Below are positions 1 through 64,000 of a stretch of DNA of 64,000 nt, piece after piece. The notes under the pieces were generated by a model. It was not told the DNA's origin and ran no database searches. It saw only the letters and a program-made list of their open reading frames with translations. This DNA is from an uncultured bacterium (GTDB lineage: Bacteria; Desulfobacterota; DSM-4660; Desulfatiglandales; JALVMZ01), in the NCBI GenBank assembly GCA_965613025.1, contig CBFDUE010000001.1, positions 80,591 through 144,590 on the forward strand. Direction: 5' to 3'. The position numbers and the translations under genes are program-made. Numbering within the stretch: position 1 is the first letter of the stretch; the number at the start of each line of letters is the position of its first letter.

Positions 1-543
1 GGTTATTCTGCCTTGGGATCTTAATAGGGTCAGGGCATCTAAGGTGACCCCACAGTGGACAGTGATAAAATCCACCCCATCCTTTGCATGCCTTTCTATC
101 ACCTCAAATATCTTATCCTCACTCAGGTGTATCAACCCCCCCTTTTCATTTATGGTCTCAATCACTGCCTGATAGATGGGGACAGTTCCCAGTGGAACAG
201 GGCAATTTTCCAAGATCTTCCGCCTGATATAGTCCAGGTCACCTCCAGTGGATAGATCCATTACAGTATCAGCACCTGCATCCAGTGCGGCCTTTAACTT
301 TTTAAGCTCCTCATCCAGATCAATCCTGTCTGAAGAGGTGCCTATATTGGCATTTACCTTTACGCTCAATCCCTGTCCAATTCCACATGGGACCATATCA
401 GTGTGGTTCTTATTTGATGGAATTACCACCTTACCCTCTGATATCCTTTCCCTTAAAGATTCTAAGGATATACCCTCCTTTTCTGATATGATCTGCATCT
501 GAGGAGTTGTATCTCCAGATCTTGCAACCAAAAGCTGTGTCAT
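1..543 (-). CDS. thiC: Phosphomethylpyrimidine synthase ThiC, N-terminal 181 codons (the rest runs off the window start)
   Basis: Absent from the ORF track. My reverse-strand translation from ATG 543-541 reads MTQLLVARSGDTTPQMQIISEKEGISLESLRERISEGKVVIPSNKNH...KVNANIGTSS...GADTVMDLSTGGDLDYIRRKILENCPVPLGTVPIYQA, which matches conserved ThiC N-terminal motifs. A GGAG sits about 8 nt upstream and the frame stays open to nt 1. Confidence 0.85.
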   Translation of the reverse strand, partial: MTQLLVARSGDTTPQMQIISEKEGISLESLRERISEGKVVIPSNKNHTDMVPCGIGQGLSVKVNANIGTSSDRIDLDEELKKLKAALDAGADTVMDLSTGGDLDYIRRKILENCPVPLGTVPIYQAVIETINEKGGLIHLSEDKIFEVIERHAKDGVDFITVHCGVTLDALTLLRSQGRIT

Positions 544-570
544 GATCATCTATCTCCACTGTAGTTAATT

Positions 571-598
571 AAAAAACAGAGGGTCTTAGAAACCCTCT
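571..598 (-). terminator. Rho-independent terminator/attenuator-like hairpin between thiD and thiC
   Basis: The minus strand reads AGAGGGT-TTCTAAG-ACCCTCT-G-TTTTTT: a 7-bp stem, 7-nt loop and T6 run, lying between the thiD stop (648) and the thiC start (543). Confidence 0.5.
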
Positions 599-647
599 TA
601 AAAAATCTAATTATTTTAATATAGATTGTAAATAGTTTCTTTATCTT

Positions 648-1412
648 TTATGGAAGCACCACACTCCCATATCCCCTATGTATAGAGGATACTGTAAGAT
701 CCCCTGATAACTTTACCGCTTCCTCTTTTTTATAACCCATTGCAATATGGGTGGCAAGGGCAGTGGAAAATACACAGCCGGTTCCGTGTGTAGCAACTGA
801 AGCTATCTTTCCATGTTCAAATCTATGGATCTTTTCTCCATCAAAGAAGATATCCAAACAGAGATCTCCTCTGAGATGTCCGCCGGTTATTACCACATCA
901 GGCCCCATATCTTTGATAATTTTAGCTGCCATTTCCATATCTTCAACACCCTCTATCTTGGTCTCTGAAATGATCTCTGCCTCATAGATATTGGGAGTTA
1001 CAATAGATACCATTGATAAAAGCTCCTCCTTTATAATCTGTATTACCCCCTCTTCCATAAGGGATACACCTGTTGATGAGATTATCACAGGATCTAAGAC
1101 CACATTTTTAAGATTATATCTCCTCAAAATATTCTTAAGTGCCTTGGCATTTTCCACACTATAAATCATGCCTATCTTAACAGAATCCGGCCGAAATTCC
1201 TCTAAGACAGCCTCGATCTGAGTCTCTAAGACTCTGGCAGGTATCTTATAGATATCATATATAGCCTTAGAATTTTGGGAGGTGATGGCAGTAATTGCTG
1301 TTATTGGATAGGCACCCAAGCGGTGAGCCGTCTTAATATCGGCCTGCACCCCTGCCCCCCCACAGCTATCAGAACCTGCGATGATAAGTATCACCTTTAA
1401 CTGTTGACTCAT
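648..1412 (-). CDS. thiD: Hydroxymethylpyrimidine/phosphomethylpyrimidine kinase
   Basis: 254 aa. ThiD-type motifs IAGSDSCGGAGVQADIKT (N-terminal) and THGTGCVFSTALA (C-terminal). Located upstream of thiC on the same strand. Confidence 0.9.
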   Translation of the reverse strand: MSQQLKVILIIAGSDSCGGAGVQADIKTAHRLGAYPITAITAITSQNSKAIYDIYKIPARVLETQIEAVLEEFRPDSVKIGMIYSVENAKALKNILRRYNLKNVVLDPVIISSTGVSLMEEGVIQIIKEELLSMVSIVTPNIYEAEIISETKIEGVEDMEMAAKIIKDMGPDVVITGGHLRGDLCLDIFFDGEKIHRFEHGKIASVATHGTGCVFSTALATHIAMGYKKEEAVKLSGDLTVSSIHRGYGSVVLP

Positions 1413-1442
1413 AAATACTATTTCCTTTAAATAGATCCTATC

Positions 1443-3836
1443 ATGAAATTTACCTTTAAGCGATCCCTATTTTTAAATCCCTATACACTTATCCTGTTCT
1501 GCATAGCGATAATGGTAATTCTCTTTATCTATGGTATCCCCATATTTGAACTGATGGAACTCAAAAGTTATGATCTCCGCTTCCGCTCAAGAGGTATTAA
1601 GAGCCCATCTGGTTATGTCTTAATGGCGGTCATTGATGAAAAGAGTCTTGATAGAGAAGGCAGATGGCCATGGCCGAGGTCCAAGATTGCCCGTCTTGTT
1701 GATATCCTGAGCCGTGAAGGGGCCAGAGTGGTAGGATTTGATATAGGATTCTTTGAACCCGATGAAAACACTAATTTAAAATTTCTAAATTTTATGGAAA
1801 ATAAATTAAAAAAGTTAAATATTAATAATCCATCAATAGTGCAGTTTATTGAGGAACTTAAAGAGACATCTGACCACGATCTTATCCTTGCCCGTTCTAT
1901 AAAAGAGTCCAATTCAAAGGTGGTGCTGGGATATTTCTTTCATATGGACAGGAAATCGCTTCCATTTAAAGTAGGCAAAGAGGAGATAGAGGAGCAACTG
2001 GATAGGATCTCCCATTCCCGCTATCCTTTAGTAATATATGAAGATCCTGAAATGAAGATTAACCCCTTTTTCACCGCATTTATTCCAGAGGGCAATATCC
2101 CAAAGATAAATGATGCCGCACCTTCTTCTGGCTATTTTAATATGTTTCCAGATAGCGATGGCATAGTAAGAAAGATGCCTCTGGTGATTAGATGTGGAGA
2201 GGGCCTCTATATGCCCCTATCTTTGAGGTGCCTTTGGGAATTTGTGGATAGACCCCCCACTATTGTAAAGGTTGCCAGATATGGCATGGAGGGGATAAAG
2301 TTTGGACCCATATTCATACCCACAGATGAAAATGGGCAGATCCTGATTAACTACTTGGGTCCTCAAAAGACCTTCCCCCATATCTCCATAACAGATATCC
2401 TACATGGAAACTATCCTGAAGGGCTGTTTAGGGATAAGATTGTGCTTGTTGGTGCCACTGCAACCGGTATCTATGATCTTAGAAACACACCCCTTGATCC
2501 CGTATTTCCTGGTCTTGAAATCCATGCAACCATTGTGGATAACATCCTGACCGGAAATCTACTAAATAAGCCCCGATGGACGTTCATATATGATCTACTG
2601 GCAATAGTGATATTAGGGCTTATCACGGGTTTAATAGTCTCTAAGGTAAGCCCTGTTAAGGGGATATTCTTTTCCTTCATCCTCTTTTTAATACATATAT
2701 TGGTTGCCAGATATCTGTTTGTTAAATATGGCCTGTGGGTAAATATGGTCTATCCCTTGCTTACCATTGTGCTCATATTTATTACCCTATCCATCTATCA
2801 TTATCTGGTAGAAGAGCGTAGCAAAAAGTTTCTAAGGGCCACCTTTTCTACATATCTTGCTCCTGAAGTGATTGAAGAGATGATAAAAAAGGAAAGCATG
2901 CCAGAGTTGGGAGGAGAAGCCAGGATAATTACCGCCTATTTTACTGATATAGAAAGCTTTTCCACATTTTCTGAACAACTAACTGCCCATCATCTTGTAG
3001 AGCTCTTAAATGAATATCTTACCAAGATGACTGATATACTGATTTCAGAGGGAGGCACACTGGATAAATATGAAGGTGATGCCATAGTTGCTTTCTTAGG
3101 AGCTCCAATGGAGCTCCCTGACCATCCCCTGAGGGCATGCAAAGTGGCACTTAAGATGCAAGAGGCCTTAGGAGAGCTCAGGGAAAAATGGAAAAAGGAA
3201 AAGATCCTGCCCGGAGAACCGATCAGAAATGTAAAATCCCTTCCTCCAGATATCTGGGCACCTGAAGATAGATGGCCTAAGATCGTGCACAGTATGAGGA
3301 TGAGGATTGGGATAAATACCGGAGAGATTGTGGTTGGCAATATGGGTAGCACCCTCAGGATGAACTACACCATGATGGGGGATGCGGTGAATCTGGCCGC
3401 TCGCCTTGAGGCAGCAGGAAAGCAGTATGGGATATATACGTGTGTAAGTGAATTTACCCTGCTTTCTGAAATCCCTACAGATGGGGCAGTTAAAAAGGTG
3501 ATAGATGAGTTTGAGGTGAGATTTATTGACCGAATAACAGTTGTGGGAAAGACTGAACCTGTTCGGATCTATGAACTTATATCAAAGAGAGGAGAACTTA
3601 CTGAGAGTGAAAAGAGATTATTGGAGCTATTCTCTGAGGCCCAACGTCATTATCTCAACATGGACTGGGATAGGGCATTGGAATACTTTTATCAATCAAA
3701 GGAATATGAGAGATTTAAAGATGCAAAGACCACCCCATCCGATGTCTTTATAGAAAGATGTATGCAATTTAAAGAGGAACCGCCTGTACTTCCAGGAGAG
3801 AGATGGGATGGGGTATATAGGCTTACAAAAAAATAG
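1443..3836 (+). CDS. CHASE2-sensor membrane adenylate/guanylate cyclase (class III)
   Basis: 797 aa. N-terminal TM helix, a large extracytoplasmic region, then a TM bundle (about res 380-460). C-terminal cyclase motifs are ITAYFTDIESFSTFSE, KYEGDAIVAFLGAP, RIGINTGEIVVGNMGS and MGDAVNLAARLE. Confidence 0.85.
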   Translation: MKFTFKRSLFLNPYTLILFCIAIMVILFIYGIPIFELMELKSYDLRFRSRGIKSPSGYVLMAVIDEKSLDREGRWPWPRSKIARLVDILSREGARVVGFDIGFFEPDENTNLKFLNFMENKLKKLNINNPSIVQFIEELKETSDHDLILARSIKESNSKVVLGYFFHMDRKSLPFKVGKEEIEEQLDRISHSRYPLVIYEDPEMKINPFFTAFIPEGNIPKINDAAPSSGYFNMFPDSDGIVRKMPLVIRCGEGLYMPLSLRCLWEFVDRPPTIVKVARYGMEGIKFGPIFIPTDENGQILINYLGPQKTFPHISITDILHGNYPEGLFRDKIVLVGATATGIYDLRNTPLDPVFPGLEIHATIVDNILTGNLLNKPRWTFIYDLLAIVILGLITGLIVSKVSPVKGIFFSFILFLIHILVARYLFVKYGLWVNMVYPLLTIVLIFITLSIYHYLVEERSKKFLRATFSTYLAPEVIEEMIKKESMPELGGEARIITAYFTDIESFSTFSEQLTAHHLVELLNEYLTKMTDILISEGGTLDKYEGDAIVAFLGAPMELPDHPLRACKVALKMQEALGELREKWKKEKILPGEPIRNVKSLPPDIWAPEDRWPKIVHSMRMRIGINTGEIVVGNMGSTLRMNYTMMGDAVNLAARLEAAGKQYGIYTCVSEFTLLSEIPTDGAVKKVIDEFEVRFIDRITVVGKTEPVRIYELISKRGELTESEKRLLELFSEAQRHYLNMDWDRALEYFYQSKEYERFKDAKTTPSDVFIERCMQFKEEPPVLPGERWDGVYRLTKK

Positions 3837-3837
3837 G

Positions 3838-5721
3838 CTATCTTACCTTTGAACCAGGGCTTACCTCTCTATCTGGTGAAAGAAGACATATTCCTTCTCT
3901 ATCTTCAGCTGCAAGGATCATCCCTTCTGATTTTACACCCATAATCTCTGCCTCTTGCAGGTTATACACTACCACCACCTGTCTTCCTAAGAGCTCAGAT
4001 GGACTATAGTGCCTTGCAAGCCCTGCTACCATCGTCCTTACCTCACCCACATCCACCTTCAACTTTAAAAGCCTATTTGAGCCTTCAATATTGTCTGCCT
4101 CTATGATCTTACCAATTCTAAGGTCAATCTTTGAAAATTCCTTTATACCGATCTTCTTCAACCCCTCAGCCTTTTTGACCTTGTCTTTTTTAAATCTTAC
4201 CCTTTCAAAGAGATGCAATGGCTCTGACAGCACCGGATTCCTTTCCATATCTTTCCACCTCTTCAACATCTCCAAACGCAAGTGTTTCCCTTTAGCCACT
4301 ATCCCCACTGCCTCCTGCATCCTTTCAGCACTCATGGGCATAAAGGGCCATATCAGCCCTGAAATCACCCTGAGACCACCGATTAGAAAATACATAACGG
4401 TATTTAGTCTTGGATCATCTTCTTTAAATAGATTCCAAGGTGCCTCCTCATCTATATATTTGTTTAAAGAGCCTATGAGCTTCCATATGGAAATTAAGGC
4501 CCTATGAAAGATAAACTCCTTCATATCTCTTTCATATTCTGAAATTAAAGACTCCATCTGTTCATTCAATTCCCTTTCCTTGGCGGTTATCTCAGAAGGG
4601 GCCTTGGGGTCTTTTCCACTTAGATATTTATGTGCCATCGTGAGCACCCTACTTAAAAGATTTCCCAGATCATTTGCCAGATCCGCATTCAATCTTTCAA
4701 CCAGTGCCTTTTCGCTGAATTCCGAGTCCCTTCCAAAGACCATCTCCCGCATCAGGAAATATCTAAAAGGGTCAATTCCATAGATACTTATAAGATCAAG
4801 GGGGCGAACCACATTTCCAAGGCTCTTTGACATCTTTCCTTCCTGCACATTCCAGTATCCATGCACATGGAGCTGTTTATAGATGGGAATATCTGCTGCC
4901 TTAAGCATGCAGGGCCAGTATATGGCATGGGGCTTTAATATATCCTTTGCAATGAGGTGGTGGGAATGGGGCCAAAACTCTCTAAACAGCTCCCCATCAG
5001 GATATCCCAATGCAGATATATAATTTATCAAGGCATCAAACCATACATAGGTAACATAATCTTCATCAAAAGGAAGGGGTATTCCCCAGGATAGCCTCTT
5101 CTTTGGTCTTGAGATGCAAAGATCCTCCAAGGGCTCCTTTAAAAAGGAAAGTACCTCATTTCTGTATCTTTCAGGAGTGATAAATTCGGGATTCTTCTCA
5201 ATATGATCCACAAGCCAGTCCTGATATCTGCTCATCTTAAAGAAATAGTTTGATTCATGCACAAGCTCTGGCCTCTCCTTATGATCCGGGCATTTCCCAT
5301 CCACAAGCTCCCGCTCCGTATAGAATCTTTCACATCCAAAACAATATAGTCCCTCATATTCGCTAAAATATATATCCCCCTTATCATATACGTGCTTAAG
5401 TATCATCTTTACCGTCTCTTTATGCTTTGGGTATGTGGTTCTGATAAAATGGTCATACTCGATATACAGCTTTGGCCACAGCTCTTTAAAAAGACCGCTC
5501 ATTTTCTCCACATATTCTTCAACATCATATCCCCTCTCCATAGCGGCCTTTACCATCTTCTGACCATGCTCATCTGTGCCTGTAAGCATAAAGGTCTTAT
5601 ATCCTGAAAGTATATAAAATCTCTTAATCACATCTGCCACAATAGTGGTATAGGCATGCCCCAAGTGAGGCTCTGCATTTACGTAATATATGGGCGTGGT
5701 AATATAAAATACTCTATCCAT
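3838..5721 (-). CDS. metG: Methionyl-tRNA synthetase with C-terminal tRNA-binding (Trbp111/EMAP-like) domain
   Basis: 627 aa. HIGH motif (PHLGHAYT), KMSKS motif and Cys knuckles (CFGCERF...CPDH). The C-terminal IDLRIGKIIEA...GVKSEGMILAA matches a tRNA-binding domain. Confidence 0.95.
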   Translation of the reverse strand: MDRVFYITTPIYYVNAEPHLGHAYTTIVADVIKRFYILSGYKTFMLTGTDEHGQKMVKAAMERGYDVEEYVEKMSGLFKELWPKLYIEYDHFIRTTYPKHKETVKMILKHVYDKGDIYFSEYEGLYCFGCERFYTERELVDGKCPDHKERPELVHESNYFFKMSRYQDWLVDHIEKNPEFITPERYRNEVLSFLKEPLEDLCISRPKKRLSWGIPLPFDEDYVTYVWFDALINYISALGYPDGELFREFWPHSHHLIAKDILKPHAIYWPCMLKAADIPIYKQLHVHGYWNVQEGKMSKSLGNVVRPLDLISIYGIDPFRYFLMREMVFGRDSEFSEKALVERLNADLANDLGNLLSRVLTMAHKYLSGKDPKAPSEITAKERELNEQMESLISEYERDMKEFIFHRALISIWKLIGSLNKYIDEEAPWNLFKEDDPRLNTVMYFLIGGLRVISGLIWPFMPMSAERMQEAVGIVAKGKHLRLEMLKRWKDMERNPVLSEPLHLFERVRFKKDKVKKAEGLKKIGIKEFSKIDLRIGKIIEADNIEGSNRLLKLKVDVGEVRTMVAGLARHYSPSELLGRQVVVVYNLQEAEIMGVKSEGMILAAEDREGICLLSPDREVSPGSKVR

Positions 5722-5723
5722 AA

Positions 5724-6545
5724 TTAGCCCCCGCTCCTTTCATTTTCTTCCTCTATTATCTCATTCCAAGGGATCTCCTTTTCCCTTCCAGAATCCAAGG
5801 ATACGGTAATAGTCTCCCTAAATATATTATGCCTTATCACCTTGGCCTGTCCATATATGGTATTAATCTTTTCTCCAAGCTTAGGAAGATCTCTCTTTTT
5901 GATCTCATAATATTCGTTTTCAAATGTAAGACAACACATAAGTCTTCCACACACTCCAGAGATCTTAGTAGGATTTAGGGGGAGATTCTGTTCCTTTGCC
6001 ATCTTGATGGATACGGGTTCAAACTGTTTAAGGAACGCCTTACAACATACCTCTCTACCACAGGTTCCAATGCCTCCTACTATCTTTGCCTTATTTCTTA
6101 CTCCAATCTGTCTCATCTCTATTCTGCATCTGAAGTGGTGAGCCAGCTCTCTGACCAATTCCCTGAAATCCACCCTTGTCTCTGAAGTAAAATATATCAT
6201 GAGTTTGTCTTCATCAATTAAGGCCTCCACATCCACTAAGTTCATTGGAAGACCCTTCTCTTCCACCTTAATGGCACAGAGTCTCCTTGCCTCCCTCTCG
6301 ATCCTGGGCTTCTGCCTCAGCCTCTTTTTCTCCTCCTCATTTAAAGGACGGCAAGACCTCTGCCTCTTTACTTCATCAAGAGATGCCCTCTTTACATGGG
6401 AAATTATATGGGCAGGTCTCTTAATCCCATCGCCTGAATCAAAGAGTACCACATCACCTTCCTTGATTTTGGCATCTTCAGGGATAATTTTTACTGACCA
6501 TACAATCTTTCTGTCTTCAGTGATAATATCTACCACTCTTTCCAT
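5724..6545 (-). CDS. PSP1-domain protein (RicT/YaaT-like)
   Basis: 273 aa. Cys-rich PSP1 core GTCGREVCCKAF...GVCGRLMCCLTFE. Occupies the conserved position directly downstream of holB (2-nt gap). Confidence 0.8.
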   Translation of the reverse strand: MERVVDIITEDRKIVWSVKIIPEDAKIKEGDVVLFDSGDGIKRPAHIISHVKRASLDEVKRQRSCRPLNEEEKKRLRQKPRIEREARRLCAIKVEEKGLPMNLVDVEALIDEDKLMIYFTSETRVDFRELVRELAHHFRCRIEMRQIGVRNKAKIVGGIGTCGREVCCKAFLKQFEPVSIKMAKEQNLPLNPTKISGVCGRLMCCLTFENEYYEIKKRDLPKLGEKINTIYGQAKVIRHNIFRETITVSLDSGREKEIPWNEIIEEENERSGG

Positions 6546-6547
6546 GG

Positions 6548-7543
6548 CTATATCTTTCCTATCAATTCCCTTATTCCAAAGATAGCTCTTTCCATTGATA
6601 TCTCCATATTCCTACGCTGATCCATATCCCTTTGAAACTGATCAAGCAATCTTATCATAGAAATAATATCATCCACTGAAACGGTATCTGAAAACCTGTT
6701 AAGGGTATGAAAAAGATCGGAATTTATCAACATATTATCTTCACATCCAAGCCTATATAACATCATATCCCTCAGAAAACATCTCCATATTGTGATCATA
6801 TCATTTAATTCCAGATCATCCCCTTTCCTGCTCTTCTTAGAAAGATCTTCTATCAACCTGAATATCTCCCTAAGAGAGCATTCTTTTAGATCAAACAATA
6901 TCCTTAAAAACCTCTCCCTCTTCTTAGAGATTCCTCTTTCTATAAGATCAAGGGCATCTCTTATACTCCCCTGAGAAATGCGAGAAATAAAGGTTGCATC
7001 AGATTCTGATACTCCTTTCCCTATCAGATAACTCTTAATTGAATCTTCGGATATATCACTCAGATATACACACTGTGCTCTGGAAACAATAGTTGGAAGC
7101 AACATCTCCTTTTGCTGACATATAAGTATAAATAGGTTGTATGGGGAAGGTTCTTCTAAGGTCTTTAAGAATGCATTGGATGCCTCTTCTGTAAGGGACT
7201 CTGCCTCTTCCACTATCACTGTGCGAAATCTCCCCTCTAAAGGTGGATATGATAGAGTGGATGAAAGCTCCCTTATCTGTTGAATCCTAAGACTCTTTTC
7301 CACAGGTCCCATATGTATCACATCAGGGAAAACCCCCTCTTCTATCTTCATGCAGTTAGAACACCTACCACACACATCTCCCATGCCTTCCTTACAATTT
7401 AGCGCCTTTGAAAACCACAAGGCCACTTCCTTTCTTCCCACACCTCTCTTTCCCACAAAGAGATAGAAATGGGATAACCTCCCTTTTTTCATAGCAGCCT
7501 TTAAAAATCCAAGGGCCTTTTTCTGAAATGCCGTAAATTCCAT
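6548..7543 (-). CDS. holB: DNA polymerase III delta-prime subunit
   Basis: 331 aa. AAA+ clamp-loader features: LFVGKRGVGRK, zinc module CGRCSNCMKIEEG and TIVSRAQ (SRC-like). Confidence 0.85.
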   Translation of the reverse strand: MEFTAFQKKALGFLKAAMKKGRLSHFYLFVGKRGVGRKEVALWFSKALNCKEGMGDVCGRCSNCMKIEEGVFPDVIHMGPVEKSLRIQQIRELSSTLSYPPLEGRFRTVIVEEAESLTEEASNAFLKTLEEPSPYNLFILICQQKEMLLPTIVSRAQCVYLSDISEDSIKSYLIGKGVSESDATFISRISQGSIRDALDLIERGISKKRERFLRILFDLKECSLREIFRLIEDLSKKSRKGDDLELNDMITIWRCFLRDMMLYRLGCEDNMLINSDLFHTLNRFSDTVSVDDIISMIRLLDQFQRDMDQRRNMEISMERAIFGIRELIGKI

Positions 7544-7563
7544 ATCTGTCTTTTTTATCCCTA

Positions 7564-7718
7564 TTGAGACCTTTGCATGACCCCTTTTTACACTGGGGGT
7601 TAAACCCCCCTCCAGGTCGGATGACCCTCTGGGTCGGAGACCAGACCCCCAAAAATTAACTTAAAATAACCCATAATTACAGCTTTTTTATGAGAGCTTT
7701 GAAAAATTCAAAGCTCTC
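7564..7718 (-). mobile_element. MITE-like modular repeat, copy 1 (modules A-B-C(2 units)-D)
   Basis: 27-nt palindrome GAGAGCTTTGAAAAATTCAAAGCTCTC at 7692-7718. The other end is TTGAGACCTTTGCATGACCCC. It fills almost the whole HD-GYP/holB spacer and abuts the HD-GYP stop codon. No clear flanking direct repeat. Confidence 0.7.
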
Positions 7719-9343
7719 TAATCAAGAAGATCTGAAAAATCCTCTCTATCTATCTGAGATTCAGAAAGATATCTCTTGGCATAGTCTAAGTAAATCTTTT
7801 CCTTTAAAAATAGGTCAAATAGATCTCTATCAATGTAATTATCCTGTACCATATTGTGAAGTATCTTTAAAGAGGTAGATAACTTCATTGCCTCCTTATA
7901 AGGTCTGTCCTTGGCAGAGAGAGCCTCAAATACATCTGCAAGGGCAATAATTCGGGATTGAAGGGGAAGTTGGTCTGCCTTAAGTCCATTGGGATAGCCA
8001 GAGCCATCTAACCTTTCATGATGGGTTGAGGCATAAAATGGCACGCCCTTTATCTTTTTAGGAAAAGGCAACTGAGATAGCATCTTATAGGTTACAACCA
8101 CATGATTATTTATTATCTCCCTCTCTTTATCTGTAAGCGTTCCCCTTCTCACTGAAAGCCTTTCCAATTCTTCATCGCTTATAAGGGGCTGTATATTGCC
8201 CCCGATCTCTATCTTCCGCTTTGCAATATCTCTCAGCCTATTTAGCTCCTCATCCTTTAAGAAATCTCTACCCCTATTGACTTTCTTAAGAAACTCAAAT
8301 TCCTCATCCATCTCCCCCTCTATCCTTCTAAGCTCCTCTTCATCTTTGGGATCGGATGAAGATCTGAATCCCATCTCATATTGTCTCTTTACTAACTCAT
8401 ATCTGAGCTTTAGTAACTCTATCTTATCCCAGATTCCTTCAAGCTTTGTCCTTTTGTCCACCACATACTCAGGGGTTACAATCTTTCCCACATCATGAAG
8501 CCATGCACTCAGATACAACTCTTTTAGCTGATCTTCACTAAACTCTACCTCTTTAAAGGGCCCCTCTTTTGCCTCATTTATCTTTTCTGCAATCATCTGT
8601 GTAAGTGCTGAAACCCTGCCTATATGGCCGGCAGTATAAGGGGATTTTTCATCAATTGCTGAAGCAATGGTCTTAATGAAGGCATAGAATAGATCTTCCA
8701 GCTCTTTTATGAGCTGTCTGTTGGTTAGGGCAACTGCAGCCTGGGAGGCAAGGGCCTGCCCCATCCTTTCAGATTCATCTGAAAATGGGATCACTTCACC
8801 AGTATCTGGATCCATTGCATTTATTAGCTGTATGACCCCTATAATATCATCTTCATGATTCCTGAGGGGGATGACTAACATGGATTTAGACCTATAACCT
8901 GTCTTCTTATCAAATTCCTTAGTCCCTCTAAAATCAAACTGCTCTGTATTATAGACATCTTCAATATTTACACTCTCACCCTTTATGGCAACATATGCAC
9001 TCACATTGGAAAAATTAGGACTTCCGTCAGCATGCCTTAGTTTCACAGGCTCCCATGTAATCTTTCCACTCTTTCCCCCCATCCTCACATTAAGGGTGTC
9101 ATTCTGAACAATACTGAAATTTAATACCATATTCTCTTCATCCAAAAGATATAGGGTGCCTCCATCTGAATTGGTCATATTTCTGGCCTCTTGGACTATC
9201 ATCTCAAGCAGTCTGTCTATATCCTTTTCCTTAGATAGGGCAAGACAGATATCTGAAAATGCAGATACCCTTTGAACAAGATTATCTACATAGTCTCTTA
9301 GATATTCCGGTATCCCCTCCTTACCTTGACTCTCTAATCCCAT
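7718..9343 (-). CDS. GAF-domain HD-GYP phosphohydrolase (putative c-di-GMP phosphodiesterase)
   Basis: 541 aa. N-terminal GAF-like region. HD-GYP motifs: WLHDVGKIVTP and HHERLDGSGYPNGL. Confidence 0.85.
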   Translation of the reverse strand: MGLESQGKEGIPEYLRDYVDNLVQRVSAFSDICLALSKEKDIDRLLEMIVQEARNMTNSDGGTLYLLDEENMVLNFSIVQNDTLNVRMGGKSGKITWEPVKLRHADGSPNFSNVSAYVAIKGESVNIEDVYNTEQFDFRGTKEFDKKTGYRSKSMLVIPLRNHEDDIIGVIQLINAMDPDTGEVIPFSDESERMGQALASQAAVALTNRQLIKELEDLFYAFIKTIASAIDEKSPYTAGHIGRVSALTQMIAEKINEAKEGPFKEVEFSEDQLKELYLSAWLHDVGKIVTPEYVVDKRTKLEGIWDKIELLKLRYELVKRQYEMGFRSSSDPKDEEELRRIEGEMDEEFEFLKKVNRGRDFLKDEELNRLRDIAKRKIEIGGNIQPLISDEELERLSVRRGTLTDKEREIINNHVVVTYKMLSQLPFPKKIKGVPFYASTHHERLDGSGYPNGLKADQLPLQSRIIALADVFEALSAKDRPYKEAMKLSTSLKILHNMVQDNYIDRDLFDLFLKEKIYLDYAKRYLSESQIDREDFSDLLD

Positions 9344-9351
9344 ATTCTCCT

Positions 9352-9657
9352 CTACGTCTCTTTTAAATCTTCATCCTCTTCTCTGTTAAATCTCTTAAGC
9401 TCCCTCTTAAGCCTCTCAATCTCCTTCTTAAGCCATGGTATCACCTCATCTCTCATCTTCTTATCCATCTTCTGCTCCATCTCTTTAAGCTCTTTAAGCA
9501 GATCTTGGAGCTCTTCTTTAAGATCTCTAAATTGATCCTCAAATCTTATACTCTTTGGAAAAGAAGATATATCTTTGGAATAACAATTGCTTATGTTAAA
9601 GGAGACAAAAAGTGATATTAAAATTAAATAGATTAAAAATCTCTTAATTTTACACAT
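9352..9657 (-). CDS. Small secreted coiled-coil protein, unknown function
   Basis: The track ORF starts at GTG 9663; I prefer ATG 9657 (MCKIKRFLIYLILISLFVSFNISNCYS signal peptide). The rest is K/E-rich heptad-like sequence. The stop lies 8 nt before the HD-GYP start. Confidence 0.5.
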   Translation of the reverse strand: MCKIKRFLIYLILISLFVSFNISNCYSKDISSFPKSIRFEDQFRDLKEELQDLLKELKEMEQKMDKKMRDEVIPWLKKEIERLKRELKRFNREEDEDLKET

Positions 9658-9682
9658 ATTCACATTAACTTATAAATCTTTT

Positions 9683-9801
9683 GAGACCTTTGCATAACCC
9701 CTTTACGCTGGGGGTTACACCCCCAGACCCCCCAAAAATTAACTTAAAATAACCCATAATTACAGCTTTTTTATGAGAGCTTTGAAAAATTCAAAGCTCT
9801 C
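9683..9801 (-). mobile_element. MITE-like modular repeat, copy 2 (A-B-D, no C units)
   Basis: Palindrome at 9775-9801. Flush 11-nt direct repeats ATAAATCTTTT flank it at 9672-9682 and 9802-9812 (candidate target-site duplication). Confidence 0.8.
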
Positions 9802-10328
9802 ATAAATCTTTTAATATCCTCTGGCCTAAAATCAAGATAATTAAAGATCTTCTCTTCTACCTTTCTACATAACATAAAATTCTTCTCAATCCTATCACAT
9901 ATCGCAGGATCATCCTTACCGTATTTGTCAAGGATATAGCTTAGCCTTTCATCCAGGCTCACCACCTCCTCTCCATTTACCCTCTTATCTGCATAATAGA
10001 CTATCTGCACCTCATCTATATCATCATAAGGGTCAAATCTATTAAGGACAATGTGATATCTGACTATCTGAGAGATCTTATCCAGGCCATGCTCTTTGCA
10101 GATCCGAGCACCTTCCTCTGCATGATCCTTTTCAGTTCCAATACATCGGTGTTTTGCAATATCATGAAGCAGTGCCCCGGCGCTGACAAGCGGAAATGAA
10201 AGCCCAAAGTTGAGATTTTTTAATATAAATGTGGCAATCCTTTCTACCACAATTGAATGCCTCATGATATGCAAAGGCATATCATGATATTTCATCAACC
10301 AGATGCACTCTTCAAATGATGGTATCAT
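9771..10328 (-). CDS. HD-domain metal-dependent phosphohydrolase; the last 10 codons and the stop are encoded by repeat copy 2
   Basis: HD motif LLHDIAKH. I prefer ATG 10328 (MIPSFEECIWLMKYH...) over the track's TTG 10364. The C-terminus ...DIKRF-MRALNFSKLS* reads through the 27-nt palindrome. Confidence 0.7.
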   Translation of the reverse strand: MIPSFEECIWLMKYHDMPLHIMRHSIVVERIATFILKNLNFGLSFPLVSAGALLHDIAKHRCIGTEKDHAEEGARICKEHGLDKISQIVRYHIVLNRFDPYDDIDEVQIVYYADKRVNGEEVVSLDERLSYILDKYGKDDPAICDRIEKNFMLCRKVEEKIFNYLDFRPEDIKRFMRALNFSKLS

Positions 10329-10370
10329 GGCAATTAAGATACATTTCTTGAAACTGAGGTTCAATAATTA

Positions 10371-11402
10371 TTAATGATCTTTTTTGCTGTCATTGCTTGG
10401 AAGCTTTATCTTTCCAATAAACATAAGTGATCCCAGATCAGATAAAAGTGATCCCACTGTCTCTATTGCCTTTCTGAATCTGGTATTCCTGATATATCTC
10501 CACCTCTTATCAATGGAAAAGTGCTCAGGGAGAGATAGGTTATGAAAGATGGGCAGTTTTCCTCTTTTAATATCAGAGGAGTGGACCCGAATCCAGCCAT
10601 CTCCAAAAGGAATAACATCCATTACATACTGAATAAAGACCTGCCCCATATCAAATACCCTTCCTATTACCCTGGATGCCCCCCTTCCCAAGGAACCAAT
10701 TGTGGAATCTGGAACCACCTCTAAGAGATTCCAGATTCCCAGCACAAGATCCTTTGTAATATGAACAATACTATTGCATACTCCCTGAAACAGATCATAA
10801 AATAGTGCTTTTTTAAGCTTTCTAAAAGGATAGACAATCCTATCCCATATCCCCTTGATCTTTTTAGAGGAGAATATACCAAAGCTTATTCCATCACCCA
10901 GATCCTTAAAAAAATCCCTGATAGATGCAAAAAGCCCCCTTCTCCTTGATCTGTGTATATTCCCATCCCTGCCCTTCCAGTAAAATTCTGCACCTTGAAT
11001 AAGATCCTTAAGTAAATTTTTAAAATTGAGATACGCATCAGCCAAATCCTTCCAGATTCTTTTACCAAATGTCTTCTGATCCGTATCTTCCATCTCTACC
11101 CTATCTGAGTTAAAGTAATAATCATCTCCTCCTGGTGCACTCAATAGCTGATCTTCCATATAGACCTTTAGACCATAAAGAGGAAGATTGATATTCCCTA
11201 TATGGGAAATTTCTTCCTCTCTTCTGATATACAAATCATAATAACCTATCAGGGTGGGAACCCTTTTGACAGTATAATCTTTTGATGTATCTGAGCCTAT
11301 GGTAGAGTTCAGAATATCTGTAAAAGAATCCTTCTTTACTCTCACTGAGACTCTACCTTCAACCTGGGACTTGATATGAGGATTTAATTCATATATCTTC
11401 AT
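10371..11402 (-). CDS. Hypothetical protein, no recognisable domain (orphan)
   Basis: 343-aa ORF, first gene of the minus-strand string. It has no motif I can place and no clear TM helix or signal peptide. Confidence 0.5.
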   Translation of the reverse strand: MKIYELNPHIKSQVEGRVSVRVKKDSFTDILNSTIGSDTSKDYTVKRVPTLIGYYDLYIRREEEISHIGNINLPLYGLKVYMEDQLLSAPGGDDYYFNSDRVEMEDTDQKTFGKRIWKDLADAYLNFKNLLKDLIQGAEFYWKGRDGNIHRSRRRGLFASIRDFFKDLGDGISFGIFSSKKIKGIWDRIVYPFRKLKKALFYDLFQGVCNSIVHITKDLVLGIWNLLEVVPDSTIGSLGRGASRVIGRVFDMGQVFIQYVMDVIPFGDGWIRVHSSDIKRGKLPIFHNLSLPEHFSIDKRWRYIRNTRFRKAIETVGSLLSDLGSLMFIGKIKLPSNDSKKDH

Positions 11403-11435
11403 GATAAAACAATTTAAAGCAAATTAAGTGCCAAA

Positions 11436-12164
11436 ATGAGATTTCTCTCTGCCTTTATTTCATTCATAATCTTTTTCACATATATAACCCCCTGTTTAGG
11501 AACGTCTTTCCACTATTTAAGGGAAAAGATGGTAAGGGAACAGCTTGAGTTCCCTTTAGATGGAAGAACTCCTATCCGTGATAGACGCGTTCTTTGGGCA
11601 ATGAAGACTGTTCCACGTCACCTCTTTGTGCGAAAAGAGGATATGTTACGTGCCTATGAAGATCATCCTCTTCCCATAGGATGGGGACAGACCATATCCC
11701 AGCCCTATATAGTGGCCCTTATGACAGAGATGCTAAAGCTTGCTCCCCATCACAGAGTGCTTGAAATCGGGACAGGCTCAGGCTATCAGGCAGCAGTACT
11801 TTCTTTGCTTTGCAAAGAGGTGTATAGTATAGAGATAATTGAATCCCTTGCTAAAGAGGCAATCAAAAGGCTTCAAAGATTGGGGTATAAAAATATCAGA
11901 GTAAAGATAGGTGATGGATATTATGGCTGGCCAGAATATGCCCCTTTTGATAGGATCATTTTAACCTGTGCCTTTCCCAAGGTGCCTCCTCCACTTATAA
12001 AACAGTTAAAAAGAGGAGGGTTACTCTGCATGCCCTTAGGGCCAAGATATGGTATCCAGTATCTTACAATTTTATTTAAGATGAAGGATGGAAGTTGCAG
12101 GATTAAAAAGGAAACTCCTGTAAGATTTGTCCCCATGATAAGGAAAAAGAATTTATCTGAATAA
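11436..12164 (+). CDS. pcm: Protein-L-isoaspartate O-methyltransferase with N-terminal signal/TM segment
   Basis: 242 aa. PIGWGQTISQPYIVALMTE and the SAM motif VLEIGTGSGYQAAVLS. Confidence 0.9.
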   Translation: MRFLSAFISFIIFFTYITPCLGTSFHYLREKMVREQLEFPLDGRTPIRDRRVLWAMKTVPRHLFVRKEDMLRAYEDHPLPIGWGQTISQPYIVALMTEMLKLAPHHRVLEIGTGSGYQAAVLSLLCKEVYSIEIIESLAKEAIKRLQRLGYKNIRVKIGDGYYGWPEYAPFDRIILTCAFPKVPPPLIKQLKRGGLLCMPLGPRYGIQYLTILFKMKDGSCRIKKETPVRFVPMIRKKNLSE

Positions 12165-12188
12165 TTTTACAGCCTTATTAATATTAGC

Positions 12189-12216
12189 TTGACATTAAAA
12201 GTTTAAGAAAAATAAT
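12189..12216 (+). promoter_or_regulatory. Candidate sigma70-type promoter upstream of repeat copy 3 and ffh
   Basis: TTGACA (12189-12194), 16-nt spacer, AATAAT (12211-12216). If used, repeat copy 3 lies in the ffh 5' leader. Confidence 0.3.
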
Positions 12217-12233
12217 TTAAAAATTTTAGATTT

Positions 12234-12386
12234 GAGAGCTTTGAAAAATTCAAAGCTCTCAGAAAAGAGTTGTAATTATGGGTTATTTTAAGTAAATCTT
12301 TGGGGGTCTGGTCTCCGACCCAGAGGGTCATCCGACCTGGAGGGGGGTGTAACCCCCAGTGTAAAAGGGGGTTATGCAAAGCTCTC
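12234..12386 (+). mobile_element. MITE-like modular repeat, copy 3 (A-B-C(2 units)-D)
   Basis: Palindrome at 12234-12260. C units at 12311-12343. Ends ...GGGGGTTATGCAAAGCTCTC at 12386. Only a weak AGAT flank repeat. Confidence 0.7.
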
Positions 12387-12410
12387 AGATCTATAAAATA
12401 CGGAAGGAAG

Positions 12411-13727
12411 ATGTTTGAGAGGCTAAGTGATAGGTTAAATCGCACATTTAAGAAATTAAAAGGCCAAGGGAAACTCACTGAAAAGAATATCCAGGATGCT
12501 CTGAAGGAGGTTCGGATTGCCCTTCTTGAGGCAGATGTCCACTATAGGATTGTAAAGAGATTTATAGGAAAGATAAAAGAGAGGGCAATTGGGGAAGAGG
12601 TCTTAGATAGTCTAACCCCTACTCAACAGGTCATAAAGATAGTAAATGAAGAGCTTATAAGATTAATGGGTGGGGAAAGGGAGGATCTGAGATTATTGGG
12701 AAGACCCCCCTTTAAGATAATGCTTGTGGGACTTCAGGGATCAGGAAAGACTACCACAGCAGGTAAATTAGCACTCTTTTTGAGAAAGAGGGGAAGGAAT
12801 CCCATGCTTGTTCCAGCGGATATCTATAGACCTGCAGCAATTGACCAATTAAAGAAGCTTGCTGATAACATCTCCATGCCCATATATCTTCCTGAAGATG
12901 GTATGAAACCTGAAGATATATGTGAAAAGGCGATTTCCATGACCTCCCATTTTGGCTCAGATACGGTCATAATAGACACTGCAGGTAGATTACATATTGA
13001 TCAGGAGCTGATGGAGGAGCTGGTCAGGATTAAACAGAGAATTGATCCTACAGAGATACTGCTTATTGCGGATGCAATGACAGGGCAAGATGCGGTAAAT
13101 GTGGCAAGGGAATTCAATGAAAGGCTAAATATCACAGGGGTCATTCTTACCAAAATGGATGGAGATGCAAGGGGTGGGGCCGCCCTTTCCATAAGGGAGG
13201 TAACCCAAACCCCAATCAAATTTATAGGCACAGGTGAAAAGTTAAGTGCATTAGAGCCATTTCATCCAGATAGAATGGCATCCAGAATACTTGGCATGGG
13301 TGATGTGCTATCCCTGATTGAGAAGGCTCAGGAAGAATTTGATGAAAAGATGGCAATAAGATTTCAAGAAAAGTTAAAGAGAAGGGAGTTTGATCTGGAA
13401 GATTTCAGGGACCAGATACGGCAGATGAAGAAGCTGGGGTCTTTACAGCAGATACTCAGTCTGATTCCTGGACTTGGCCGATTGAAGCAATTGAAGCATA
13501 TGGAAATTGATGATAGAGAGCTTATAAAGATAGAGGCCATTATAAATTCCATGACAAAGGAGGAGAGAAGAAACTATAAGATCATAAATGCCAGTAGAAA
13601 AAAGAGGATCGCAAAGGGAAGTGGCACAAGTGTTCAGGATGTCAACAGATTGTTAAAGAATTTTGCAAAGACAAAGAGAATGATGGAGGAATTTACAAGA
13701 AAAGGGTTGCCAAGTATCTTCAATTAA
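12411..13727 (+). CDS. ffh: Signal recognition particle protein Ffh
   Basis: Start moved to ATG 12411 (MFERLSDRLNRTFKKL) with GGAAGGAAG upstream. The 37 extra codons of the track ORF (TTG 12300) are read-through of the repeat. GTPase motifs GLQGSGKTTT, DTAGR and TKMDGD, plus a Met-rich M domain. Confidence 0.95.
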   Translation: MFERLSDRLNRTFKKLKGQGKLTEKNIQDALKEVRIALLEADVHYRIVKRFIGKIKERAIGEEVLDSLTPTQQVIKIVNEELIRLMGGEREDLRLLGRPPFKIMLVGLQGSGKTTTAGKLALFLRKRGRNPMLVPADIYRPAAIDQLKKLADNISMPIYLPEDGMKPEDICEKAISMTSHFGSDTVIIDTAGRLHIDQELMEELVRIKQRIDPTEILLIADAMTGQDAVNVAREFNERLNITGVILTKMDGDARGGAALSIREVTQTPIKFIGTGEKLSALEPFHPDRMASRILGMGDVLSLIEKAQEEFDEKMAIRFQEKLKRREFDLEDFRDQIRQMKKLGSLQQILSLIPGLGRLKQLKHMEIDDRELIKIEAIINSMTKEERRNYKIINASRKKRIAKGSGTSVQDVNRLLKNFAKTKRMMEEFTRKGLPSIFN

Positions 13728-13761
13728 TTAATACTAATTAAGGAGGTAGAGAAAAGAGGGA

Positions 13762-14004
13762 ATGGCTGTAAGAATAAGATTAACTCGCATGGGCGCTAAA
13801 AAGAGACCGTTTTATAGGATAATAGCAGCGAATTCAGAGTCTCCAAGAGACGGAAAATTTTTAGAGATCTTAGGATATTATGACCCTAAAAAAGATCCTC
13901 CTGAAATTAAGGTAGATGCACAAAAGGTAAAATATTGGCTTGAAAAAGGCGCAAAACTTACAGAAGCAGCAGGGGCAATACTAAAAAGAGAGGGTATAAT
14001 TTAG
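13762..14004 (+). CDS. rpsP: 30S ribosomal protein S16
   Basis: 80 aa, MAVRIRLTRMGAKKRPFYRI... Confidence 0.95.
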   Translation: MAVRIRLTRMGAKKRPFYRIIAANSESPRDGKFLEILGYYDPKKDPPEIKVDAQKVKYWLEKGAKLTEAAGAILKREGII

Positions 14005-14060
14005 ATCAGTTAATTTTAGATGTGGTGTTGAAGTGAATAAAAATAGGTAGGAGGAGGAAT

Positions 14061-14297
14061 ATGGAGATGAAAGATTTAGTGGCTTATATGGCAAAGGCTT
14101 TAGTGGATCATCCGGAACAGGTAAAGGTCACTGAAATTCAAGGGGAGCAGACATCAGTAATTGAGCTCAAAGTGGCCAAAGAGGATCTGGGAAAGATCAT
14201 TGGAAAGCAGGGAAGGACCGCACGGGCTATGAGGACTATTCTGAGTGCAGCCTCTACCAAGATCAATAAGAGGTGTGTCTTAGAGATTATTGAATAG
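14061..14297 (+). CDS. KH-domain RNA-binding protein (YlqC/KhpA-like)
   Basis: 78 aa. [18 protein letters not shown] matches the KH GXXG motif. Occupies the conserved slot between rpsP and rimM. Confidence 0.85.
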
Positions 14298-14835
14298 TCC
14301 TAAACAGCCATCCCCTGAGCGGCTGGTCTTAATAGCTAAGATAACCCGTCCCCATGGTCTGGATGGGTGTGTAAGGATTCAGTCGTTTGCCTGTTCAGAG
14401 GATTCCTTTTTATCCTCAGGAAGTGTCTATATAAGACCAGAGGGAAAGGATTATTATTTTGAATACAGGGTCTTAGATATCAGACCCCATAAAAATGTCT
14501 ATCTTCTTAGACTTGAAGGGGTAGGTTCTCGCACTCAGGCTGAATCGCTCAGAGGTGCTTCCATCTTTGTGGATAAGAGGAATCTTAAAAAGGAAGAAGG
14601 GGAATATTTCTGGTTTGAGATCCTGGGTATGAAGGTCTATCTTCAGGATGGAAAGTATATAGGAACAGTAAAGAATATAATGGAAACGGGCAGCAACGAT
14701 GTATTTGTTATAAGAAGAGGGGAAAAGGAGATCCTTATTCCTGCAATTGAAGATGTAATAAGGAATATAGATCTAAAAGAGGGGAAGATAATTGTAGAAC
14801 TCTTAGAGGGAATGGGCGAGATATATGAGATTTGA
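14290..14835 (+). CDS. rimM: 16S rRNA processing protein RimM
   Basis: 181 aa from a TTG start (start uncertain). [16 protein letters not shown] and a C-terminal PRC barrel. Conserved synteny. Confidence 0.85.
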
Positions 14836-15565
14836 TATATTAACCCTATTTCCAGAAATCTTTTCAGGCCTTATCAGTAGTGGTGTATTGGGAAGGGCTG
14901 TTAAAAAAGGGATCTTGGAGATCAATCTTATAAATATCAGGGATTTTGGCTGTGGGCCTCATAAGATAGTAGATGATAGGCCCTTTGGTGGTGGAGCAGG
15001 GATGGTGATGAAGGTATCGCCCATATATAAGGCACTTAAATCCATAGAGCTGCTTAGTGGTAGATCAGTTGTTATAATGCTAAGCCCTCAGGGAGAGCTG
15101 TTTGATCAGGATATGGCAAGAGAATTGCTTTCATTTAAGCAGATTGTTTTAATATGTGGTAGATATGAAGGAGTGGATGAAAGGGTGAGATTATATTATG
15201 TGGACAGGGAGATATCCATAGGTGACTATATACTGAGTGGGGGTGAATTGGCCGCAATGGTGATAATAGATGTGATTGGAAGGCTGATTCCTGGGGTATT
15301 ACACAGCAAAGATTCTCTGAGTGAAGAGACATTTAGCAATGGCCTTTTAAAATATCCCCAATATACACGTCCCAGAGAATTTGATGGTAAAAAGGTGCCT
15401 GAAGTGCTTCTATCGGGAGATCATGAAAGGATAAAGAGATGGAGGAGGAAGGAGTCCTTAAAGAGGACACTGCTTAGAAGACCTGAATTACTTAAAAAGG
15501 CTCTATTAAGTGATCAAGATAAAAAGGTATTAGAAGAGTTAAAAAGGGAGCTAAATATATCGTGA
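14825..15565 (+). CDS. trmD: tRNA (guanine37-N1)-methyltransferase
   Basis: 246 aa. [23 protein letters not shown] and the SPOUT knot region YILSGGELAAMV. Confidence 0.95.
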   Translation: MRFDILTLFPEIFSGLISSGVLGRAVKKGILEINLINIRDFGCGPHKIVDDRPFGGGAGMVMKVSPIYKALKSIELLSGRSVVIMLSPQGELFDQDMARELLSFKQIVLICGRYEGVDERVRLYYVDREISIGDYILSGGELAAMVIIDVIGRLIPGVLHSKDSLSEETFSNGLLKYPQYTRPREFDGKKVPEVLLSGDHERIKRWRRKESLKRTLLRRPELLKKALLSDQDKKVLEELKRELNIS

Positions 15566-15568
15566 CAA

Positions 15569-15792
15569 GGGCTTTGAATTTTTCAAAGCTCTCATAAAAA
15601 AGCTGTAAATGGAATCTGTCATTGCGAGGGTCTTAAAAGACCCGAAGCAATCTATAAAAGGTATGAGATTGCTTCGCTTCGCTCGCAATGACAGGGGTCT
15701 GGTCTCCGACCTGGAGGGTCATCCGACCCGGAAGGTCTCCGACCCGGAGGGGGGTGTAACCCCCAGTGTAAAAAAGTTATGCAAAAGTCTCG
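15569..15792 (+). mobile_element. MITE-like modular repeat, copy 4 (degenerate A, truncated B with nested foreign repeat, C(3 units), D)
   Basis: Flanked by 8-nt direct repeats CGTGACAA at 15561-15568 and 15793-15800. C units at 15702-15750. The ATG at 15779 lies inside module D. Confidence 0.8.
15611..15693 (+). repeat. Nested palindromic repeat of a second family (TGTCATTGCGAG...CTCGCAATGACA)
   Basis: Outer 12-bp arms at 15617-15628 and 15682-15693. Inner 9-bp arms GAAGCAATC/GATTGCTTC at 15644-15652 and 15667-15675. Mini-hairpin GGTCTT-AA-AAGACC. It replaces about 26 nt of module B, and one frame translates to ...LLRFARNDR. Confidence 0.7.
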
Positions 15793-15793
15793 C

Positions 15794-16357
15794 GTGACAA
15801 ATCTATTTATAGCCCTTCTTCACTATCCTGTATACAATAAGAATTATATAGAGACCGCATCTGCCATTACAACACTGGATATACATGATATTGCACGGGT
15901 TGCAAGGACCTACGGAGTAAGAAGATATTTCATTGTCACACCCCTAAGGGATCAAAGGGAGTTGGCATATAAGGTCATCAAACACTGGACAGATGGATAT
16001 GGATCGGTGTATAATCCTTTAAGAAAAGAGGCACTAAAGCTGGTATCCATTAAATCATCCCTTGACGAGGTCATTGAAGATATAGAGAGGGTGGAGGGCA
16101 AAAGGCCCATTTTAATTGCAACGGATGCCAGAAGATATAATGATAAAAAGATGATTAGTTATGAAGGATTGAGGAAACTCATAATGCAGGAGAGATTAAT
16201 TCTTATCCTATTTGGAACCGCATGGGGTCTAACAGAGGAATTTATAAACAAGATGGATATGTTATTGGAGCCAATTGAAGGTTATACAGATTACAATCAC
16301 CTATCTGTTAGATCAGCGGCTGCTATTATATTAGATAGGCTATTGGGAAAAAATTGA
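15794..16357 (+). CDS. SPOUT-type RNA methyltransferase (Methyltrn_RNA_4/DUF2168-like) of the trmD-rplS locus
   Basis: [18 protein letters not shown]...[16 protein letters not shown] matches my memory of this family. GTG 15794 is the reconstructed ancestral start; the track ORF starts at the repeat-borne ATG 15779 (5 extra codons, MQKSR). Confidence 0.6.
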
Positions 16358-16370
16358 GGAGGATTGGATC

Positions 16371-16712
16371 ATGGATATCATAAGAAAGATTGAAAAAGAG
16401 CAGATGAGGCTTGATATTCCGGATTTCAAGGCAGGAGATACAGTAAGGGTGCATGTTAGGATTAAAGAAGGAGACAAGGAAAGGATTCAGGTATTTGAAG
16501 GCCTGGTTATAAGGAAACGGAGAGGAGGCACTGGAGCCACATTTACGGTAAGGCGTGTCTCTTATGGAATAGGTGTTGAGAGGATATTTCCCCTTCATTC
16601 CCCAGTTATTGAAAAGATAGAGGTGGTGAGCCGAGGAAAGGTAAGAAGGGCTCGTCTCTATTATATCAGAAATCTAAGGGGAAAGGCTGCCAGAATTAAG
16701 GAAAAGAGATAG
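16371..16712 (+). CDS. rplS: 50S ribosomal protein L19
   Basis: 113 aa. [30 protein letters not shown]. Confidence 0.95.
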
Positions 16713-16725
16713 TCTAACGGAATAG

Positions 16726-17334
16726 ATGACCTCTGATAATCTTCTCTTTGAAAAGGAGGCCTTAAATAAGGGTTATAGGCATATTGCCGGGGTGGATGAG
16801 GCGGGAAGGGGGCCCCTTGCAGGCCCTGTGGTTGCTGCAGCTGTCATACTTCCTGAGCTGAAGGAATATCCACGGATAAGGGATTCTAAAAAGATCTCCT
16901 CTTCTGAGAGGGAGAGGCTCTTTTCTCTTATTGTCAATGAGGCCATAGCAATAGGAGTTGGTGTGGTTTCAAAGGAATTTATTGAAAGGGAAAATATCCT
17001 AATTGCAAGCTTAGAGGCAATGAGAAGGGCTATATATTCTTTAGAAATTGTGCCCGATTTCATACTGGTTGATGGAATATATCCCATTCCCATATCCATT
17101 GAGCAGAGATGTATTAAAAAAGGAGATCAAAAGAGCCAATCCATCTCTGCTGCTTCAATTATTGCAAAGGTTTACAGAGACAGGATCATGGATGCCTATG
17201 ATGCAGAGTTTCCTCAATATGGATTTTCTAAAAACAAAGGGTATCCCACCAGAATGCATATTGAGGCACTCAAGATATACGGAGCCTCCCCTATACATAG
17301 GAAAACATTTAAGAGGGTCTGGTCTCAGAAATGA
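16726..17334 (+). CDS. rnhB: Ribonuclease HII
   Basis: 202 aa. GVDEAGRGPLAGPVVAAAV and the DSKK motif. Confidence 0.9.
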   Translation: MTSDNLLFEKEALNKGYRHIAGVDEAGRGPLAGPVVAAAVILPELKEYPRIRDSKKISSSERERLFSLIVNEAIAIGVGVVSKEFIERENILIASLEAMRRAIYSLEIVPDFILVDGIYPIPISIEQRCIKKGDQKSQSISAASIIAKVYRDRIMDAYDAEFPQYGFSKNKGYPTRMHIEALKIYGASPIHRKTFKRVWSQK

Positions 17335-17699
17335 CAATAAATAAAAGGCAACTAGGGAAAAGGGGGGAAGAGATTGCCCTAAGGCAGATAAGACGATTGG
17401 GGCTTAAGTGCATTGAGAAAAATTTTAGATGCCCTCTGGGAGAGATAGATATTATTGCAAGAGATAAGGACTGCATAGTCTTTTTAGAAGTCAGAACCAG
17501 AAGGGGAGTTGGGACAGGAATAATTAAAGAGTCTATAGATAAAAGAAAGAGGAGAAAGCTCTCTTCCTTGGCGCTCTATTATATGAAGAAAGAGAATCTC
17601 AGAGATCTAAGTGCGAGATTTGATGTAATGGTGATCTCCATAGGAGATAAGGGGTTTGATATGGAATACATTAAGGATGCCTTTAATATCTCCTATTGA
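17331..17699 (+). CDS. yraN: YraN/UPF0102 family endonuclease-like protein
   Basis: 122 aa. GEIDIIARD...VFLEVRTR. ATGA overlap with rnhB. Confidence 0.85.
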   Translation: MTINKRQLGKRGEEIALRQIRRLGLKCIEKNFRCPLGEIDIIARDKDCIVFLEVRTRRGVGTGIIKESIDKRKRRKLSSLALYYMKKENLRDLSARFDVMVISIGDKGFDMEYIKDAFNISY

Positions 17700-18394
17700 A
17701 AAAAGCTTTTATTATGGGAAGCTCAGGAAAGGTATATATGGTTGCAACTCCCATTGGAAATCTAAAAGATATTACTCTGAGGGCACTTGACACACTGAAT
17801 GAAGTGGATCTCATTGTCGCAGAAAGCATGAGCTATTCTAAGCGCCTTTTAAATCATTATGGGATAAGAAAGCCATTGCTAAGCCTTAATCAACATAACG
17901 AAAAAAAGAGGGTGTCAAAAATCGTCAAATTATTAAATGAGGGAAAATCAGTAGCCTATATAAGTAACGCCGGATCACCCGGGATATCTGATCCGGGAGC
18001 CTACTTGGTATCAAAGGCATATGAAAATGGGATACAGGTTGTGCCAATTCCAGGTCCTTCTGCAATAACCGCTGCATTGTCTGTATGTGGGATACCATCC
18101 AATTCGTTCATATTCTTGGGATTTCTACCAAGAAGGGGGGGAAAAAGGAAAAGATTGCTTGAAAATATAAGAGGAGAGGATAGGCCTGTTGTCTTATTTG
18201 AATCTCCTAATAGGATCTTAAAACTATTAGAGGAGATAAGGGAGATTTTGGGAAAGGAAACACAACTGGTTATCTTAAGGGAGATGACCAAGGCATTTGA
18301 AGAGATAAGAAGGGGAGATGTGGATAAGATCTTGGACTATCTCTCTAAAAAGGATATAAAAGGAGAGATAACTATCGTATTGTCTTTGCCTTAA
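17696..18394 (+). CDS. rsmI: 16S rRNA (cytidine1402-2'-O)-methyltransferase
   Basis: 232 aa. VATPIGNLKDITLRALDTL...DLIVAE, GSPGISDPG. Confidence 0.9.
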   Translation: MKKAFIMGSSGKVYMVATPIGNLKDITLRALDTLNEVDLIVAESMSYSKRLLNHYGIRKPLLSLNQHNEKKRVSKIVKLLNEGKSVAYISNAGSPGISDPGAYLVSKAYENGIQVVPIPGPSAITAALSVCGIPSNSFIFLGFLPRRGGKRKRLLENIRGEDRPVVLFESPNRILKLLEEIREILGKETQLVILREMTKAFEEIRRGDVDKILDYLSKKDIKGEITIVLSLP

Positions 18395-18398
18395 TGGT

Positions 18399-18698
18399 AT
18401 GAAGATAGAGAAAGAATTTAAGATTATTAACGAATTGGGGATCCATGCAAGGGTGGCAGTTAAGATTGTGGAGATTGCAAACTCATATACATCCTCATTA
18501 CTTATGAGGAAAGGGGATAGGGAGGTAGATGCAAAGAATATCCTATCCATACTCTCTTTGGGATGCCAAAAAGGGGATCTGGTCACATTTAAGGCGAATG
18601 GAGACGATGCAAAGCAGTTGATGGAGAGATTGAACCTATTTTTCAATGAAGAGATCCACAGAATTGAGGAGGACATAAAGAAGGGATGGAAAGACTAA
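18399..18698 (+). CDS. ptsH: Phosphocarrier protein HPr
   Basis: 99 aa. His-15 motif GIHARVA. The Ser-46 position reads AKN (Asn) rather than AKS. Confidence 0.85.
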   Translation: MKIEKEFKIINELGIHARVAVKIVEIANSYTSSLLMRKGDREVDAKNILSILSLGCQKGDLVTFKANGDDAKQLMERLNLFFNEEIHRIEEDIKKGWKD

Positions 18699-20443
18699 AA
18701 GGAATCCCTGCTTCCCAGGGAATAGTTATCGGAAAGGCTCATGTGATAGATAGGTCAAGTATTCACTTCTTCTATCACTATCTTATAAAAGAGGAGCAGG
18801 TAAAGAGGGAGATTGAACGATTTAAAGAGGCAATTGATAAGACCAGAGAGCAGATAGAGAGATTAAAAGAGAACCTTCCAGAAAACCTGAAAAGCTATTC
18901 CTATATCTTAGATAGCCATCTTCTTATCTTAAAAGATAAGATGTTCATAGATGCTGCAGTGGAGACTATAGAAAAGGATAAGATAAATGCAGAATGGGCC
19001 TTGAGCAGAGCAGTAAAGAATATTGAAAAGGTCTTTGATGAGATAAAAGACGAATACATAAAGGAACGCTACTTAGATGTTAAGGCAGTTGCAGATAGGA
19101 TTATGAGGAATCTAAGCGGATATACAGAGGATGATCTTTCCAATATCACTCAGAGAGTAATTATTGTGGCCCATGATCTATCACCTGTGGATACAAGTGA
19201 GATGGATATCGGTAAGGTAATGGGATTTATTACAGATGTGGGAGGTAAGACCTCCCATACCTCCATCATGGCCCAGGCATTAAATATTCCGGCAGTGGTG
19301 GGCCTTAAGGTTGCTACCATAAGAATAAATGATGGGGATCTTATTATCGTAGATGGATATAGCGGTGAGGTGATCATCTCCCCAGATGATAGCACCATAC
19401 TGGCCTATCAGGAAAAGGAACTGAACTATAAGATTTATGAATCACGGGTATTAAAAGAGAGCAAAAAACCTGCCTTTACATTGGATGGTCACAGAATAAA
19501 TGTCATGGCTAATATAGAATTCTTAGAGGAGGTGGTAACAGCAAAGGACTATGGGGCAGAGGGAATTGGACTCTATAGAACAGAGTTCCATTATCTAAGG
19601 AGTAAGGGGCTTCCAAATGAAGAGGAGCTATTTGAGGATTACAGAGAGGTGGCACAGTTAATCTATCCCTCCTCAGTGGTTATAAGAACCTTAGATCTTG
19701 GAGGAGATAAATTTGCATCCCATATCTCTTTTACTGAAGAGATTAATCCTGCGCTGGGACTAAGAGCCATAAGACTATGTCTACAACAACCTCATATATT
19801 CAAGACCCAGCTAAGGGCGATTCTAAGAGCCAGTGCCTATGGCAATATAAAGCTCATGTTCCCAATGATATCAGGAGTAAAGGAGATAATGGGAGCAAGA
19901 GAGATACTTCAAGAGACATCTCAAGAGCTGGAAAGGGAAGGCATAGAATACGACAAAAGCCTTAAAGTGGGAATTATGATAGAAATCCCTTCTGCTGTGA
20001 TGATAGCAGATATCCTTGCAAGATATGTGGATTTCTTTAGTATAGGAACCAATGACCTTATTCAATATGCACTTGCTATTGATAGGATAAATGAACAGAT
20101 ATCCTTTATGTATCAGCCATATCATCCTTCTCTTATAAGGATGCTCTTTGAGGTGGTGCAGGCCGCCTCAAGACAGGGTATAGAGATATCCCTTTGCGGT
20201 GAGATGGCAGGTGATCCTCTGTGCATACCTCTGCTTTTGGGATTGGGAATTACAGATCTAAGTATGAACCCAGCCAATATTCCAATAGTGAAGAGTCTTA
20301 TAAGGGCAATGTCCATGGAAGATGCAAGGCGGGATCTGGAAAACATAATGGATATGGAAACTGCTGAAGAGGTTAAAGACTATCTATATGATAAGATGAG
20401 TCCCCTACTACCCAAACCTGTTTTGGAGAGACTGAATGGATAA
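18686..20443 (+). CDS. ptsI: Phosphoenolpyruvate-protein phosphotransferase (PTS enzyme I)
   Basis: 585 aa. Phospho-His motif GGKTSHTSIMAQAL. PEP-binding barrel FFSIGTNDLIQY. Confidence 0.9.
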   Translation: MERLKGIPASQGIVIGKAHVIDRSSIHFFYHYLIKEEQVKREIERFKEAIDKTREQIERLKENLPENLKSYSYILDSHLLILKDKMFIDAAVETIEKDKINAEWALSRAVKNIEKVFDEIKDEYIKERYLDVKAVADRIMRNLSGYTEDDLSNITQRVIIVAHDLSPVDTSEMDIGKVMGFITDVGGKTSHTSIMAQALNIPAVVGLKVATIRINDGDLIIVDGYSGEVIISPDDSTILAYQEKELNYKIYESRVLKESKKPAFTLDGHRINVMANIEFLEEVVTAKDYGAEGIGLYRTEFHYLRSKGLPNEEELFEDYREVAQLIYPSSVVIRTLDLGGDKFASHISFTEEINPALGLRAIRLCLQQPHIFKTQLRAILRASAYGNIKLMFPMISGVKEIMGAREILQETSQELEREGIEYDKSLKVGIMIEIPSAVMIADILARYVDFFSIGTNDLIQYALAIDRINEQISFMYQPYHPSLIRMLFEVVQAASRQGIEISLCGEMAGDPLCIPLLLGLGITDLSMNPANIPIVKSLIRAMSMEDARRDLENIMDMETAEEVKDYLYDKMSPLLPKPVLERLNG

Positions 20444-20894
20444 TGAAAAGGTCATATGTTATAATAAAAAAGTAGCGCACGACTATGATCTCCATGAGAT
20501 CTATCAGGCAGGCATTGTCTTAAAAGGGCCTGAAGTAAAGAGTCTTAGGCTTGGAAAAGTCTCTCTGGTAGATAGTTACGCTAAGGTTAAAAAAGGTGAA
20601 GTCTTTTTATACAATATGCACATAGGCCCATATCCCTATACCCATCATACACATCTTGACCCCCGCAGACCCAGAAAGCTTCTGCTACATAAAAAAGAGA
20701 TCAAGAGACTGATTGGCAAGACCGAAGAGAGGGGGTTTACACTCATACCGGTGAGGCTCTACTTTAAGAATGGATGGGTAAAGGTGGATATCGCACTTGC
20801 CAAAGGAAAGAGGAAGGTGGACAAGAGAAGGGAGATAAAGGAGAGGGAATTAAAAAGGGAGATGGAATATTATAGAAAGAAGGGTTATTATTGA
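20436..20894 (+). CDS. smpB: SsrA-binding protein SmpB
   Basis: 152 aa. NKKVAHDY...GIVLKGPEVKSLR...RPRKLLLHKKEI. Directly upstream of the tmRNA. Confidence 0.95.
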   Translation: MDNEKVICYNKKVAHDYDLHEIYQAGIVLKGPEVKSLRLGKVSLVDSYAKVKKGEVFLYNMHIGPYPYTHHTHLDPRRPRKLLLHKKEIKRLIGKTEERGFTLIPVRLYFKNGWVKVDIALAKGKRKVDKRREIKERELKREMEYYRKKGYY

Positions 20895-20936
20895 CATAAC
20901 TTATTTGAGAAATTAAAATAAGATATAGATCTTTGA

Positions 20937-21295
20937 GGGGGCGTAACGGGTTCGACGGGGACAATTGAGGTTTAAGCTGCATGCCGAGTGCCATCTCCTC
21001 GTAATGAGATGGGTTTAACACAGATGCCGATGATTATGCATATGCTGTAGCCGCATAAAGAAGACGGCTACCGTCCTTCAGATCTTTCCTGCGGGTCTGA
21101 AAGGGCGTCGTTTAGCAGGATAGTCAACCTGAAATACCTGTGGTTCAGGTTGATGAAGGCTCTTCACAGGTTAGCGTTCGGAATATCCTGCCCGATGGAT
21201 CGTCCGAGCGCGAAAAATTTTAAAATCGGGCTAAGCATGTAGATGCTTAGGCTGAAGGTTCCCGGACGAGGGTTCGACTCCCTCCGCCTCCACCA
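20937..21295 (+). ncRNA. ssrA: tmRNA (SsrA)
   Basis: The 5' end is GGGGGCGTAACGGGTTCGACGGGG. The 3' T-arm is GAGGGTTCGACTCCCTC followed by CGCCTCCACCA. The acceptor stem includes a G3:U pair. The tag frame GCC GAT GAT TAT GCA TAT GCT GTA GCC GCA TAA (21026-21058) encodes ADDYAYAVAA*. Confidence 0.9.
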
Positions 21296-21442
21296 TAAAG
21301 ATGCAATAATTTCAACCTCTCTTCTATTTTCCAAAACTGATATCACAAAGAACCACTTTTTAGCACCGTTTTAAATTTATCTGTATATCTTTTCTCTTTT
21401 ATAGTATAAAAATTAGATTATCTTAATGGTATACTTTAATGT

Positions 21443-21937
21443 ATGGAAGATAAGACACTGATGAGAAGAGCTATTGAACTTATTAATAATTGTTATACAA
21501 TGACACTTGCAGTTTCAAACAAGAGGAAAGCATGGGCAACACCTGTCTATTATCTTTTTCACAAAGGGAATTTTTTCTTTTTCTCATCACCTAAATCCAG
21601 ACATATTGTTGATGGAATGGGTTGTTATGAAGTAGGAGCTTCCATATATCAAGACTCGCATTCCTGGCAAGAGATTAGAGGGATTCAAATGGCAGGAAAA
21701 ATCGAAATGATTAAGAATCCTTTATTAATAAATGAGGTATTTAAAAAATATCTAAAAAAATTTCCAACCACAAAGGAACTTATTCCTCTTTCTGTAAAAG
21801 ATATTACTGCCTTTTTAAAAAATTTTAGGGTCAAACTTTATTGTTTTATACCTATCATCATATATTACTTAGACAATGAGGTATACTTTGGATTCAGAAA
21901 AGAGATTAATCTTAATGAATTTTCATCCTTAAAATAA
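21443..21937 (+). CDS. Possible pyridoxamine-5'-phosphate-oxidase-like (FMN-binding split barrel) protein
   Basis: 164 aa. AIELINNCYTMTLAV...ATPVYYLF...FFFFSSPKSRH resembles the general PNPOx-like pattern. Weak call. Confidence 0.4.
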   Translation: MEDKTLMRRAIELINNCYTMTLAVSNKRKAWATPVYYLFHKGNFFFFSSPKSRHIVDGMGCYEVGASIYQDSHSWQEIRGIQMAGKIEMIKNPLLINEVFKKYLKKFPTTKELIPLSVKDITAFLKNFRVKLYCFIPIIIYYLDNEVYFGFRKEINLNEFSSLK

Positions 21938-22013
21938 TAGCATGAGAAAGATCGAAAAACATATGCTAAAAGGGATATTTATTACCTATAACATGTCATA
22001 AAACAACACAAAT

Positions 22014-22049
22014 TAAAAAGGCCAACCTAAAAGAAGGTTGGCCTTTTTA
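22014..22049. terminator. Bidirectional rho-independent terminator between convergent genes
   Basis: AAAAA-GGCCAACC-TAAAAGAA-GGTTGGCC-TTTTT: a perfect 8-bp GC-rich stem flanked by an A-run and a T-run. Confidence 0.8.
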
Positions 22050-22070
22050 TAAAGATTCTTTTGAGAAATT

Positions 22071-23717
22071 CTATTTAATAGGTTTTTCTTCCAGCTGTTT
22101 TTTAAGGACCTTTTTGTCAATCTTACCAGAGTCACCCACAGTGGGAAGCTGATCCACCACTTCCAATCTCTCTGGAAGCTTATACATGGCAAGCTTTTTA
22201 GACTTTAAAAAATCTACCATCTCATCAAAGGTGAAAGTCTCACCAGGTTTTGGAACCACAAAGGCACACGCTCTCTCTCCCATCTCTTTATCGGGATACC
22301 CCACGATGGCCACACTTGCCACTTTGGGATGTTCATTTAAAAGACCTTCAATTTCTGCAGGATAGATATTCTGCCCTCCCCTTATTATCATATCCTTGGC
22401 TCTTCCCATAATCAGAAGGCATCCCTGCTCCCATCTGACGATATCCCCAGTGGTTGCCCATCCCTCTGGATCAAAGACCGTGCTGGTTAGCTCCTCATCT
22501 CTGTAATATCCGGCAGGACTATGAGGTCCTCTAAACCAAAGTTGACCTGGTTCCCCCTCTGGAACCTCCTTTCCGTCTTCATCTAAAAGTCTGACTCTGT
22601 TACCTGGAAGCGGCCTTCCTACAGTTCTTCTTCTAAGCTCTGGAGGATCTTCCACCCTGCAACCTGATATGGATCCCACATCCTGGGTTCCAAGGTCACT
22701 GGTAATCACAGCACCAAATGCGGCTTCTGCCTCCTGTGCCAATTGGGGAGATAGATATCCACCCGCAGATCTAATAAATCTAAGTGAACTCATATCATAT
22801 TTATCAACCCCTGCATCCAGCATTCTTACAAGATGAGTTGGCACTACTCCGATTGCAGTGGCCTTTTCCTTTTCAATAAGCTCCAATGCCCCTTCAGGAC
22901 TGAACTCTTCGAGCATCACTGTCTTTGCTCCTACCACAGGAGCTGCAAAATAGGTAAGGGTTCCCGCTGCCCCTCCTGCATGGGGTGCGATGGCCATGGT
23001 GATATCATCCTTGGTTAGGCTCCATATATCCACCCTTGCCTTTGAGGTGCAGAGCCTGGGGGCTATAGGCCATTCCACCAGCTTTGGTAGTCCCGTGGTC
23101 CCTGTGGTAGTGGTGAGGATTGCCACATTCCAAAGGGGGTCCAGCCTTCTTTTTTGTAATTCTTCAAGATCTATGTCCTTTTCTGCCCTTTCCTTTGCCA
23201 TGGTGGTAAGGGAATAGGTATCAGATGGGGCACCTTCTGGAACTGTATCATCAAACAGGAATATGTATTTCAAAGACTTAAATCTCTCTTTTAGCCCCCT
23301 ATACATCTCAAGATAGTTGAATTTTCTGTATATACTTGGAATTACAACAGCAGTTGCCTCTGTTCTTTCGACCATATATTCCAGTTCTCTTTCCCTTAGA
23401 TATGGATATACCGTAAGGGAGATGAGGCCTGCTCTTTCTGCTGCTATTCTGGATAAAAACCCATAAACGCTATTAGGAGATTGGATTATTATTCTTGAAA
23501 ATTTAGGTATTCCCATCTCAACCCAGAGCATAGCGATTGCATCTGCAAGCCTCTTCGCCTCGGCCCAGGTGACCCTGTATCGGGAGTCCACCAGCGCCTC
23601 TCTATCTCCCAGCTCTTTTGCATTTCTTTCATAGAAATCAAAAAAGGTCTCCTGGGTCCAATATCCATCCTTTAAAAATTCATTTACCATCTTCTCTGTA
23701 TATCTTATGGGCTTCAT
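22071..23717 (-). CDS. AMP-forming aryl/alicyclic-acid CoA ligase (EntE/AliA-like adenylating enzyme)
   Basis: 548 aa. The N-terminus (EFLKDGYWTQETFFDFYERNA...) is like EntE and cyclohexanecarboxylate-CoA ligase. AMP-binding motif TTTTGTTGLPKLV, plus GWATTGD and a C-terminal lysine region. Confidence 0.8.
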   Translation of the reverse strand: MKPIRYTEKMVNEFLKDGYWTQETFFDFYERNAKELGDREALVDSRYRVTWAEAKRLADAIAMLWVEMGIPKFSRIIIQSPNSVYGFLSRIAAERAGLISLTVYPYLRERELEYMVERTEATAVVIPSIYRKFNYLEMYRGLKERFKSLKYIFLFDDTVPEGAPSDTYSLTTMAKERAEKDIDLEELQKRRLDPLWNVAILTTTTGTTGLPKLVEWPIAPRLCTSKARVDIWSLTKDDITMAIAPHAGGAAGTLTYFAAPVVGAKTVMLEEFSPEGALELIEKEKATAIGVVPTHLVRMLDAGVDKYDMSSLRFIRSAGGYLSPQLAQEAEAAFGAVITSDLGTQDVGSISGCRVEDPPELRRRTVGRPLPGNRVRLLDEDGKEVPEGEPGQLWFRGPHSPAGYYRDEELTSTVFDPEGWATTGDIVRWEQGCLLIMGRAKDMIIRGGQNIYPAEIEGLLNEHPKVASVAIVGYPDKEMGERACAFVVPKPGETFTFDEMVDFLKSKKLAMYKLPERLEVVDQLPTVGDSGKIDKKVLKKQLEEKPIK

Positions 23718-23744
23718 ATAGTGCCTCCCAATGTAATTTTTTTG

Positions 23745-25148
23745 TTAATCAAGGCCAAGCTCCTTCCACCTGCCCTCGATCCTCTTTACAATTTCAGGGT
23801 CAAGTTCTATAGGAATTGGTTTCTCCTTCCATTCATAGGGGATAGTTGCATCAATAAGGAGTCTTCCAGTGATTTCCCTTGCCTCAATGGGTAGAGATGG
23901 GTCAAGGGGGGTAGATCTTCCTCTTCTAATGATCTCACATCTATTAGGTTGAGCCCTGAATGCCAAAGCATATAGGACCCTTGGAATATCCCAAGGATCA
24001 ATATCATCATCAACCACAATTACTGTCTTAAGTCCATAAGCGCCCATCTCTGTGGATATGGCAGCGGTGAGCACCTGATTAGCATGTCCAGGATACATGG
24101 TTTTAACAGATATGATGGCAATAAATCTACCGGCTCCTTCAGGAGGGCAATATACGGCCTTAATCCCTGGAATCTTCATGGCAGTTAGCTGCTGCCAAAG
24201 GGTTGCGCCATAGGTAAGTGCCATGGTCATGTGGGTGTCAGTTACGGCCCTTCCCACGGTTGTTGCCTGAAATATGGGATTATTTCTGAAAGTAACACAC
24301 TTTACCTCAATATAGTTTCGTGGGGTGGTGCCAATTCCTGAATAATAGCCTGTATATTCACCAAAAGGGCCTTCTGGCATCGTCTTTTCAGGATCCACTA
24401 TTCCTTCAACCACAATCTCAGCCGTGGCAGGGACAGGTAGATCACAAGTTTCACATTTTACTACCTCAATGGGCTTCCCCCTTATGGAGCCAGCAAGATC
24501 ATACTCACATTCAAAGGCAGATACTCTGGCCGCGCCCATCAAAAAGAGCAGAGGATCCCCACCAATTACTACTGCCACAGGCATGGGTTTTCCCAATGCC
24601 TGATATTTCTTAAGCATGATATCTGCATGTTTTCCTTTAATAAATTGAGTTCCAAGTGTATTTTTATTTAGCAACTGCAATCTATATGTCCCTAAGTTGA
24701 CCCAATCGCTATCAGGATCTTTTGTCACCACAAAATGGGCAGTTCCAAAATATCTTCCCCCGTCTTTGGGATAGAATTTAGGGACAGGGAACTTGAACAG
24801 ATCCACTTCATCCCCTTCCATCTTGTTCTCCTTACATGGCCCATTATCTACCCAAGCAGGCGGGATCTTCTGCTCATTCTTTTCCACCCACAGTCTCATA
24901 AGATCCACAAGGTTAGAGTCCAATGGAATTCCCATAATAAAAGAGAGTCGCTCAGTGGTAGTATAGACACTAGTTAAAACCGGAGAATTATAGCCCTTAA
25001 CATTCTCAAACAGCAGTGCTGGCCCACCTCTCTCTTCATTGAGTTTGGCAATATGGGAGAGCTCCAGATCCCAGTCTACTTCTGCCTTAATCCTTTTAAG
25101 AAGCCCCCTGCTTTCTGCCTGCTCTATAAACTCCCTCAGGTCCTTCAT
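23745..25148 (-). CDS. UbiD-family (prFMN-dependent) (de)carboxylase
   Basis: 467 aa. MKDLREFIEQAESRGLLKRIKAEVDWDLELSHIAKL...GGPALLFENVKGY is a typical UbiD N-terminus. It lies 27 nt upstream of the ligase gene. Confidence 0.85.
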   Translation of the reverse strand: MKDLREFIEQAESRGLLKRIKAEVDWDLELSHIAKLNEERGGPALLFENVKGYNSPVLTSVYTTTERLSFIMGIPLDSNLVDLMRLWVEKNEQKIPPAWVDNGPCKENKMEGDEVDLFKFPVPKFYPKDGGRYFGTAHFVVTKDPDSDWVNLGTYRLQLLNKNTLGTQFIKGKHADIMLKKYQALGKPMPVAVVIGGDPLLFLMGAARVSAFECEYDLAGSIRGKPIEVVKCETCDLPVPATAEIVVEGIVDPEKTMPEGPFGEYTGYYSGIGTTPRNYIEVKCVTFRNNPIFQATTVGRAVTDTHMTMALTYGATLWQQLTAMKIPGIKAVYCPPEGAGRFIAIISVKTMYPGHANQVLTAAISTEMGAYGLKTVIVVDDDIDPWDIPRVLYALAFRAQPNRCEIIRRGRSTPLDPSLPIEAREITGRLLIDATIPYEWKEKPIPIELDPEIVKRIEGRWKELGLD

Positions 25149-25221
25149 ATATGCCCTCCTTTCTTCAAAAATGATTATACTTTTTGAAATAAAATTTTAT
25201 TGAATTGTCAAAATAAAAAAT

Positions 25222-25250
25222 GTTAATAGCAATTTACAAAAAGTTAATAG
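25222..25250. promoter_or_regulatory. Candidate operator: two GTTAATAG direct repeats 21 nt apart in the UbiD/LysR divergent spacer
   Basis: GTTAATAG at 25222-25229 and 25243-25250. The AT palindrome AATAAAATTTTATT at 25188-25201 is nearby. AT-rich context, so significance is low. Confidence 0.25.
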
Positions 25251-25260
25251 GCAAAAGATC

Positions 25261-26190
25261 ATGATTCTTAATATGAATCAATTAAGGGCATTTTATCTTG
25301 CGGCAAAGCTAAGAAGTATTGCAAAGGCAGCGCAGGAGCTTATGGTAACACCTCCGGCGGTAAGCAAACAGATCAGACAGCTTGAAGAATCCTTGGGGCT
25401 TAAATTACTTTACAGAGATGGGAATTCCATAAAGCTAACGGAGATAGGGAATTCCATATTTAAGAGGAGCAAAGATATATTTGGAAAGATAGAGGAGATG
25501 GAAAGCTACTTTGAGGACCTAACCACTGCAAAGACAGGAGAGCTTAGGATAGGTTGCACACAGACACCTGCAAAGTATATAATGCCAGCGCTGATAGCCA
25601 GATTTAAGGATAACTATCCAGGGATTAAGATAGTGCTGGATCAGGGGACCAGCTCAGAGATGATCCATAATATCTTAAATAATATCAATGAGCTCGCGCT
25701 TATGCGTTATAGGCCCAATGAAAAGAGGCTAAAGGTAAAGGTGATAAGGGAGGAGGAATTGATTCTGATTGCTGCAAGACACAGCAGGCACATAAATACA
25801 AAAGAGATATCCATATCAGAGCTTTCCTACATACCCCTTATTGTCCCCAAGGAAGGTTCAGGGATCAGGGATGCTATCTTTGAATATCTTTCAAAGTTCA
25901 AGATAAGACCCAATGTGGGTATGGAATCAGGAAGTGTGGATCTGATAAAGGAGATGGTTCGTCAGGATAAGGGGGTGAGTTTCCTGGAAAGATATGTGGT
26001 GGAAGAAGAGCTTAAAAGAGGATTTCTTAAGGCAGTGGGGATACTCGAAGGTTCTCCTAAGATTGAACTTGGAGTCGGATACCTTCAAAGGAGACACCTC
26101 TCTCCGCCTGCATGGGCCTTTTTAAGGATGCTTGAAAACCTTAAAAATTCCATCTCCTTAAATTTAGATGAAAAACAGAGGAAGGGATAA
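25261..26190 (+). CDS. LysR-family transcriptional regulator (paralog 1)
   Basis: 309 aa. wHTH N-terminus MNQLRAFYLAAKLRSIAKAAQELMVTPPAVSKQIRQLE. Divergent from the UbiD-ligase operon. Confidence 0.9.
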   Translation: MILNMNQLRAFYLAAKLRSIAKAAQELMVTPPAVSKQIRQLEESLGLKLLYRDGNSIKLTEIGNSIFKRSKDIFGKIEEMESYFEDLTTAKTGELRIGCTQTPAKYIMPALIARFKDNYPGIKIVLDQGTSSEMIHNILNNINELALMRYRPNEKRLKVKVIREEELILIAARHSRHINTKEISISELSYIPLIVPKEGSGIRDAIFEYLSKFKIRPNVGMESGSVDLIKEMVRQDKGVSFLERYVVEEELKRGFLKAVGILEGSPKIELGVGYLQRRHLSPPAWAFLRMLENLKNSISLNLDEKQRKG

Positions 26191-26193
26191 TTT

Positions 26194-27396
26194 ATGAAGA
26201 ATTCAGATAGATTTATAGTGATAATAGGAACATTTGATAGCAAAGGCAGAGAACACCAATTTTTAAAAGAGGCCGTGGAAAAGAGAGGATTTAAAACCTA
26301 CAGCATAAATGTGGGAACAGGTGCACCTTCTACCTTTCCATGTGATAGGGATCTATTTGAAGAACTGTTTAGGAAAAGACCACAAGATCGGGATCTTGCA
26401 ATAAAAAAGAGTATGGAGAAGGCCATAGAGATCCTAAAAGACCTCCAAAAAGAGCAGAGAATTGCCGGGATTATATCCGCTGGAGGAGGAACTGGAACCC
26501 ATATTTCCACAACCATTATGAGTTCCTTACCTGTAGGAGTTCCCAAAGTTATGGTATCCACAGTGGCATCTAAAAATATGAAAGAGATAGTGGGCACAAA
26601 GGACATAACCATGATACACAGTGTGACTGACATACTGGGTATAAACAGTATTCTGGGAAGGATCTTGGATATGGCAGCAGGCGCAGTCTGTGGAATGGCT
26701 GAGCCCAAATGGAATCCCAGATCAGATAAAAAAAGGATTGCGCTTACCATGTTTGGATTTATAGATAGTGGTGCTCATAAGATAAAGGATTGTCTGGAAG
26801 ATATGGAATATGAGGTGGTGGCGTTTCATGCAAATGGAACAGGTGGAATGGCCATGGAAGCACTAGCAAGGGATGGGTTTTTTGATGCCATCTTAGATCT
26901 TGCTACCCATGAGCTTGCTGATGAGCTATTGAAAGGTTATTGTAGTGGCATAGGGCCAGAGAGATTAGATCCTCCCTCAGAAAATCCTATACCAAGGCTT
27001 GTGGTTCCAGGGGGGTTAGATTGTGCTGTGCTTGAATTTACAAGGAAAAATATCCCTTCCATATACAGAGATAGAAAGATATTTTTCTATGATTTTAGAT
27101 CTGGAATCAGATTAAATGAAGATGAGACAAGGGCTGTGGCACAATGGCTTTCAGAAAAATTGAACAAGGCTCCCAATCACACTAAGATTCTTATTCCATT
27201 AAAAGGATGGTCAGAGGCGGATCGTGAAGGAGGCCCATTATATGATCCCAAGATGAGGGATATATTCATCAGCACGCTTAAAGAGAGGCTAAATCCAGTA
27301 ATTGAGATAATTGAGGTTGAATTTCATATAAATGATGATGGATTTGCTCGCCTTGCATCTGATATTATGATCCATATGATGGAAGGGAAGAGATGA
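26194..27396 (+). CDS. UPF0261 family protein (Tm-1-like ATP-binding domain), copy 1
   Basis: 400 aa. FIVIIGTFDSKGREHQFLKEAVEKRG..., GIISAGGGTGTHIST and PKVMVSTVAS fit my memory of UPF0261/PF06792. It starts 3 nt after LysR-1 and overlaps LysR-2 by ATGA. Confidence 0.7.
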   Translation: MKNSDRFIVIIGTFDSKGREHQFLKEAVEKRGFKTYSINVGTGAPSTFPCDRDLFEELFRKRPQDRDLAIKKSMEKAIEILKDLQKEQRIAGIISAGGGTGTHISTTIMSSLPVGVPKVMVSTVASKNMKEIVGTKDITMIHSVTDILGINSILGRILDMAAGAVCGMAEPKWNPRSDKKRIALTMFGFIDSGAHKIKDCLEDMEYEVVAFHANGTGGMAMEALARDGFFDAILDLATHELADELLKGYCSGIGPERLDPPSENPIPRLVVPGGLDCAVLEFTRKNIPSIYRDRKIFFYDFRSGIRLNEDETRAVAQWLSEKLNKAPNHTKILIPLKGWSEADREGGPLYDPKMRDIFISTLKERLNPVIEIIEVEFHINDDGFARLASDIMIHMMEGKR

Positions 27397-28298
27397 TAAA
27401 TCTGAATCAGCTTAGAGCATTTTATTGGAGCGCAAGGCATCTAAGCTTTACTAAGGCTGCAAAAGAACTATATGTATCTCAGCCTGCCATTACCACACAG
27501 ATCAGGCTCTTTGAGAAAGATCTGCAACTACAGCTTTTTAGAAGAAAGAGAGGAGGGAAGCTAATTCTTACAAGGGAAGGTGCGAGGCTATTTGAGTATG
27601 CGAAAAAGATATTTGAATATGAAGAGAGGCTGGAAGAGGTGATTGAAGATATAAGAAAATTAAAAGATAGAATTCTTCATATTGGAAGCGGAAGGAGCTA
27701 TGCCCATTATTTTGTTCCTTCCCTTATAGAATATTTCCATAAGGACCATCCTGAAATAAAGATAAAGGTTGAGGAAGGGAATTCACAAGATCTCATAAAT
27801 GGCCTCATTGAGATGAAAAATGAGGTGGCAATAGTATCTAAGGTGCTCGAACTTCCTGATATTAGATATGAGCTATTTAGTATGAAGGAGATCATTCCCA
27901 TTGTTCATATTTCACATCCCCTATTGAAGAAGAGATTCGTTAGCTTTCATGAGCTGGCACAAGAACCTATAATAATGAAAGAATCAGGGTCTGGGACAAG
28001 ATGGGTTGTGGAGGACCTTTTTAAGAGATATGGCTATGTGCCAAAGATAATAATGGAGGCAAGTGATGTGGAGATCATTAAGAGCATGGTGGAGCAGGGA
28101 AATGGGATTTCCTTTTTATTGTATGAGGCAGTAAAGAAAGATATCCAAAATAAGAGGATTGCAAGACTTCCCCTTAAAGGGCAAAAGATATATCTGGATA
28201 TAACCATTGCCTACCTCAAGGATCAGATTACCTTTCCTACCAAAGCGTTTCTTGACTGTATTAAAAGGATAAAAGAGGTCTCTGATTTCCATGTTTAA
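27393..28298 (+). CDS. LysR-family transcriptional regulator (paralog 2)
   Basis: 301 aa. MINLNQLRAFYWSARHLSFTKAAKELYVSQPAITTQIRLFE. Its start overlaps the UPF0261 stop (ATGA, 27393-27396). Confidence 0.9.
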   Translation: MINLNQLRAFYWSARHLSFTKAAKELYVSQPAITTQIRLFEKDLQLQLFRRKRGGKLILTREGARLFEYAKKIFEYEERLEEVIEDIRKLKDRILHIGSGRSYAHYFVPSLIEYFHKDHPEIKIKVEEGNSQDLINGLIEMKNEVAIVSKVLELPDIRYELFSMKEIIPIVHISHPLLKKRFVSFHELAQEPIIMKESGSGTRWVVEDLFKRYGYVPKIIMEASDVEIIKSMVEQGNGISFLLYEAVKKDIQNKRIARLPLKGQKIYLDITIAYLKDQITFPTKAFLDCIKRIKEVSDFHV

Positions 28299-28334
28299 TA
28301 ATAGAAGACATTACCATAAAAAGTTATAAAAAAT

Positions 28335-28349
28335 TCTTATTTCTTAAGA
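28335..28349. promoter_or_regulatory. Candidate LysR-type box TCTTA-N5-TAAGA upstream of the bis-MGD enzyme gene
   Basis: 15-nt dyad TCTTATTTCTTAAGA about 80-90 nt upstream of ATG 28428. Confidence 0.3.
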
Positions 28350-28427
28350 CAATTTATTTTCCTTGAATAATCCTTGATTGAAGCTCTAAAGTGTAAAATA
28401 TATCTACATCCTTAAAGGAGGATTATT

Positions 28428-30647
28428 ATGGAAAGGGAATATAAAGATGCAGAGGTAAAGAGATCCATGTGTTTCTGGTGCAAGCCCAGATGTATTTTGG
28501 ATGTGTATGTTAAGGATGGAAGGCTGCTTGGTGTAAGCAAATCCCCTATAAAAGGATGTCCCAGATGGAAGATAGCAAAGGAGATATTTTATAGTCCTAC
28601 CAGAACCACCTTTCCTATGAAGAGAGTTGGAGAGAGAGGAGAAAATAGATGGAAACAGATATCCTGGGATCAGGCCTTAGATGAGATAGCGGAGAGGCTT
28701 TCATCCATAAGGGATAGATATGGTGCAGAGGCTGTGGCACATCAGCACGGAACCAGCAGATCTTATGAAGAACTCCGAACTCGCTTTTTCAACCTCTTTG
28801 GAAGTCCAAATCACTTCGGCCAGGCACACATCTGTCATGGAAATTCCGCAGTGGTGGCATGTATGGTGTTGGGATGGTGGCCATATTGGATGAATGTGGA
28901 AAAGCTGGAGAAGGCAAATTGTATCTTCTTTGTAGGTCGAAATCCTATTCCGAGTCATCAGACAATAAGGGATGGCGTAGAGCAGGCCAGGAAGAGGGGG
29001 GCGACAGTTATTGTGGCAGATCCCAGACCATCTGATATAGTGAAGCATGCAGACATCTGGTTGAGATTGAGACCAGGTACAGATGCTGCACTTCTGCTTT
29101 CAATGATGAATGTAATTGTGAACGAGGATCTTTATGATAAAGAGTTTGTAAATAATTGGACATATGGTTTTGATAAGTTAAGCGATAGGCTAAAGGAATA
29201 TCCCCCAAGTAGAGGTGCTGAGATAACTGGTTTAAAAGAAGAAGATATTATAAAGGCAGCCAGGATTTATGCAACAAAAAGACCCTCATGTATGATGGAA
29301 GGAATGGGTGTTGCACATCAGCCCAATTCTCTAAATGCGCTACTCTGTCGCTATCTTATGCCTGCTTTAGTTGGCATGATAGATGTGGAAGGGGGAGAGG
29401 AGCTAATGGGCCCAGCTCCCATAATTACAGAACATGAGATTGAGCTTCCCGATATCCTTCCTGCTGAGCAGGCACAAAAAATGATAGGAAGTCAATATAG
29501 GCTATATTCCCATGAGGGATATGAGCTGATCCAGAAAAATGTGGAAAGGGTATGGGGTAAAAGATGTGATCTTCAGGTGTATATGAGATGTGCATCTGCC
29601 CCCCTTATCTTTCATGCGATGGCATATGGGGAGCCCTACCCTATAAAGGGTCTGATATGTGTCGCATGTAATCCCATGCTTACCATGCCAAATATAAAAC
29701 TGGTATATAAGGCATTAAAAAATTTAGAGCTTTTAGTGGTAGTGGATAAGGTCTGGACTCCCACTGCTCAGCTTGCAGACTATGTGCTACCAGCAGCAGA
29801 CTGGTTAGAGAGGGATTTTATATTTAATTACCATAATACCACTCCATTGATTATTGCAGGAGAGGCGGCCCTTCCAAAGACCATCACAGGGGAGTATGAC
29901 AGAAGGGATGATTTTGACTTCTGGAGAGGATTGGGAATAAGGCTTGGACAAAAGGAATATTGGCCTTGGGAAAGTGTTCGGGAATATTATGATTATAGAC
30001 TAAGGCCCATAGGACTGAGTTTTAAAGAGCTGGTTCAAATGGGCAAGTGGTTTCCTGAAAAGAGAGAATTTAAAAAATACATAAATAAAGGTTTTGGAAC
30101 ACCTACGGGCAAGGTGGAATTCTATTCTACAATACTAGAAAAACTGGGGTATGATCCACTTCCCAAGTTTGAGGAACCACCTGAAAGTCCCATAAGCAGT
30201 CCAGAACTTGCGAAGGAATATCCTCTTATTCTTATTACAGGTGGTAGATTTTTACCCTATTTCCATTCAGAATTCAGGAATATCCAGACCTTCAGAAAGG
30301 CCTATCCCTATCCCCAGGTGGAGATACATCCTGAAACTGCTAAAAACTATGGAATAGAAGAGGGAGACTGGGTCTGGATTGAGACACCACGAGGTAGGAT
30401 AGTTCAGAGATGCAGATTGGTGGACGAGATAGACCCAAAAGTTGTCCATGCCCAGCATGGCTGGTGGTATCCTGAACTTCCTCCAGAGGAGCCTTGGCTT
30501 CATGGAGTCTGGATATCCAATGTGAATGTGCTGACTGAAAAGGATCCAGATAAGGGTATAGATAAGGCATTAGGATCTTGGCCACTCAGGACCATGCTAT
30601 GCAGGATATATAAGGCCCGGGTATCAGATATTCCATTATTTTATTAA
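28428..30647 (+). CDS. Cytoplasmic bis-MGD (Mo/W) enzyme of the acetylene-hydratase-like clade, unknown substrate
   Basis: 739 aa. N-terminal [4Fe-4S] motif C15-x2-C18-x3-C22...C44 and no twin-arginine signal. Long stretches match my recollection of Pelobacter acetylenicus acetylene hydratase (RWKQISWDQALDEIAERL; ADIWLRLRPGTDAALLLSMMNVIVNEDLYDKEFVNNW; TPTAQLADYVLPAADWLER; GKVEFYSTILEKLGYDPLP...PELAKEYPLILITG). The metal-ligand Cys (C136 in HICHGNS) is conserved, but the catalytic Asp after the second Cys is Lys19. Confidence 0.75.
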   Translation: MEREYKDAEVKRSMCFWCKPRCILDVYVKDGRLLGVSKSPIKGCPRWKIAKEIFYSPTRTTFPMKRVGERGENRWKQISWDQALDEIAERLSSIRDRYGAEAVAHQHGTSRSYEELRTRFFNLFGSPNHFGQAHICHGNSAVVACMVLGWWPYWMNVEKLEKANCIFFVGRNPIPSHQTIRDGVEQARKRGATVIVADPRPSDIVKHADIWLRLRPGTDAALLLSMMNVIVNEDLYDKEFVNNWTYGFDKLSDRLKEYPPSRGAEITGLKEEDIIKAARIYATKRPSCMMEGMGVAHQPNSLNALLCRYLMPALVGMIDVEGGEELMGPAPIITEHEIELPDILPAEQAQKMIGSQYRLYSHEGYELIQKNVERVWGKRCDLQVYMRCASAPLIFHAMAYGEPYPIKGLICVACNPMLTMPNIKLVYKALKNLELLVVVDKVWTPTAQLADYVLPAADWLERDFIFNYHNTTPLIIAGEAALPKTITGEYDRRDDFDFWRGLGIRLGQKEYWPWESVREYYDYRLRPIGLSFKELVQMGKWFPEKREFKKYINKGFGTPTGKVEFYSTILEKLGYDPLPKFEEPPESPISSPELAKEYPLILITGGRFLPYFHSEFRNIQTFRKAYPYPQVEIHPETAKNYGIEEGDWVWIETPRGRIVQRCRLVDEIDPKVVHAQHGWWYPELPPEEPWLHGVWISNVNVLTEKDPDKGIDKALGSWPLRTMLCRIYKARVSDIPLFY

Positions 30648-31606
30648 GGGATGGAAACGGCAGGGAGGTTATTATCTAAATAGGATATAAGTTCACGAAT
30701 GCCATAGCCAGGTCTGAGTCCCTGGGCCATCTGTTTTAGCATTTCTAAGAATCTGGTTGCAGCAATAGAGAGGGGTTGGGTCTTTAGATAGGCAATGGAT
30801 ATATCTAAAAACAGCCTTTTACCCTCTAGGGGTCTGCTCTTTAAGACCCCTTTTTTTAACTCCTTATAAACTGCATCTTTCACCACAAAGGATATCCCAT
30901 TTCCTTGCTTTACAAGCTGTTTTATAAACTCAGTGTTACTGGTTTCCATAAGTATATTAGGGGTTATCCCTTTTTCGCTAAAGAGCCTGTCCACAATCTT
31001 TCTGGTTCCTGAACCTTCCTCCTTCATAATCAGGGGATAATCCATAAGCTCTTCAATCGATACCTCCTTTTCCTTTGTAAGAGGATGTCCTGGAGGAAGT
31101 ATAAGGATCAACTCTTCATGGGCAAAAGGGATGACCTCGATATCAGGATAGTTTTCAACCATTGCAATTATCCCAATCTCATTTTTTAAATCAAGGAGAC
31201 TGAGAAGGATATCTTTTGAGCTTCCTTCATTTAGAAAGATCTTTATCCCTGGATATCTACATCTAAAGTTCTGAACAATGTATGGCATAAAAAACCTGGC
31301 ATATGTTTTGGTGGTTCCTATTCTTAGAAGCCCTCTTTTTAACTTTTGAAGCTCTTCAATGGTATTTTCAATCTCTCTTTCAAATTCAAATACCTTTTTT
31401 GCAAGGTCAAAGAGAACCCTTCCTTCATCAGTAAGATGAATCCTTCTGCCCCTCTTTTTAAATAGCTTAAAACCACAGAATTTTTCAAATATCTTCAATT
31501 GGGCTGTAACAGCAGGCTGGGTAATAAAGAGATTTTTAGCGGCCTTGGTGCAGCTCATATACCTTGCGGTTTCATAAAAGATCCTGAGATGATTAAAGTT
31601 GATCAT
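30644..31606 (-). CDS. LysR-family transcriptional regulator (paralog 3)
   Basis: 320 aa. MINFNHLRIFYETARYMSCTKAAKNLFITQPAVTAQLKIFE, closest to paralog 2. Its stop codon overlaps the stop of the convergent bis-MGD gene. Divergent from the Pps-like operon. Confidence 0.9.
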   Translation of the reverse strand: MINFNHLRIFYETARYMSCTKAAKNLFITQPAVTAQLKIFEKFCGFKLFKKRGRRIHLTDEGRVLFDLAKKVFEFEREIENTIEELQKLKRGLLRIGTTKTYARFFMPYIVQNFRCRYPGIKIFLNEGSSKDILLSLLDLKNEIGIIAMVENYPDIEVIPFAHEELILILPPGHPLTKEKEVSIEELMDYPLIMKEEGSGTRKIVDRLFSEKGITPNILMETSNTEFIKQLVKQGNGISFVVKDAVYKELKKGVLKSRPLEGKRLFLDISIAYLKTQPLSIAATRFLEMLKQMAQGLRPGYGIRELISYLDNNLPAVSIP

Positions 31607-31636
31607 CCTAAATTACTCAATTCTTAACAATTTTAA

Positions 31637-31651
31637 TTATCTATAAGATAA
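31637..31651. promoter_or_regulatory. Candidate LysR operator: perfect 15-nt palindrome TTATCTATAAGATAA
   Basis: Located 31 nt upstream of the LysR-3 start, in the 216-nt divergent spacer. ATAAATAAAAT direct repeats at 31648-31658 and 31693-31703. A weak TTGACA-17-TTATGT at 31708-31736 faces the Pps-like operon. Confidence 0.35.
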
Positions 31652-31822
31652 ATAAAATAAATAATTTTCCATAATCTCAATTTATAAATAGCATAAATAA
31701 AATGCAATTGACAAGATCTTTTATGCATCTTTATGTTTCTTAAAAAATATCTTAAAAGGTCCTAATAAATCCTGTTCAAATGTTGGTCAAACCATTAACC
31801 CATCAAAAGAAAGGAGGAAGAG

Positions 31823-33676
31823 ATGAAAGAAAGAGGCAAATTCCCTGACCCCCACGAATTTAAAACTCCCCCAGAGCTGGATGGATGGGAGGAGATGTAT
31901 CCTTCCCATTACCTCTTTTCAAAGGACAGGGAGGAGTGGGAAAAGAGACAATTCTGGTATCAGGATAAGATCCATGATCCTGAGCCCTTGCCTCCTTTAG
32001 ATCTCATATTTCAAGAGGCATGGCAGATATCCCTTTCTCAGTATACCACAAGGGTATTCTGTATCCCTCCGGCACAGGGAATAGCACAGCGTATGGTAGG
32101 ATGTTACATGTATATCTGTGCTATAAACCCTCCACCAGAAGAGGTAATCGGTAAAAAGGCTCAGCTATTTGAAAAGAGGGTATTTCATGTCTTTAAGAAC
32201 TATGATGAGCTGTGGGACAAGTGGTTAGAGAAGTTCAAGAAATTGGGAGAGGAGATGGACAGCCTCCCTGTTCCCAAAGAGTTGCCTGAATTTGTTCCAG
32301 AAGATCAGGTCCTTCCTGCTCCCACTGGCTGCTATGTATCCTACGACCTTATGGAGGCATTTGATAAACTGGTAAATATGATGTTTAAGGGATGGCAATA
32401 TCACTTTGAAATGCTCAATCTCTCCTATCTTGCATACCTTATGTTTGCAGATGTGGCCAGAAGGCTCTTCCCTGGAATTAGTGAAAGTGCCATAGGAAAG
32501 ATGGTGGCAGGTGCCTATGTTGCCATGTTTAAACCAGAAGAAGAGCTATGCAGGCTCTCCCGTCTTGCCACATCCCTTAAAGGTGTCGCTGATATATTGA
32601 AATCAGACATGAAAGTGGAAGAGAAGATCTCTCAGCTTCAGCAGAGTGATGATGGAAAACAGTGGCTTGAGGAATATGAAAAGGCAAAGGATCCATGGTT
32701 CTATGTTTCCAATGGAAGCGGATGGTTTCATTATGAAGGAAGCTGGATCACACATCCTGAAATCCCCTTTGGCTATATCAAGAGCTACATAGAGAGATTG
32801 GGAAAAGGTGAAAAGATAGAAAGATCACTGGAAGATATAGAAAAGGAAAGGGAAAGGGTGCTGGAGGAGTATAGAAAACTCATAAAGAATGAGGAAGATA
32901 GAAAATCTTTTGATGACTCATACAATATCATAAGGACCATATATCGATTTGCAGAGGATCATCTGTTCTGGGTTGAGCACTGGTTCCACACCATCTGGTT
33001 TAAGAAGGTCAGGGAATTTGGCCAGCTACTTGTAAAATATGACATGTTAAATGAGGTGGACGATATCTTTATGTTCAACAGGTATGAGATCCCACAGCTA
33101 CTCACTGAGCTTTCCACTGCCTGGGCACTTGGAGTGGATGTTCCTGTAAGAGCAAGCTACTATAAAGGAAAGGCGGAAAAGAGAAGGAGGATCCTGGAAG
33201 CTGCCAGGCAATGGAATCCACCGCCTGCCCTGGGTGTTCCACCTGAAGAGGTGGCAGAACCTTTCACTGTGATGCTATGGGGAATCACGACAGAGAAAGT
33301 AAAGGAATGGCTAAAAGGTGTGGAAGTTCCTGAAGGTGAAGAGGTAAGTGAACTTAAGGGATTTGCGTCCTCCTCTGGTGTTACAGAAGGAAAGGCAAGG
33401 GTGCTCAAGTCCTTAGCAGATCTGGACAAACTTCAGGCAGGAGAGATTATGGTATGTCCTACCACTAACCCATCCTGGGCACCGGTATTTACAAAGATAA
33501 AGGCAGCTGTGACAGACATAGGGGGGCTTACAAGCCATGCTGCTATTGTGTGTCGTGAATATGGGCTTCCAGCTGTTACAGGCTGTGGGATTGCCACATC
33601 TGTTATAAAGACAGGAGATATCATAAAAGTAAATGGTGATGAAGGAGTGGTAACTATTTTGAAGAGAGCCGAGTAG
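31823..33676 (+). CDS. PpsA-like subunit: PEP-utilising-enzyme swivel phospho-His domain protein (phenylphosphate-synthase alpha-like)
   Basis: 617 aa (about 70 kDa). The C-terminus GEIMVCPTTNPSWAPVFTKIKAAVTDIGGLTSHAAIVCREYGLPAV carries the catalytic His (His572, codon 33536-33538). No ATP-grasp/PPDK_N domain in this chain. Confidence 0.7.
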   Translation: MKERGKFPDPHEFKTPPELDGWEEMYPSHYLFSKDREEWEKRQFWYQDKIHDPEPLPPLDLIFQEAWQISLSQYTTRVFCIPPAQGIAQRMVGCYMYICAINPPPEEVIGKKAQLFEKRVFHVFKNYDELWDKWLEKFKKLGEEMDSLPVPKELPEFVPEDQVLPAPTGCYVSYDLMEAFDKLVNMMFKGWQYHFEMLNLSYLAYLMFADVARRLFPGISESAIGKMVAGAYVAMFKPEEELCRLSRLATSLKGVADILKSDMKVEEKISQLQQSDDGKQWLEEYEKAKDPWFYVSNGSGWFHYEGSWITHPEIPFGYIKSYIERLGKGEKIERSLEDIEKERERVLEEYRKLIKNEEDRKSFDDSYNIIRTIYRFAEDHLFWVEHWFHTIWFKKVREFGQLLVKYDMLNEVDDIFMFNRYEIPQLLTELSTAWALGVDVPVRASYYKGKAEKRRRILEAARQWNPPPALGVPPEEVAEPFTVMLWGITTEKVKEWLKGVEVPEGEEVSELKGFASSSGVTEGKARVLKSLADLDKLQAGEIMVCPTTNPSWAPVFTKIKAAVTDIGGLTSHAAIVCREYGLPAVTGCGIATSVIKTGDIIKVNGDEGVVTILKRAE

Positions 33677-33691
33677 GAGGTAAAAGGTGTA

Positions 33692-34759
33692 ATGGAATAT
33701 GTAAAGGACTTTAAGGAACTTCGCAGGGATTCAATTCTTGAAGCAGGGGGGAAAAATGCATCTCTTGGAGAGATGATAGGAGCGGGTATCAGGGTCCCCC
33801 CTGGTTTTGCTGTTACCACAAAGGCATATCTGGATTTTTTGGAGAAGGGCGGAATCAGGGATGAAATATTTTCCATATTATCACAGATTTCCCCTGAAGA
33901 TGTGGAAGATCTCAACAATAAAAGCCTGAAGATAAGGGATCATATAAGATCCATAGATATTCCACAGGAAATAAAGAGTGCTATAGAAAAAAGATATGTA
34001 GATCTCTGCGATGTATGTGGTGTGGAGGATCTTCCGGTGGCAGTGCGTTCCAGTGCCACTGCAGAGGATCTTCCCACTGCAAGCTTTGCAGGGCAGCAGG
34101 AGACATATCTCTGGATCAGGGGGGTAGAAGAGGTGGCATCTAAGGTGAGGGACTGCTGGGCCAGCCTCTTTACTCCCCGTGCTATAAGTTACAGGATAAA
34201 GAACAGGTTTTCCCATGAAAAGGTCTTAATCAGCGTGGGTGTTCAAAAGATGGTAAATTCAAGGACCGCTGGCGTAATGTTTACTCTTAACCCTATAGAT
34301 GGGGATCTATCCAAGGTGGTGATTGAAGGTAGCTGGGGATTGGGTGAAAGTGTGGTCTCTGGTTCAGTTACTCCTGATAAATTCGTGGTGGACAAGGTGG
34401 TGCTTGAGATAACAGAGAGAACCATATCCAGAAAACATATACAGTGTGTATATGATCCTTTGGAGGGAAAAGTGGTGGAGAAGGATATGGAAGAGGATAT
34501 GCAAAATATGTGCTGTCTTCAGGACGAAGAGATCAAGGAGCTGGTTAAGATGGCAAAGAGGATTGAAGATCACTATGGCACTCCCATGGACATAGAATGG
34601 GCAATAGACAATGATCTGGAATTCCCAGAGAATATCTTTATTGTCCAGGCAAGGCCGGAAACAGTGTGGAGTCAGAAGAAAAAGGGCCCCGTGATCGGTA
34701 AAAAGAGCGGATTTGAACTTCTTATGGAGCAGGCAATGAAGAGGATAAAACTGTCTTGA
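33692..34759 (+). CDS. PpsB-like subunit: PPDK_N ATP-grasp (nucleotide-binding) protein
   Basis: 355 aa (about 40 kDa). GGKNASLGEMIGAGIRVPPGFAVTT and VAVRSSATAEDLPTASFAGQQETYL are PEP synthase/PPDK N-terminal domain motifs. Confidence 0.7.
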   Translation: MEYVKDFKELRRDSILEAGGKNASLGEMIGAGIRVPPGFAVTTKAYLDFLEKGGIRDEIFSILSQISPEDVEDLNNKSLKIRDHIRSIDIPQEIKSAIEKRYVDLCDVCGVEDLPVAVRSSATAEDLPTASFAGQQETYLWIRGVEEVASKVRDCWASLFTPRAISYRIKNRFSHEKVLISVGVQKMVNSRTAGVMFTLNPIDGDLSKVVIEGSWGLGESVVSGSVTPDKFVVDKVVLEITERTISRKHIQCVYDPLEGKVVEKDMEEDMQNMCCLQDEEIKELVKMAKRIEDHYGTPMDIEWAIDNDLEFPENIFIVQARPETVWSQKKKGPVIGKKSGFELLMEQAMKRIKLS

Positions 34760-34780
34760 TATAGGAGGAAATTTTCTAAG

Positions 34781-36010
34781 ATGCCTTCAATATTGCTTAT
34801 TTCCACTTTAAATACAAAAGGAGAGGAGACTGCATATCTAAGAGATAGATTAAAGGCCCTGGGATCTGAGATCATAACAATGGATCTATCCATGCAGGAA
34901 GGAAGCCTCTGGAAGGCAGAGATACCACCAAGGAATGTGGCAGAGGCAGGAGGAGGGAAGTGGGAGGAGATCCTCTCTTCTACTGATAGGGCAAAGAGCA
35001 CTGAGGTGATGATCAGGGGAGCAATTAAGAAGGCAAAGGAGTTATGGGAAAGGGGAGAAATCCAGGGTGTTATAGGAATCGGGGGCTCCACTGGATCATT
35101 GATGGCAACAGAGGTTATGAGGGCGCTTCCTTTTGGAGTTCCAAAATTGATGATCTCCTCCACTGCGGCTCTTCCTGGGCTTTCCACAAGATACATAGGA
35201 ACTGGCGATATAATGCTCTTTCATTCAGTTATTGAGATATCTGGTCTGAGTGATCTCTTAAAAAATGTGCTTGATCGTGCAGCCCTTTCAATGCATGAGA
35301 TGGCAAGGGGCCAGATGTCATCCATAAGAACAGATACAGATAGAAAGAGAATTGCCATGACTATGCTTGGGCCATGTGAGGGCTGTGCGCACAGGGTGAG
35401 AGAAGCACTTGAAAGAGAAGGTCTTCAGGTAATAGGATTTTCAGCGGCAGGAATTGGGGATAGGGCTATGGATGAGATGATTCTTCAGGGCCTGTTTCAT
35501 GGTGTGGTGGATCTTGCACCAGGCGGAATAGGTGAGCATATGTTTGGGGGAATGAGAGACGCAGGGCCTCAGAGGATTGAGGCTGCATGTTCAGTGGGTA
35601 TCCCTCAAGTTATTACGCTCTGCAGTGTTAATCATCTGACCATTAGAAAGAGTAAATATAAACCTTCTGATTATCAACGTCCCATGTATCATCTGGATAG
35701 ATACAGAACCTGGCTCAGGACCACAGAAGAGGAATTATACAATATTGGAAAGGAATTTGGCAAAAAACTCAATAGGGCGAAAGCAGAAGTGGTTATCCTT
35801 TTTCCCCAAAAAGGATGGTCATCTGTGGATAGACCAGGAAATCCAACCTATAATCCAGAACAGGATAGGATCTTCTTAAAAGGTCTTGAGGAAAACCTGA
35901 CAAATAATAATATTGAGATAATAGAGGTGGATGCTAATCTGGAAGATAAGGAATTTTCAGATGCGCTTATCTCAGCCGCAAAGAGACTCTTTTTAAATAG
36001 AAAGGAGTGA
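34781..36010 (+). CDS. UPF0261 family protein (Tm-1-like ATP-binding domain), copy 2
   Basis: 409 aa. Paralog of 26194-27396 (ILLISTLNTKGEETAYLRDRLKALG; GVIGIGGSTGSLMAT; PKLMISSTAA). It starts 21 nt after the PpsB-like gene. Confidence 0.7.
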   Translation: MPSILLISTLNTKGEETAYLRDRLKALGSEIITMDLSMQEGSLWKAEIPPRNVAEAGGGKWEEILSSTDRAKSTEVMIRGAIKKAKELWERGEIQGVIGIGGSTGSLMATEVMRALPFGVPKLMISSTAALPGLSTRYIGTGDIMLFHSVIEISGLSDLLKNVLDRAALSMHEMARGQMSSIRTDTDRKRIAMTMLGPCEGCAHRVREALEREGLQVIGFSAAGIGDRAMDEMILQGLFHGVVDLAPGGIGEHMFGGMRDAGPQRIEAACSVGIPQVITLCSVNHLTIRKSKYKPSDYQRPMYHLDRYRTWLRTTEEELYNIGKEFGKKLNRAKAEVVILFPQKGWSSVDRPGNPTYNPEQDRIFLKGLEENLTNNNIEIIEVDANLEDKEFSDALISAAKRLFLNRKE

Positions 36011-36017
36011 GGGATTT

Positions 36018-36518
36018 ATGGAAAAGGCTGATATCTTAAAAGGAAAAAGGGTTCTTGTTGTTGATGATGAAAAAGACGTACTTAATACTGTAAAGGATAT
36101 CCTTTACATGTGTGAACTTGACCTTGCATCAAGCTTTGAAGAGGCAAAAGAGCGGCTTGAATCAAGACACTATGATTTAGTGGTATTGGATATCATGGGG
36201 GTAGATGGATACAGACTACTTGAGATATCAAAAAGAAAGAATATTCCTGCAGCCATGTTCACTGCCCATGCATTTAGTGCGGATAACCTTAAAAGATCAA
36301 TTAATGAAGGCGCTTGTGCCTATATACCTAAGGAGGAGATGAGTTCCCTTCCAGATTTTCTATCAGATATCTTTAAGGCAATAGAGGAAAGAAAAGATCC
36401 ATGGGAATCATGGAGAGAGAGGCTTCCCTCCTCCTATTTTGAGACAAGATGGGGTGCCGCCTGGAAGGATCAGGACAGAGACTTTTGGGAGAGATTCTGG
36501 TCAAGCAGAAAGAAGTAA
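36018..36518 (+). CDS. Stand-alone response-regulator receiver domain with Trp-rich C-terminal tail
   Basis: 166 aa. Complete acceptor set D16/D17 (VVDDE), D58 (VVLDIMG), T82 (MFTAH) and K105 (YIPKE). The 45-aa tail contains six Trp. No output domain. Confidence 0.8.
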   Translation: MEKADILKGKRVLVVDDEKDVLNTVKDILYMCELDLASSFEEAKERLESRHYDLVVLDIMGVDGYRLLEISKRKNIPAAMFTAHAFSADNLKRSINEGACAYIPKEEMSSLPDFLSDIFKAIEERKDPWESWRERLPSSYFETRWGAAWKDQDRDFWERFWSSRKK

Positions 36519-36530
36519 TAGTTACTGCGA

Positions 36531-37121
36531 ATGATGAAAAAAAGAATAGTAATTGGGATATCGGGTGCAAGTGGTGTAATTTATGGAATAAGGCTACTTG
36601 AAATTCTAAAAAAGATGGGCTCTTGGGAAACCCATCTTGTAATTACAGAGGCGGCAAAGAAAAATATAGAAATTGAAACAGATTATAGGTTAGAAGATGT
36701 GGAAGAGATGGCATCCTTTTCATACGCCCAGGATGACATGACAGCCCCCATATCCAGTGGTTCCTTTTTAACCGAAGGAATGGTGGTAATACCCTGTGCC
36801 ATAAAGAGTCTATCTGGAATCGCAAACTCCTTTAATACCAATCTGCTGGTGCGTGCAGCAGATGTGACTTTAAAAGAGAAAAGAAGACTGATTCTGGTGG
36901 TAAGAGAGACCCCTCTTCATATGGGACATTTAGAGCTTATGAAGAAGGCCGCTTTAATGGGAGCCATAATCCTGCCTCCCATTCCTTCCTTTTATCATCA
37001 ACCTAAAAGCATACAGGACATAATAGATCATATTATTGGGAAGATTTTGGATCATTTTAAAATAGAGCATCAACTCTATAAGAGATGGTCTGGTGTTAAA
37101 CAGAATAGGTTATCTTCTTAG
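36531..37121 (+). CDS. ubiX: Flavin prenyltransferase UbiX (prFMN synthase)
   Basis: 196 aa. KRIVIGISGASGVIYGIRLLEIL and VIPCAIKSLSGIANSF. Confidence 0.9.
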   Translation: MMKKRIVIGISGASGVIYGIRLLEILKKMGSWETHLVITEAAKKNIEIETDYRLEDVEEMASFSYAQDDMTAPISSGSFLTEGMVVIPCAIKSLSGIANSFNTNLLVRAADVTLKEKRRLILVVRETPLHMGHLELMKKAALMGAIILPPIPSFYHQPKSIQDIIDHIIGKILDHFKIEHQLYKRWSGVKQNRLSS

Positions 37122-37860
37122 ATATCTTATAAGAGGCCTTTTTTATCTCTCTTTTTAACAGCTCCATCTTATTATCATCAAGTGTTCTTTTAAAACCCAC
37201 AACCCATAAGGCAAAAGGAACACCTCTAATGATCTTTATAGGAGATGCCACTGCTCTAACCCCTATGAGATATTCTTCATAATCTGTGGCATAGTCCTTT
37301 TTGCGGACCTCTTTTAAGATCTGGATATAATGATCAGGATCAGTTATAGAATTGTCAGTAAATCTGGGTAGCCCCTTTCTATTAATAATATCTCTTGCTC
37401 TATTTTCATCCATCATGGAAAGGAAGACCTTCCCCACTGCGCCTGCAAATAGGGGAATACTTGTTCCTTTTGGTGAGATTATCCTTATATCCTGATCTGA
37501 CTCCACCACATCCACAATGGTGACCCTTTCCCCATTTAAGAAACCCAAAAATACCGTTTCCTGAACCTTTTCCATTAGCTCTTCCATAATGGGTCGTGCC
37601 ATATCTCTGATATCCATAAAGGCAAGGGTGGATCTGCTGAGTTCCATTAAGGCCATGCCCAGATAGAACTTCCTCTTTATGGGATCCTTATATAGAGCCC
37701 CCACTTCCTCCAAGGCATGGGTTATTCCATAAACTGTCCCCTTACTCATATTCAGTTCCCTTGCAATTTCACTTATACCTCTTCCATTCCTGCTTGTTCC
37801 AATATATCTCAATATCTCAAATGCCTTTCTTACTGAAGGGGCTCTATATCTTTTAGCCAT
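37096..37860 (-). CDS. IclR-family transcriptional regulator
   Basis: 254 aa. N-terminal wHTH (SVRKAFEILRYIGTS...GISEIARELNMSKGTVYGITHAL) and a C-terminal IclR effector domain. Its 3' end overlaps ubiX by 26 nt (convergent). Confidence 0.85.
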   Translation of the reverse strand: MAKRYRAPSVRKAFEILRYIGTSRNGRGISEIARELNMSKGTVYGITHALEEVGALYKDPIKRKFYLGMALMELSRSTLAFMDIRDMARPIMEELMEKVQETVFLGFLNGERVTIVDVVESDQDIRIISPKGTSIPLFAGAVGKVFLSMMDENRARDIINRKGLPRFTDNSITDPDHYIQILKEVRKKDYATDYEEYLIGVRAVASPIKIIRGVPFALWVVGFKRTLDDNKMELLKREIKKASYKISKKITYSV

Positions 37861-37928
37861 CGTTCTTTATGCTGAACAATAATTTAATCTGTATTTATTA
37901 TTAATTTACAAATATTGCAATATTTTTC

Positions 37929-37976
37929 TTGACAAAAGAAATATCAACTTTTATAGGTCAGTTCATAATAATGAAC
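37929..37976 (+). promoter_or_regulatory. Candidate promoter (TTGACA-17-TATAGG) followed by inverted repeat GTTCAT-AATA-ATGAAC
   Basis: -35 at 37929-37934 and -10 at 37952-37957. The dyad at 37961-37976 lies just before ATG 37981 and is a possible IclR operator. Confidence 0.35.
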
Positions 37977-37980
37977 TAAT

Positions 37981-38508
37981 ATGGATCGAGATATATTAAG
38001 AACAGAGATTCAACGACTCATTGAGGAAAACAGGCTCAATTACTGTCTTGAATGTGGCAAATGTTCAGCAATATGCCCGATGAATCAGTTCTACGAAGGA
38101 CTTGAATACAGATATTCACCCAGAGGGGTCATAGAAAAAGTGCTTTTTAACCCTGAAAGTGTATATGATAATGAGGATATCTGGTTCTGTCTGGCATGCA
38201 ACAGATGCACAGAGAAGTGCCCCTGTGGTATAGATTTTCATTCATTTATGACTTCCCTTAGAACCCTTCTCATTTCAAATGGATTTGATAAATATGGACA
38301 CTTCTGTTATAGATGTAAAAGCTATATTATGCCAAAGACAGAATATGAAATCTTGATCCAAGGAGATAAAGGCCGAATCTTAACGCCCTTATTACAGCTA
38401 TGTGATAGATGCAAAAAAGAGGAGTTTATAGAAAGTCTCTATATCTATAGCTCATGGCCAAAGAAAAATAAAAGAGAGGTGAAGGGATATGAAAAAGAAA
38501 AAGGTTAA
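37981..38508 (+). CDS. HdrC-like 2x[4Fe-4S] protein with C-terminal Zn-ribbon
   Basis: 175 aa. Two CX2CX2CX3CP motifs (CLECGKCSAICP, CLACNRCTEKCP) plus CYRC...CDRC. Confidence 0.6.
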   Translation: MDRDILRTEIQRLIEENRLNYCLECGKCSAICPMNQFYEGLEYRYSPRGVIEKVLFNPESVYDNEDIWFCLACNRCTEKCPCGIDFHSFMTSLRTLLISNGFDKYGHFCYRCKSYIMPKTEYEILIQGDKGRILTPLLQLCDRCKKEEFIESLYIYSSWPKKNKREVKGYEKEKG

Positions 38509-38764
38509 AGAAACCCTTTCATCATCACAAGAATTGAGTAAATCCAGGACCTTTGGAAAGGTCAGGTGTCACAATCCAAGCTGTATGGACAGGATTGAGC
38601 CTCCTCCTGGTGCAGATAGGGTAAAATGTCCCCGATGTGGAATGGAATATAGGCTTGTATGGGTTAATCCACAACTTCCCCGCATTAGGGGTCCTGTCTG
38701 GGAGGTAAATAGGAGGCTTGCAGAGGAGCGTATAAAACAGCTTCAGTCAGAGGGGCAGCTATAA
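38489..38764 (+). CDS. Small Zn-ribbon protein, unknown function
   Basis: 91 aa. CHNPSC...CPRCG four-Cys motif. Overlaps the upstream gene by 20 nt. Confidence 0.45.
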   Translation: MKKKKVKETLSSSQELSKSRTFGKVRCHNPSCMDRIEPPPGADRVKCPRCGMEYRLVWVNPQLPRIRGPVWEVNRRLAEERIKQLQSEGQL

Positions 38765-38790
38765 TTAGGAGGTTTAAAGGAGGAAATGCT

Positions 38791-40731
38791 ATGGCACTAA
38801 ATAGAAAGATAGCATATATCGATTTGAGTAAAGGAAGTGTGGAGATAAGATCCATCCCATTGGGAGTGAGAAGGAAGTTTCTGGGGGGAAGAGGCCTTGA
38901 TGCATATCTACTCTATAATCATACAGAAAAGGGATGCGATCCATTGGGACCAGATAATGTTCTCATAGTGAGTGCAGGATTACTTGCAGGGACATGTGCA
39001 TCTGCAACCGCTCGCAGCCATTTTATGGCCAAATCTCCATTGACCGGACTTATTGGAAGTGCAAATATGGGTGGATTTTTTGCACCAGAGCTTGCATGGG
39101 CAGGATTTCATCATTTAGTGATAAAGGGAAAGGCAAAGAAACCGGTATTTTTATGGATTCATAACGGAGAGATTGAGATAAGGGATGCCGAGTTCCTCTG
39201 GGGAAAGACCACGACTGAGACCCAATGGGCCATTAGGGATGCACTTGGAGATGAAGAGATCAAGAGTGCAGTGATTGGACCTGCTGGAGAAAATCTGGTC
39301 CGTTTTGCTAATGTCATGACGGGCTTTAAAAACGCTGCAGGCAGAACTGGTATGGGATGTGTGATGGGTTCAAAGAATCTTAAGGCCATTGCAGTAAGAG
39401 GCACAATGGATATAAAGATTGCCCATCCCATGGATGCCTTAGGATACAATAAGAAGTTTATTGAACAGATCACTAAGGCAAAGGTAAGTCAGACCCAGGG
39501 AAAACTTGGAACTCCTTTTATTTGGGGTGCAACTAATTGCTGGGGAGGAGTAAGAAACAGGAACTTTCAATATAATCAATTGGAATATGCTGATGAGGTA
39601 GAACCAGAGGCCATTGATGAAGCGGCCACTAAGACAATTGGCCCCTATCATATGACAGGCTGTTTTGCGTGTCAGGTGCACTGTCGTGGCCAATATCGTA
39701 TTCCGAGCGGCCCTTATAAAGGTGTCTATGATGAAGGACCTGAATATACCTCCATAGGTGCATTTTGTTCAGAGCCAGATTGTAGAAGTATTGAGACATT
39801 GCTTACAGGAAATCATTTAGTAAATCAATATGGTGTGGATAATCTCGAAATCGGAAGCCTTATCTCCTGGGCAATGGAGCTCTATGAAAAGGGAATTATT
39901 ACGGATAAAGAGACTGAGGGGCTGGATCTTCGCTTTGGAAATGATGAGGCTCTGTTGGAGATGGTCCACAGGATATGTAATCGTAAGGGATGGTTGGGCA
40001 ATGTCCTTGCAGATGGAGGTATTCCAGCAGCCAAAAAGATAGGAAAAGATTCCATCAAATACCTTGTCCATGTAAAAGGAATGCAGAATCTGCACTCAGA
40101 TGAAAGACCCACTCCTGCACTTGCCTTAGGAATTGCAACTGCAACAAGAGGTTCGGATCATTTAAGGAGCAGACCTGCAATAGACCTCTATCATCTTCCT
40201 GAACCGGTGCTCAGAAAGATCTATAGTAACCCCATCCCCTATGAAGGACCGCTCAGCTCTGAGCATACCTCTTATGAAGGGAAGGCATGGATGGTGTTTT
40301 GGCAGGAAAACTGCTATATGGCAGTAGATTGCTTAGGTATATGTAAATATCATACGGTATTCTTAGGTGCAACCCTTCCCAATTTTGAAGAGTGGACAAA
40401 GGTGATCTATTATAATACTGGTCTTGAATTTACTCCTCAAGAACTCTGGGAGATTGCTGAAAGATGTTATAATATTGAACGGCTCTTTAATCTCAGGGAA
40501 GGTCAGCGAAATGATGATCCTGCAAAGTGTGATTGGCTTGTGGATAGATATTTTGATGAACCATGTCTAAGGGGAGCCCCTGATGTAATTGGTGCCAAGA
40601 TTGATAGAGATAAATTTAAGAAGATGCTGGATGAATATTACCAGCATCATGGATGGGATGAAAACGGTGTGCCTACTGAAGAGACCCTTAAGAGATTGGG
40701 AATAGATAATGAACCCTCTCATCTTCTTTAA
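38791..40731 (+). CDS. Tungsten-type aldehyde:ferredoxin oxidoreductase family enzyme
   Basis: 646 aa. AOR N-terminal domain (FLGGRGLDAYLLY, SPLTGLIGSANMGGFFAPELAWAGF, GPAGENLVRFANV, GSKNLKAIAVRG). Middle and C-terminal regions GPEYTSIGAF and ATATRGSDHLRS. Confidence 0.85.
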   Translation: MALNRKIAYIDLSKGSVEIRSIPLGVRRKFLGGRGLDAYLLYNHTEKGCDPLGPDNVLIVSAGLLAGTCASATARSHFMAKSPLTGLIGSANMGGFFAPELAWAGFHHLVIKGKAKKPVFLWIHNGEIEIRDAEFLWGKTTTETQWAIRDALGDEEIKSAVIGPAGENLVRFANVMTGFKNAAGRTGMGCVMGSKNLKAIAVRGTMDIKIAHPMDALGYNKKFIEQITKAKVSQTQGKLGTPFIWGATNCWGGVRNRNFQYNQLEYADEVEPEAIDEAATKTIGPYHMTGCFACQVHCRGQYRIPSGPYKGVYDEGPEYTSIGAFCSEPDCRSIETLLTGNHLVNQYGVDNLEIGSLISWAMELYEKGIITDKETEGLDLRFGNDEALLEMVHRICNRKGWLGNVLADGGIPAAKKIGKDSIKYLVHVKGMQNLHSDERPTPALALGIATATRGSDHLRSRPAIDLYHLPEPVLRKIYSNPIPYEGPLSSEHTSYEGKAWMVFWQENCYMAVDCLGICKYHTVFLGATLPNFEEWTKVIYYNTGLEFTPQELWEIAERCYNIERLFNLREGQRNDDPAKCDWLVDRYFDEPCLRGAPDVIGAKIDRDKFKKMLDEYYQHHGWDENGVPTEETLKRLGIDNEPSHLL

Positions 40732-40743
40732 GGAGGAAAAGAA

Positions 40744-41247
40744 ATGGAAAAGGTGCTATTGATAGACTATGAAAAGTGTACAGGTTGCAGACTGTGTGAG
40801 CTTGTCTGCTCTGTGGTTCATGATGGAGTATCCAATCCAGAGAGGAGCAGAATAAGGATTATAAAGAAGGAAGAGGAAGGCCTGTATATCCCGGTAACCT
40901 GCAGGCAGTGTGAAGATGCCCCCTGTATGAATGTATGTCCTGTAAAGGCCATATCCAGAGACGAAGACTATGACTTTGTAAAGATTGACTATGACCTCTG
41001 TATTGGTTGTAGAAGCTGTGTAATGGTGTGTCCTTTTGGGGGTATGAACTATAATCCCATAGAGAGAAAGGTATTTAAGTGTGATCTTTGTGGTGGGGAT
41101 CCCCAGTGTGTAAGATTCTGTGAGGTAAAGGCGATTGATTTTGTAGATGCTGATAGAGTTAGCCTGCTCAAAAAACGAAAGACTGCAGATAAGGTGCTTA
41201 TCTCAAGGAAGGAAATCATTCCCTCCTCTCAAGAGATGTATATATAA
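40744..41247 (+). CDS. Polyferredoxin (multiple [4Fe-4S]) electron-transfer partner
   Basis: 167 aa. CTGCRLCELVC, CRQCEDAPCMNVCP, CIGCRSCVMVCP and CDLCGGDPQCVRFC cluster motifs. Confidence 0.8.
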   Translation: MEKVLLIDYEKCTGCRLCELVCSVVHDGVSNPERSRIRIIKKEEEGLYIPVTCRQCEDAPCMNVCPVKAISRDEDYDFVKIDYDLCIGCRSCVMVCPFGGMNYNPIERKVFKCDLCGGDPQCVRFCEVKAIDFVDADRVSLLKKRKTADKVLISRKEIIPSSQEMYI

Positions 41248-41268
41248 AAAATCCCCCTCCTTAACTAA

Positions 41269-41306
41269 AAGGGATGAAGAGCTTCCATTTCTTCATCCCT
41301 TTTAGA
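41269..41306 (+). terminator. Rho-independent terminator after the AOR operon
   Basis: AAGGGATGAAGA (41269-41280), 9-nt loop, TCTTCATCCCTT (41290-41301), then TTAGATT. A-run upstream. Confidence 0.65.
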
Positions 41307-41330
41307 TTATAATTGAAGGAGAAGATACCT

Positions 41331-42341
41331 ATGGGAAGTGTAAAAGATATGGTAAGGGTAAAAGGCAAGATAGGGAGATTTATCTTCTCTGATAGATACT
41401 CGGTCTTTGATTGGGGACAGATGCCAGATCTTATTGAAGACAAAGGGAAGTCTCTCTGTCTAAGTGCAGCATATTTCTTTGAAAGGCTGGAAGAGAGAGG
41501 ATTTAAGACACATTATATGGGGATTGTTGAAGATGGAAAGCCAAAGAGACTAAATGAGCTAAAAGCTCCACAGAGTATCATGCAATTTAGGCTATTTGAT
41601 GTGATAAAGCCGCTTAGGAATGATTCAGGATATGACTATTCTGTATTTAAGGATCTAAAAGGCGGTTTTCTTATCCCCTTGGAGATCATATACAGAAATG
41701 CCCTACCCCCTGGATCATCTGTATTTAAGAGGCTGAGAGAGGGAAAGCTTACTCCTCAAGATCTGGGTCTTACTGAGATGCCCAAAGAGGGGCAGATTCT
41801 GGAAAGTCCCATACTGGATGTATCCACCAAGCTGGAGGAGACCGATAGATACCTGAGTTGGGAGGAGGCAAAGTCCATAAGTGGTCTTACTGATAAGGAG
41901 ATGGATCAGATAAGGGAACTCACATTAAGCGCAAATTCCCTTATAAGTGAGTCTGTCTCCAGGATAGGACTCTTTAATGAAGATGGCAAATTTGAATTTG
42001 CGATGGATCAAGATAGATCCCTTGTATTTGTGGATGCCTTAGGAACCTTAGATGAATGTAGATTTACATTTAAGGGAATACCTGTTAGCAAAGAGATTGC
42101 AAGGATATATTATAGAAAGACCAATTGGTTTCAGGATGTGGAAAATGCTAAGAAAAGAGATATGATAAGATGGAAGAAATTGGTAAATTCTTCTCCCCCT
42201 CCCCTTCCAAGGGAACTTTACAATACCCTATGTGATATATATAGGGGATTTGTAAATGAATTAACCCAGAGAGAGTGGTTTAAGGTGCCTCCATTAAAAG
42301 ACAGCCTTAAAATAATAAAGGATTTTTTTACATCCCTATAA
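41331..42341 (+). CDS. purC: SAICAR-synthase-family protein (PurC-like, long form)
   Basis: Start moved to ATG 41331 (GGAG upstream). RFIFSDRYSVFDWG, IPLEIIYRN and EDGKFEFAM...VFVDALGTLDECRF fit the SAICAR_synt pattern. Confidence 0.65.
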   Translation: MGSVKDMVRVKGKIGRFIFSDRYSVFDWGQMPDLIEDKGKSLCLSAAYFFERLEERGFKTHYMGIVEDGKPKRLNELKAPQSIMQFRLFDVIKPLRNDSGYDYSVFKDLKGGFLIPLEIIYRNALPPGSSVFKRLREGKLTPQDLGLTEMPKEGQILESPILDVSTKLEETDRYLSWEEAKSISGLTDKEMDQIRELTLSANSLISESVSRIGLFNEDGKFEFAMDQDRSLVFVDALGTLDECRFTFKGIPVSKEIARIYYRKTNWFQDVENAKKRDMIRWKKLVNSSPPPLPRELYNTLCDIYRGFVNELTQREWFKVPPLKDSLKIIKDFFTSL

Positions 42342-42350
42342 CATTTTGCC

Positions 42351-42821
42351 TTACTTCGTTTGTAAGATACCCTCCAATTCATCAATTAAAGGGACCTGAT
42401 AAGAATGGATCTTTTCTCTTGCCATATCAAGTGTAAACCAATCAGCCCTATCTATCTCTGGAAATCTCTTGATCTTTCCTGACCTTGGAGGCCATTCCAT
42501 CTCAAAGGTATTGCTCTTAATGGCGTTAGGATCCACATCTCCTTCAAATGCCCAGGCATAGACTATCTTGCCTCCTTTTTGTCTTATAGGTGATAGGGGA
42601 ACAGGGTCTTTAAGCAACATATCCAGACCTGTCTCTTCCTTAAACTCCCTTATGGCAGCATTCAAAGGATCTTCACCCTCTTCAATCAGTCCCTTAGGGA
42701 TGGACCATGCTCCTCTATCTTTGTTTTTCCAAAAAGGCCCTCCAGGGTGCACCAATAAGACCTCTATTCCCTTGCCCTCTCTCTTTCTATAAAGCATAAT
42801 ACCTGCACTCTTTTTAGCCAT
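42351..42821 (-). CDS. NUDIX hydrolase
   Basis: Start moved to ATG 42821 (MAKKSAGIMLY..., AGGAGGGC upstream). NUDIX box GLIEEGEDPLNAAIREFKEETG. Confidence 0.85.
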   Translation of the reverse strand: MAKKSAGIMLYRKREGKGIEVLLVHPGGPFWKNKDRGAWSIPKGLIEEGEDPLNAAIREFKEETGLDMLLKDPVPLSPIRQKGGKIVYAWAFEGDVDPNAIKSNTFEMEWPPRSGKIKRFPEIDRADWFTLDMAREKIHSYQVPLIDELEGILQTK

Positions 42822-42908
42822 ATAAGCCCTCCTAAGGGATCTTGTAAAAATATAATACTTGACAACGATAATAAAACGATAATAAAAAGAACACAAAATA
42901 CTATAGGA

Positions 42909-42972
42909 GAGAGTTTCGAATTTTTCAGAGGGGTATAACCTCCAGTGTAAAAAGGGGTTATGTAAAGCTCTC
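42909..42972 (+). mobile_element. MITE-like repeat, copy 5 (short form: degenerate A fused to D)
   Basis: GAGAGTTTCGAATTTTTCAGAG-GGGTATAACCTCCAGTGTAAAAAGGGGTTATGTAAAGCTCTC. Flush 7-nt direct repeats TATAGGA at 42902-42908 and 42973-42979 (9 nt, CTATAGGAG, if the end bases are included). Confidence 0.7.
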
Positions 42973-43062
42973 TATAGGAGTATTTGAAGAGGGTTAATTA
43001 AATTAAGAGATTAGAATTTTTTATTAGTTAAATTTTAAAATCTAAACTTACGGGAGGGTGAT

Positions 43063-44370
43063 ATGAAGAATCGTTACTTTTTATTGGGAATGGGTCTTGT
43101 GGTGATCTTTTCATTTATCACATTAGCATTGGCTCAGGGAAATCCTCAGCTTACTCCTCCTGGTATGCCCCAGAAGATGAAAGCGGCCATTGAAAAGAGC
43201 CTGAAGGTAGAAAAGCAGGCGGAAAAGACAAAAAAGATAATAAAACCTGGGGCAAAACAGGGTTATTTGGGGATTCCTGGAGCCCCAAAGCCTAATCCCA
43301 TCGTTGGGCTTCTATGGGCTATATGGGTAGGATGGATATTTTCTACAGTGGGTGCATTTGGTGGAATAATGGCAGGAGTTGGACACATCACCATATTTGG
43401 TCTGGGAGACTATGCCAAGTCATTTGGTAAGGGGCACCCCGTAAATAAATTGTTAACAGATTCCATCAGGGTATCTAATCAATGGCTTGTGGGTCTAAGC
43501 GGTCTAATATCTTCCATAAATTATTACAGAATGGGAAGACTTGTGGCTCCTTTAGGTCTCTGCTTAGCTGTTGGTGGTATTGGTGGTTCCTGGCTTGTGC
43601 CTGTGATTACCGCAGGGAAGATATCCCTTAAGACCTATATAGGATGGTTTGGAATTGCAGTTTTTGCTATAGGCGCATATCTGATTTATCAATTAACCCC
43701 CGCATGGGCAGCCAAGAAAAAGGAGAGTCAGGCAGCTGCACAGGCATATGAAAAGGCCGTGAAAGAGAAGGCAGATACTAGGGAAAAGGGGGTTAGAATT
43801 ATAAAAGGCTCCTGGAGTTTAATGATAATTGCAATTTGCTGTGTCGTTGCCTCTACCCTCTGGATTAATCTTATAGGTGCTGCAAAATGGGTGGCCTTTA
43901 TCCTGCTACTAATTGGATGGGCTCTGACATTCTTCATGGGTAAGATAAGATTTACATTTTATGGGCAAGAGTGGGAATTCAGTCCCTGGGTTCCTATGCT
44001 TGGTGGAATCTTTATTGCCGCAATAGCTTCTTTCCTTGGAATTGGCGGTGGTTTCCTTTATGTGCCTTTCCTTACCTCTGTTACTGCAATTCCCATGTTT
44101 TTAGTGGCAGGGACCTCTGCCCTTGTGGTGCTGATTGGAATGATCATCTCTATTTTTACCTATATGGTGGGTAAAGGAGTGATTGTCTCCTGGGGTCTTA
44201 TTGGTGCAGAGCTTATCGGAATCTTTATAGGCTCCATGATAGGGCCAAGGACTTCCAAATATATCCCTGATAAGGTCCTCAGGATCATATTTATTGTCCT
44301 TGCCTTCTATGTCGGATTGCGTTACACCACAAAGGGATTCTTGGGACGTAGTATTGTTCCTCCATTTTAA
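43063..44370 (+). CDS. TauE/SafE-family (sulfite exporter-like) membrane protein with N-terminal signal peptide
   Basis: 435 aa, polytopic. GIGGGFLYVPFL-type motif. Long N-terminal extension. Confidence 0.65.
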   Translation: MKNRYFLLGMGLVVIFSFITLALAQGNPQLTPPGMPQKMKAAIEKSLKVEKQAEKTKKIIKPGAKQGYLGIPGAPKPNPIVGLLWAIWVGWIFSTVGAFGGIMAGVGHITIFGLGDYAKSFGKGHPVNKLLTDSIRVSNQWLVGLSGLISSINYYRMGRLVAPLGLCLAVGGIGGSWLVPVITAGKISLKTYIGWFGIAVFAIGAYLIYQLTPAWAAKKKESQAAAQAYEKAVKEKADTREKGVRIIKGSWSLMIIAICCVVASTLWINLIGAAKWVAFILLLIGWALTFFMGKIRFTFYGQEWEFSPWVPMLGGIFIAAIASFLGIGGGFLYVPFLTSVTAIPMFLVAGTSALVVLIGMIISIFTYMVGKGVIVSWGLIGAELIGIFIGSMIGPRTSKYIPDKVLRIIFIVLAFYVGLRYTTKGFLGRSIVPPF

Positions 44371-44378
44371 TAGACTCT

Positions 44379-44495
44379 GAGAGCTTTGAGTTTTTCAAAG
44401 CTCTCAGAAAAAAGGTAATTATGGGTTATTTAAAATTAATTCTGGGGGTCTGGGGGTGTAACCCCCAGTGTAAAAAGGGGTTATGCAAAGCTCTC
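44379..44495 (+). mobile_element. MITE-like repeat, copy 6 (A-B-D, no C units)
   Basis: Palindrome GAGAGCTTTGAGTTTTTCAAAGCTCTC at 44379-44405. Ends ...GGGGTTATGCAAAGCTCTC. 5-nt flank repeats ACTCT at 44374-44378 and 44496-44500. Confidence 0.75.
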
Positions 44496-44511
44496 ACTCT
44501 AATAGAGGCTC

Positions 44512-44553
44512 AGACCCAACTCCCTTGAGTGCAATATCTGGGGAGTTGGGTCT
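44512..44553 (+). terminator. 13-bp stem-loop (possible terminator) after the TauE gene and repeat copy 6
   Basis: AGACCCAACTCCC (44512-44524), 16-nt loop, GGGAGTTGGGTCT (44541-44553), followed by TAAAAGGTTTT. Confidence 0.45.
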
Positions 44554-44574
44554 TAAAAGGTTTTAAATTAATAT

Positions 44575-45078
44575 ATGTGGGTCTTTTTAGGTATTATTGA
44601 TAAGATACTTATTGAGCCTTATAGGTGGCTACACGATCCCATCTTGGGATGGTTGTTTGGAACCTTTATACTGTGTATCTGGGCTGTTATCCTGGGAGAG
44701 CTTACTCTAAATCTCGCCTTTTGGATAAATAAGAGATATGTGAAGGAGAATCTGACAAAGACAGATTACTATTTCCAGCAGTCCCTTAAGGCAAAGGAGG
44801 CAGGGGATGAAGATGCCTACAAAAAGATAAATCGTCTTGCAAATGAAGAATTCGGAAAGTCCTTCTTTCTTCTTATGGCAATGGGAATGGGCTTCATTTG
44901 GCCTGCATTTTTTGCAGCAGCATGGTTAAATATCAGGTTTGGAGATATTACATTTCTCATCCTGCCTCATTGGATGGGAGGATATCAGATTAACTTTATT
45001 GGACCGTTTATTATCCTCTATATTATAGCACGATTTGTGGTTTCAAAATTAAGATATCTGCTGAAGAGGCTAATTTAG
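44575..45078 (+). CDS. Hypothetical integral membrane protein
   Basis: 167 aa with about 4 hydrophobic helices. No recognisable motif. Confidence 0.5.
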   Translation: MWVFLGIIDKILIEPYRWLHDPILGWLFGTFILCIWAVILGELTLNLAFWINKRYVKENLTKTDYYFQQSLKAKEAGDEDAYKKINRLANEEFGKSFFLLMAMGMGFIWPAFFAAAWLNIRFGDITFLILPHWMGGYQINFIGPFIILYIIARFVVSKLRYLLKRLI

Positions 45079-45150
45079 CCTTGAAAGAAAGGATTCCAAT
45101 ATAGAGATCTACATCTGGTGCAGACCTCACATCTAATACCTTGGCCACTT

Positions 45151-45193
45151 AATTCCCACGCACTTACAAACAGGATGCGTAGGGAATTTTTTT
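45151..45193 (+). terminator. Rho-independent terminator
   Basis: AATTCCCACGCA...TGCGTAGGGAATT stem (one bulge) followed by T7. Confidence 0.7.
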
Positions 45194-45268
45194 AAATATA
45201 TAATTTTTATTTGACTTAGGATTTCTAATCTGCTTTTCAATTTCAAAAAATAGACCCAAGGAGGCAAT

Positions 45269-45649
45269 ATGAATGAAGAGATAAAAAATGATGAAGAAAA
45301 GCAGGAAGAGGCAAAAAAAGAGTTAAAATTGGAAAGGCCTTTGGAGAAGATGACAGCCCCAGAGCTCAGAGAGATTGCAAAGGAGATACCTGGAGTAACC
45401 GGTGTCCATGCCATGAAAAAGGAAGAGCTTATAAAGATAATCAAAGAGGCAAAAGGGATAAAAGATGAAAAGGCAACGAAGGGAGAGATTGAAAAGGCAA
45501 CGATTAAAGAATTAAAGCAAAAGATTAAGGTGTTAAAGGCCCAAAAAGAAGAGGCAAGAAGCAATAGAGACAGAAAAAAGGTGGAGATACTGAGGCGTAG
45601 AATAAATAGGCTAAAAAAGAGGACAAGAAAGCTTGCAAAAGGCATGTAA
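45269..45649 (+). CDS. Lys/Glu-rich protein with Rho_N (SAP-like) domain
   Basis: 126 aa. MTAPELREIAKEIPGVTGVHAMKKEELIKIIKEAKG fits the Rho N-terminal helical motif. Confidence 0.6.
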   Translation: MNEEIKNDEEKQEEAKKELKLERPLEKMTAPELREIAKEIPGVTGVHAMKKEELIKIIKEAKGIKDEKATKGEIEKATIKELKQKIKVLKAQKEEARSNRDRKKVEILRRRINRLKKRTRKLAKGM

Positions 45650-45650
45650 T

Positions 45651-46346
45651 GTGAAGCTGGCCTCCCTTGTAGTGGGTGGAGGAAGAGGTGAAAGGATGGG
45701 GGCAGATGTGCCCAAGCAGTTTTTAAGATTGAAAGAGAGATCCATTCTGTATGAAACCCTATGCAGACTGGAAAGATCTGATAAGATAGATGCCTTATAT
45801 CTTATTGTTCCTAAGGAAAGAGTCTTACAGGTTAAAGAGGAATTAAAGAGGTTTAAAAAGTTAAAAGGGATATCCCAAGGGGGTATAAAAAGGCAGGACT
45901 CTGTGCGAATCGGCTTAGAGATGATAGACCCCGTTTATGAATATGTGCTTATACACGATGCTGTAAGACCCTTTATAGACACTCAACTTATAGACAGATT
46001 GGTGAATGCAGCGGCAGAATATGGGGCTGCGTGTGCAGGTATTCCCATAAAGGAGAGTATAGGAGTAATTGACACAGAAGGATACCTTAAAGAGTGGCCT
46101 GATCGTAGATACATCTGGATTATACAGACCCCCCAGATCTTTAGACTAAAGGAGATACTTGAAGCCCACCAAAAGGCGCAAAAGGAGAAATGGGGCACAT
46201 TCCATGATGATACATCCCTTGCTCATATGGCCGGAATACGGGTAAAGATGGTCTTGGGAGATGAAAAGAATATAAAGATCACCACCCCTTTTGATCTTGA
46301 GCTTGCAAGATCTTTATACAATATATCTTCTGGCAAAACACTATGA
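45651..46346 (+). CDS. ispD: 2-C-methyl-D-erythritol 4-phosphate cytidylyltransferase
   Basis: I prefer GTG 45651 (VKLASLVVGGGRGERMG...) over the track's TTG 45633. GGGRGERMG, VLIHDAVRP and KITTPFDLELA motifs. Confidence 0.85.
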   Translation: MKLASLVVGGGRGERMGADVPKQFLRLKERSILYETLCRLERSDKIDALYLIVPKERVLQVKEELKRFKKLKGISQGGIKRQDSVRIGLEMIDPVYEYVLIHDAVRPFIDTQLIDRLVNAAAEYGAACAGIPIKESIGVIDTEGYLKEWPDRRYIWIIQTPQIFRLKEILEAHQKAQKEKWGTFHDDTSLAHMAGIRVKMVLGDEKNIKITTPFDLELARSLYNISSGKTL

Positions 46347-47287
46347 AAGCAAAGCTACTTAGACTTGGAACACGGGGTAGCAGACTGGCATTGGCACAAA
46401 GTCAGTGGGTAAAAGAGGCAATTGAAAAGAGATATGATAATATCAGGGTTGAGATAGTTAAGATAAAGACAAAGGGTGATAAGATCTTAGATGCACCCCT
46501 TAGCAAGATAGGTGGTAAGGGGCTGTTTGTAAAGGAGATAGAAGAGGCCCTTTTAAATAGAGAGATCGATATTGCAGTTCATAGCGCAAAGGATATCCCC
46601 ATTAAGATTCCTGACCCTTTAGATATAATTGTATATACCAGAAGGGAAGATCCAAGGGATGTCTTCATATCCCATAGGTTTAATAAGATTGAAGAGATGC
46701 AAAATGGGTCAACTGTAGGAACAAGCAGTCTAAGAAGAAGGGTTCAGATATTAAATAAGATGCCAGGCATAACGGTTGCTCCTCTGAGGGGAAATGTGGA
46801 TACCAGATTAAAAAGACTGAAAGAGGGCTCCTTTGATGCCATCCTAATTGCAAAGGCAGGGCTTATTAGACTGGGGCTTGAACATCTTATCACCCAGACC
46901 CTTTCCATTGACTTTATGATCCCTGCAATTGGTCAGGGGATCTTAGGTGTTGAGGCAAGGAGGGATGACAGAAGTATAAAAGAGATGGTAACATTTCTGG
47001 ATGATCCTAAAAGCAGGACCTGTGTAAGTGCGGAAAGGAGTTTTCTTAAAGAATTTGGAGGGAGCTGTCAGATCCCCATAGCCGCACATTGCAATATAAG
47101 AGACAAAGGGCTCTATATGAGATGCATGATTGCATCCATAGATGGTAGAGAGATGATTCGGAAAGAGGGAATAGGACTAATTGAAGATCCCGAAAGTCTT
47201 GGAAAGAGGCTTGCAGAAGAGATGCGGAGAAGCGGAGCATCAGATATCCTAAATGGAATTGCGGAGGCCTATGAAGATACACTCTAA
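46343..47287 (+). CDS. hemC: Hydroxymethylbilane synthase (porphobilinogen deaminase)
   Basis: 314 aa. LRLGTRGSRLALAQ, GGKGLFVKEIE, GNVDTRLKRL. ATGA overlap with ispD. Confidence 0.9.
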   Translation: MKAKLLRLGTRGSRLALAQSQWVKEAIEKRYDNIRVEIVKIKTKGDKILDAPLSKIGGKGLFVKEIEEALLNREIDIAVHSAKDIPIKIPDPLDIIVYTRREDPRDVFISHRFNKIEEMQNGSTVGTSSLRRRVQILNKMPGITVAPLRGNVDTRLKRLKEGSFDAILIAKAGLIRLGLEHLITQTLSIDFMIPAIGQGILGVEARRDDRSIKEMVTFLDDPKSRTCVSAERSFLKEFGGSCQIPIAAHCNIRDKGLYMRCMIASIDGREMIRKEGIGLIEDPESLGKRLAEEMRRSGASDILNGIAEAYEDTL

Positions 47288-48797
47288 GGGAAAGGTCATT
47301 CTTGTAGGAGCTGGACCGGGAGATCCAGGACTTATAACATTGAAAGCATTTAATGCCATAAGGCAGGCAGATGTTATCATATATGATAATCTATCAAATA
47401 GGAATCTCCTCAGTGGCGCAAAGGAAGGTGCAGAGATCATATATGCTGGCAAAGAGGCAGGCAGGCATACCATGAGACAGGATGAAATAAATACTCTTAT
47501 GATAGATAAGGCCAATGCCGGGTTGATGGTGGTAAGGCTTAAAGGGGGAGATCCCTTTATATTTGGAAGAGGAGGGGAGGAAGCAGAGGAATTGAGTAAG
47601 GCTGGAATTGAATTTGAAATTATCCCTGGAATCAGCTCTGCCATAGCTGTTCCTGCATATGCAGGAATCCCTCTTACCCACAGAGAATATGCATCCACTG
47701 TTACCTTTATAACCGGTCATGAAGATCCCCAAAAAGAGCATAGCATGATATCCTGGAAAGCATTGGTAAAGAGTGGTGGAACACTTGTATTCCTTATGGG
47801 AGTGGGAAGATTAAAAGAGATCTGCCAGAGACTTATGGAAGAAGGGATGTCCCCAGATACACCTGCTGCTGTAATTGAAAAGGGAACACTGCCAGAGCAG
47901 AGATGCATAGCTGGTTCACTTAAAGATATATCCAAAAAGGCAGAGAGCTCTCACATAATGCCTCCTGCAATAATCGTTATAGGAGATGTGGTTCAATTGA
48001 GGGATAAGATAAGGTGGTTTGAAGATAGACCACTCTTTGGAAAGACCATAGTTGTTACAAGGCCAAAGGATCAGATAGAGGAATTGGCCACTCCCTTAGA
48101 AGAGCTTGGTGCAAGATGTATAAGATTTCCATTAATAGAGATAAGGCCCATTGATAGATGGGAGGGATTGGATAGGATCATAAGAAGAATTGATAGATAT
48201 AACTGGATAATATTTACAAGTGTAAATGGAGTTAAGATCTTCTTTGATAGGCTATATTATAATGGTTTTGATATCCGTGAACTTTCAGACGCAAAAATTG
48301 CAGCGATTGGCCCTGCAACAGCAAAGGGATTAAGAGATGTGGGAATCATTGCAGATCTTATCCCATCTGAACACACCGCAGAAGGTCTTCTTAAAGAGAT
48401 GGAAAGTCTGGATCTCAGAGGACTGAGAGTGCTTCTTCCCAGAGCAAAAGAGGCAAGGGAGATACTTCCCCTTGAACTTGTAAACATGGGGGCCATTGTA
48501 GATGAAATTCCCCTCTATGACACAGTAATGCCCCATATTAATGAAGAAGAATTCCAGCAGATTCTAACTTCTGAAAAGATAGATATGATAATATTTACAA
48601 GCTCCTCTGCGGTTAAAAACTTCTTTTATCTTATTGGTGATAATAGGGATTTAATAAAAGGGATCCATTTTGCATGTATCGGCCCCATATGTGCAGAGAG
48701 TGTCTATAGCCTTGGTATCAAGGTGGATCTTATACCTGATAGATACTCAATTCCTTCACTTATAGAGAGCATTATTAAGTTTTTTAAGGAGAGGTAG
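47271..48797 (+). CDS. Fused uroporphyrinogen-III C-methyltransferase / uroporphyrinogen-III synthase
   Basis: N-terminal KVILVGAGPGDPGLITLKA...RLKGGDPFIFGRGGEE (CobA/SUMT) and a C-terminal HemD-like half. Start is either ATG 47271 or the track's 47253. Confidence 0.85.
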   Translation: MKIHSKGKVILVGAGPGDPGLITLKAFNAIRQADVIIYDNLSNRNLLSGAKEGAEIIYAGKEAGRHTMRQDEINTLMIDKANAGLMVVRLKGGDPFIFGRGGEEAEELSKAGIEFEIIPGISSAIAVPAYAGIPLTHREYASTVTFITGHEDPQKEHSMISWKALVKSGGTLVFLMGVGRLKEICQRLMEEGMSPDTPAAVIEKGTLPEQRCIAGSLKDISKKAESSHIMPPAIIVIGDVVQLRDKIRWFEDRPLFGKTIVVTRPKDQIEELATPLEELGARCIRFPLIEIRPIDRWEGLDRIIRRIDRYNWIIFTSVNGVKIFFDRLYYNGFDIRELSDAKIAAIGPATAKGLRDVGIIADLIPSEHTAEGLLKEMESLDLRGLRVLLPRAKEAREILPLELVNMGAIVDEIPLYDTVMPHINEEEFQQILTSEKIDMIIFTSSSAVKNFFYLIGDNRDLIKGIHFACIGPICAESVYSLGIKVDLIPDRYSIPSLIESIIKFFKER

Positions 48798-48800
48798 AAG

Positions 48801-49952
48801 ATGGCACAATCCAGACCCCTTGATGGGATAAAGGTATTGGAGATGCAGGGGCTTGCCCCATCTCCATTTTGTGGGATGATACTTGCAGACTTTGGTGCAG
48901 AAGTGGTGGTGGTAGAAAGGGTAACAAAGGATATGGTCCAGATCCCAGACAGAATGAAAAAGAACCCATTTTATAGGGGAAAGCGGATAATCAGGATTGA
49001 TCTAAAGGATAGAAAAGGAAAAGAGATACTTAGAAAGATGATAAAGCACTCAGATGTGCTCATAGAGCCATATAGACCTGGGGTTATGGAGAGGATGGGA
49101 TTTGGCCCGGATGAGGTATTTAAGATAAATGAAAAGATAGTGTATGCAAGGCTTACAGGCTGGGGGCAAGATGGCCCCTATAGCCGGAGGGCAGGACATG
49201 ATATAAACTATATTGCTCTATCAGGTGCACTTTCCCTCTTTAAGAGAAAAGGGGAGAAGCCCCTTCCTCCCTGTAATCTGCTCGGTGACTTTGCAGGGGG
49301 TGGAATGCTCTGTGCTTTGGGAATCATGATGGCACTTTTTGAAAGGACAAGATCTGGAAAGGGTCAGATAGTGGATAGTGCCATGCTGGATGGAGCAGCA
49401 TATCTTTCTTCCATGTTTTTTGGACTATTCTATAATGGACTTATGAGCAGGGATATAGGCACAAACAGGCTTGATGGAGGTGCCCCATATTATCAGGTAT
49501 ATGAGAGCAAAGATGGGAAATACGTGGCAGTAGGTGCAATTGAAAGTAAATTTTATTCAGAACTTTTAAAGGGACTTGATCTCAGATCCCAGGACCTCCC
49601 CTTACAGGAAGATACCTCCTCATGGGAAGAGATGAAGCAGAGGTTTCAGGAGATATTCAGAAAGAGGAGCCGTGATGAGTGGGAAGAGGTATTTAAGGGA
49701 AGAGATGCATGTGTATCCCCTATCTTAGATATCTGGGAAGTAAAGGATCATCCGCAAAACAGGGAAAGGAAATTGGTCTATGAGGAAGAGGGTATCATAC
49801 AGCCCTCTCCTGCTCCGAGGCTATCCAGAACACCGGCAAATCCTGGAAAGATCCCCAACATGGATCATACCCACACAAAAGAGATCTTAGCCTCTTTGGG
49901 ATATGGCAAGGAACAGATAGAGAAGCTCTTTAAAGATGGGGTAGTAGAGTAA
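48801..49952 (+). CDS. Family III CoA-transferase fold protein, alpha-methylacyl-CoA racemase-like
   Basis: 383 aa. GIKVLEMQGLAPSPFCGMILADFGAEVVVVER, GHDINYIALSG and LLGDFAGGGMLCALGIMMALFERTRSGKGQ closely follow the AMACR pattern as I recall it. Confidence 0.75.
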   Translation: MAQSRPLDGIKVLEMQGLAPSPFCGMILADFGAEVVVVERVTKDMVQIPDRMKKNPFYRGKRIIRIDLKDRKGKEILRKMIKHSDVLIEPYRPGVMERMGFGPDEVFKINEKIVYARLTGWGQDGPYSRRAGHDINYIALSGALSLFKRKGEKPLPPCNLLGDFAGGGMLCALGIMMALFERTRSGKGQIVDSAMLDGAAYLSSMFFGLFYNGLMSRDIGTNRLDGGAPYYQVYESKDGKYVAVGAIESKFYSELLKGLDLRSQDLPLQEDTSSWEEMKQRFQEIFRKRSRDEWEEVFKGRDACVSPILDIWEVKDHPQNRERKLVYEEEGIIQPSPAPRLSRTPANPGKIPNMDHTHTKEILASLGYGKEQIEKLFKDGVVE

Positions 49953-49967
49953 AGCTCAACAAAGCAT

Positions 49968-51647
49968 ATGAAGATCCTTCTCATATATCCCTTCTTTATT
50001 GATCCAAGAATTGATGATGAAGATATAAGGCCAATGCCAATGGGCCTTTACTGGATAGGTGCGGTGCTAAAAGAGGCAGGATATAAGGTAGAGATCCTGA
50101 ACCTATACGATTTCTCCCAGAGAAAAGATGAAATAAGAGATATATTAAGATCCTTTAAGCCTCAAGCTATAGGATTTTCTGTGCTTCATGGAAACAGATG
50201 GGGGGCAGTGGAGATAGCAAGGATCACAAAGGAGCTCTTTCCTGACACCAAAGTGATATTTGGAGGGGTGGGTGCCACCTTTTTATGGAGACATCTTCTA
50301 AGACACTTCCCTGAAATAGACTTTATTGTATTAAGGGAAGGCGAAAAGAGCTTCCCTCAGTTATTAGATGTCATAAAAGAAGACTCAGAAGACTATAAGA
50401 GTGTGCCAGGTATTGCATATAGATCTGGTAACAAGTTATATAGAACTAAGGAGTCAGGTTTCATAGATGATCTTGACTCCCTTCCCATCCCATCAAAATA
50501 TTTCACATATCAACATGTATCCATTTCAAGGGGATGCCCCTGGAACTGCAATTTTTGTGGCTCTCCCCAATTCTGGAACAGAAGAGTGAGATTCAGATCC
50601 CCTGAACATTTCCTTGAAGAGATTGAAATTCTTTACAAAAAGGGGATCAGAATGTTCTATTTTTCAGATGATACCTTTACACTAAATAAGTCAAAGGTTC
50701 TTGAGATATGCGATCTGATCCTTAAAAAGGGATTAAAGATAAATTGGAATGCCATATCCAGGGTGGATCAGGTAGATGAAGAAATGCTCTATTGGATGAG
50801 AAAGGCAGGATGCATCCAGATAAGCTATGGGGTGGAAAGCGGCTCTGAAAAGATACGAAAAGCGCTCAACAAACCCATCAAATCAGAGGATATCATTAAG
50901 GCATTTGAAATTACCAAAAGGTATGGAATACTTCCAAGGCTCTATCTCATTTATGGATCACCTGGAGAGGATGAAGATACCATTGATGAAAGTATTAAGC
51001 TTATGCACACTATAAAACCCCTTGCTCTCATTACCTATATCTTGGATCTATTTCCGGGTACAAGATTCTGGAATGAGATAAAAAAAAGACAGAGTATTTC
51101 AGATGATATATGGCTCAATAAGATTGAAGGAATCATGTATTTCCAGCTGGACAGTTTAATCTCTCAGGAGATGGTGCTTAGTTGGGGGAATAGGCTGAGA
51201 AAGGAATTTTACAGCCATCTTCCCCAATATGTCAGAGCCATTAGATTTGAACACATAGAAGATATGAAGGTAGAGTATTCAGATTTTCTCTCCAGGCTGG
51301 GCATGACATTTTCACATGGACTGTATTCTAAAAATCCAGATATTCCTGAAAAAGAGAAGCTTTCAGAATGGCTATTTAAGCAATCTTTAAGATATCTTAA
51401 CGACAGAAGGGCATATTTAGGGCTTTCCATGCTGAAACAGAAACAGGGTAATATAAAAGAGGCTGAAAAGATTCTAAAAAAAGCACTTTCCATTTATCCA
51501 GAAGATAAAGACCTAAGCCTTTGCCTTGCCATAAATTTTATGAATCAGAGTGATTTTAAGGAGGCATTAAAGATTCTTGAGCGACTTCCGCCTTCTGAAG
51601 GCATTCAACCATATATTGATGAATGTAAAAAGAGGATCAATCATTAA
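49968..51647 (+). CDS. B12-binding-domain radical SAM protein with C-terminal TPR-like repeats
   Basis: 559 aa. N-terminal cobalamin-binding-like domain, CPWNCNFC (CX3CX2C) and a helical-repeat C-terminus. Confidence 0.75.
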   Translation: MKILLIYPFFIDPRIDDEDIRPMPMGLYWIGAVLKEAGYKVEILNLYDFSQRKDEIRDILRSFKPQAIGFSVLHGNRWGAVEIARITKELFPDTKVIFGGVGATFLWRHLLRHFPEIDFIVLREGEKSFPQLLDVIKEDSEDYKSVPGIAYRSGNKLYRTKESGFIDDLDSLPIPSKYFTYQHVSISRGCPWNCNFCGSPQFWNRRVRFRSPEHFLEEIEILYKKGIRMFYFSDDTFTLNKSKVLEICDLILKKGLKINWNAISRVDQVDEEMLYWMRKAGCIQISYGVESGSEKIRKALNKPIKSEDIIKAFEITKRYGILPRLYLIYGSPGEDEDTIDESIKLMHTIKPLALITYILDLFPGTRFWNEIKKRQSISDDIWLNKIEGIMYFQLDSLISQEMVLSWGNRLRKEFYSHLPQYVRAIRFEHIEDMKVEYSDFLSRLGMTFSHGLYSKNPDIPEKEKLSEWLFKQSLRYLNDRRAYLGLSMLKQKQGNIKEAEKILKKALSIYPEDKDLSLCLAINFMNQSDFKEALKILERLPPSEGIQPYIDECKKRINH

Positions 51648-51653
51648 AAGGAG

Positions 51654-53588
51654 TTGGATATGGGGAAAGGTATAGTTGAAAAGATTCTTGAAAACCACCT
51701 GATTGAAAGCACTAAGGAAGAGATCGCAATCAGGATTGATCAGACCTTGCTTCAGGATGCAACAGGCACAATGGCAATGCTTGAATTTGAATCTTTTGAA
51801 ATACCCAAGGTAAAGACAGAACTTTCTGTCCAGTATGTGGATCACAATCTTCTTCAGATGGATAACCGCAACCGTGATGACCACGAATATCTACGCACCG
51901 CATCTTCAAGATATGGCATATTTTTTAGTGCACCTGGAAACGGTATATGCCACCAGGTGCATCTTGAAAGATTCGCTGTTCCAGCAAAAACCCTGCTCGG
52001 CTCTGATAGCCACACACCTGCGGCAGGAGGTATAGGTATGCTTGCAATGGGAGCAGGGGGGATGGATGTGGCAATGGCAATGGCTGGCATTCCCTATTAT
52101 CTTCCACGCCCAAAGATAGTTAAAGTAGAGCTAAAAGGGAGACTATCCCCTATGGTAAGTGCAAAGGATGTGGTGCTGGAGCTGCTGAGAAGATTTGGAG
52201 TTAAAGGATTCCTGCGAAAAATTCTGGAATATTGCGGAGAGGGAATAAAGACACTATCAGTTCCTGAAAGAGCCACTATATGTAATATGGGAACAGAGCT
52301 GGGTGCTACAAGTTCAATCTTTCCATCTGATGAGATCACACTCAAGTTCTTAAATGCACAGGGTAGAAAAGGAGATTGGAAAGAGCTATTACCTGATATG
52401 GATGCCGAATATGATGAATCTCTTGAACTGGACCTAAGCGAGCTTGAACCCTTAATAGCATGTCCTTCTTCCCCTGGGAATGTGGTTCCAGTCAGGGAGA
52501 TTGAAGGATTGAGGGTATCGCAGGTGATAGTGGGTAGCTGCGGGAATTCCTCATTTGTAGATCTTATGAAGGTAAGAGCTATCTTAAAAGAGAGAAAGAT
52601 CAAGGAGTGGGTATCCTTTCACATAAATCCAGGAAGCAGACAGATACTTGAAGAGATAATAGAAAACAGGGCCCTATCCGATCTTATAAAGGCAGGTGCA
52701 AGGATACATGAACCAGGATGTCATGGATGCATAGGAATGGGGCAGGCACCAGGTATGGATGAGGTAAGTCTCAGGACATTTCCCAGGAATTTTCCTGGAA
52801 GATCTGGCACACCCAATGACAAAGTATATCTATGCTCTCCAGAGACAGCAACTGCCTCTGCCTTAAAGGGTGAGATTACAGATCCAAGAGCCCTCTTAAA
52901 AGAGATGGAATTCCCACAGATCTTAGAGCCTGATAGATATATTGTGGATACCTCCTTTATATACCCACCTTCTGACAGGGCTTCTGAGGTCAATGTCATA
53001 AAAAGGGGCAATATAAAGAGTATTCCTCCTATGCAAAGACTGGAAGATAATCTGGTTGTCCGTGTGGGTATCAAACTTGGAGATAATATATCTACAGATG
53101 AGATAATCCCGGGGGGCTCCAAGGTATTACCCTTGCGGTCAGATATCCATGCAATAAGCAGATATGTATTTAGCCAGATAGACCCTGAATTTGTAAACAG
53201 ATGTGAGAAGATGAAGAATGTGGCAGTAGTGGGTGGGGAAAACTATGGTCAAGGCTCAAGCAGGGAACATGCCGCCCTTGCACCACGCTATCTGGGTGTC
53301 AGGGTTAAGTTGGCAAAAGGGTTTGCCCGTATCCATAAGGCAAACCTCTGCAATTTTGGTATTATCCCCCTTGTATTTGAAGACCCTTCTGACTACGAGC
53401 TTCTTGAACCTGGAATGAAATTGATATTTCCAGATATTAAAGGACTTATAGAGAGTGGAAAAGAGAAGATACCTGTTAAATTGGAAGATGGAAGATTAAT
53501 ATATGCCCTGCTAAATGTATCTGAAAGGCAGAGGAGATATCTGATCCATGGAAGTGCCTTAAATTATGTAAGATATACAGATCATTAA
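51654..53588 (+). CDS. Aconitase-family hydro-lyase (single-chain, about 640-aa type)
   Basis: 644 aa. GSDSHTPAAGG, Cys ligand motifs GSCGNSS and GCHGCIGMG, swivel domain GENYGQGSSREHAA. Confidence 0.75.
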   Translation: MDMGKGIVEKILENHLIESTKEEIAIRIDQTLLQDATGTMAMLEFESFEIPKVKTELSVQYVDHNLLQMDNRNRDDHEYLRTASSRYGIFFSAPGNGICHQVHLERFAVPAKTLLGSDSHTPAAGGIGMLAMGAGGMDVAMAMAGIPYYLPRPKIVKVELKGRLSPMVSAKDVVLELLRRFGVKGFLRKILEYCGEGIKTLSVPERATICNMGTELGATSSIFPSDEITLKFLNAQGRKGDWKELLPDMDAEYDESLELDLSELEPLIACPSSPGNVVPVREIEGLRVSQVIVGSCGNSSFVDLMKVRAILKERKIKEWVSFHINPGSRQILEEIIENRALSDLIKAGARIHEPGCHGCIGMGQAPGMDEVSLRTFPRNFPGRSGTPNDKVYLCSPETATASALKGEITDPRALLKEMEFPQILEPDRYIVDTSFIYPPSDRASEVNVIKRGNIKSIPPMQRLEDNLVVRVGIKLGDNISTDEIIPGGSKVLPLRSDIHAISRYVFSQIDPEFVNRCEKMKNVAVVGGENYGQGSSREHAALAPRYLGVRVKLAKGFARIHKANLCNFGIIPLVFEDPSDYELLEPGMKLIFPDIKGLIESGKEKIPVKLEDGRLIYALLNVSERQRRYLIHGSALNYVRYTDH

Positions 53589-53605
53589 TCTCTTTATGAT
53601 TATGA

Positions 53606-53627
53606 GGGGAGGATAAAGATCCTCCCC
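53606..53627. terminator. GC-rich hairpin between convergent genes (weak terminator candidate)
   Basis: GGGGAGGAT-AAAG-ATCCTCCCC. No strong T-run. Confidence 0.35.
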
Positions 53628-53635
53628 CTTCTGTA

Positions 53636-55660
53636 CTACTTTTTGAAATTGGGCCTTCGCTTTTCAAGAAATGCACTTATTCCCTCTTTTGCGGCCTCAG
53701 TGCATGCAATCTCTCCAAATCCCCTGTAACCTATCTCAAGTGCATCTTCCAAGGTATCTGCCTTAGCACCCTCTTCTATGGTCTTGGCTGCAATACTCAC
53801 CGCCTCTTTGCTCAATGGCTGCTTTCCTGCCATAGGCTCATCGGGAATCTGGACAGGTGGGATATCAACCTTTCCATCTGGAATCCTGGGGATATTATCC
53901 CTAATCTTTTTGATCTGATCCATTGCCTTGGAGATAAGGTCCTGAAAATCACCTGCCAGTGCATCCACCATTCCGATATTTAGTGCCTCATCCATGCTAA
54001 GCGGTCTTGCAAGGCAGATCATCTGGTGAAATATCTCTGCTCCCTTTGGCCATCTACGGTATGGAACAATGCAACCTCCTATACCAGGAAGTATTCCCAA
54101 GGTTATCTCTGGAAACTGGAATGTGGCACCTTTCAATGCCACAATGGAATGGCATCTTATAGCTATCTCCAGTCCTCCTCCTAAGGCAAGGCCATTTATT
54201 GCAGCCACTACTGGCTTTTTCATCTTGTCCATATACATCTGAACCTTGGCACAGCTTCTGGAGTATTCAATGGATGCCTCCTTATTGCCCAGCATCTCAG
54301 GGAATTTTCCAATATCTGCACCTGCACTAAATGCCCTGGTTCCATAACCAGTTATGATAAATCCGGAGGTCTGTGGGTCGTCTTCAAATCTCTGAAGCAC
54401 ATCCAATATCTCCATGTTGAGCTCATCATTAAGTGCATTTAATGCCTGAGGCCTTCGTATGGTAATTATCTTAACCCCATCCATCTCATCTACCAATATA
54501 TAGCGGTAGAAGTCCTGATAATAGGAAAAGGGCTCCTTAGGAGTAGGGAATCCCGGTCTATCTGAAAGAAATCTATCCATCACTCTCTTTACCTCATCCT
54601 CTCCAAGCTCTTTCATTATATCCATGGGCCCCTTTTTAAAACCCAATGCTATCTGGCATCCAAAGTTAAGATCCGCCTTTGTGCCTATGCCTCTGTCAAT
54701 AATATCAAAGCTCTGAGAAAAAAGGATTCCCAGAAGTCTATCCCTTATCTTCCTTCTGTTTGCCTCATCCACCTCCACCTTGGCCCCTGGTCTATGGGTC
54801 TTCCATCTCTCAACTGAGGCAAGGATCTTGGCGGGTCTGTAGTGCTCCCCCTCTTCCATCTGTAGGGTATTGGTCTCTATGATTATGGGATTTCCGTTTG
54901 CAAGATTTAGCACATAAAATGGGCCTGCTGCCACAAACTCCTCAGCCACCTTATCTATCTCAGAGCAGGTGGAATCTGGAAGAAGATATGCCGCCTCGTT
55001 GCACCAGTTATCAAACACCCTGTCCAGCATAAAACATATGGCATTGTCTGTTATAAGGGGCACTTTTCCCGTATTTACAAAAAACCAGCAGAGATAATCC
55101 ACCACATCCCTGTCTACCTTATCCCATACTATCACCTCAACGGGCAGACTTCTCCACGCTGGTGCAAAGAAATGGGTAATGGTTGTCCTCTGCGGCCTTT
55201 TCATCTTATTGAAGATCCTGTCTGCAGGTATGGAACTGGTGTTGGAAGTTATTATGGTTTCGTCTGATACAATTGCCTCTATCTTTTCAAATATCTGCTG
55301 CTTTAAAGGGATGTTTTCTGTTGCTGCCTCAATTACAAGATCGCACCTTGAGATCTCATTATAATCCAGAGTATACACAATATTTTCCAACACCCTTTTT
55401 GCCTTATCCTCCTTCATCTTTCTCTTCTCTACTGCCTTCTTAGCATAACCTTCAAGTCGTGCCTTTGCCGCATTGAGCTGACTTTCAACCACATCCACAA
55501 GATAGAGCCTTATCTCAGGGAGTGCACTCTTAATATAATATCCGATATCTGGTCCAATAGTCCCTGCGCCAATAATTGCCACTTCCTTTGGCATGGGCCT
55601 GTCTATCTTTAAGAGCAATGGGTTTTGAAACTTGGGATATAATCTCTTAATGGTATCCAT
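53636..55660 (-). CDS. Fused 3-hydroxyacyl-CoA dehydrogenase (N-terminal) / enoyl-CoA hydratase (C-terminal)
   Basis: 674 aa. Rossmann IIGAGTIGPDIG, SNTSS and HFFAPA. The crotonase half has FSAGADI and INGLALGGGLEIA. Domain order is the reverse of FadB. Confidence 0.85.
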   Translation of the reverse strand: MDTIKRLYPKFQNPLLLKIDRPMPKEVAIIGAGTIGPDIGYYIKSALPEIRLYLVDVVESQLNAAKARLEGYAKKAVEKRKMKEDKAKRVLENIVYTLDYNEISRCDLVIEAATENIPLKQQIFEKIEAIVSDETIITSNTSSIPADRIFNKMKRPQRTTITHFFAPAWRSLPVEVIVWDKVDRDVVDYLCWFFVNTGKVPLITDNAICFMLDRVFDNWCNEAAYLLPDSTCSEIDKVAEEFVAAGPFYVLNLANGNPIIIETNTLQMEEGEHYRPAKILASVERWKTHRPGAKVEVDEANRRKIRDRLLGILFSQSFDIIDRGIGTKADLNFGCQIALGFKKGPMDIMKELGEDEVKRVMDRFLSDRPGFPTPKEPFSYYQDFYRYILVDEMDGVKIITIRRPQALNALNDELNMEILDVLQRFEDDPQTSGFIITGYGTRAFSAGADIGKFPEMLGNKEASIEYSRSCAKVQMYMDKMKKPVVAAINGLALGGGLEIAIRCHSIVALKGATFQFPEITLGILPGIGGCIVPYRRWPKGAEIFHQMICLARPLSMDEALNIGMVDALAGDFQDLISKAMDQIKKIRDNIPRIPDGKVDIPPVQIPDEPMAGKQPLSKEAVSIAAKTIEEGAKADTLEDALEIGYRGFGEIACTEAAKEGISAFLEKRRPNFKK

Positions 55661-55683
55661 AATTCTGCCTCCTTCTTGAATTT

Positions 55684-55989
55684 TTACTCTTGAGATCTTT
55701 TAACCCTGTCTTTCCAATGATCAGGTTTTCTATGCAAATGAGCAATTGCGATAATAAGAACTTCATCTTCCAATTTTTGGTAGATAATACCATAAGGAAA
55801 ACGGTGAAGTTGACATCTTCTAACATCCTTATCAAAGGGATGCCATGCATATGGAAATCTTTGTATCCGCTCTAATGTATTCAGTGCTTCCAATAAAAAT
55901 TTATATCCTAACCCAGGAGACTTTAAATTATAATATTCTATTGCTTCATCAAGCTCTATCTGAGCAATTTCTAAGAATCTAATTTTCAT
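55684..55989 (-). CDS. Type II toxin, ParE/RelE superfamily
   Basis: 101 aa. MKIRFLEIAQIELDEAIEYY...RFPYGIIYQ...VLIIAIAHLHRKP is a typical plasmid-stabilisation toxin pattern. Overlaps the antitoxin gene by 11 nt. Confidence 0.75.
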   Translation of the reverse strand: MKIRFLEIAQIELDEAIEYYNLKSPGLGYKFLLEALNTLERIQRFPYAWHPFDKDVRRCQLHRFPYGIIYQKLEDEVLIIAIAHLHRKPDHWKDRVKRSQE

Positions 55990-56203
55990 CTAAATAGCGA
56001 GAGAGGACCTCCTTAAGTGGGACAGCCTTTATCTTCCCTTGTTGATAGGCCTTTAATCTATCTTCCACCTCTTTACGCCATAGTGCATCAATTTCTCTAT
56101 CTGGTTGATCAAGACTGGAAAGCAGACGATCTACAATTTTAGCCCTTTCTATTGCAGGAAGCCCTAATGCATTTTTCAATATCTGATTACTGTCTCCTGA
56201 CAT
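55979..56203 (-). CDS. Antitoxin, putative addiction-module component
   Basis: I prefer ATG 56203 (GGAGGG upstream; MSGDSNQILKNALGLPAIERAKIVDRLLSSL...ALWRKEVEDRL). The alternative ATG 56221 would form an ATGA overlap with the upstream molybdoenzyme gene. Confidence 0.7.
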   Translation of the reverse strand: MSGDSNQILKNALGLPAIERAKIVDRLLSSLDQPDREIDALWRKEVEDRLKAYQQGKIKAVPLKEVLSRYLDEN

Positions 56204-56217
56204 AGGATACCCTCCGA

Positions 56218-58617
56218 TCATCTTTTATCCCTAAGGGCAGAAAAGATCTTCTCTGGAGTAATTGGTAATGATGTAATTCTAACTCCAATGGCATCATATA
56301 TGGCATTTGCAATTGCAGGAGCTGCTGGCACCAGTCCTGGCTCACCCACCCCTTTTGCACCAAATGGGCCTTTCTCCTCATCACTTTCAATGAATTCCAC
56401 ATCAATGGGAAAGTCCATATCTGCGCTTGAAAATATCTTATAGTCTAAGAGATCAGGATTAATATTTCTTCCCTGCTCCCTCTTGTAGTCCTCACTCAAT
56501 GCATATCCTAAGCCCATCACCAGCCCTCCAATTACCTGCCCCCTGAGGGTCTGTCTGTTTATCACCCTTCCCACATCATGTGCTGCCACAAAGTGGAGGA
56601 CCCTTACTTTACCCGTTTCCAGATCCACCTCCACCTCTGCTCCTTGAGATCCAAATATGTATGCCTCAGAGAGATTTCCCCTGGAAGTCTTCATGTCAAT
56701 CATCTCATTTTCAGGGTCAAAGAAGGCCTCCACAGTAATCATCTTTCCATTACTTCTATAATGCGCTTCTCTGAGGATCTCATCCAGCCTAACCCTCAAT
56801 AACCTATTTTCCGGCTCTTCTTTCAGATATATATAGTTTTCCTTTAGATCAAATTCTGAAGGATCGCAAACCCTTTCATAGTCAAGTTCAGGGATCTGAA
56901 AATCAGGATCCCTTTTCTTCTGTTTTTGAAGATTTCTATATACCCTTTTCATAAAGTGTGCAGATGCAAGCTCAAATATCTGCTCCCTTGCCTTCTGTGA
57001 AGCCATAATAACTGCCTTACATGAGGTATATGCCCCCCTGCTTGCATGGGTTCCCACATCCCAGGGGCATATATCGGTATCTCCTGTAACTATCCTGACC
57101 TTATCAGGAGTTACTCCCAATGCCTCTGCAGTCGCCACCACAAGTGCTGCTTCAAATCCCTGCCCCATCTCCACTCCTCCGGATATAACCGATACATTTC
57201 CAAAGTCATCCAGCTTGAGTATCACACCTGTGGCATCAGATCTATATACCCTTGCACCTCCTCCAGTGTGAATCAGAGATGCCATCCCCACTCCCCTTGC
57301 CTTTCCGTCTGAGATCCTCTTCTTGCCCCTCTTCTCTTTCCAGTTAAGCCTTTCTGCGACCTTTTCCATACACTCTTTCAGTCCACATGAACCTATCTTC
57401 AAACCCATAGGTGTCTCTTCACCTGGCTCATTTCTGTTTATCATCCTCAGTTCCAGAGGATCTATCCCCGCCTCTTCTGCCAGTTGATCCAAGTTGCTCT
57501 CCACAAAAAATGTGGCCTGGGGATTACCATATCCCCTCATGGCCTGGCAAAAGGTATTATTTGTATATACACATCGGGCATCAAAAAATACATTTGGGAC
57601 CCTGTAAAGGGAGGTAATCGGAAGCATCATAACTGAAGGGGTGGTAGCACCCCAAGAGGTATATGCACCATTGTCAAGGACCATTCTCACCTCTCTGAAA
57701 AGCAGCCTTCCATTTTCATCACACCCCTGAACCACCGTGCCTTTAACAGGTTGTCTTGGAGAGGTCGCACTGAATTCTTCCTCTCTTGTAAATACGATCT
57801 TAACAGGCCTTCCTGTCCTATATGCAAGCAATATGGCAATATATTCATATGCATGGGTATCCAGGCCAGAGCCAAAACCTCCTCCTAAGGTAGGGACCAG
57901 AACCCTTACATTCTTTCCTCTGAGGCCCATTAACTCAAGGGCCCTTTTAAAATCATTTTGAGCAAGAAAGGGAATCTGGGTCTTGGTAATAATCCTCAGA
58001 TTATTATTAAGATCAAACTCTGCAATACACCCTGCTGTTCCCATACAGACATGGTGCATGATCTGGGTCTCATAACTTCCTTCAGCTATATACTTTGCCC
58101 TCCTCTTTGCCTCATCCAGATTGCCGCTACTAAATCTCCATCTTATGGGAAGATAGTTATCCTTCTTAGGTTTCCCCCTTGGATCCAATTCATGCACTAA
58201 TGGAGCACCTTCCTTCAATGCATCTTCAGGGCTAAATACCCCCGGGAGCTCCTCATATTCAACCTCTATCAATTCCACCGCCTCTTCAGCAATCTCTGGA
58301 TCCAATGCAGCAACCGCTGCCACTTCATCCCTGAATTGTCTCACCTTGTCCTTTTTAAGAACAGGATTGTCCTTCAAAAACCCTATCCTTATCTCAGGTG
58401 TATTAAACCCTGTAATAACCGCCTTAACTCCAGGAAGCCTCTCTGCCTTTGAGGTATCTACCCTGACTATCCTTGCATGTGCATAATCACTAAACTTTAT
58501 CTTTCCATAAAGCATTCCAGGCCTTTCCATATCATGGATATACTGTGCCCTTCCTGCCACCTTATCTATGGCATCTGGTCTGGGAATCTCTTTACCTACA
58601 AAGGAAAACTGGCTCAT
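56218..58617 (-). CDS. XDH/CODH-family molybdopterin-binding large subunit
   Basis: 799 aa. Aldehyde oxidase/xanthine dehydrogenase a/b-hammerhead and Mo-binding domains (GKIKFSDYAHARIV, GGGFGSG, GVGEPGLVPAAPAIANAI). Confidence 0.8.
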   Translation of the reverse strand: MSQFSFVGKEIPRPDAIDKVAGRAQYIHDMERPGMLYGKIKFSDYAHARIVRVDTSKAERLPGVKAVITGFNTPEIRIGFLKDNPVLKKDKVRQFRDEVAAVAALDPEIAEEAVELIEVEYEELPGVFSPEDALKEGAPLVHELDPRGKPKKDNYLPIRWRFSSGNLDEAKRRAKYIAEGSYETQIMHHVCMGTAGCIAEFDLNNNLRIITKTQIPFLAQNDFKRALELMGLRGKNVRVLVPTLGGGFGSGLDTHAYEYIAILLAYRTGRPVKIVFTREEEFSATSPRQPVKGTVVQGCDENGRLLFREVRMVLDNGAYTSWGATTPSVMMLPITSLYRVPNVFFDARCVYTNNTFCQAMRGYGNPQATFFVESNLDQLAEEAGIDPLELRMINRNEPGEETPMGLKIGSCGLKECMEKVAERLNWKEKRGKKRISDGKARGVGMASLIHTGGGARVYRSDATGVILKLDDFGNVSVISGGVEMGQGFEAALVVATAEALGVTPDKVRIVTGDTDICPWDVGTHASRGAYTSCKAVIMASQKAREQIFELASAHFMKRVYRNLQKQKKRDPDFQIPELDYERVCDPSEFDLKENYIYLKEEPENRLLRVRLDEILREAHYRSNGKMITVEAFFDPENEMIDMKTSRGNLSEAYIFGSQGAEVEVDLETGKVRVLHFVAAHDVGRVINRQTLRGQVIGGLVMGLGYALSEDYKREQGRNINPDLLDYKIFSSADMDFPIDVEFIESDEEKGPFGAKGVGEPGLVPAAPAIANAIYDAIGVRITSLPITPEKIFSALRDKR

Positions 58618-58622
58618 AGCAC

Positions 58623-59108
58623 CTACTCCTCTTCTTTTTCTTTAATCTTTTCTGAAGCGGCCTTAATGGATTCCACAATCTGAACATATCCCGTACATCT
58701 ACACAGATTCCCTGATATTCCTCTACGAATCTCCTCTTCACTGGGATCTGGATTTTCCTCTAAAAGGGCATATGCTGACATGATCATTCCAGGTGTGCAA
58801 AATCCACATTGAACCCCACCATGCTTTACAAATGCCTCCTGAATAGGATGCATCCTGTTATTCTCCCCTATAAGACCTTCGATGGTAAGCACTCTCTTTC
58901 CCTCAACTTCAAAGGCAGGATAGAGGCATGAACTGACACTTACTCCATCCACAATCACCGTGCATGCCCCACACTCCCCATGACCACACCCTATCTTTGT
59001 CCCTGTTAGCTTCAAGGTGTCTCTTAGAACATCCACAAGCATCTGGTGAGATTCCACCTCAACCCTTATATCCTGCCCATTGAGATTAAAGCTTATCTCC
59101 TTTTTCAT
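58623..59108 (-). CDS. XDH/CODH-family small subunit, 2x[2Fe-2S]
   Basis: Start moved to ATG 59108 (GGGAGG upstream). [19 protein letters not shown] and CRCTGY motifs. Confidence 0.85.
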
Positions 59109-59113
59109 CCCAC

Positions 59114-59977
59114 TTACCTCCCTGAAGCTGCCTTTTTCCATGCATCTTCTATAACCCTTTTAACAAGCACTCCTGCCATATGCCTTCTATACTCTTCAGT
59201 GGCTCTCACATCAGTTATAGGGCTTACAAGCCCTTCCACTTTCTCCCCTATGGCTTCCAGTAGATCCCTATCTATCTTATTGCCCAGAAGCATCTCTTCC
59301 ACCTCCCGGAGCCTTAAAGGGGTTGGAGCTACAGCACCCACTGAGATTCTACATTCTTTGCAGATATTATCTTCCACCCTCATCCACGAAGCCGCATTTA
59401 CTATGGCAATGTCCATGGAAAGCCTTCCCAGTTTAAAGAAACTACTCACCCCCCTTGCCTTATCTTTTCTTATAACTAAAGAGTAAATTATCTCACCCTC
59501 CTGTAGGGCAGTAACTCCAGGACCTTTAAAGAAATCAGAGATAGATATTACCCTCTTTCCACCCTTTCCCAAAATTTCAAGCTCTGCATCCAAGACCATC
59601 AACGGAGGGGCAGAATCTGCAGAGGGTGCTGCATTTCCAATATTACCCCCTATGGTTGCCATATTTCTTATCTGGGGATTGGCAAGCTGATACACCGCAT
59701 TCCAGAGGCATGGATATCTCTCTTTAATGCCACTGTGTCTTTCAAGCTCCCTAAGGGTGGTCATACTTCCAATTACGAGCTCTCCATTTTCCTTTATCCC
59801 TCCGAGTTCATCTATGTTTCTAAGGGATATGAGCGCTGATGGAGAGATCGCCCTCTTCTTTATCTTGATCAATATATCAGTTCCCCCTGCAATATACTCT
59901 GCCTCCTTACCATATCTCTCTTTTAACTCAAATGCCTCTTCAATCGCTCTGGGCCTTAGATATTCAAATCTCTTCAT
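59114..59977 (-). CDS. XDH/CODH-family FAD-binding medium subunit
   Basis: 287 aa. AGGTDIL and [16 protein letters not shown] motifs. No Cys-rich insertion. Confidence 0.8.
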
Positions 59978-59986
59978 GGCATTCTC

Positions 59987-61291
59987 CTATTCCTCTCTGT
60001 GGTCAAATACCCTTTTACTCTTTCTCTCTGAACGGGGAAGGCTTCCATAGTCCACAATCTCTACATCCGCACTTACAAGGATAGCCTTCTTTATCTCCTC
60101 CTTGATCAATCCTGAAATCTCCCTGTCCCTTGAAGGATCCCCCCCTTCAATTCTTTCCACCTTAATGGTCATAAAGTCCTTTCCATCCTGCCTGTATAGG
60201 TGGATCTGATACTCACTTCCAATTCCATTAATCTGTGATAGAACATGATCCACCTGGCCAGGGTATATATTTACCGCCCTGAATATGATCATATCATCTG
60301 ATCTTCCAAGTATCCTGTCATGCCGTGGAAAGATAGAGCCACATTCACATCTTCCAGGAATCAGGCGACTTAGATCCCTGGTTCTGTATCTAATAAGAGG
60401 AGCTGCCTCTTTTCTGAGGGTAGTTACTACCATCTCACCGGTCTCTCCCTCTGACACAGGCTCAAGGGTTTCTGGATCCACAATCTCAAGGATATAGTAG
60501 TCTGCCCAGTAGTGGATCCCAGTGTGATACACACAGTCAAGCCCGGTTCCAGGGCCATATAGCTCTGTCATTCCAGGAATATCAAACATATGCTCTAAGC
60601 CGAGCAACTCTTTTATTCTCCTTCTCATTGCGTCACTGGATCTTTCAGATCCAAAGATCATCTTCTTAAGTGCAATCTTATCCCTTATTCCACGTCTGTT
60701 AACCTCTTCTGCCATCAAAAGTCCCATGGATGCAGTGCAACAAAGCACCGTAGATTGAAAATCCATCAAAAATTCACACTGCATGTCCATATTTCCTGGT
60801 CCAATGGGAATGGCCATTGCACCAAATCTTTCGCATGCCATCTGAAACCCTGCTCCTGCTGTCCAAACCCCATATCCCACAGCTATCTGAACCCTGTCTT
60901 CTTCCGTGAGCTCTGCCATCTCATAGCAACGTGCAAAGAAATTCATCCAATCATCAATATCCTTCTGTGTGTAACATAGCACCTTTCTCTTTCCTGTGGT
61001 TCCAGAGGATGCATGAATTCTTACCACATCCTTAAGTGGCACAGAGAGCAGTGGATAGGGATACCCGGCCCTCAGATCATCTGCCGTGGTAAAGGGAAGC
61101 CTGCGAATGTCATCCAGACTCTTTATATCCTCAGGTCTCACTCCAGCCTTATCCAGCTTTTCCCTATAAAACTCACTTCCCCTATATGCATGCTCAACAG
61201 TCCACCTGAGCCCCTGAAGCTGTATCTCCTTAAGCTCCTCTTCGTCCTTTATATCTGGCATAAAGCTCCTCTTCATAACATATCCCCCCAT
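59987..61291 (-). CDS. Phenylacetate-CoA-ligase-like (PaaK/F390 synthetase family) aryl-acetate CoA ligase
   Basis: 434 aa (start uncertain: 61291, 61276 or 61261). LRWTVEHAYRGSEFYREKLDKAGV...IRRLPFTTADDLR, HASSGTTGKRKV, and a C-terminal pattern typical of PaaK. Confidence 0.8.
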   Translation of the reverse strand: MGGYVMKRSFMPDIKDEEELKEIQLQGLRWTVEHAYRGSEFYREKLDKAGVRPEDIKSLDDIRRLPFTTADDLRAGYPYPLLSVPLKDVVRIHASSGTTGKRKVLCYTQKDIDDWMNFFARCYEMAELTEEDRVQIAVGYGVWTAGAGFQMACERFGAMAIPIGPGNMDMQCEFLMDFQSTVLCCTASMGLLMAEEVNRRGIRDKIALKKMIFGSERSSDAMRRRIKELLGLEHMFDIPGMTELYGPGTGLDCVYHTGIHYWADYYILEIVDPETLEPVSEGETGEMVVTTLRKEAAPLIRYRTRDLSRLIPGRCECGSIFPRHDRILGRSDDMIIFRAVNIYPGQVDHVLSQINGIGSEYQIHLYRQDGKDFMTIKVERIEGGDPSRDREISGLIKEEIKKAILVSADVEIVDYGSLPRSERKSKRVFDHREE

Positions 61292-61297
61292 AAGATC

Positions 61298-62605
61298 TTA
61301 TTTATATGCCATCTTAGGAATTAAGAGCACGATATCTGGCACCAGGATTATGATCAGTATGGCCACAATGCATGCAATGAGAAAGAAGCTGGCACTCTTA
61401 AATATGGTAGAGAGCTCTATCTCCGGTGCCAAGGCCTTTACCACATATATGTTTACACCCACAGGAGGGGTGATTGCACCCACCGTGGTAATCATTGTCA
61501 AAATCACTGAATACCATAGAGGGTCAAATCCCAGCCTCATGCCTAAGGGGAAAAATATGGGAATGGTTAGCACTAAGAAACCCAATGCATCCATAAAACA
61601 GCCACCAATAAGGTATATAAATAGTATCCCGGACAAAATTATATAGGGATGCACAGGCAGAGATGCCACAAACTCAGCCACATGGAAGGGAAGCCTGGTT
61701 ACTGCCAAAAACCTTCCAAATATAATGGCACCTGTAACCAAGAAAAATACCATGCTGGATATCTTCAATGTATCCATAATCCCTTTTAAAAAGCCATTCC
61801 ATGTAAATCTACCTGTAACGATTGTGGCAATCAGGGCAAAAAAGACCCCCGCAGCACCTGCCTCTGTGGGTGTGAATATCCCCTTATAAAGTCCACCGAT
61901 AATCAGCACAAATATACACACCGCCTCTATGACATTGGTAAGAGATCTTATCTTCTCTTTAAATGAAAATTTAGGCCCTGCTGGCCCAAAGGAGGGATTA
62001 ATTCTACACATAAGCACAATGGTAATTACAAATAGGAACCCCATCAAAATTCCTGGAAGTATCCCTCCTAAGAACAGCTTTATTATGGACTGCTCAGTCT
62101 GAAGTCCAATAATGATCATAACCACACTGGGAGGCATAACAGTGCCAATGGTCCCACCAGTTACAATGGTCCCGCTGCTGAGTCTATTATCGTAGTTATA
62201 TTTTATCATCTGAGGGAGTGCCACAGCACCCATAGTGGCAGCAGTGGCAGTGTTGGAACCACAGATTGCGGCAAAGAGCTCATCTGCACCAATTGTTGCA
62301 ATTGCAAGCCCCCCTCTCCAGTGTCCAAACCATTTATATGCAGCCTCATATAGTCTTTCAGCAAGTCCTGAATAAAAGGCGATATATCCCAAAAGCACAA
62401 AGAGGGGAATCACAGTAAGACCATAGGATGAAAAGGTGCTCCAGATATCAGCTCCCACCATGGTGATTGCAGCCTTAAAAGAGGTTACATACCAAAAGCC
62501 ACAAAATCCCACCAGTCCCATAGCAAAACCAACTGGCATACCCAATAAAAACAGTATCAGAAGCAGGATCAAAATTCCAAGTATCCCAACTACTGTTGCA
62601 CTCAC
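61298..62605 (-). CDS. dctM: TRAP transporter large permease
   Basis: 435 aa, about 12 TM helices, typical DctM composition. 4-nt overlap with dctQ. Confidence 0.85.
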   Translation of the reverse strand: MSATVVGILGILILLLILFLLGMPVGFAMGLVGFCGFWYVTSFKAAITMVGADIWSTFSSYGLTVIPLFVLLGYIAFYSGLAERLYEAAYKWFGHWRGGLAIATIGADELFAAICGSNTATAATMGAVALPQMIKYNYDNRLSSGTIVTGGTIGTVMPPSVVMIIIGLQTEQSIIKLFLGGILPGILMGFLFVITIVLMCRINPSFGPAGPKFSFKEKIRSLTNVIEAVCIFVLIIGGLYKGIFTPTEAGAAGVFFALIATIVTGRFTWNGFLKGIMDTLKISSMVFFLVTGAIIFGRFLAVTRLPFHVAEFVASLPVHPYIILSGILFIYLIGGCFMDALGFLVLTIPIFFPLGMRLGFDPLWYSVILTMITTVGAITPPVGVNIYVVKALAPEIELSTIFKSASFFLIACIVAILIIILVPDIVLLIPKMAYK

Positions 62606-63093
62606 CTGGCATTCTCCTTTTGAAAGATACTTTTAAGGAGCTCCACAAAAAACACAAATGCCAATGCCCCGCAGCCAAAGGCCGTGGCATAGGAAAAGGG
62701 ATAGTATATGATCCGCAGAGTCTCAGATACCTCACCGGTATCTTTTAGATTGGTTGCAAATCTTGCTATCTGATATGTGGCAAAAGAAAAGAATATGAAA
62801 AGCAATATGGAATTAATCGCATCTGTAACCCTCTTTAATCCTTTTGGAAATCTCATTACCACAATATCTACCGCAATATGCCCCTTGCTTAGCTGGGTAT
62901 ATCCCAATGCAAATGCAGTAACTACAGCACCAAAATATCCCATCAGTTCAAATGTTCCCCTTATGGGAAACCAAACAGTCCTCAGAAATATATTTGCACA
63001 GGTAAGCAGTATCATAAGACATAGAAATACTCCACCTATCCATACAAGCACCCTGTTTAAGAGGTTGGAGAATCTATCTAATAGCTTCAACAT
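62602..63093 (-). CDS. dctQ: TRAP transporter small permease
   Basis: 163 aa, 4 TM helices, adjacent to dctM and dctP. Confidence 0.8.
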   Translation of the reverse strand: MLKLLDRFSNLLNRVLVWIGGVFLCLMILLTCANIFLRTVWFPIRGTFELMGYFGAVVTAFALGYTQLSKGHIAVDIVVMRFPKGLKRVTDAINSILLFIFFSFATYQIARFATNLKDTGEVSETLRIIYYPFSYATAFGCGALAFVFFVELLKSIFQKENAR

Positions 63094-63153
63094 CTTATAT
63101 CTTCCTCTTTTCTCCCCAGGCCATATGGCCTGGGGAGAATCTAATTATACAGA

Positions 63154-64000
63154 CTATCTATATTTTGCGATTAGGGCCTTTATATCATCCACAATCTGCT
63201 TTGCAGGAAGCCCTTTTTTGCTCATCTTTTCAATCCAGCTATCCACAATGGGTTTAAGACGTGCATCCCACTTGGCCTTCTCTTCAGGACTCAGCTTAAT
63301 AACAGTTACTCCCTGAGTCTTTACTGACCAATCCATTGACTCATTTACATGTCTATCCATATACTCGCCTGTCCATCTGGCCTGCTCAACCCTCATATCA
63401 TCCATCACCTTCTGAACCTTCTTAGGAAGCTTATTCCAGGAGTCCCAATTCATTACCACTGCAAAGGGATAGACCACGGTGTCAGTAATGGTCACATATT
63501 TGCAAAGCTCTGCAAACTTAAAATCCTTCATCACCTCCAAGGAGGAAAATAGCCCTTTAACTACACCCTTCTGCAGTGCCTCAGGTGTAGCAGGCATAGG
63601 CATACCCACCTGATTTGCACCCCATGCCTTGAGGATCTGTGCAGCACCTCCAGATGCCCTAAGCGGCACACCCTTTATATCCGCAAGGGTTCTGATGGGG
63701 ATCTTACTCATGATATTGGAAGGTGCAGTGGTAAACATGGTGAGCACCTTTACCTTCTTAAATTCCTTAGGCTGATACTTTGCATACAGATCCCAAAGCA
63801 CCAAGCTTCCAACCGTGGCATTGGGGATTCCAAGGGGGAGACTCACTGCATTGGTTACCACAAATCTTCCAGGCTGATATGCCATACAGAGGCATCCAAT
63901 ATCAGCGGTCCCTGCAATAACTCCATCCATCATATTCTTTGCCTTAAGAAGGGTTCCACCAGGAAATGTGGCAATAGAGACCGCTCCACCTGTCCTCTTT
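63154..64000 (-). CDS. dctP: TRAP transporter substrate-binding protein (N-terminus beyond the window end)
   Basis: The frame stays open upstream of the track's Met 63933 (...KRTGGAVSIATFPGGTLLKAKNMMDGV...). DctP-like SBP pattern. Confidence 0.8.
   Translation of the reverse strand, partial: KRTGGAVSIATFPGGTLLKAKNMMDGVIAGTADIGCLCMAYQPGRFVVTNAVSLPLGIPNATVGSLVLWDLYAKYQPKEFKKVKVLTMFTTAPSNIMSKIPIRTLADIKGVPLRASGGAAQILKAWGANQVGMPMPATPEALQKGVVKGLFSSLEVMKDFKFAELCKYVTITDTVVYPFAVVMNWDSWNKLPKKVQKVMDDMRVEQARWTGEYMDRHVNESMDWSVKTQGVTVIKLSPEEKAKWDARLKPIVDSWIEKMSKKGLPAKQIVDDIKALIAKYR

Follow-up and report, generated by a model that had tools for sequence, protein, structure and literature searches.

Short intergenic repeats of other bacteria

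The Correia or NEMIS elements of Neisseria are MITEs of ~100-160 nt with terminal inverted repeats (TIRs) and two size classes, which lie near genes and are co-transcribed, and for which no host transposase has been found (PMC3184786; PMC3049150). The Chunjie MITE of Geobacter uraniireducens Rf4 (178-235 bp) combines an AT-rich target with direct repeats and stable folds (PMC3184786). ERIC sequences of the Enterobacteriaceae are co-transcribed intergenic palindromes with orientation-dependent effects on the transcript and an RNase E site (PMC3049150), and their insertions are flanked by TA (PMC3184786). The BOX elements of Streptococcus pneumoniae, built as boxA-boxB(n)-boxC, contain a tandem array, and at a given locus the number of its units differs from strain to strain (PMC3049150).

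The elements considered here, six of which lie in the window (the whole stretch of 64,000 nt that was analysed), very probably constitute a family of MITEs, that is, non-autonomous DNA transposons, that resides in a narrow, uncultured bacterial lineage. The hosts carry the NCBI label Desulfobacteraceae (MAGs 4484_190.2, CAYTXJ01 and HDI78589-type); they are sulfate-reducer-like and associated with hydrothermal sediment.

Architecture of the elements

All six related elements of the original prediction were found in the window, at coordinates that agree to within 2 nt, and the four-module architecture (A, linker B, tandem C units, D), the inversion of the outermost 10 nt and the direct repeats in the flanks were seen as it had described them. 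Module A (up to 3 mismatches) has 5 matches in the window versus 0 in 100 shuffles, and the D core has 6 versus a shuffle mean of 0.03. The number of C units from the first copy (c1) to the last (c6) is 2, 0, 2, 3, 0 and 0. The type I copy c1 (7566-7718, minus strand, 153 nt), whose start had been put at 7564 but whose end and strand stand, has no flank duplication, and synteny with the relative L059 ends exactly at its A end (7718). Copy c2 (9683-9801, minus strand, type I, 119 nt) is enclosed by an 11-nt duplication, ATAAATCTTTT, at 9672-9682 and 9802-9812, and its insertion is shared with L059, where it holds 2 C units; c1 and c2 both have the 3' end CAAAGGTCTC in place of CAAAGCTCTC. Copy c3 (12234-12386, plus strand, type I, 153 nt) occupies the ffh leader, with a promoter-like site (12189-12216) upstream, and has a 6-nt duplication (AGATtT/AGATCT, 12228-12233 and 12387-12392) that had been overlooked; the duplication is exact in L059, which, like L061, L062 and L064, carries a type II copy at this site.

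In the rpsP-rimM-trmD-rplS cluster, copy c4 (15567/15569-15791/15792, plus strand, ~225 nt) separates trmD from the gene that follows. Its linker B is replaced by a second palindromic repeat, CTGTCATTGCGAG...CTCGCAATGACAG (15612-15693, plus strand), which defines the type II subfamily. The flanking duplication, CGTGACAA (15561-15568 and 15793-15800), takes in both the trmD stop codon (TGA) and the start codon (GTG) of the following gene, and keeps this overlapping stop and start codon intact. Copy c5 (42909-42972, plus strand, 64 nt) is internally deleted, the first arm of A being joined to D, and is flanked by TATAGGA (42902-42908 and 42973-42979), while the type I copy c6 (44379-44495, plus strand, 117 nt) is flanked by ACTCT (44374-44378 and 44496-44500). 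The flush repeats claimed for four copies are thus those of c2, c4, c5 and c6, with a register irregularity of 1-2 nt at the c4 junctions.

The tabulation of copies, termini and duplications that the original prediction had proposed extends the family to 147 complete copies at 113 unique insertion sites, six of them in the window, once a metagenome scan is included (967 kb of DNA from related genomes and metagenomes); the D core is found at 73 sites in the window and 58 genome loci. The ends are conserved as GAGAGC...G(C/G)TCTC: the 5' terminus GAGAGC is present at 106 of the 113 sites and the 3' terminus GCTCTC or GGTCTC at 91, a copy starting with GAGAGCTTTGAA and ending with TGCAAAG(C/G)TCTC, which gives the TIR pair GAGAGCTTTG...CAAAG(C/G)TCTC. 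A third copy of the 12-mer end motif faces inward 3 nt past the first and so turns the 5' end into a perfect palindrome of 27 nt; its 3-nt loop is AAA or TTT among copies, and hence occurs in both orientations. Copy length ranges from 64 to 350 nt and peaks at 120 and 152 nt; copies contain 0-4 C units, those with none measuring 117-120 nt and those with two ~152 nt. At about one third of the sites linker B is replaced by a different palindromic repeat, a feature on which the original prediction had not remarked, and solo 27-nt palindromes exist. No conserved ORF was found in an alignment of 34 copies, in which the sole internal ATG is mutated in many, and the ORFs that run across copies are artefacts.

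Target-site duplications and empty sites

Exact flush repeats of at least 4 nt flank the element at 70 of the 113 sites (6 nt at 29 sites, 5 nt at 23, 4 nt at 6 and 7-12 nt at 12), compared with ~1.7% of mismatched flank pairs, which served as the control for chance and contain a repeat of at least 5 nt in ~0.6% of cases. At about one third of the sites the flush repeat is only 0-3 nt long; some of these are due to a 1-nt junction offset or to mutation, and others are left unexplained. Within the 52 duplications of 5 or 6 nt the first base is A in 38 and the last base is T in 38, with a pyrimidine before and a purine after, which points to a palindromic target, Y|A-N3-4-T|R, and the symmetry of this target is consistent with a symmetric transposase complex. 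The duplication is not of arbitrary length: most are 5 or 6 nt long and lie at palindromic YA..TR sites, longer ones being rarer.

A search for empty sites in relatives, also proposed beforehand, gave filled and empty alleles among close relatives at nine sites, and in six of these the empty allele holds exactly one copy of the target, matching duplications of 5, 5, 5, 6, 6 and 8 nt. Three of the exact empty sites lie in the window: ATAAA (element orientation; 647-651, minus strand), filled in L034 by a 195-nt copy (1374-1568) with ATAAA on both sides; GTATT (18377-18381, plus strand), within the 3'-terminal part of the ORF 17696-18394, filled by a copy of ~152 nt in L173 (with an exact GTATT duplication), L059 and L060; and AAGAT (element orientation; 63092-63096, minus strand), between dctQ and the next gene, filled in L131 by a type II copy of 224 nt (2547-2770). 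The other three exact cases are a copy in L158 with an empty allele in L118, and copies in L032 and L004 with empty alleles in L149; polymorphism of this kind is seen between genomes that are ~93% identical. The mobility of the element is demonstrated directly, and neither outcome named as counter-evidence in the original prediction (unconserved termini or duplications; flank repeats occurring without the element) was encountered.

The duplications also bear on the scarcely tenable proposal that the element is a REP/REPIN-type palindrome, mobilised as single-stranded hairpins by a RAYT enzyme (IS200/IS605-like, HUH type). REP/REPIN sequences characteristically leave their target unduplicated, carry a conserved 5' tetranucleotide on their hairpin and are accompanied by a RAYT gene, and HUH single-strand transposition inserts beside a fixed tetra- or pentanucleotide without duplicating the target. 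A perfect palindrome at the 5' end, a 3-nt loop in both orientations, the occurrence of solo palindromes and the association with a second, REP-like palindrome family would all suit this proposal. However, the present elements are as a rule flanked by 5-6-nt duplications, which empty sites confirm, Pfam scans of the window revealed no HUH or RAYT domain and no RAYT-like gene, and the orientation of the copies follows the genes rather than the direction of replication (see below). Membership of the REP/REPIN class was rejected on the empty-site-confirmed duplications and the lack of an HUH or RAYT domain in the window.

The insertion features likewise separate the family from the described MITEs. 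Correia/NEMIS elements, which duplicate TA, are alike in size (~100-160 nt), TIRs, two size classes, proximity to genes, co-transcription and the lack of a detected transposase, but have 26-bp inverted repeats and a fixed internal deletion, whereas the present elements have 10-12-bp repeats, duplications of 5-6 nt at YA..TR and size classes that derive from a tandem repeat and linker replacement; with a Desulfobacteraceae-labelled host and no sequence similarity, membership was rejected. Chunjie resembles the present family in being a MITE of a deltaproteobacterium (in the old sense) with an AT-rich target, direct repeats and stable folds, and differs in its 21-bp inverted repeats, fixed 9-bp duplication and sequence. 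Chen and colleagues are said to have found in 2008 that Chunjie inserts within operons without destroying them. ERIC shares the imperfect palindromic, intergenic and co-transcribed character, with orientation-dependent effects on the transcript on the ERIC side, but is TA-flanked, fixed at ~127 bp, without a tandem module and of dissimilar sequence.

Change after insertion

The original prediction had attributed the size variation to Correia/NEMIS-like module loss, and this is contradicted by nine orthologous sites at which one and the same insertion differs between genomes in C-unit number or linker type. Several of the nine differ in C-unit number; the sites of c2, c3 and c4 were examined in detail. 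Without moving, copies gain and lose C units (16-17 nt) and swap linker B for the second palindromic repeat and back, and internal deletions yield short copies or solo 27-nt palindromes, one of which is a deletion derivative of a full copy. Because the same insertion differs between genomes, the size variation is ascribed to post-insertional change of the tandem repeat and to copy-to-copy conversion.

By analogy, this mode of variation is closest to that of BOX elements. Both families are short, non-coding and intergenic, have end modules that bracket a tandem array varying in place (C units here, boxB there), are nested or associated with other small repeats and are predicted to fold when co-transcribed. 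In contrast to BOX, which belongs to another phylum and has no sequence similarity, the present unit is 16-17 nt (45 nt for boxB), the 5' end is a perfect palindrome of two end motifs, and there are clear 5-6-nt target duplications and empty sites. The composite architecture of two end modules and a locus-variable array is BOX-like by analogy only, and the elements are not classed as BOX.

Orientation relative to genes

Between co-directional genes, 59 copies are in sense and 7 in antisense orientation (p = 2e-11), a bias unremarked in the original prediction, and we know of none of such size for Chunjie. Since c1 and c2 lie on the minus strand among minus-strand genes, and c3 and c4 on the plus strand among plus-strand genes, all within 8 kb, orientation tracks transcription and not replication. 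The copies fit closely into the gap that separates a stop codon from the following ribosome-binding site, and the bias shows no difference between short and long intergenic spacers, a comparison that includes only 7 antisense cases. The sense strand has a G-over-C skew of 0.21 (24 G and 7 C in the core), stable hairpins are predicted with the sense RNA folding more stably than the antisense, and neither an intrinsic terminator nor a sigma-70-type promoter consensus was found in the elements in either orientation. The bias may reflect selection that acts on the RNA of the co-transcribed copies; in antisense, a copy would bring into an operon a Rho-loading-like stretch rich in C and poor in G. 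The lack of terminator and promoter signals and the unchanged bias across spacer lengths count against this proposal.

Sense orientation immediately 5' of start codons, the stable and strand-dependent folding and the position of c3 in the ffh leader are also what would be expected of an immobile cis-regulatory or structural RNA motif of the host (leader, attenuator or processing site), retained at each locus for its function. As the primary explanation this extremely improbable reading is already contradicted: presence and absence differ between ~93% identical genomes, the neighbouring genes are unrelated, flank duplications would go unexplained, and there is essentially no covariation (RNAalifold covariation term -0.18, with a C-to-G change in the right inverted repeat left uncompensated). 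Nor is there an Rfam match; a search with Rfam 15 families at or above the gathering threshold returned only the tmRNA at 20937-21295 in the window, and a permissive scan of 7400-16000 only sub-threshold microRNA-hairpin matches to the palindrome. Secondary effects of the elements on expression are possible.

Proposed mode of transposition

As claimed, the window contains no transposase in Pfam scans or the gene table. The search for a full-length IS with the same TIR, which had been suggested, was carried out and found none in the window, in 967 kb of host-related DNA (184 related loci, likewise without an autonomous element or a transposase with matching ends) or in viral contigs, plasmids or phages. 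The reading as MITE-like and non-autonomous is nevertheless supported by copy number, termini, duplications, empty sites and the absence of a conserved ORF, the family being small (below the ~400 bp expected of MITEs), dispersed and multi-copy, with TIRs, target-site duplication and no conserved coding capacity. We infer a DDE-type transposase acting in trans: encoded elsewhere, it would bind the 10-12-bp element ends and insert the element into AT-rich intergenic DNA at the palindromic Y|A-N3-4-T|R target, cutting the two strands with a stagger of 5 or 6 bp and now and then a larger one, and gap repair would then duplicate the target.

Two observations speak against the MITE reading. One DDE transposase usually produces one duplication length, but here 5- and 6-nt duplications are about equally common, some reach 8-12 nt, including one that an empty site bears out, and about one third of sites have a flush repeat of only 0-3 nt; and no cognate transposase was found in the sequences searched. 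A minor possibility, unlikely but considered here, is an undescribed type of transposase (with flexible 5-/6-bp, sometimes longer, cuts at YA..TR and a palindromic 'double end'), transcription-directed insertion, or co-option as an intercistronic RNA element; under either of the last two, the ~8:1 sense bias would be mechanistic or functional rather than an effect of survivorship. SINE-like retro-mobilisation, in which co-transcribed RNA would be reverse-transcribed and integrated at nicked AT-rich sites, could accommodate duplication lengths of 4 to 12 nt, the strong sense bias and the missing transposase, but is highly improbable given the sharply conserved TIRs with their third end-motif copy, the symmetric target motif, the tight peak of duplication lengths at 5-6 nt and the lack of an A-tail, 3' heterogeneity or a 5' truncation series. 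In addition, Pfam scans of the window revealed no reverse transcriptase, and an RNA intermediate would not predict the orientation of insertion relative to the target genes.

Significance

MITEs are a known kind of genome parasite, general knowledge of which is unchanged by these results; the family itself is new, with some unusual habits. The elements create spurious ORFs (for example, 7392-7652, 12203-12478 and 15609-15797), annotated start codons are extended into them, and metagenome assemblies are broken at copies. Insertion polymorphisms and C-unit counts are usable as strain markers for these uncultured hydrothermal-sediment bacteria. Copies are found inside core operons, as in the ffh leader and the trmD-rplS cluster, and the strong orientation bias leads to a testable hypothesis on Rho-dependent polarity. 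With more than 100 sites, presence and absence in the population and module change in place, the family represents a natural data set on the tolerance of MITEs in tightly packed operons.

Copies and distribution of the element

Six copies of the element lie in the window, designated c1 (7566-7718, minus strand), c2 (9683-9801, minus), c3 (12234-12386, plus), c4 (15567-15792, plus), c5 (42909-42972, plus) and c6 (44379-44495, plus). When these stretches were read and aligned, the original prediction of six related modular elements was borne out almost base for base. All six are intergenic, and the termini of the element read GAGAGCTTTG...CAAAGSTCTC. Module A, the 27-nt palindrome GAGAGCTTTGAA-NNN-TTCAAAGCTCTC, is matched five times in the window with two or fewer mismatches and never in 100 shuffles, while the core of module D, the 3' end, has six matches in the window versus a shuffle mean of 0.03. 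The 16-nt unit of module C is confined, within the window, to c1, c3 and c4, and c5 is an internal deletion in which the first arm of module A is fused to module D. The flush flanking repeats described earlier are exact at c2 (11 nt), c5 (7 nt) and c6 (5 nt); at c4 the repeat CGTGACAA is found on both sides, with an irregularity of register of 1-2 nt. A 6-nt repeat at c3 (AGATtT/AGATCT) had been overlooked; in a relative its two halves match exactly. Copy c1 lacks a flank repeat. The sole Rfam match in the whole window is a tmRNA (20937-21295), and a permissive Rfam scan of 7400-16000 gave no real match.

Outside the window, a scan with the module D core against one genome per species gave at least 58 loci, with 57 of the matches listed coming from the metagenome-assembled genome CAYTXJ01 ('uncultured Desulfobacteraceae') and one from 'Desulfobacteraceae bacterium 4484_190.2', and a metagenome scan with module A added at least 120 further loci, spread over roughly twelve JGI metagenomes. 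The Ffh protein of the window has a 100% identical counterpart on an NCBI/ENA contig, and six syntenic contigs, at approximately 92-95% nucleotide identity, were reached through a cluster member that bears the label 'MAG TPA Desulfobacteraceae bacterium'. In total, 967 kb of window and related DNA hold at least 147 complete copies at no fewer than 113 distinct sites, and their termini and duplication lengths were tabulated as originally proposed. The 5' end is GAGAGC at 106 of the 113 sites and the 3' end is GCTCTC at 65 and GGTCTC at 26; copies of equal length are about 90% identical to one another. The element was not matched in viral contigs, plasmids or phages. In a full-text literature search only unrelated primers matched the end motifs or the nested palindrome, and a keyword search on bacterial MITEs with variable duplications returned nothing pertinent.

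Insertion with target-site duplication

Across the 113 sites, exact flush repeats measure 6 nt at 29, 5 nt at 23, 4 nt at 6, 7-12 nt at 12 and 0-3 nt at the remaining 43, compared with a control, in which the 5' flank of one copy was paired with the 3' flank of another, where repeats of 5 nt or more occurred in about 0.6% of pairs. At some sites with no repeat, a single base too many at one junction puts the flanks out of register (L019, L030 and L105, all related loci), and others reflect later mutation, as at c3 and at the 18.4-kb site in the related locus L059. The 52 duplications of 5 or 6 nt begin with A in 38 cases and end with T in 38; a pyrimidine (C or T) stands just before them and a purine (A or G) just after. 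Together these preferences define the target, set in AT-rich DNA, as the palindrome Y|A-N3-4-T|R. Termini of the form TG...CA, with the flanking T and A included, do not hold as a general rule, since about one third of sites lack them despite exact repeats, and duplication length did not depend on the subfamily, on the variant of the end or on how the loop is oriented.

Filled and empty alleles were found at nine sites in the 967 kb, and at six of these the empty allele contains exactly one copy of the target, just as expected from the comparison of empty sites suggested with the original prediction. This is direct evidence for insertion with target-site duplication. The duplications so confirmed are 5, 5, 5, 6, 6 and 8 nt long, so the heterogeneity in length is real. 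Three empty sites lie in the window itself, at 647-651, 18377-18381 and 63092-63096. Two 'empty' alleles (comparisons of L118 5279-5430 with L029 and of L182 1526-1753 with L002) are 9 nt below the expected length and lack flanking bases beside the target; they may be footprints left by excision, or else deletions unrelated to it.

Synteny is interrupted at two copies. That between the window and L059 (1-269) ends exactly at the module A end of c1, at 7718, and c1 is the only full copy in the window without a flank duplication, a pattern suggestive of an element-mediated rearrangement or indel. The second break is found downstream of smpB, where the window (20890-21295) carries the tmRNA gene, with tag ADDYAYAVAA, and L059 (13608-13800) has in its place a shortened copy of the element (13616-13700), with ABC-transporter genes after it.

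Size variation and the type II subfamily

The lengths of the copies cluster at 119-120, 137, 151-153, 168-170 and 186 nt, corresponding to 0 to 4 C units, with two units (33 nt) being the commonest state. At orthologous sites, a single insertion with identical flanks and duplication differs between genomes: c2 has no C units in the window and two in L059, c4 has three in the window and none in L059 and L060, and further orthologous pairs measure 119 versus 154, 153 versus 120 and 120 versus 152 nt. The size variation is therefore post-insertional, and the Correia-like loss of modules first proposed gives way to units and a linker that change in place. At the c3 site, the AT-rich linker B is present in the window and L063, whereas in L059, L061, L062 and L064 an 80-nt palindromic repeat, CTGTCATTGCGAG...CTCGCAATGACAG, replaces it. 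Such type II copies occupy at least 38 unique sites, with the same 5- and 6-nt duplications, as against at least 60 sites for type I copies with linker B, and constitute a transposing subfamily in their own right; the linker difference at c3 is thus best read as conversion between copies. Deletion also contributes, the solo 27-nt palindrome of L084 corresponding to a full copy in L169, and other solo palindromes retain flanking repeats of 5-7 nt.

The loop of the module A palindrome (for example 7692-7718 and 15567-15593) reads TTT at 87 of the unique sites and AAA at another 17, and two copies have a compensated outer pair, A...T where others have G...C, so that the palindrome seems to be inverted or repaired as a unit. 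A second repeat family is found nested in the element and, less often, alone (window 15612-15693; also L125 324, L013 424, L044 3067, L026 2574 and L163 69); it is a palindrome of 80-200 nt in which GTCATTGCGAG...CTCGCAATGAC form the arms and GAAGCAATCT...AGATTGCTTC the inner hairpins, and it creates spurious ORFs such as 'MRLLRFARNDR' (15609-15797). 'RFARND'-like ORFs occur across many uncultured phyla.

Search for an autonomous partner, and relation to known elements

The genes of the window are metabolic or housekeeping, and the absence of a transposase noted originally is upheld by Pfam scans and, for 7.7-20.9 kb, a gene table, which revealed no transposase, integrase, HUH enzyme or reverse transcriptase. 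No multi-copy protein is present among the related loci listed. Apparent 'long elements' of 1-4 kb proved to be two separate copies, or one locus seen in several metagenomes, and pairs of loosely matched end motifs spaced by 0.6-3.5 kb amounted to noise. The element contains no conserved ORF; a 13-aa frame opening in linker B was dismissed, its ATG not being conserved and a ribosome-binding site being absent. From these results we infer, rather than see, a transposase, which, supplied from elsewhere, would move the element.

Among the other genes of the window, a paralogue cluster (25261-36010) comprises three LysR-type regulators (25261-26190, 27393-28298 and 30644-31606) and two UPF0261 proteins (26194-27396 and 34781-36010), and adjoins PEP-utilising and molybdopterin enzymes. 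With a cut-off of E ≤ 1e-5, Pfam matched none of four ORFs (10371-11402, minus; 21443-21937, plus; 44575-45078, plus; 45133-45645, minus), of which the 343-aa one is conserved in L059.

Correia elements have 26-bp repeats, duplicate TA at the target and come in fixed long and short forms, whereas the present element has neither such repeats nor a TA duplication and changes size in place. REP/REPIN elements, defined by the lack of target duplication, are likewise distinct from an element that has duplications. Its size variation more closely resembles the boxB variation of pneumococcal BOX elements (PMC3049150), which share a modular, variable-repeat architecture and are analogous rather than homologous. 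Compared with the structural criteria listed for a MITE (PMC3184786), the element shows every feature except a cognate IS, of which none was found in the window, the related loci, viral contigs, plasmids or phages. Duplications of mixed length (5/6 nt), a double end formed by a palindrome whose loop is found in either orientation, a second palindrome resident in the element and an orientation bias of 8:1 are unusual, though none is unprecedented in kind; the element is well verified and belongs to a known kind, the MITE.

Orientation and effect on neighbouring genes

Between co-directional genes, the element lies in sense at 59 unique sites and in the opposite orientation at 7 (binomial p = 2e-11), and the gene past its 3' end is directed away at 89 sites and toward it at 17. 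Within the window, c1 and c2 (minus) lie amid minus-strand genes and c3 and c4 (plus) amid plus-strand genes 2.5 kb off, indicating that orientation follows transcription, not replication. Copies begin a median of 19 nt past the upstream stop codon and end 15-24 nt ahead of the downstream start codon. G exceeds C on the sense strand (skew 0.21), with 24 G against 7 C in the core, as a consequence of which an antisense copy would place an unstructured, C-rich and G-poor stretch of about 80 nt in an untranslated spacer. Rho loading sites are expected to have such a composition. We infer that the bias reflects selection against polar antisense insertions; it may instead arise from an oriented insertion mechanism. 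Short and long spacers show no difference in bias, in a comparison of low power.

Neither a promoter nor an intrinsic-terminator consensus is found inside the elements in either orientation, and a lone terminator-like match at c2 pairs the module A hairpin with T-rich flanking DNA. RNAalifold returned only two obvious hairpins, lacking covariation, and a covarying RNA structure is unsupported. Two possible roles in translation initiation were also rejected: the terminal ATG (TTATGCAAAG) gives in-frame extensions in about 24% of sense copies, the chance level for a longest-ORF rule, and the GGTCTC end is not significantly associated with adjacent starts as a Shine-Dalgarno sequence (8/19 versus 10/47, p = 0.13). 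The polymorphic L059 insertion at 10941-11094 (window 18377-18381) falls in the last codons of a TP_methylase-family gene (window ORF 17696-18394), the product as called being 235 aa in L059 versus 232 aa for the ORF of the window; the neighbouring HPr gene, with a start within the element, is called as 123 versus 99 aa.

A near-consensus promoter-like site, TTGACA-16-AATAAT, lies at 12189-12216, 18 nt upstream of c3, and if it serves as the promoter, the hairpin of the element would begin the ffh mRNA. At c4, the target contained GTGA, the overlapping stop of trmD and start of the next gene, and of the two resulting repeats the left (15561-15568) keeps the trmD TGA stop and the right (15793-15800) the GTG start. 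The duplication thereby keeps both genes but parts a translationally coupled pair by approximately 225 nt.

Follow-up and report, generated by a model that had tools for sequence, protein, structure and literature searches.

Insertion at the trmD/Tm1570 junction

In the window, as the whole 64-kb stretch of DNA analyzed here is called, the trmD gene and the downstream Tm1570 gene are separated by one copy (copy 4) of a repeat family. This arrangement is very probably explained by a non-autonomous, MITE-like element, bounded by GAGAGCTTTG and CAAAGCTCTC, that inserted into a 4-nt GTGA overlap of the two genes and, as we infer, uncoupled their translation. Staggered cleavage and repair duplicated a 6- to 8-bp target, CGTGAC(AA), in which the trmD stop (TGA) and the Tm1570 start (GTG) are both contained. 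Because the duplication spans both signals, trmD keeps its stop on the left and Tm1570 keeps its start on the right, with 232 bp between them. The explanation is supported by the confinement of an 8-mer to the two borders of the element, by three naturally occurring empty alleles that match the prediction exactly, by a Tm1570 family N terminus that falls at the GTG, and by the common occurrence of NTGA overlaps and trmD/Tm1570 fusions in relatives. Transposition as the cause is supported by the many copies of the element and by their locus-specific flush duplications. The insertion of a MITE with target duplication is textbook biology, and the event is real but ordinary in kind. The features of the locus are as follows.

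14825 to 15565, + strand: trmD, tRNA m1G37 methyltransferase (ORF list; Pfam PF01746, E 6.6e-62)
15544 to 15550, + strand: AAGGGAG, ancestral Shine-Dalgarno sequence of Tm1570 in the 3' end of trmD, now left of the insertion, in a context identical to that of the empty alleles
15561 to 15568, + strand: left copy of the target-site duplication, CGTGACAA, with the unambiguous core CGTGAC at 15561 to 15566
15562 to 15597, + strand: vestigial start, an 11-codon ORF, (V)TRALNFSKLS*, that has the old GTG and the old Shine-Dalgarno sequence and runs through hairpin A to the TAA at 15595 to 15597
15793 to 15800, + strand: right copy of the target-site duplication, CGTGACAA, assigned from the sequence
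15794 to 16357, + strand: Tm1570-family SPOUT RNA methyltransferase (PF09936, Methyltrn_RNA_4), 187 aa from GTG 15794 (Pfam E 2e-76; homologue N termini; empty alleles called from the same GTG)
16371 to 16712, + strand: rplS, ribosomal protein L19, the next gene of the operon (ORF; PF01245 in orthologous loci)

The original prediction had placed an 8-mer on both sides of the element, with the trmD stop in the left copy and an in-frame GTG in the right copy, and these coordinates were confirmed. CGTGACAA had two matches in the window, counted on both strands (15561-15568 and 15793-15800), compared with 0.19 expected from shuffles. The 3' end of trmD reads ...AAT ATA TCG TGA, with the stop TGA (15563-15565) within the left 8-mer, and the GTG within the right 8-mer (15794-15796) is in frame with the Tm1570 gene ending at 16357. 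In the filled allele, the element between the 8-mers measures 226 nt, and the trmD and Tm1570 ORFs, 232 bp apart, are both intact.

The description of the 8-mers as flush with the element needed one refinement. Compared with the canonical end GAGAGCTTTG, the last two A's of the left 8-mer are the first two positions of the element, and compared with the canonical right end, ...CAAAGSTCTC, one G (15792) lies between this end and the 8-mer. The variant left end AAGAGC also occurs at four other loci (L001, L089, L128, and L137). The unambiguous duplication of copy 4 is CGTGAC, which at 6 bp has the commonest length of the family, and the match continues to 8 bases. Whichever border reading, 6 or 8 bp, is taken, the same junction is reconstructed.

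The element has slightly ragged ends, and the last two A's of the 8-mer can be read as element sequence, which might suggest that the 8-mer is a coincidence or a part of the element, that the repeat was always intergenic, and that the genes never overlapped. However, no other copy in the window has CGTGACAA, the flush repeats differ from copy to copy, and the existence of the empty alleles described below already refutes this reading, to which we give practically no credence.

The PF09936 match to Tm1570 scored 256 bits against a cut-off of 22.6 and covered profile positions 1-182 of 182, with profile position 1 corresponding to the third residue after GTG 15794. The PF09936 homologues are mostly 184-189 aa long and start with MRLYIGLxHYPVYNK. 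In the alignment this Met falls one codon past GTG 15794, and no further start codon lies in the interval, indicating that the N terminus of the SPOUT family lies where the insertion scheme had put it and not elsewhere. An alternative, 192-aa form of Tm1570 corresponds to the ORF 15779 to 16357, which begins five codons upstream, in frame, at the ATG at 15779-15781. Look-ups of the window Tm1570 protein in its 192-aa, V-start, and M-start forms returned no exact record.

Empty and filled alleles

Empty alleles were located by exact-protein look-ups of the window rplS and trmD in ENA assemblies. Three element-free contigs were found, L215/L210 (ENA ERZ27227318) and L219 and L204 (both ENA ERZ27227317), whose flanking genes share 98.2-99.5% identity with those of the window. 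All are short metagenome contigs (1.6-6.5 kb, from k=141 assemblies), analyzed as contig sequences, which weighs against the explanation. The empty junction reads ...AAATATATCGTGACAAATCTATTT... (also given as GGGAGCTAAATATATCGTGACAAATCTATTTATAGCCC, AAAAAGGGAGCTAAATATATCGTGACAAATCTATTTATAGCCC, and ATATCGTGACAAATC). In these alleles (...TCGTGACA...) the stop and start overlap by 4 nt, with AAGGGAG about 10 nt upstream inside trmD, and the gene calls of L210/L215 comprise trmD and a 187-aa Tm1570, likewise overlapped by 4 nt. The filled and empty alleles are distinguished by a clean 232-bp indel. These contigs show that the uninterrupted GTGA junction, which had been predicted for related genomes, still exists in the same population. 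The overlap that removal of the element was expected to restore is present in them as reconstructed, and no element-free contig carried a different junction sequence.

The filled allele was found in the window, in L203/L212 (ERZ27227314), in L205 and L218 (JGI 3300014886), and in an about 94%-identical lineage (L001/L142 and L002). In the 94% lineage, the borders and variant ends are those of the window and module B' is present, but module C is lacking. A degenerate empty-junction pattern gave no match in JGI metagenome contigs, and a PF09936-alignment scan of genome contigs gave no relative above 60% identity and no empty site.

The allele pair also carries a warning for annotation, as gene callers assigned three N termini to this one gene depending on the allele: the ATG in the filled allele (192 aa), the GTG in the empty allele (187 aa), and a 249-aa form in L212. 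At L203 2285-3034 and L212 1738-2487, an extra G in module D (AAAAAAGGTTATG) fuses the element ORF to Tm1570. The 249-aa protein of L212 is an annotation artifact, because a 1-nt indel joins the element ORF to the gene.

These alleles form a natural pair in one uncultured population, in which the same two genes either overlap by 4 nt or are separated by 232 structured nucleotides with the Shine-Dalgarno sequence left behind. The pair is a ready-made test of the contribution of the overlap to expression and fitness. It also shows how, with target-site duplication, overlapping genes can take an insertion without harm to their ORFs.

To place the junction in its family context, 80 loci from other genomes, all ≤60% identical, were collected, and about 77 with a co-oriented trmD upstream were scored. 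Among these, 4-nt NTGA overlaps occurred at eight loci (three of them TTGACA), 1-nt overlaps at four, and in-frame fusions at nine, and spacers of 1-265 nt were found at about 30. The fusions, of the double-knotted TrmD-Tm1570 type, were those of L009, L026, L036, L044, L056, L067, L074, L076, and L077. The trmD/Tm1570 junction is thus very labile among distant relatives. Four arrangements of TrmD and Tm1570 have been described, namely separate, adjacent, overlapping, and fused (PMC11187310), and the range of junctions in the relatives agrees with these four. The empty alleles belong to the overlapping type, whereas the window represents the opposite route, an overlapping pair pushed apart by a mobile element with its ORFs undamaged.

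Architecture of the element

The window holds five full copies and one partial copy of the repeat family. The copies, with the modules of copy 4, are as follows.

About 7566 to 7718, - strand: copy 1
About 9683 to 9801, - strand: copy 2
12234 to 12386, + strand: copy at the ffh-upstream site
15567 to 15792, + strand: copy 4, 226 nt, comprising hairpin A, module B', module C, and module D
15567 to 15593, + strand: module A of copy 4, the 27-nt palindromic hairpin AAGGGCTTTGAATTTTTCAAAGCTCTC (repeat family, terminal inverted repeat matches, and family alignment)
15609 to 15693, + strand: module B' of copy 4, a long hairpin with the arms CTGTCATTGCGAGG and GCTCGCAATGACAG at 15616-15629 and 15681-15694
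15701 to 15749, + strand: module C of copy 4, three GGTCYCCGACCYGGAGG-like units, optional in the repeat family
15750 to 15792, + strand: module D of copy 4, from the repeat family, with a GGGGG-TGTAA-CCCCC hairpin, an A-rich stretch, the ATG at 15779-15781, and the right terminal inverted repeat ...GCAAAAGTCTC(G)
About 42929 to 42973: short partial copy
44379 to 44495, + strand: full copy

The terminal inverted repeats, GAGAGCTTTG...CAAAGCTCTC, are 10-12 nt long, and the five full-length copies of the window have them, as do 93 metagenome copies. The left repeat is GAGAGCTTTG(A/C)A, and the right repeat is its reverse complement. Module A in its general form is a perfect 27-nt hairpin, GAGAGCTTTGAA-WWW-TTCAAAGCTCTC, whose outer arm is the left terminal inverted repeat. 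It is followed by module B (TTATGGGTTATTTTAAG...) or by the alternative long-hairpin module B' (CTGTCATTGCGAGG...GCTCGCAATGACAG). Module C is generally built of GGTCTCCGACCYGGAGG-like units, and module D has the general form GGGGGTGTAACCCCCAGTGTAAAAGGGGGTTATGCAAAGCTCTC. Module B' was also present in about 20 other copies; the idea that it is a second element nested in copy 4 alone was rejected, since B' is a common alternative module. In canonical copies, an SD-like GGGGG adjoins the ATG of module D (GTAAAAGGGGGTTATG), and this tract is absent from copy 4 (GTAAAAAAGTTATG).

A 62-aa ORF inside copy 4 had no Pfam match. The Rfam search of region 7000-17000 gave sub-threshold chance matches only, and no similarity of the element to plasmids or phages was found.

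At the ffh-upstream site, the window copy has module B, while the orthologous copies in L001 and L149 have module B', indicating that copies swap modules through gene conversion or recombination. Just upstream of the window copy, at 12189-12216, is a near-consensus sigma-70-like site, TTGACA-16-AATAAT, and the element would therefore form the 5' untranslated region of ffh.

Mobility and insertion preference of the family

Metagenome contigs were scanned with the D-module core, which gave more than 120 loci, and 93 distinct full copies of 98-350 bp were extracted. Flush direct repeats of ≥5 bp were found at 41.9% of the 93 copies, compared with 0.35% when left and right flanks were re-paired randomly. 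The duplications had a mode of 6 bp and a range of 4-11 bp, differed in sequence at each locus, and were 79% A+T; several apparent zero-length duplications were duplications offset by 1-2 nt.

In region 9771-9812 (minus strand), copy 2 lies in an HD-domain gene (9771 to 10364, minus strand), two codons ahead of its stop, and is flanked by a perfect 11-bp duplication, ATAAATCTTTT. The HD-domain protein now ends ...KRF-MRALNFSKLS*, read from hairpin A, in place of ...KRFIS*. The copy upstream of ffh is flanked by AGATTT/AGATCT in the window and by a perfect AGATCT duplication in another strain (L149). At copy 1, the stop TAG (7718-7720) of a GAF/HD-domain gene (7718 to 9343, - strand) consists of TA from the flank and the first G of the element, and a holB-like gene starts 22 nt past the D end of this copy.

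The orientation of the 93 copies was strongly biased: both neighboring genes were co-oriented with the element in 47 cases and both anti-oriented in 4. In the favored orientation, the hairpin-A end points toward the stop of the co-oriented upstream gene and the D end toward the start of the co-oriented downstream gene; in 52 of 67 cases, no more than about 36 nt separated this start from the D end. About one-quarter of the co-oriented copies abut the final codons of the upstream gene or extend into them. This bias suggests selection or targeting at the transcript level.

The family is a non-autonomous, MITE-like modular repeat. It is short and non-coding, with terminal inverted repeats, locus-specific target duplications, filled and empty alleles, and many copies. 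The variable duplication length, 4-11 bp, is unusual for a single transposase and speaks against the proposed insertion, as does the failure to identify a transposase or an autonomous partner sharing these inverted repeats. When 669 kb of loci, in which the copies are too dense for such a search, were scanned for an autonomous IS between paired inverted repeats, only neighboring small copies were returned.

The family is very abundant in the source organism and breaks its assemblies. Three to five copies were seen within a few kilobases in L125 (5.7 kb), L098, L147, L084, and others, and many metagenome contigs end inside an element copy.

History of the insertion

Between the window and the 94% lineage, the element differs, by eye, at about 8 positions, which is roughly the divergence of the flanks. 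As the insertion is common to the 94% lineage and the divergence of element and flanks is similar, a single old insertion is the most economical reading. Two independent insertions at one hotspot, made separately in the window lineage and the 94% lineage, with the empty allele simply ancestral, would agree with the preference of the family for gene ends (about one-quarter of co-oriented copies) and with the commonness of module-B' variants in both genomes. However, the two insertions have identical borders, the same unusual left end (AAGRGC, not GAGAGC), and the same extra right G, and the element has diverged roughly as much as its flanks. CGTGAC is also untypically GC-rich compared with the 79% A+T of the family duplications. 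We therefore consider a second insertion at this site highly unlikely.

With a single old insertion, empty alleles inside the 98-99.5% cluster point either to precise excision or to an old empty allele that was retained and transferred by homologous recombination. The SNP pattern around the locus was mosaic, indicating that the haplotypes are recombinant and violate a single tree, and polarizing the polymorphism by flanking SNPs failed for this reason. It is a substantial possibility, rated a little below even, that the element is ancestral at this junction and that the empty alleles were derived by precise excision through slippage between the 8-bp repeats across the hairpins; the polymorphism would then report excision and no recent insertion, although the original insertion into the GTGA overlap would still be required. 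The insertion is common to lineages about 6% apart in their flanks, with the empty alleles within the 98-99.5% cluster, and strong RNA structure (dG, -119 kcal/mol; z = -8.25) is predicted for the region. Flanking 8-bp repeats favor slippage, which is known for the precise excision of IS and Tn elements. On the other hand, at least three different haplotypes (L204, L219, and L215) carry an empty allele, and with mosaic SNPs the data are explained equally well by homologous recombination that transferred an old empty allele.

Comparison with known repeat families

The family resembles bacterial MITEs such as Correia/NEMIS of Neisseria, RUP, Nezha, and MITEAba12 in being small (here 98-350 bp) and non-coding with terminal inverted repeats, as well as in its strong secondary structure, many dispersed intergenic copies, target duplications, and presence/absence polymorphism among strains. 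In contrast to these MITEs, its duplication is variable (4-11 bp; mode, 6 bp) and not fixed, a partner IS was not identified, and the bias toward the sense orientation is very strong (47 versus 4). Correia/NEMIS elements have a TA target duplication and 26-bp inverted repeats, and the present family, with duplications of 4-11 bp of varied sequence and inverted repeats of 10-12 bp, is not of this type.

Like REP/BIME (REPIN) sequences of enterobacteria and pseudomonads, the copies are mosaics of palindromic units located between presumably co-transcribed genes near stops. REP elements have no target-site duplication and are tied to RAYT transposases, whereas target duplications are clear here, and the family is not REP/REPIN.

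In its construction the family also resembles BOX elements (boxA-boxB(n)-boxC), which are likewise modular, with optional internal modules of variable number, and which are co-transcribed with their neighbors, as is presumed here. BOX elements of Streptococcus pneumoniae often encode the stop of the upstream gene or an outward-reading start (PMC3049150). Comparably, copies 1 and 2 provide a stop codon together with a new C terminus, and module D provides an ATG. The sequences and host phyla of the two families appear unrelated, and unlike in BOX, a clean target duplication at the trmD/Tm1570 junction regenerates both native signals, so that the element does not replace them.

Translation and expression of Tm1570

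The ancestral Shine-Dalgarno sequence lies about 10 nt before GTG 15562, and its duplex with the canonical anti-SD has a free energy of -8.2 kcal/mol. In the filled allele, the 22 nt upstream of ATG 15779 or of GTG 15794 gave an SD duplex of -1.0 kcal/mol each, and neither start has a Shine-Dalgarno sequence. The original prediction had the element donate a new ATG with a GGGG tract just upstream. There is indeed an in-frame ATG at 15779, but no usable SD accompanies it. The G tract is at 15750-15754, 24 nt away, where it forms the 5' arm of the GGGGG/CCCCC hairpin, and this part of the claim was not confirmed. The case for the element usefully donating a start to Tm1570 is weak.

Coupling by termination-reinitiation reportedly requires overlaps or very short spacers (PMC10666635 and PMC6728339), and a spacer of 232 nt should therefore abolish it. 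With termination-reinitiation presumably lost, the old Shine-Dalgarno sequence and GTG would drive an 11-codon decoy ORF into hairpin A. The hairpin is read in this ORF in the same frame that gives the new C terminus at copy 2. Tm1570 would be translated by SD-poor initiation, at ATG 15779 or GTG 15794, on a read-through operon transcript. The dN/dS ratio between the two filled lineages was 0.137 for Tm1570 and 0.126 for trmD, and Tm1570 is evidently under purifying selection and still in use. Its expression is probably lower yet, as this selection indicates, still sufficient.

The fold predicted for the 301-nt region has a dG of -119.3 kcal/mol (z = -8.25) and places the AUG and GUG on opposite arms of a small stem. 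A 12-bp helix is predicted between GCUGUAAAUGGA at the start of module B' (15602-15613) and UCUAUUUAUAGC in Tm1570 codons 3-7 (15802-15813). This helix may occlude the start region of Tm1570 or may be due to chance.

In 20 of the 67 co-oriented copies, the ATG of module D shared an open frame with the downstream gene, which is the one-third expected by chance, and a preferential in-frame position of this ATG was therefore rejected as functional evidence. A wider functional role of the family is conceivable, although we regard it as improbable. The element would be a sense-oriented, gene-boundary-seeking cassette in which hairpin A caps the upstream cistron and module D brings a GGGGG/CCCCC hairpin, an alternative CCCCC/GGGGG pairing that could mask an SD-like GGGGG, and an ATG. 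Such a cassette would act as a portable intercistronic unit of translation or regulation, with filled and empty alleles forming a selectable expression switch operated by insertion and precise excision.

No consensus for a sigma-70-like promoter or an intrinsic terminator was found within 15561-15800. As the essential rplS lies downstream, read-through transcription is likely. Judging from the sequence, transcription must cross the element to reach rplS, unless an internal promoter went undetected. The same operon of the window has further overlapped junctions, such as that between rnhB and yraN at 17331-17334.

Follow-up and report, generated by a model that had tools for sequence, protein, structure and literature searches.

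The locus was analysed within a window of 64,000 nucleotides (the whole stretch of DNA), and its genes and features are listed in Table 1. The arrangement given in an earlier note on this DNA was reproduced: the ORFs of a 467-aa UbiD protein and a 548-aa AMP-forming ligase are separated by 27 nt, a LysR-family gene diverges from the pair across a 112-nt spacer, a UbiX gene is located elsewhere in the cluster (about 11 kb from UbiD), and a Pps-like operon, placed there about 7 kb away, was measured at 6.7 kb from the UbiD start. The two-gene UbiD-ligase unit is closed by a hairpin with a T-run, and might be controlled by LysR1. The UbiD/LysR1 spacer and the region upstream of ppsA have only three 8-mers in common, a ribosome-binding-site 11-mer aside. 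LysR1 shares 36% identity with LysR3 and 31% with LysR2, and no close ortholog of it was found in 80 related loci (best match 42%). The G+C content is 0.446-0.457 in the UbiD, ligase, PpsA and PpsB genes vs 0.415 in the whole window.

Table 1. Positions of the UbiD-ligase pair, its control region and other pathway genes in the window
Feature	Position	Strand	Basis or detail
Terminator-like hairpin with T-run, 3' of the ligase gene	22014-22049	-	15-pair stem, 6 G-C pairs
EntE/DhbE-like AMP-forming aryl-acid ligase, 548 aa	22071-23717	-	ORF listing, Pfam
27-nt spacer between UbiD and ligase	23718-23744	-	GGGAGG ribosome-binding site before the ligase ATG
PpcB-clade UbiD-family (de)carboxylase, 467 aa	23745-25148	-	ORF listing, Pfam
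Divergent promoter region UbiD/LysR1, 112 nt, A+T-rich	25149-25260	strandless	sequence read
LysR1, divergent LysR-family regulator	25261-26190	+	Pfam HTH_1, LysR_substrate
PpsA-like (617 aa) and PpsB-like (355 aa), phenylphosphate-synthase-type pair	31823-33676, 33692-34759	+	NF006153; PEP-synthase N-terminal match
UPF0261b (MarK-type kinase family)	34781-36010	+	universal neighbour of the UbiD clade
UbiX flavin prenyltransferase (prFMN supply)	36531-37121	+	NF004685, 265.5 bits vs cut-off 188
Family III CoA-transferase	48801-49952		
Three-subunit XDH-family molybdoenzyme, Hcr-like by context only	56218-59977	-	Pfam
PaaK-type CoA ligase adjoining TRAP transporter genes	59987-61291	-	Pfam AMP-binding_C_2

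The PpsA-like protein matched NF006153 with 886.7 bits, and the PpsB-like protein has a PEP-synthase N-terminal match. They share 42.7% and 52% identity with PpsA and PpsB of Azoarcus, respectively, and the UbiX shares 55% with its Azoarcus counterpart. The genes scanned around the pps pair included none for a CBS-domain PpsC. Kinase activity has been reported for the UPF0261 family (PMC12624787). The locus further encodes two additional members of this kinase family and an acetylene-hydratase-like molybdoenzyme. The subunits of the XDH-like enzyme scored 540.5, 121.6 and 183.3 bits against the alpha, beta and gamma models of 4-hydroxybenzoyl-CoA reductase, all below the cut-offs, as were the scores against the xanthine dehydrogenase models. 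The PaaK-type ligase reached 405.5 bits with TIGR02155 (cut-off 646.3), and shares 32% identity with the AMP-binding protein encoded in the phenol cluster of Azoarcus. A BamA/Oah protein is encoded in the same genome (495.7 bits vs cut-off 464.45).

UbiD protein and its partner subunits

The UbiD protein is composed of the UbiD_N, UbiD and UbiD_C domains (Pfam, core E 1.4e-71). The prFMN UbiD motifs are intact (NLGTYR at 151, GKHA at 172, CEYD at 214 and EGPFGE at 259), and the catalytic residues among them are presumably those corresponding to Fdc1. The NCBI PpcB model (TIGR02724) was passed marginally, about 20 bits over the cut-off (489.6 vs 468.95 bits), and the PpcA model was failed (214.4 vs 564.6 bits). 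The protein shares 48.8% identity with PpcB and 33% with PpcA of Azoarcus KH32C. It is not a UbiD sensu stricto of quinone biosynthesis (NF008175, 257.7 vs 788 bits), the class that the earlier note had named as speaking against a catabolic role, nor a menaquinone (SCO4490-type) decarboxylase (TIGR03701, 299.7 bits vs cut-off 495.9).

A phylogenetic tree was reconstructed from sequences that included PpcB, the phthaloyl-CoA decarboxylase (PCD) genes of EbN1 and E. coli UbiD, with IPCD outside its coverage. The UbiD of the window was located in a clade of 18 rows (SH-aLRT 100), which was nested in a clade of 24 rows with PpcB of Azoarcus KH32C (SH-aLRT 95). The EbN1 PCD genes were placed outside the PpcB clade with a branch length of 1.95, and E. 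coli UbiD was basal. In this tree the protein thus groups with Azoarcus PpcB, and not with PCD or E. coli UbiD.

Only one UbiD gene was found in the genome (PF01977; 2.75-Mb assembly, 98.6% complete), so that the earlier statement of a single UbiD holds genome-wide. A protein search at E <= 1e-10 likewise gave one UbiD, so there is no PpcA-type second subunit. No match to PpcD (TIGR02726) was found in the genome at E <= 0.001, whereas the positive control, ppcD on pAZKH, gave 366 bits. PpcG/PpcC (TIGR02725) was also without a match in the genome, in which an assembly gap could hide such a short gene; the positive control on pAZKH scored 146.3 bits. Among 81 genomes sampled from the order, the UbiD ortholog is present in 34, and 17 of these 34 have no second UbiD. 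As half of the carriers in the sample do without a second UbiD subunit, it cannot be a general requirement. The requirement for two UbiD-like proteins plus small subunits, which the earlier note had stated for phenylphosphate carboxylase, applies to the denitrifier enzyme; it does not extend to the PpcB-type clade of the window, whose UbiD might be homomeric.

Gene order and co-occurrence in relatives

Of the related loci, 68 extend at least 1.5 kb upstream of UbiD; ppsB immediately precedes the UbiD ortholog in 52 of these, and a divergent LysR gene takes this place in 14. Where the upstream sequence reaches 4 kb or more (48 loci), Pps genes were found in 46. Downstream, the usual order is the ligase ortholog, then UPF0261 and UbiX, and often the XDH/Hcr-like reductase. 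For the 55 loci with at least 2.5 kb downstream of UbiD, a ligase ortholog (at least 70% identity) follows within 1.6 kb on the same strand in 37, and a paralog of 47% identity is found instead in six. No EntE-type ligase was found within 6 kb downstream of UbiD in 12 of the 55, so that the UbiD does not strictly depend on it. A UPF0261 gene occurs in every one of the 50 loci that extend 3 kb or more beyond UbiD on the downstream side. XDH/Hcr-like genes were found in 15 of 26 long loci with a type-1 ligase vs none of nine without it, and a PaaK-type ligase is present in three ligase-less loci. In most relatives the UbiD, ligase and Pps genes form one operon, and the window is a split version of that operon. 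Moreover, the ligase (at least 75% identity) is encoded in 22 of the 81 genomes of the order, and all 22 also carry the UbiD ortholog.

The earlier note had considered activation of an acid to its CoA thioester followed by UbiD-type decarboxylation, as in phthalate and isophthalate degradation; the passed PpcB model and a position in the PpcB clade, far from PCD, speak against it. The ligase would then make phthaloyl-, isophthaloyl- or terephthaloyl-CoA, which the UbiD would decarboxylate to benzoyl-CoA, and the Pps operon would be independent. On formal grounds the isophthalate arrangement is matched, a UbiD gene standing beside an AMP-forming ligase gene with UbiX near; in the window the two genes also make up a transcription unit apart, which has a separate LysR and terminator, and the tree does not cover IPCD. 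However, the UbiD scored 56 bits with the solved PCDs (8oz5, 8pmk; best solved relative, 287 bits), the EbN1 PCD branch lies well outside the clade, and the isophthalate ligase IPCL is described as a PaaK-type enzyme of 49.6 kDa (PMC9516798). In most relatives a single operon has ppsB and, right after it, the UbiD gene; the ligase always occurs together with a PpcB-clade UbiD, and no CoA transferase is adjacent; the sole one of family III is 24 kb off, beside haem genes. Decarboxylation to benzoyl-CoA is thus considered highly improbable, and the UbiD may work in the direction of carboxylation.

Ligase and proposed route

The ligase has the AMP-binding and AMP-binding_C domains (Pfam, E 9e-56). 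Its closest solved relatives are salicylate-AMP and 2,3-dihydroxybenzoate (DHB)-AMP ligases (5wm2, 6e8o and 1md9; 251-260 bits). No NCBIfam model was over its cut-off, and the top scores were those of fatty-acid, cyclohexanecarboxylate and DHB-AMP ligase models, the last of which was failed (TIGR02275, 275.4 bits vs cut-off 723.55). The label 'EntE/AliA-like' in the earlier note was therefore a fair one, and the fatty-acyl ligase family, named there as an adverse outcome, is not indicated. Alignment showed that the DhbE pocket residues N235, Y236, S240 and V329 correspond to G249, A250, T253 and D341 of the ligase, which are invariant in all 38 orthologs; N235 and S240 of DhbE are the residues that we take to bind the 2- and 3-hydroxyls. 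This pocket is unlike that of every solved relative, so that even the class of acid is only predicted. The ligase may be a 4-hydroxybenzoate-type CoA ligase, and its acceptor is likely CoA rather than a carrier protein.

The ligase might instead stand outside the pathway, either adenylating an acid for another acceptor or running in reverse (acyl-CoA + AMP + PPi -> ATP) to save energy in an energy-limited anaerobe, in which case 4-hydroxybenzoate would actually be activated by the PaaK-type enzyme. Its aryl-acid adenylating EntE/DhbE neighbourhood and its degenerate A5 motif (LGTQD) could fit this reading, and a PaaK-type ligase is encoded both in the window and in Desulfatiglans anilini. In the D. 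anilini paper, the only one found to mention the ligase, its role is called unknown, and the energy balance of the route is acknowledged to be puzzling (PMC6114531). On the other hand, the window genes scanned included no aryl carrier protein or NRPS gene, and the terminal GK...K segment can be aligned with that of DhbE. The ligase also travels with the XDH/Hcr-like enzyme, for which a CoA ester is required; the PaaK-type ligase in three ligase-less loci also suggests an interchangeable function. A role outside the pathway is regarded as quite unlikely.

The pair is probably, at a moderate level of confidence, a displaced piece of the phenol activation operon of strict anaerobes (Desulfatiglans type). 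The Pps-like pair would phosphorylate phenol or a close phenolic analogue, and prFMN made by UbiX would be loaded into the single PpcB-clade UbiD. The UbiD might carboxylate the aryl phosphate at the para position to give 4-hydroxybenzoate, which the co-transcribed EntE-like ligase would convert with ATP to the CoA thioester; this ligation might also pull the reversible carboxylation forward. The XDH/Hcr-like enzyme could then take off the hydroxyl, and the benzoyl-CoA pathway would follow. The substrates in this scheme are proposed ones. As the D. anilini authors ascribe 4-hydroxybenzoate activation to a PaaK-type ligase and the window also encodes such an enzyme, the EntE-like ligase may duplicate that activity or have a different one. 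The hybrid route of the earlier note, in which a phosphorylated substrate is carboxylated by a single-subunit UbiD and the product is then ligated to CoA, is supported by the comparative genomics, in which one operon combines these genes in most relatives.

The module might also phosphorylate and carboxylate another phenolic or anilinic compound (catechol, hydroquinone, cresol or aniline), the ligase activating the matching substituted benzoate. The pocket unlike those of characterised enzymes, with its invariant Asp at the DhbE V329 position, would suit such a substrate, as would the extra UPF0261 genes and the acetylene-hydratase-like enzyme. Moreover, the D. anilini UbiD 02059 also serves aniline degradation, and recombinant 02059 with a second UbiD subunit, 03872, carboxylated phenylphosphoamidate and not phenylphosphate (PMC7500099). 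However, the growth and induction data for this cluster type concern phenol only (PMC6114531), PpsA and PpsB resemble the denitrifier phenol enzymes at the identities given above, and the aniline-specific synthase of D. anilini shares only about 27% identity with its phenol counterpart (PMC7500099). Another substrate is considered unlikely, and phenol activation remains the preferred reading.

The route itself has already been described in sulfate-reducing bacteria, and the locus is nothing new in kind. What is added here is the single UbiD without PpcD and PpcG, the order-mates without a second UbiD (17/34) and the ligase accompanied by UbiD in 22/22 genomes. How sulfate reducers, iron reducers and syntrophs carboxylate phenol anaerobically has been a standing problem ever since Geobacter and Desulfatiglans were studied: these organisms lack subunits on which the Thauera enzyme depends, and the activity is not known to have been demonstrated in vitro. 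A bolder proposal is held tentatively, at somewhat less than even confidence: in a widespread Desulfobacterota clade, a stand-alone and probably homomeric PpcB-type UbiD would be the aryl-phosphate carboxylase, dispensing with PpcA, PpcD and PpcG. Its constant partners would be the UPF0261 (MarK-type) protein and, in about two thirds of the genomes, a private EntE-like ligase. The latter would represent a third, so far undescribed 4-hydroxybenzoate-CoA ligase family, whose invariant pocket Asp reads the para substituent and which traps the product to drive the unfavourable carboxylation. If true, this would account for the phenylphosphate carboxylase never having been reconstituted from strict anaerobes by Thauera-style assays. 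Pps and UbiX aside, no neighbour but UPF0261 is universal, and the tie of the 'DHB-AMP ligase' to UbiD and the XDH/Hcr-like reductase gives it a concrete, testable role. With its few genes, the set is amenable to expression and reconstitution.

Comparison with known systems

The reference is the phe (pps-ppc) cluster of D. anilini DSM 4660 (H567DRAFT_02049-02059), as described by Xie and Muller 2018 (PMC6114531) and Xie et al. 2020 (PMC7500099). Both share a PpsA/PpsB-like pair, one PpcB-like UbiD with a DHB-AMP-ligase-type gene alongside, UbiX, XDH-family ('CO dehydrogenase') subunits and a PaaK-type ligase, and ppc-gamma is absent. According to PMC6114531, phenol induces both the ppc-beta gene 02059 and its neighbour 02058, a '2,3-dihydroxybenzoate-AMP ligase' gene; the two sit with pps, UbiX and XDH-type genes, and phenylphosphate carboxylase activity was never detected in extracts; phenol induction and phenylphosphate formation are recorded there for the phe-type cluster in D. 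anilini only. Activation of 4-hydroxybenzoate was assigned by the D. anilini authors to a PaaK-type ligase. The match to 02058 and 02059 is one of gene order, IMG product names and similar identity to the denitrifier proteins (48.8% for the UbiD of the window vs 49% for D. anilini), not of sequence comparison. Seven related loci (L043, L045, L047, L048, L050, L060 and L065), the divergent-LysR loci with long downstream sequence, have the published phe order: LysR / UbiD-ligase-UPF0261-XDH genes-PpsA-PpsB. In contrast, the set in the window is scattered over 40 kb, and UbiD and ligase stand apart as a unit of two genes, which has a separate LysR and terminator. The UbiD paralogs 03563 and 03872 of D. 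anilini have no counterpart in the genome of the window.

PpcABCD of Thauera and Azoarcus was compared using plasmid pAZKH of Azoarcus sp. KH32C (L084). The UbiD belongs to the PpcB clade, ppsA and ppsB precede UbiD in relatives, and UbiX is present; whereas the PpcA-type second UbiD, the PpcD phosphatase and PpcG are missing from the genome. The EntE-like ligase and UPF0261 genes occupy the place of these subunits in the operon.

For phthaloyl-CoA decarboxylase, plasmid 2 of A. aromaticum EbN1 (L085) and the structures 8oz5 and 8pmk were used. As in PCD and in IPCL/IPCD of Syntrophorhabdus aromaticivorans, the UbiD, UbiX and a CoA-activating enzyme of an anaerobic aromatic degrader are encoded together. 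PCD belongs to another UbiD clade, and its adjacent CoA transferase is absent at the pair; IPCL is PaaK-like (PMC9516798), whereas the 548-aa ligase is EntE-like. The order of reactions is probably reversed relative to both systems, with carboxylation followed by ligation. The best solved relatives of the ligase are DhbE, EntE and salicylate-AMP ligase (1md9, 6e8o and 5wm2), which align over nearly the full length; however, its identity to named relatives is only about 31-33%.

Layout of the UbiD and ligase genes

The window (G000:C1:80591-144590, where G000 is its own genome) belongs to an assembly of 2.75 Mb that is 98.6% complete. The ORF listing and the Pfam matches placed the UbiD gene and the adjoining ligase gene exactly where the earlier note had put them.

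Features of the UbiD-ligase unit and of the related genes in the window
Feature	Position	Strand	Details
UbiD-family protein	23745-25148	-	467 aa; ORF listing; Pfam UbiD_N, UbiD, UbiD_C
AMP-binding + AMP-binding_C protein (ligase)	22071-23717	-	548 aa; ORF listing, Pfam
UbiD-ligase gap	27 nt	-	contains a GGGAGG ribosome-binding site
Hairpin with T-run	22049-22014	-	15 pairs; end of the UbiD-ligase unit
LysR1	25261-26190	+	divergent; 112 A+T-rich nt separate it from UbiD
UbiX	36531-37121		
PpsA-like/PpsB-like pair	31823-34759		

The promoter scan revealed 11 sites against a mean of 11.8 in shuffled sequence, that is, no excess. The ribosome-binding-site context of 11 nt (AAGAAAGGAGG) is identical before the start codons of UbiD (25138-25148) and the PpsA-like gene (31813-31823). 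No operator common to the two upstream regions was apparent: they share only three 8-mers beyond this 11-mer, their longest common word.

Just past the ligase terminator lies a 164-aa ORF (21443-21937, +) with a very low G+C of 0.30. It has a weak YhbP family match (37.5 bits), and shares 26% identity over 155 aa (E 2e-19) with the pyridoxamine-5'-phosphate-oxidase-family gene of the Azoarcus phenol cluster. Three of the 80 related loci have homologs of this ORF, possibly a small flavoprotein that recurs in phenol clusters.

Family assignment of the UbiD and the ligase

The UbiD passed only two NCBIfam models, the generic UbiD subfamily and TIGR02724, an equivalog model of the phenylphosphate carboxylase subunit beta; the latter pass was narrow (489.6 bits, cut-off 468.95). 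The PpcA model scored 214.4 bits (cut-off 564.6), and the pairwise identity was 48.8% with the Azoarcus PpcB and 33% with PpcA. Among the top ten UbiD cluster representatives in the NCBIfam scans, P0121 alone passed the PpcB model. The motifs NLGTYR (151), GKHA (172), CEYD (214) and EGPFGE (259) are present; by analogy with Fdc1, they presumably hold the ligands of the metal and the catalytic Glu-Arg-Glu residues, and the UbiD therefore looks catalytically competent.

Other functions within the family were rejected. The models of the E. coli-type UbiD sensu stricto (257.7, cut-off 788) and the menaquinone decarboxylase (299.7, cut-off 495.9) scored far under their cut-offs. For a VdcCD-type phenolic acid decarboxylase, the VdcC model reached 335.1 against 650, and the 27-nt gap is too small for a small-subunit gene. 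The best match among solved structures was 7pda (287 bits), followed by the E. coli UbiD (236 bits), 7ae4 (227 bits), Fdc1 (about 154 bits) and the AroY-type enzymes (about 142 bits). The entry 7ae4 was deposited as 'phenolic acid decarboxylase', and we take it to be the B. subtilis VdcC. The entry 7pda is cited in a paper on the phenazine-1-carboxylate decarboxylase PhdA (PMC10850782). The phthaloyl-CoA decarboxylase structures 8oz5 and 8pmk matched with only 56 bits. IPCL, which activates isophthalate, belongs to the PaaK-type ligases and has a mass of 49.6 kDa (PMC9516798). With the phthaloyl-CoA enzyme as the decarboxylase for comparison, the phthalate/isophthalate logic was rejected for the pair.

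A maximum likelihood tree (LG+G4, 'quick' method, SH-aLRT support only) was reconstructed from 101 rows: the window UbiD, 17 of the 81 ortholog ORFs (taken at every fifth rank of identity), 75 of the 129 full-length cluster representatives (ids up to P0205), one locus paralog and seven anchors. The named anchors were obtained by tblastn of plasmid records, including the complete ppsABC-ppcBDAG-ubiD-ubiX cluster of Azoarcus sp. KH32C and the UbiX-UbiD-CoA-transferase phthalate cluster on plasmid 2 of A. aromaticum EbN1, together with the E. coli ubiD. They cover only PpcA, PpcB, the ORF7-like UbiD, the phthaloyl-CoA decarboxylase (PCD), a third EbN1 UbiD and the E. coli UbiD. The window clade formed a single group (SH-aLRT 100), nested together with the Azoarcus PpcB in a clade of 24 rows (SH-aLRT 95). 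PpcA and the ORF7-like UbiD were clustered in other clades, the E. coli UbiD was near the base, and the EbN1 PCD genes had a branch length of 1.95. One related locus (L056, 4072-7070) has two UbiD genes in a row, the ortholog (77%) and then one of 53% identity to the window protein, which pairs with the Azoarcus PpcB in the tree (SH-aLRT 99). This tandem is a possible intermediate between the one-UbiD and two-UbiD carboxylases.

No NCBIfam model reached its cut-off with the ligase. The scores were 300.9 for the long-chain fatty-acid ligase (cut-off 476), 295.4 for the medium-chain one (736), 293.1 for the cyclohexanecarboxylate ligase (792.3) and 275.4 for the DHB-AMP ligase (723.55). Its closest solved relatives are aryl-acid adenylating enzymes, namely the salicylate-AMP ligase 5wm2 (260 bits) and the DHB-AMP ligases 6e8o (258 bits) and 1md9 (251 bits), and its named plasmid-borne relatives share at most 34% identity. 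The label 'EntE/AliA-like' chosen earlier is therefore fair, for a subfamily of its own. The protein atlas gave generic AMP-binding clusters only.

In DhbE, the residues N235, Y236, S240 and V329 presumably line the dihydroxybenzoate pocket. The HMMER alignment showed that these correspond to G249, A250, T253 and D341 of the ligase, whose A5 motif is LGTQD. With these four positions changed, the ligase was rejected as a DHB or salicylate activator. All four residues are unchanged in 38 of 38 full-length orthologs, and the D341 position is Thr in all five aligned paralogs of 47% identity. An Asp conserved at the bottom of the pocket would fit a substrate with a polar group in the para position.

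Operon context in related loci and genomes

With one genome scanned per species, relatives turned up in 391 species. The 80 best-matching loci (75-85% identity) were kept, nearly all from Desulfobacterota MAGs (Desulfatiglandales, Desulfobacterales and Syntrophorhabdaceae), and the window proteins were mapped onto them. Twelve loci had less than 1.5 kb upstream and were excluded; in the remaining 68, the UbiD ortholog was directly preceded by a same-strand ppsB in 52, by a divergent LysR in 14 and by something else in 2. Of the 55 loci that extend 2.5 kb or more downstream of UbiD, 37 have a same-strand ligase ortholog (at least 70% identity) within 1.6 kb. The two genes are either direct neighbours, 15-254 nt apart, or separated by a receiver-domain gene, with gaps of about 555-740 nt. 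The other 18 loci include 6 with a ligase paralog of 47% identity and 12 without an EntE-type ligase within 6 kb, 3 of which contain a PaaK-type ligase. Where the downstream stretch measured 3 kb or more (50 loci), a UPF0261 gene was always present; where the upstream one measured 4 kb or more (48 loci), 46 had Pps genes. Of the long loci, 15 of the 26 carrying the type-1 ligase also have XDH/Hcr-like genes, whereas none of the 9 lacking it does. One UPF0261 member has been characterised, the aromatic hydroxyl kinase MarK (PMC12624787).

According to these neighbour counts, the commonest operon is LysR(-) / ppsA-ppsB-ubiD-(receiver)-ligase-UPF0261-ubiX-XDH subunits, and a second form is LysR(-) / ubiD-ligase-UPF0261-XDH subunits-ppsA-ppsB. 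Since the nearest relatives of the window, L019 (85%) and L022 (84%), have the first form, parsimony suggests that its layout is best read as a rearrangement. The ubiD-ligase unit would have been lifted from between ppsB and UPF0261b, the MarK-type kinase-family gene downstream of the Pps pair, and then set down inverted beside another LysR. Both halves of the split operon have the same G+C (0.446-0.457, versus 0.415 for the window). The stretch 20800-32000 contains no flanking repeats that would account for the displacement. An AOR-family gene (38791-40731, within 37981-41247) is conserved at 79-83% near the pps-ubiD operon in L014, L039, L070 and L080, and in the first two it stands beside an IclR gene (51-55%). 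An aldehyde step may be part of the same catabolic island.

The gene content was also compared across a sample of the order (81 genomes, with G000 among them); the counts are descriptive, as kin are non-independent and some genomes incomplete. With a threshold of 70% identity, 34 of the 81 have an ortholog of UbiD (in some cases partial), and 17 of these carriers show no further UbiD-family protein at E <= 1e-10. The orthologs seen in the order are 72-85% identical. The ligase (at least 75% identity) was found in 22 genomes, every one among the 34. A 48% ligase paralog occurs in 9 genomes, including 7 of the UbiD carriers, and one more lies beside a 55% UbiD paralog; 5 carriers have neither ligase type. 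The sole other genome of the same genus (93% complete) has neither UbiD nor ligase, and the module is therefore accessory.

Sister UbiDs of 50-55% identity often occur in arrays of three consecutive genes (G005:C28, G035:C33, G036:C185 and G068:C85), whose members are about 55%, 35% and 30% identical to the query; the window clade is typically solitary. In G024, a genome of the same order, 20 UbiD-family proteins matched; none exceeds 42% identity to the query, and many lie in clusters. Our guess is that it may specialise in the carboxylation of polycyclic aromatics. G000 itself has 29 AMP-binding family matches in 2.75 Mb, a number of acyl/aryl-CoA ligases that is unusually high for its size.

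Probable placement in an anaerobic phenol route

It is reasonably probable that the pair belongs to the known phenol route of strict anaerobes. In this route, phenol would be phosphorylated by a Pps-type kinase, and the single PpcB-clade prFMN carboxylase would then produce 4-hydroxybenzoate. The co-transcribed EntE-like ligase would form the CoA ester, an XDH/Hcr-like enzyme would dehydroxylate it, and the benzoyl-CoA pathway would take over. The earlier note had given prominence to CoA ligation followed by decarboxylation; the supported order is the opposite, carboxylation and then ligation, which corresponds to the 'hybrid' option that the note named last.

The PpcD and PpcG models had no match in the own genome, and the same models find both genes on the Azoarcus plasmid. 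BamA/Oah scored above the cut-off in G000, which also has six AOR-family genes. An XDH-family enzyme of three subunits is encoded at 56218-59977 (-), next to a PaaK-type ligase and a TRAP transporter. It scored about equally with the models of xanthine dehydrogenase and of 4-hydroxybenzoyl-CoA reductase; the enzyme is under every curated cut-off, and its role therefore rests on context.

A full-text search of the accessible literature for the ligase name with phenol terms gave nothing beyond PMC6114531. According to that report (Xie and Muller 2018), the D. anilini cluster 02049-02059 contains pps-alpha, pps-beta, one ppc-beta (02059), UbiX (02056) and medium and small subunits of the CO-dehydrogenase type, with no ppc-gamma. 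Its PaaK-type ligase was proposed as the 4-hydroxybenzoate ligase; phenylphosphate synthase activity was detected, whereas carboxylase activity was not. A later report showed that 02059 combined with a second UbiD (03872) carboxylates phenylphosphoamidate in vitro, whereas phenylphosphate was not carboxylated (Xie et al. 2020, PMC7500099). Many members of the ligase family have the JGI product name '2,3-dihydroxybenzoate-AMP ligase', as does 02058 of D. anilini. Judging by gene order and product names, the window's ligase and UbiD are probably orthologous to 02058 and 02059.
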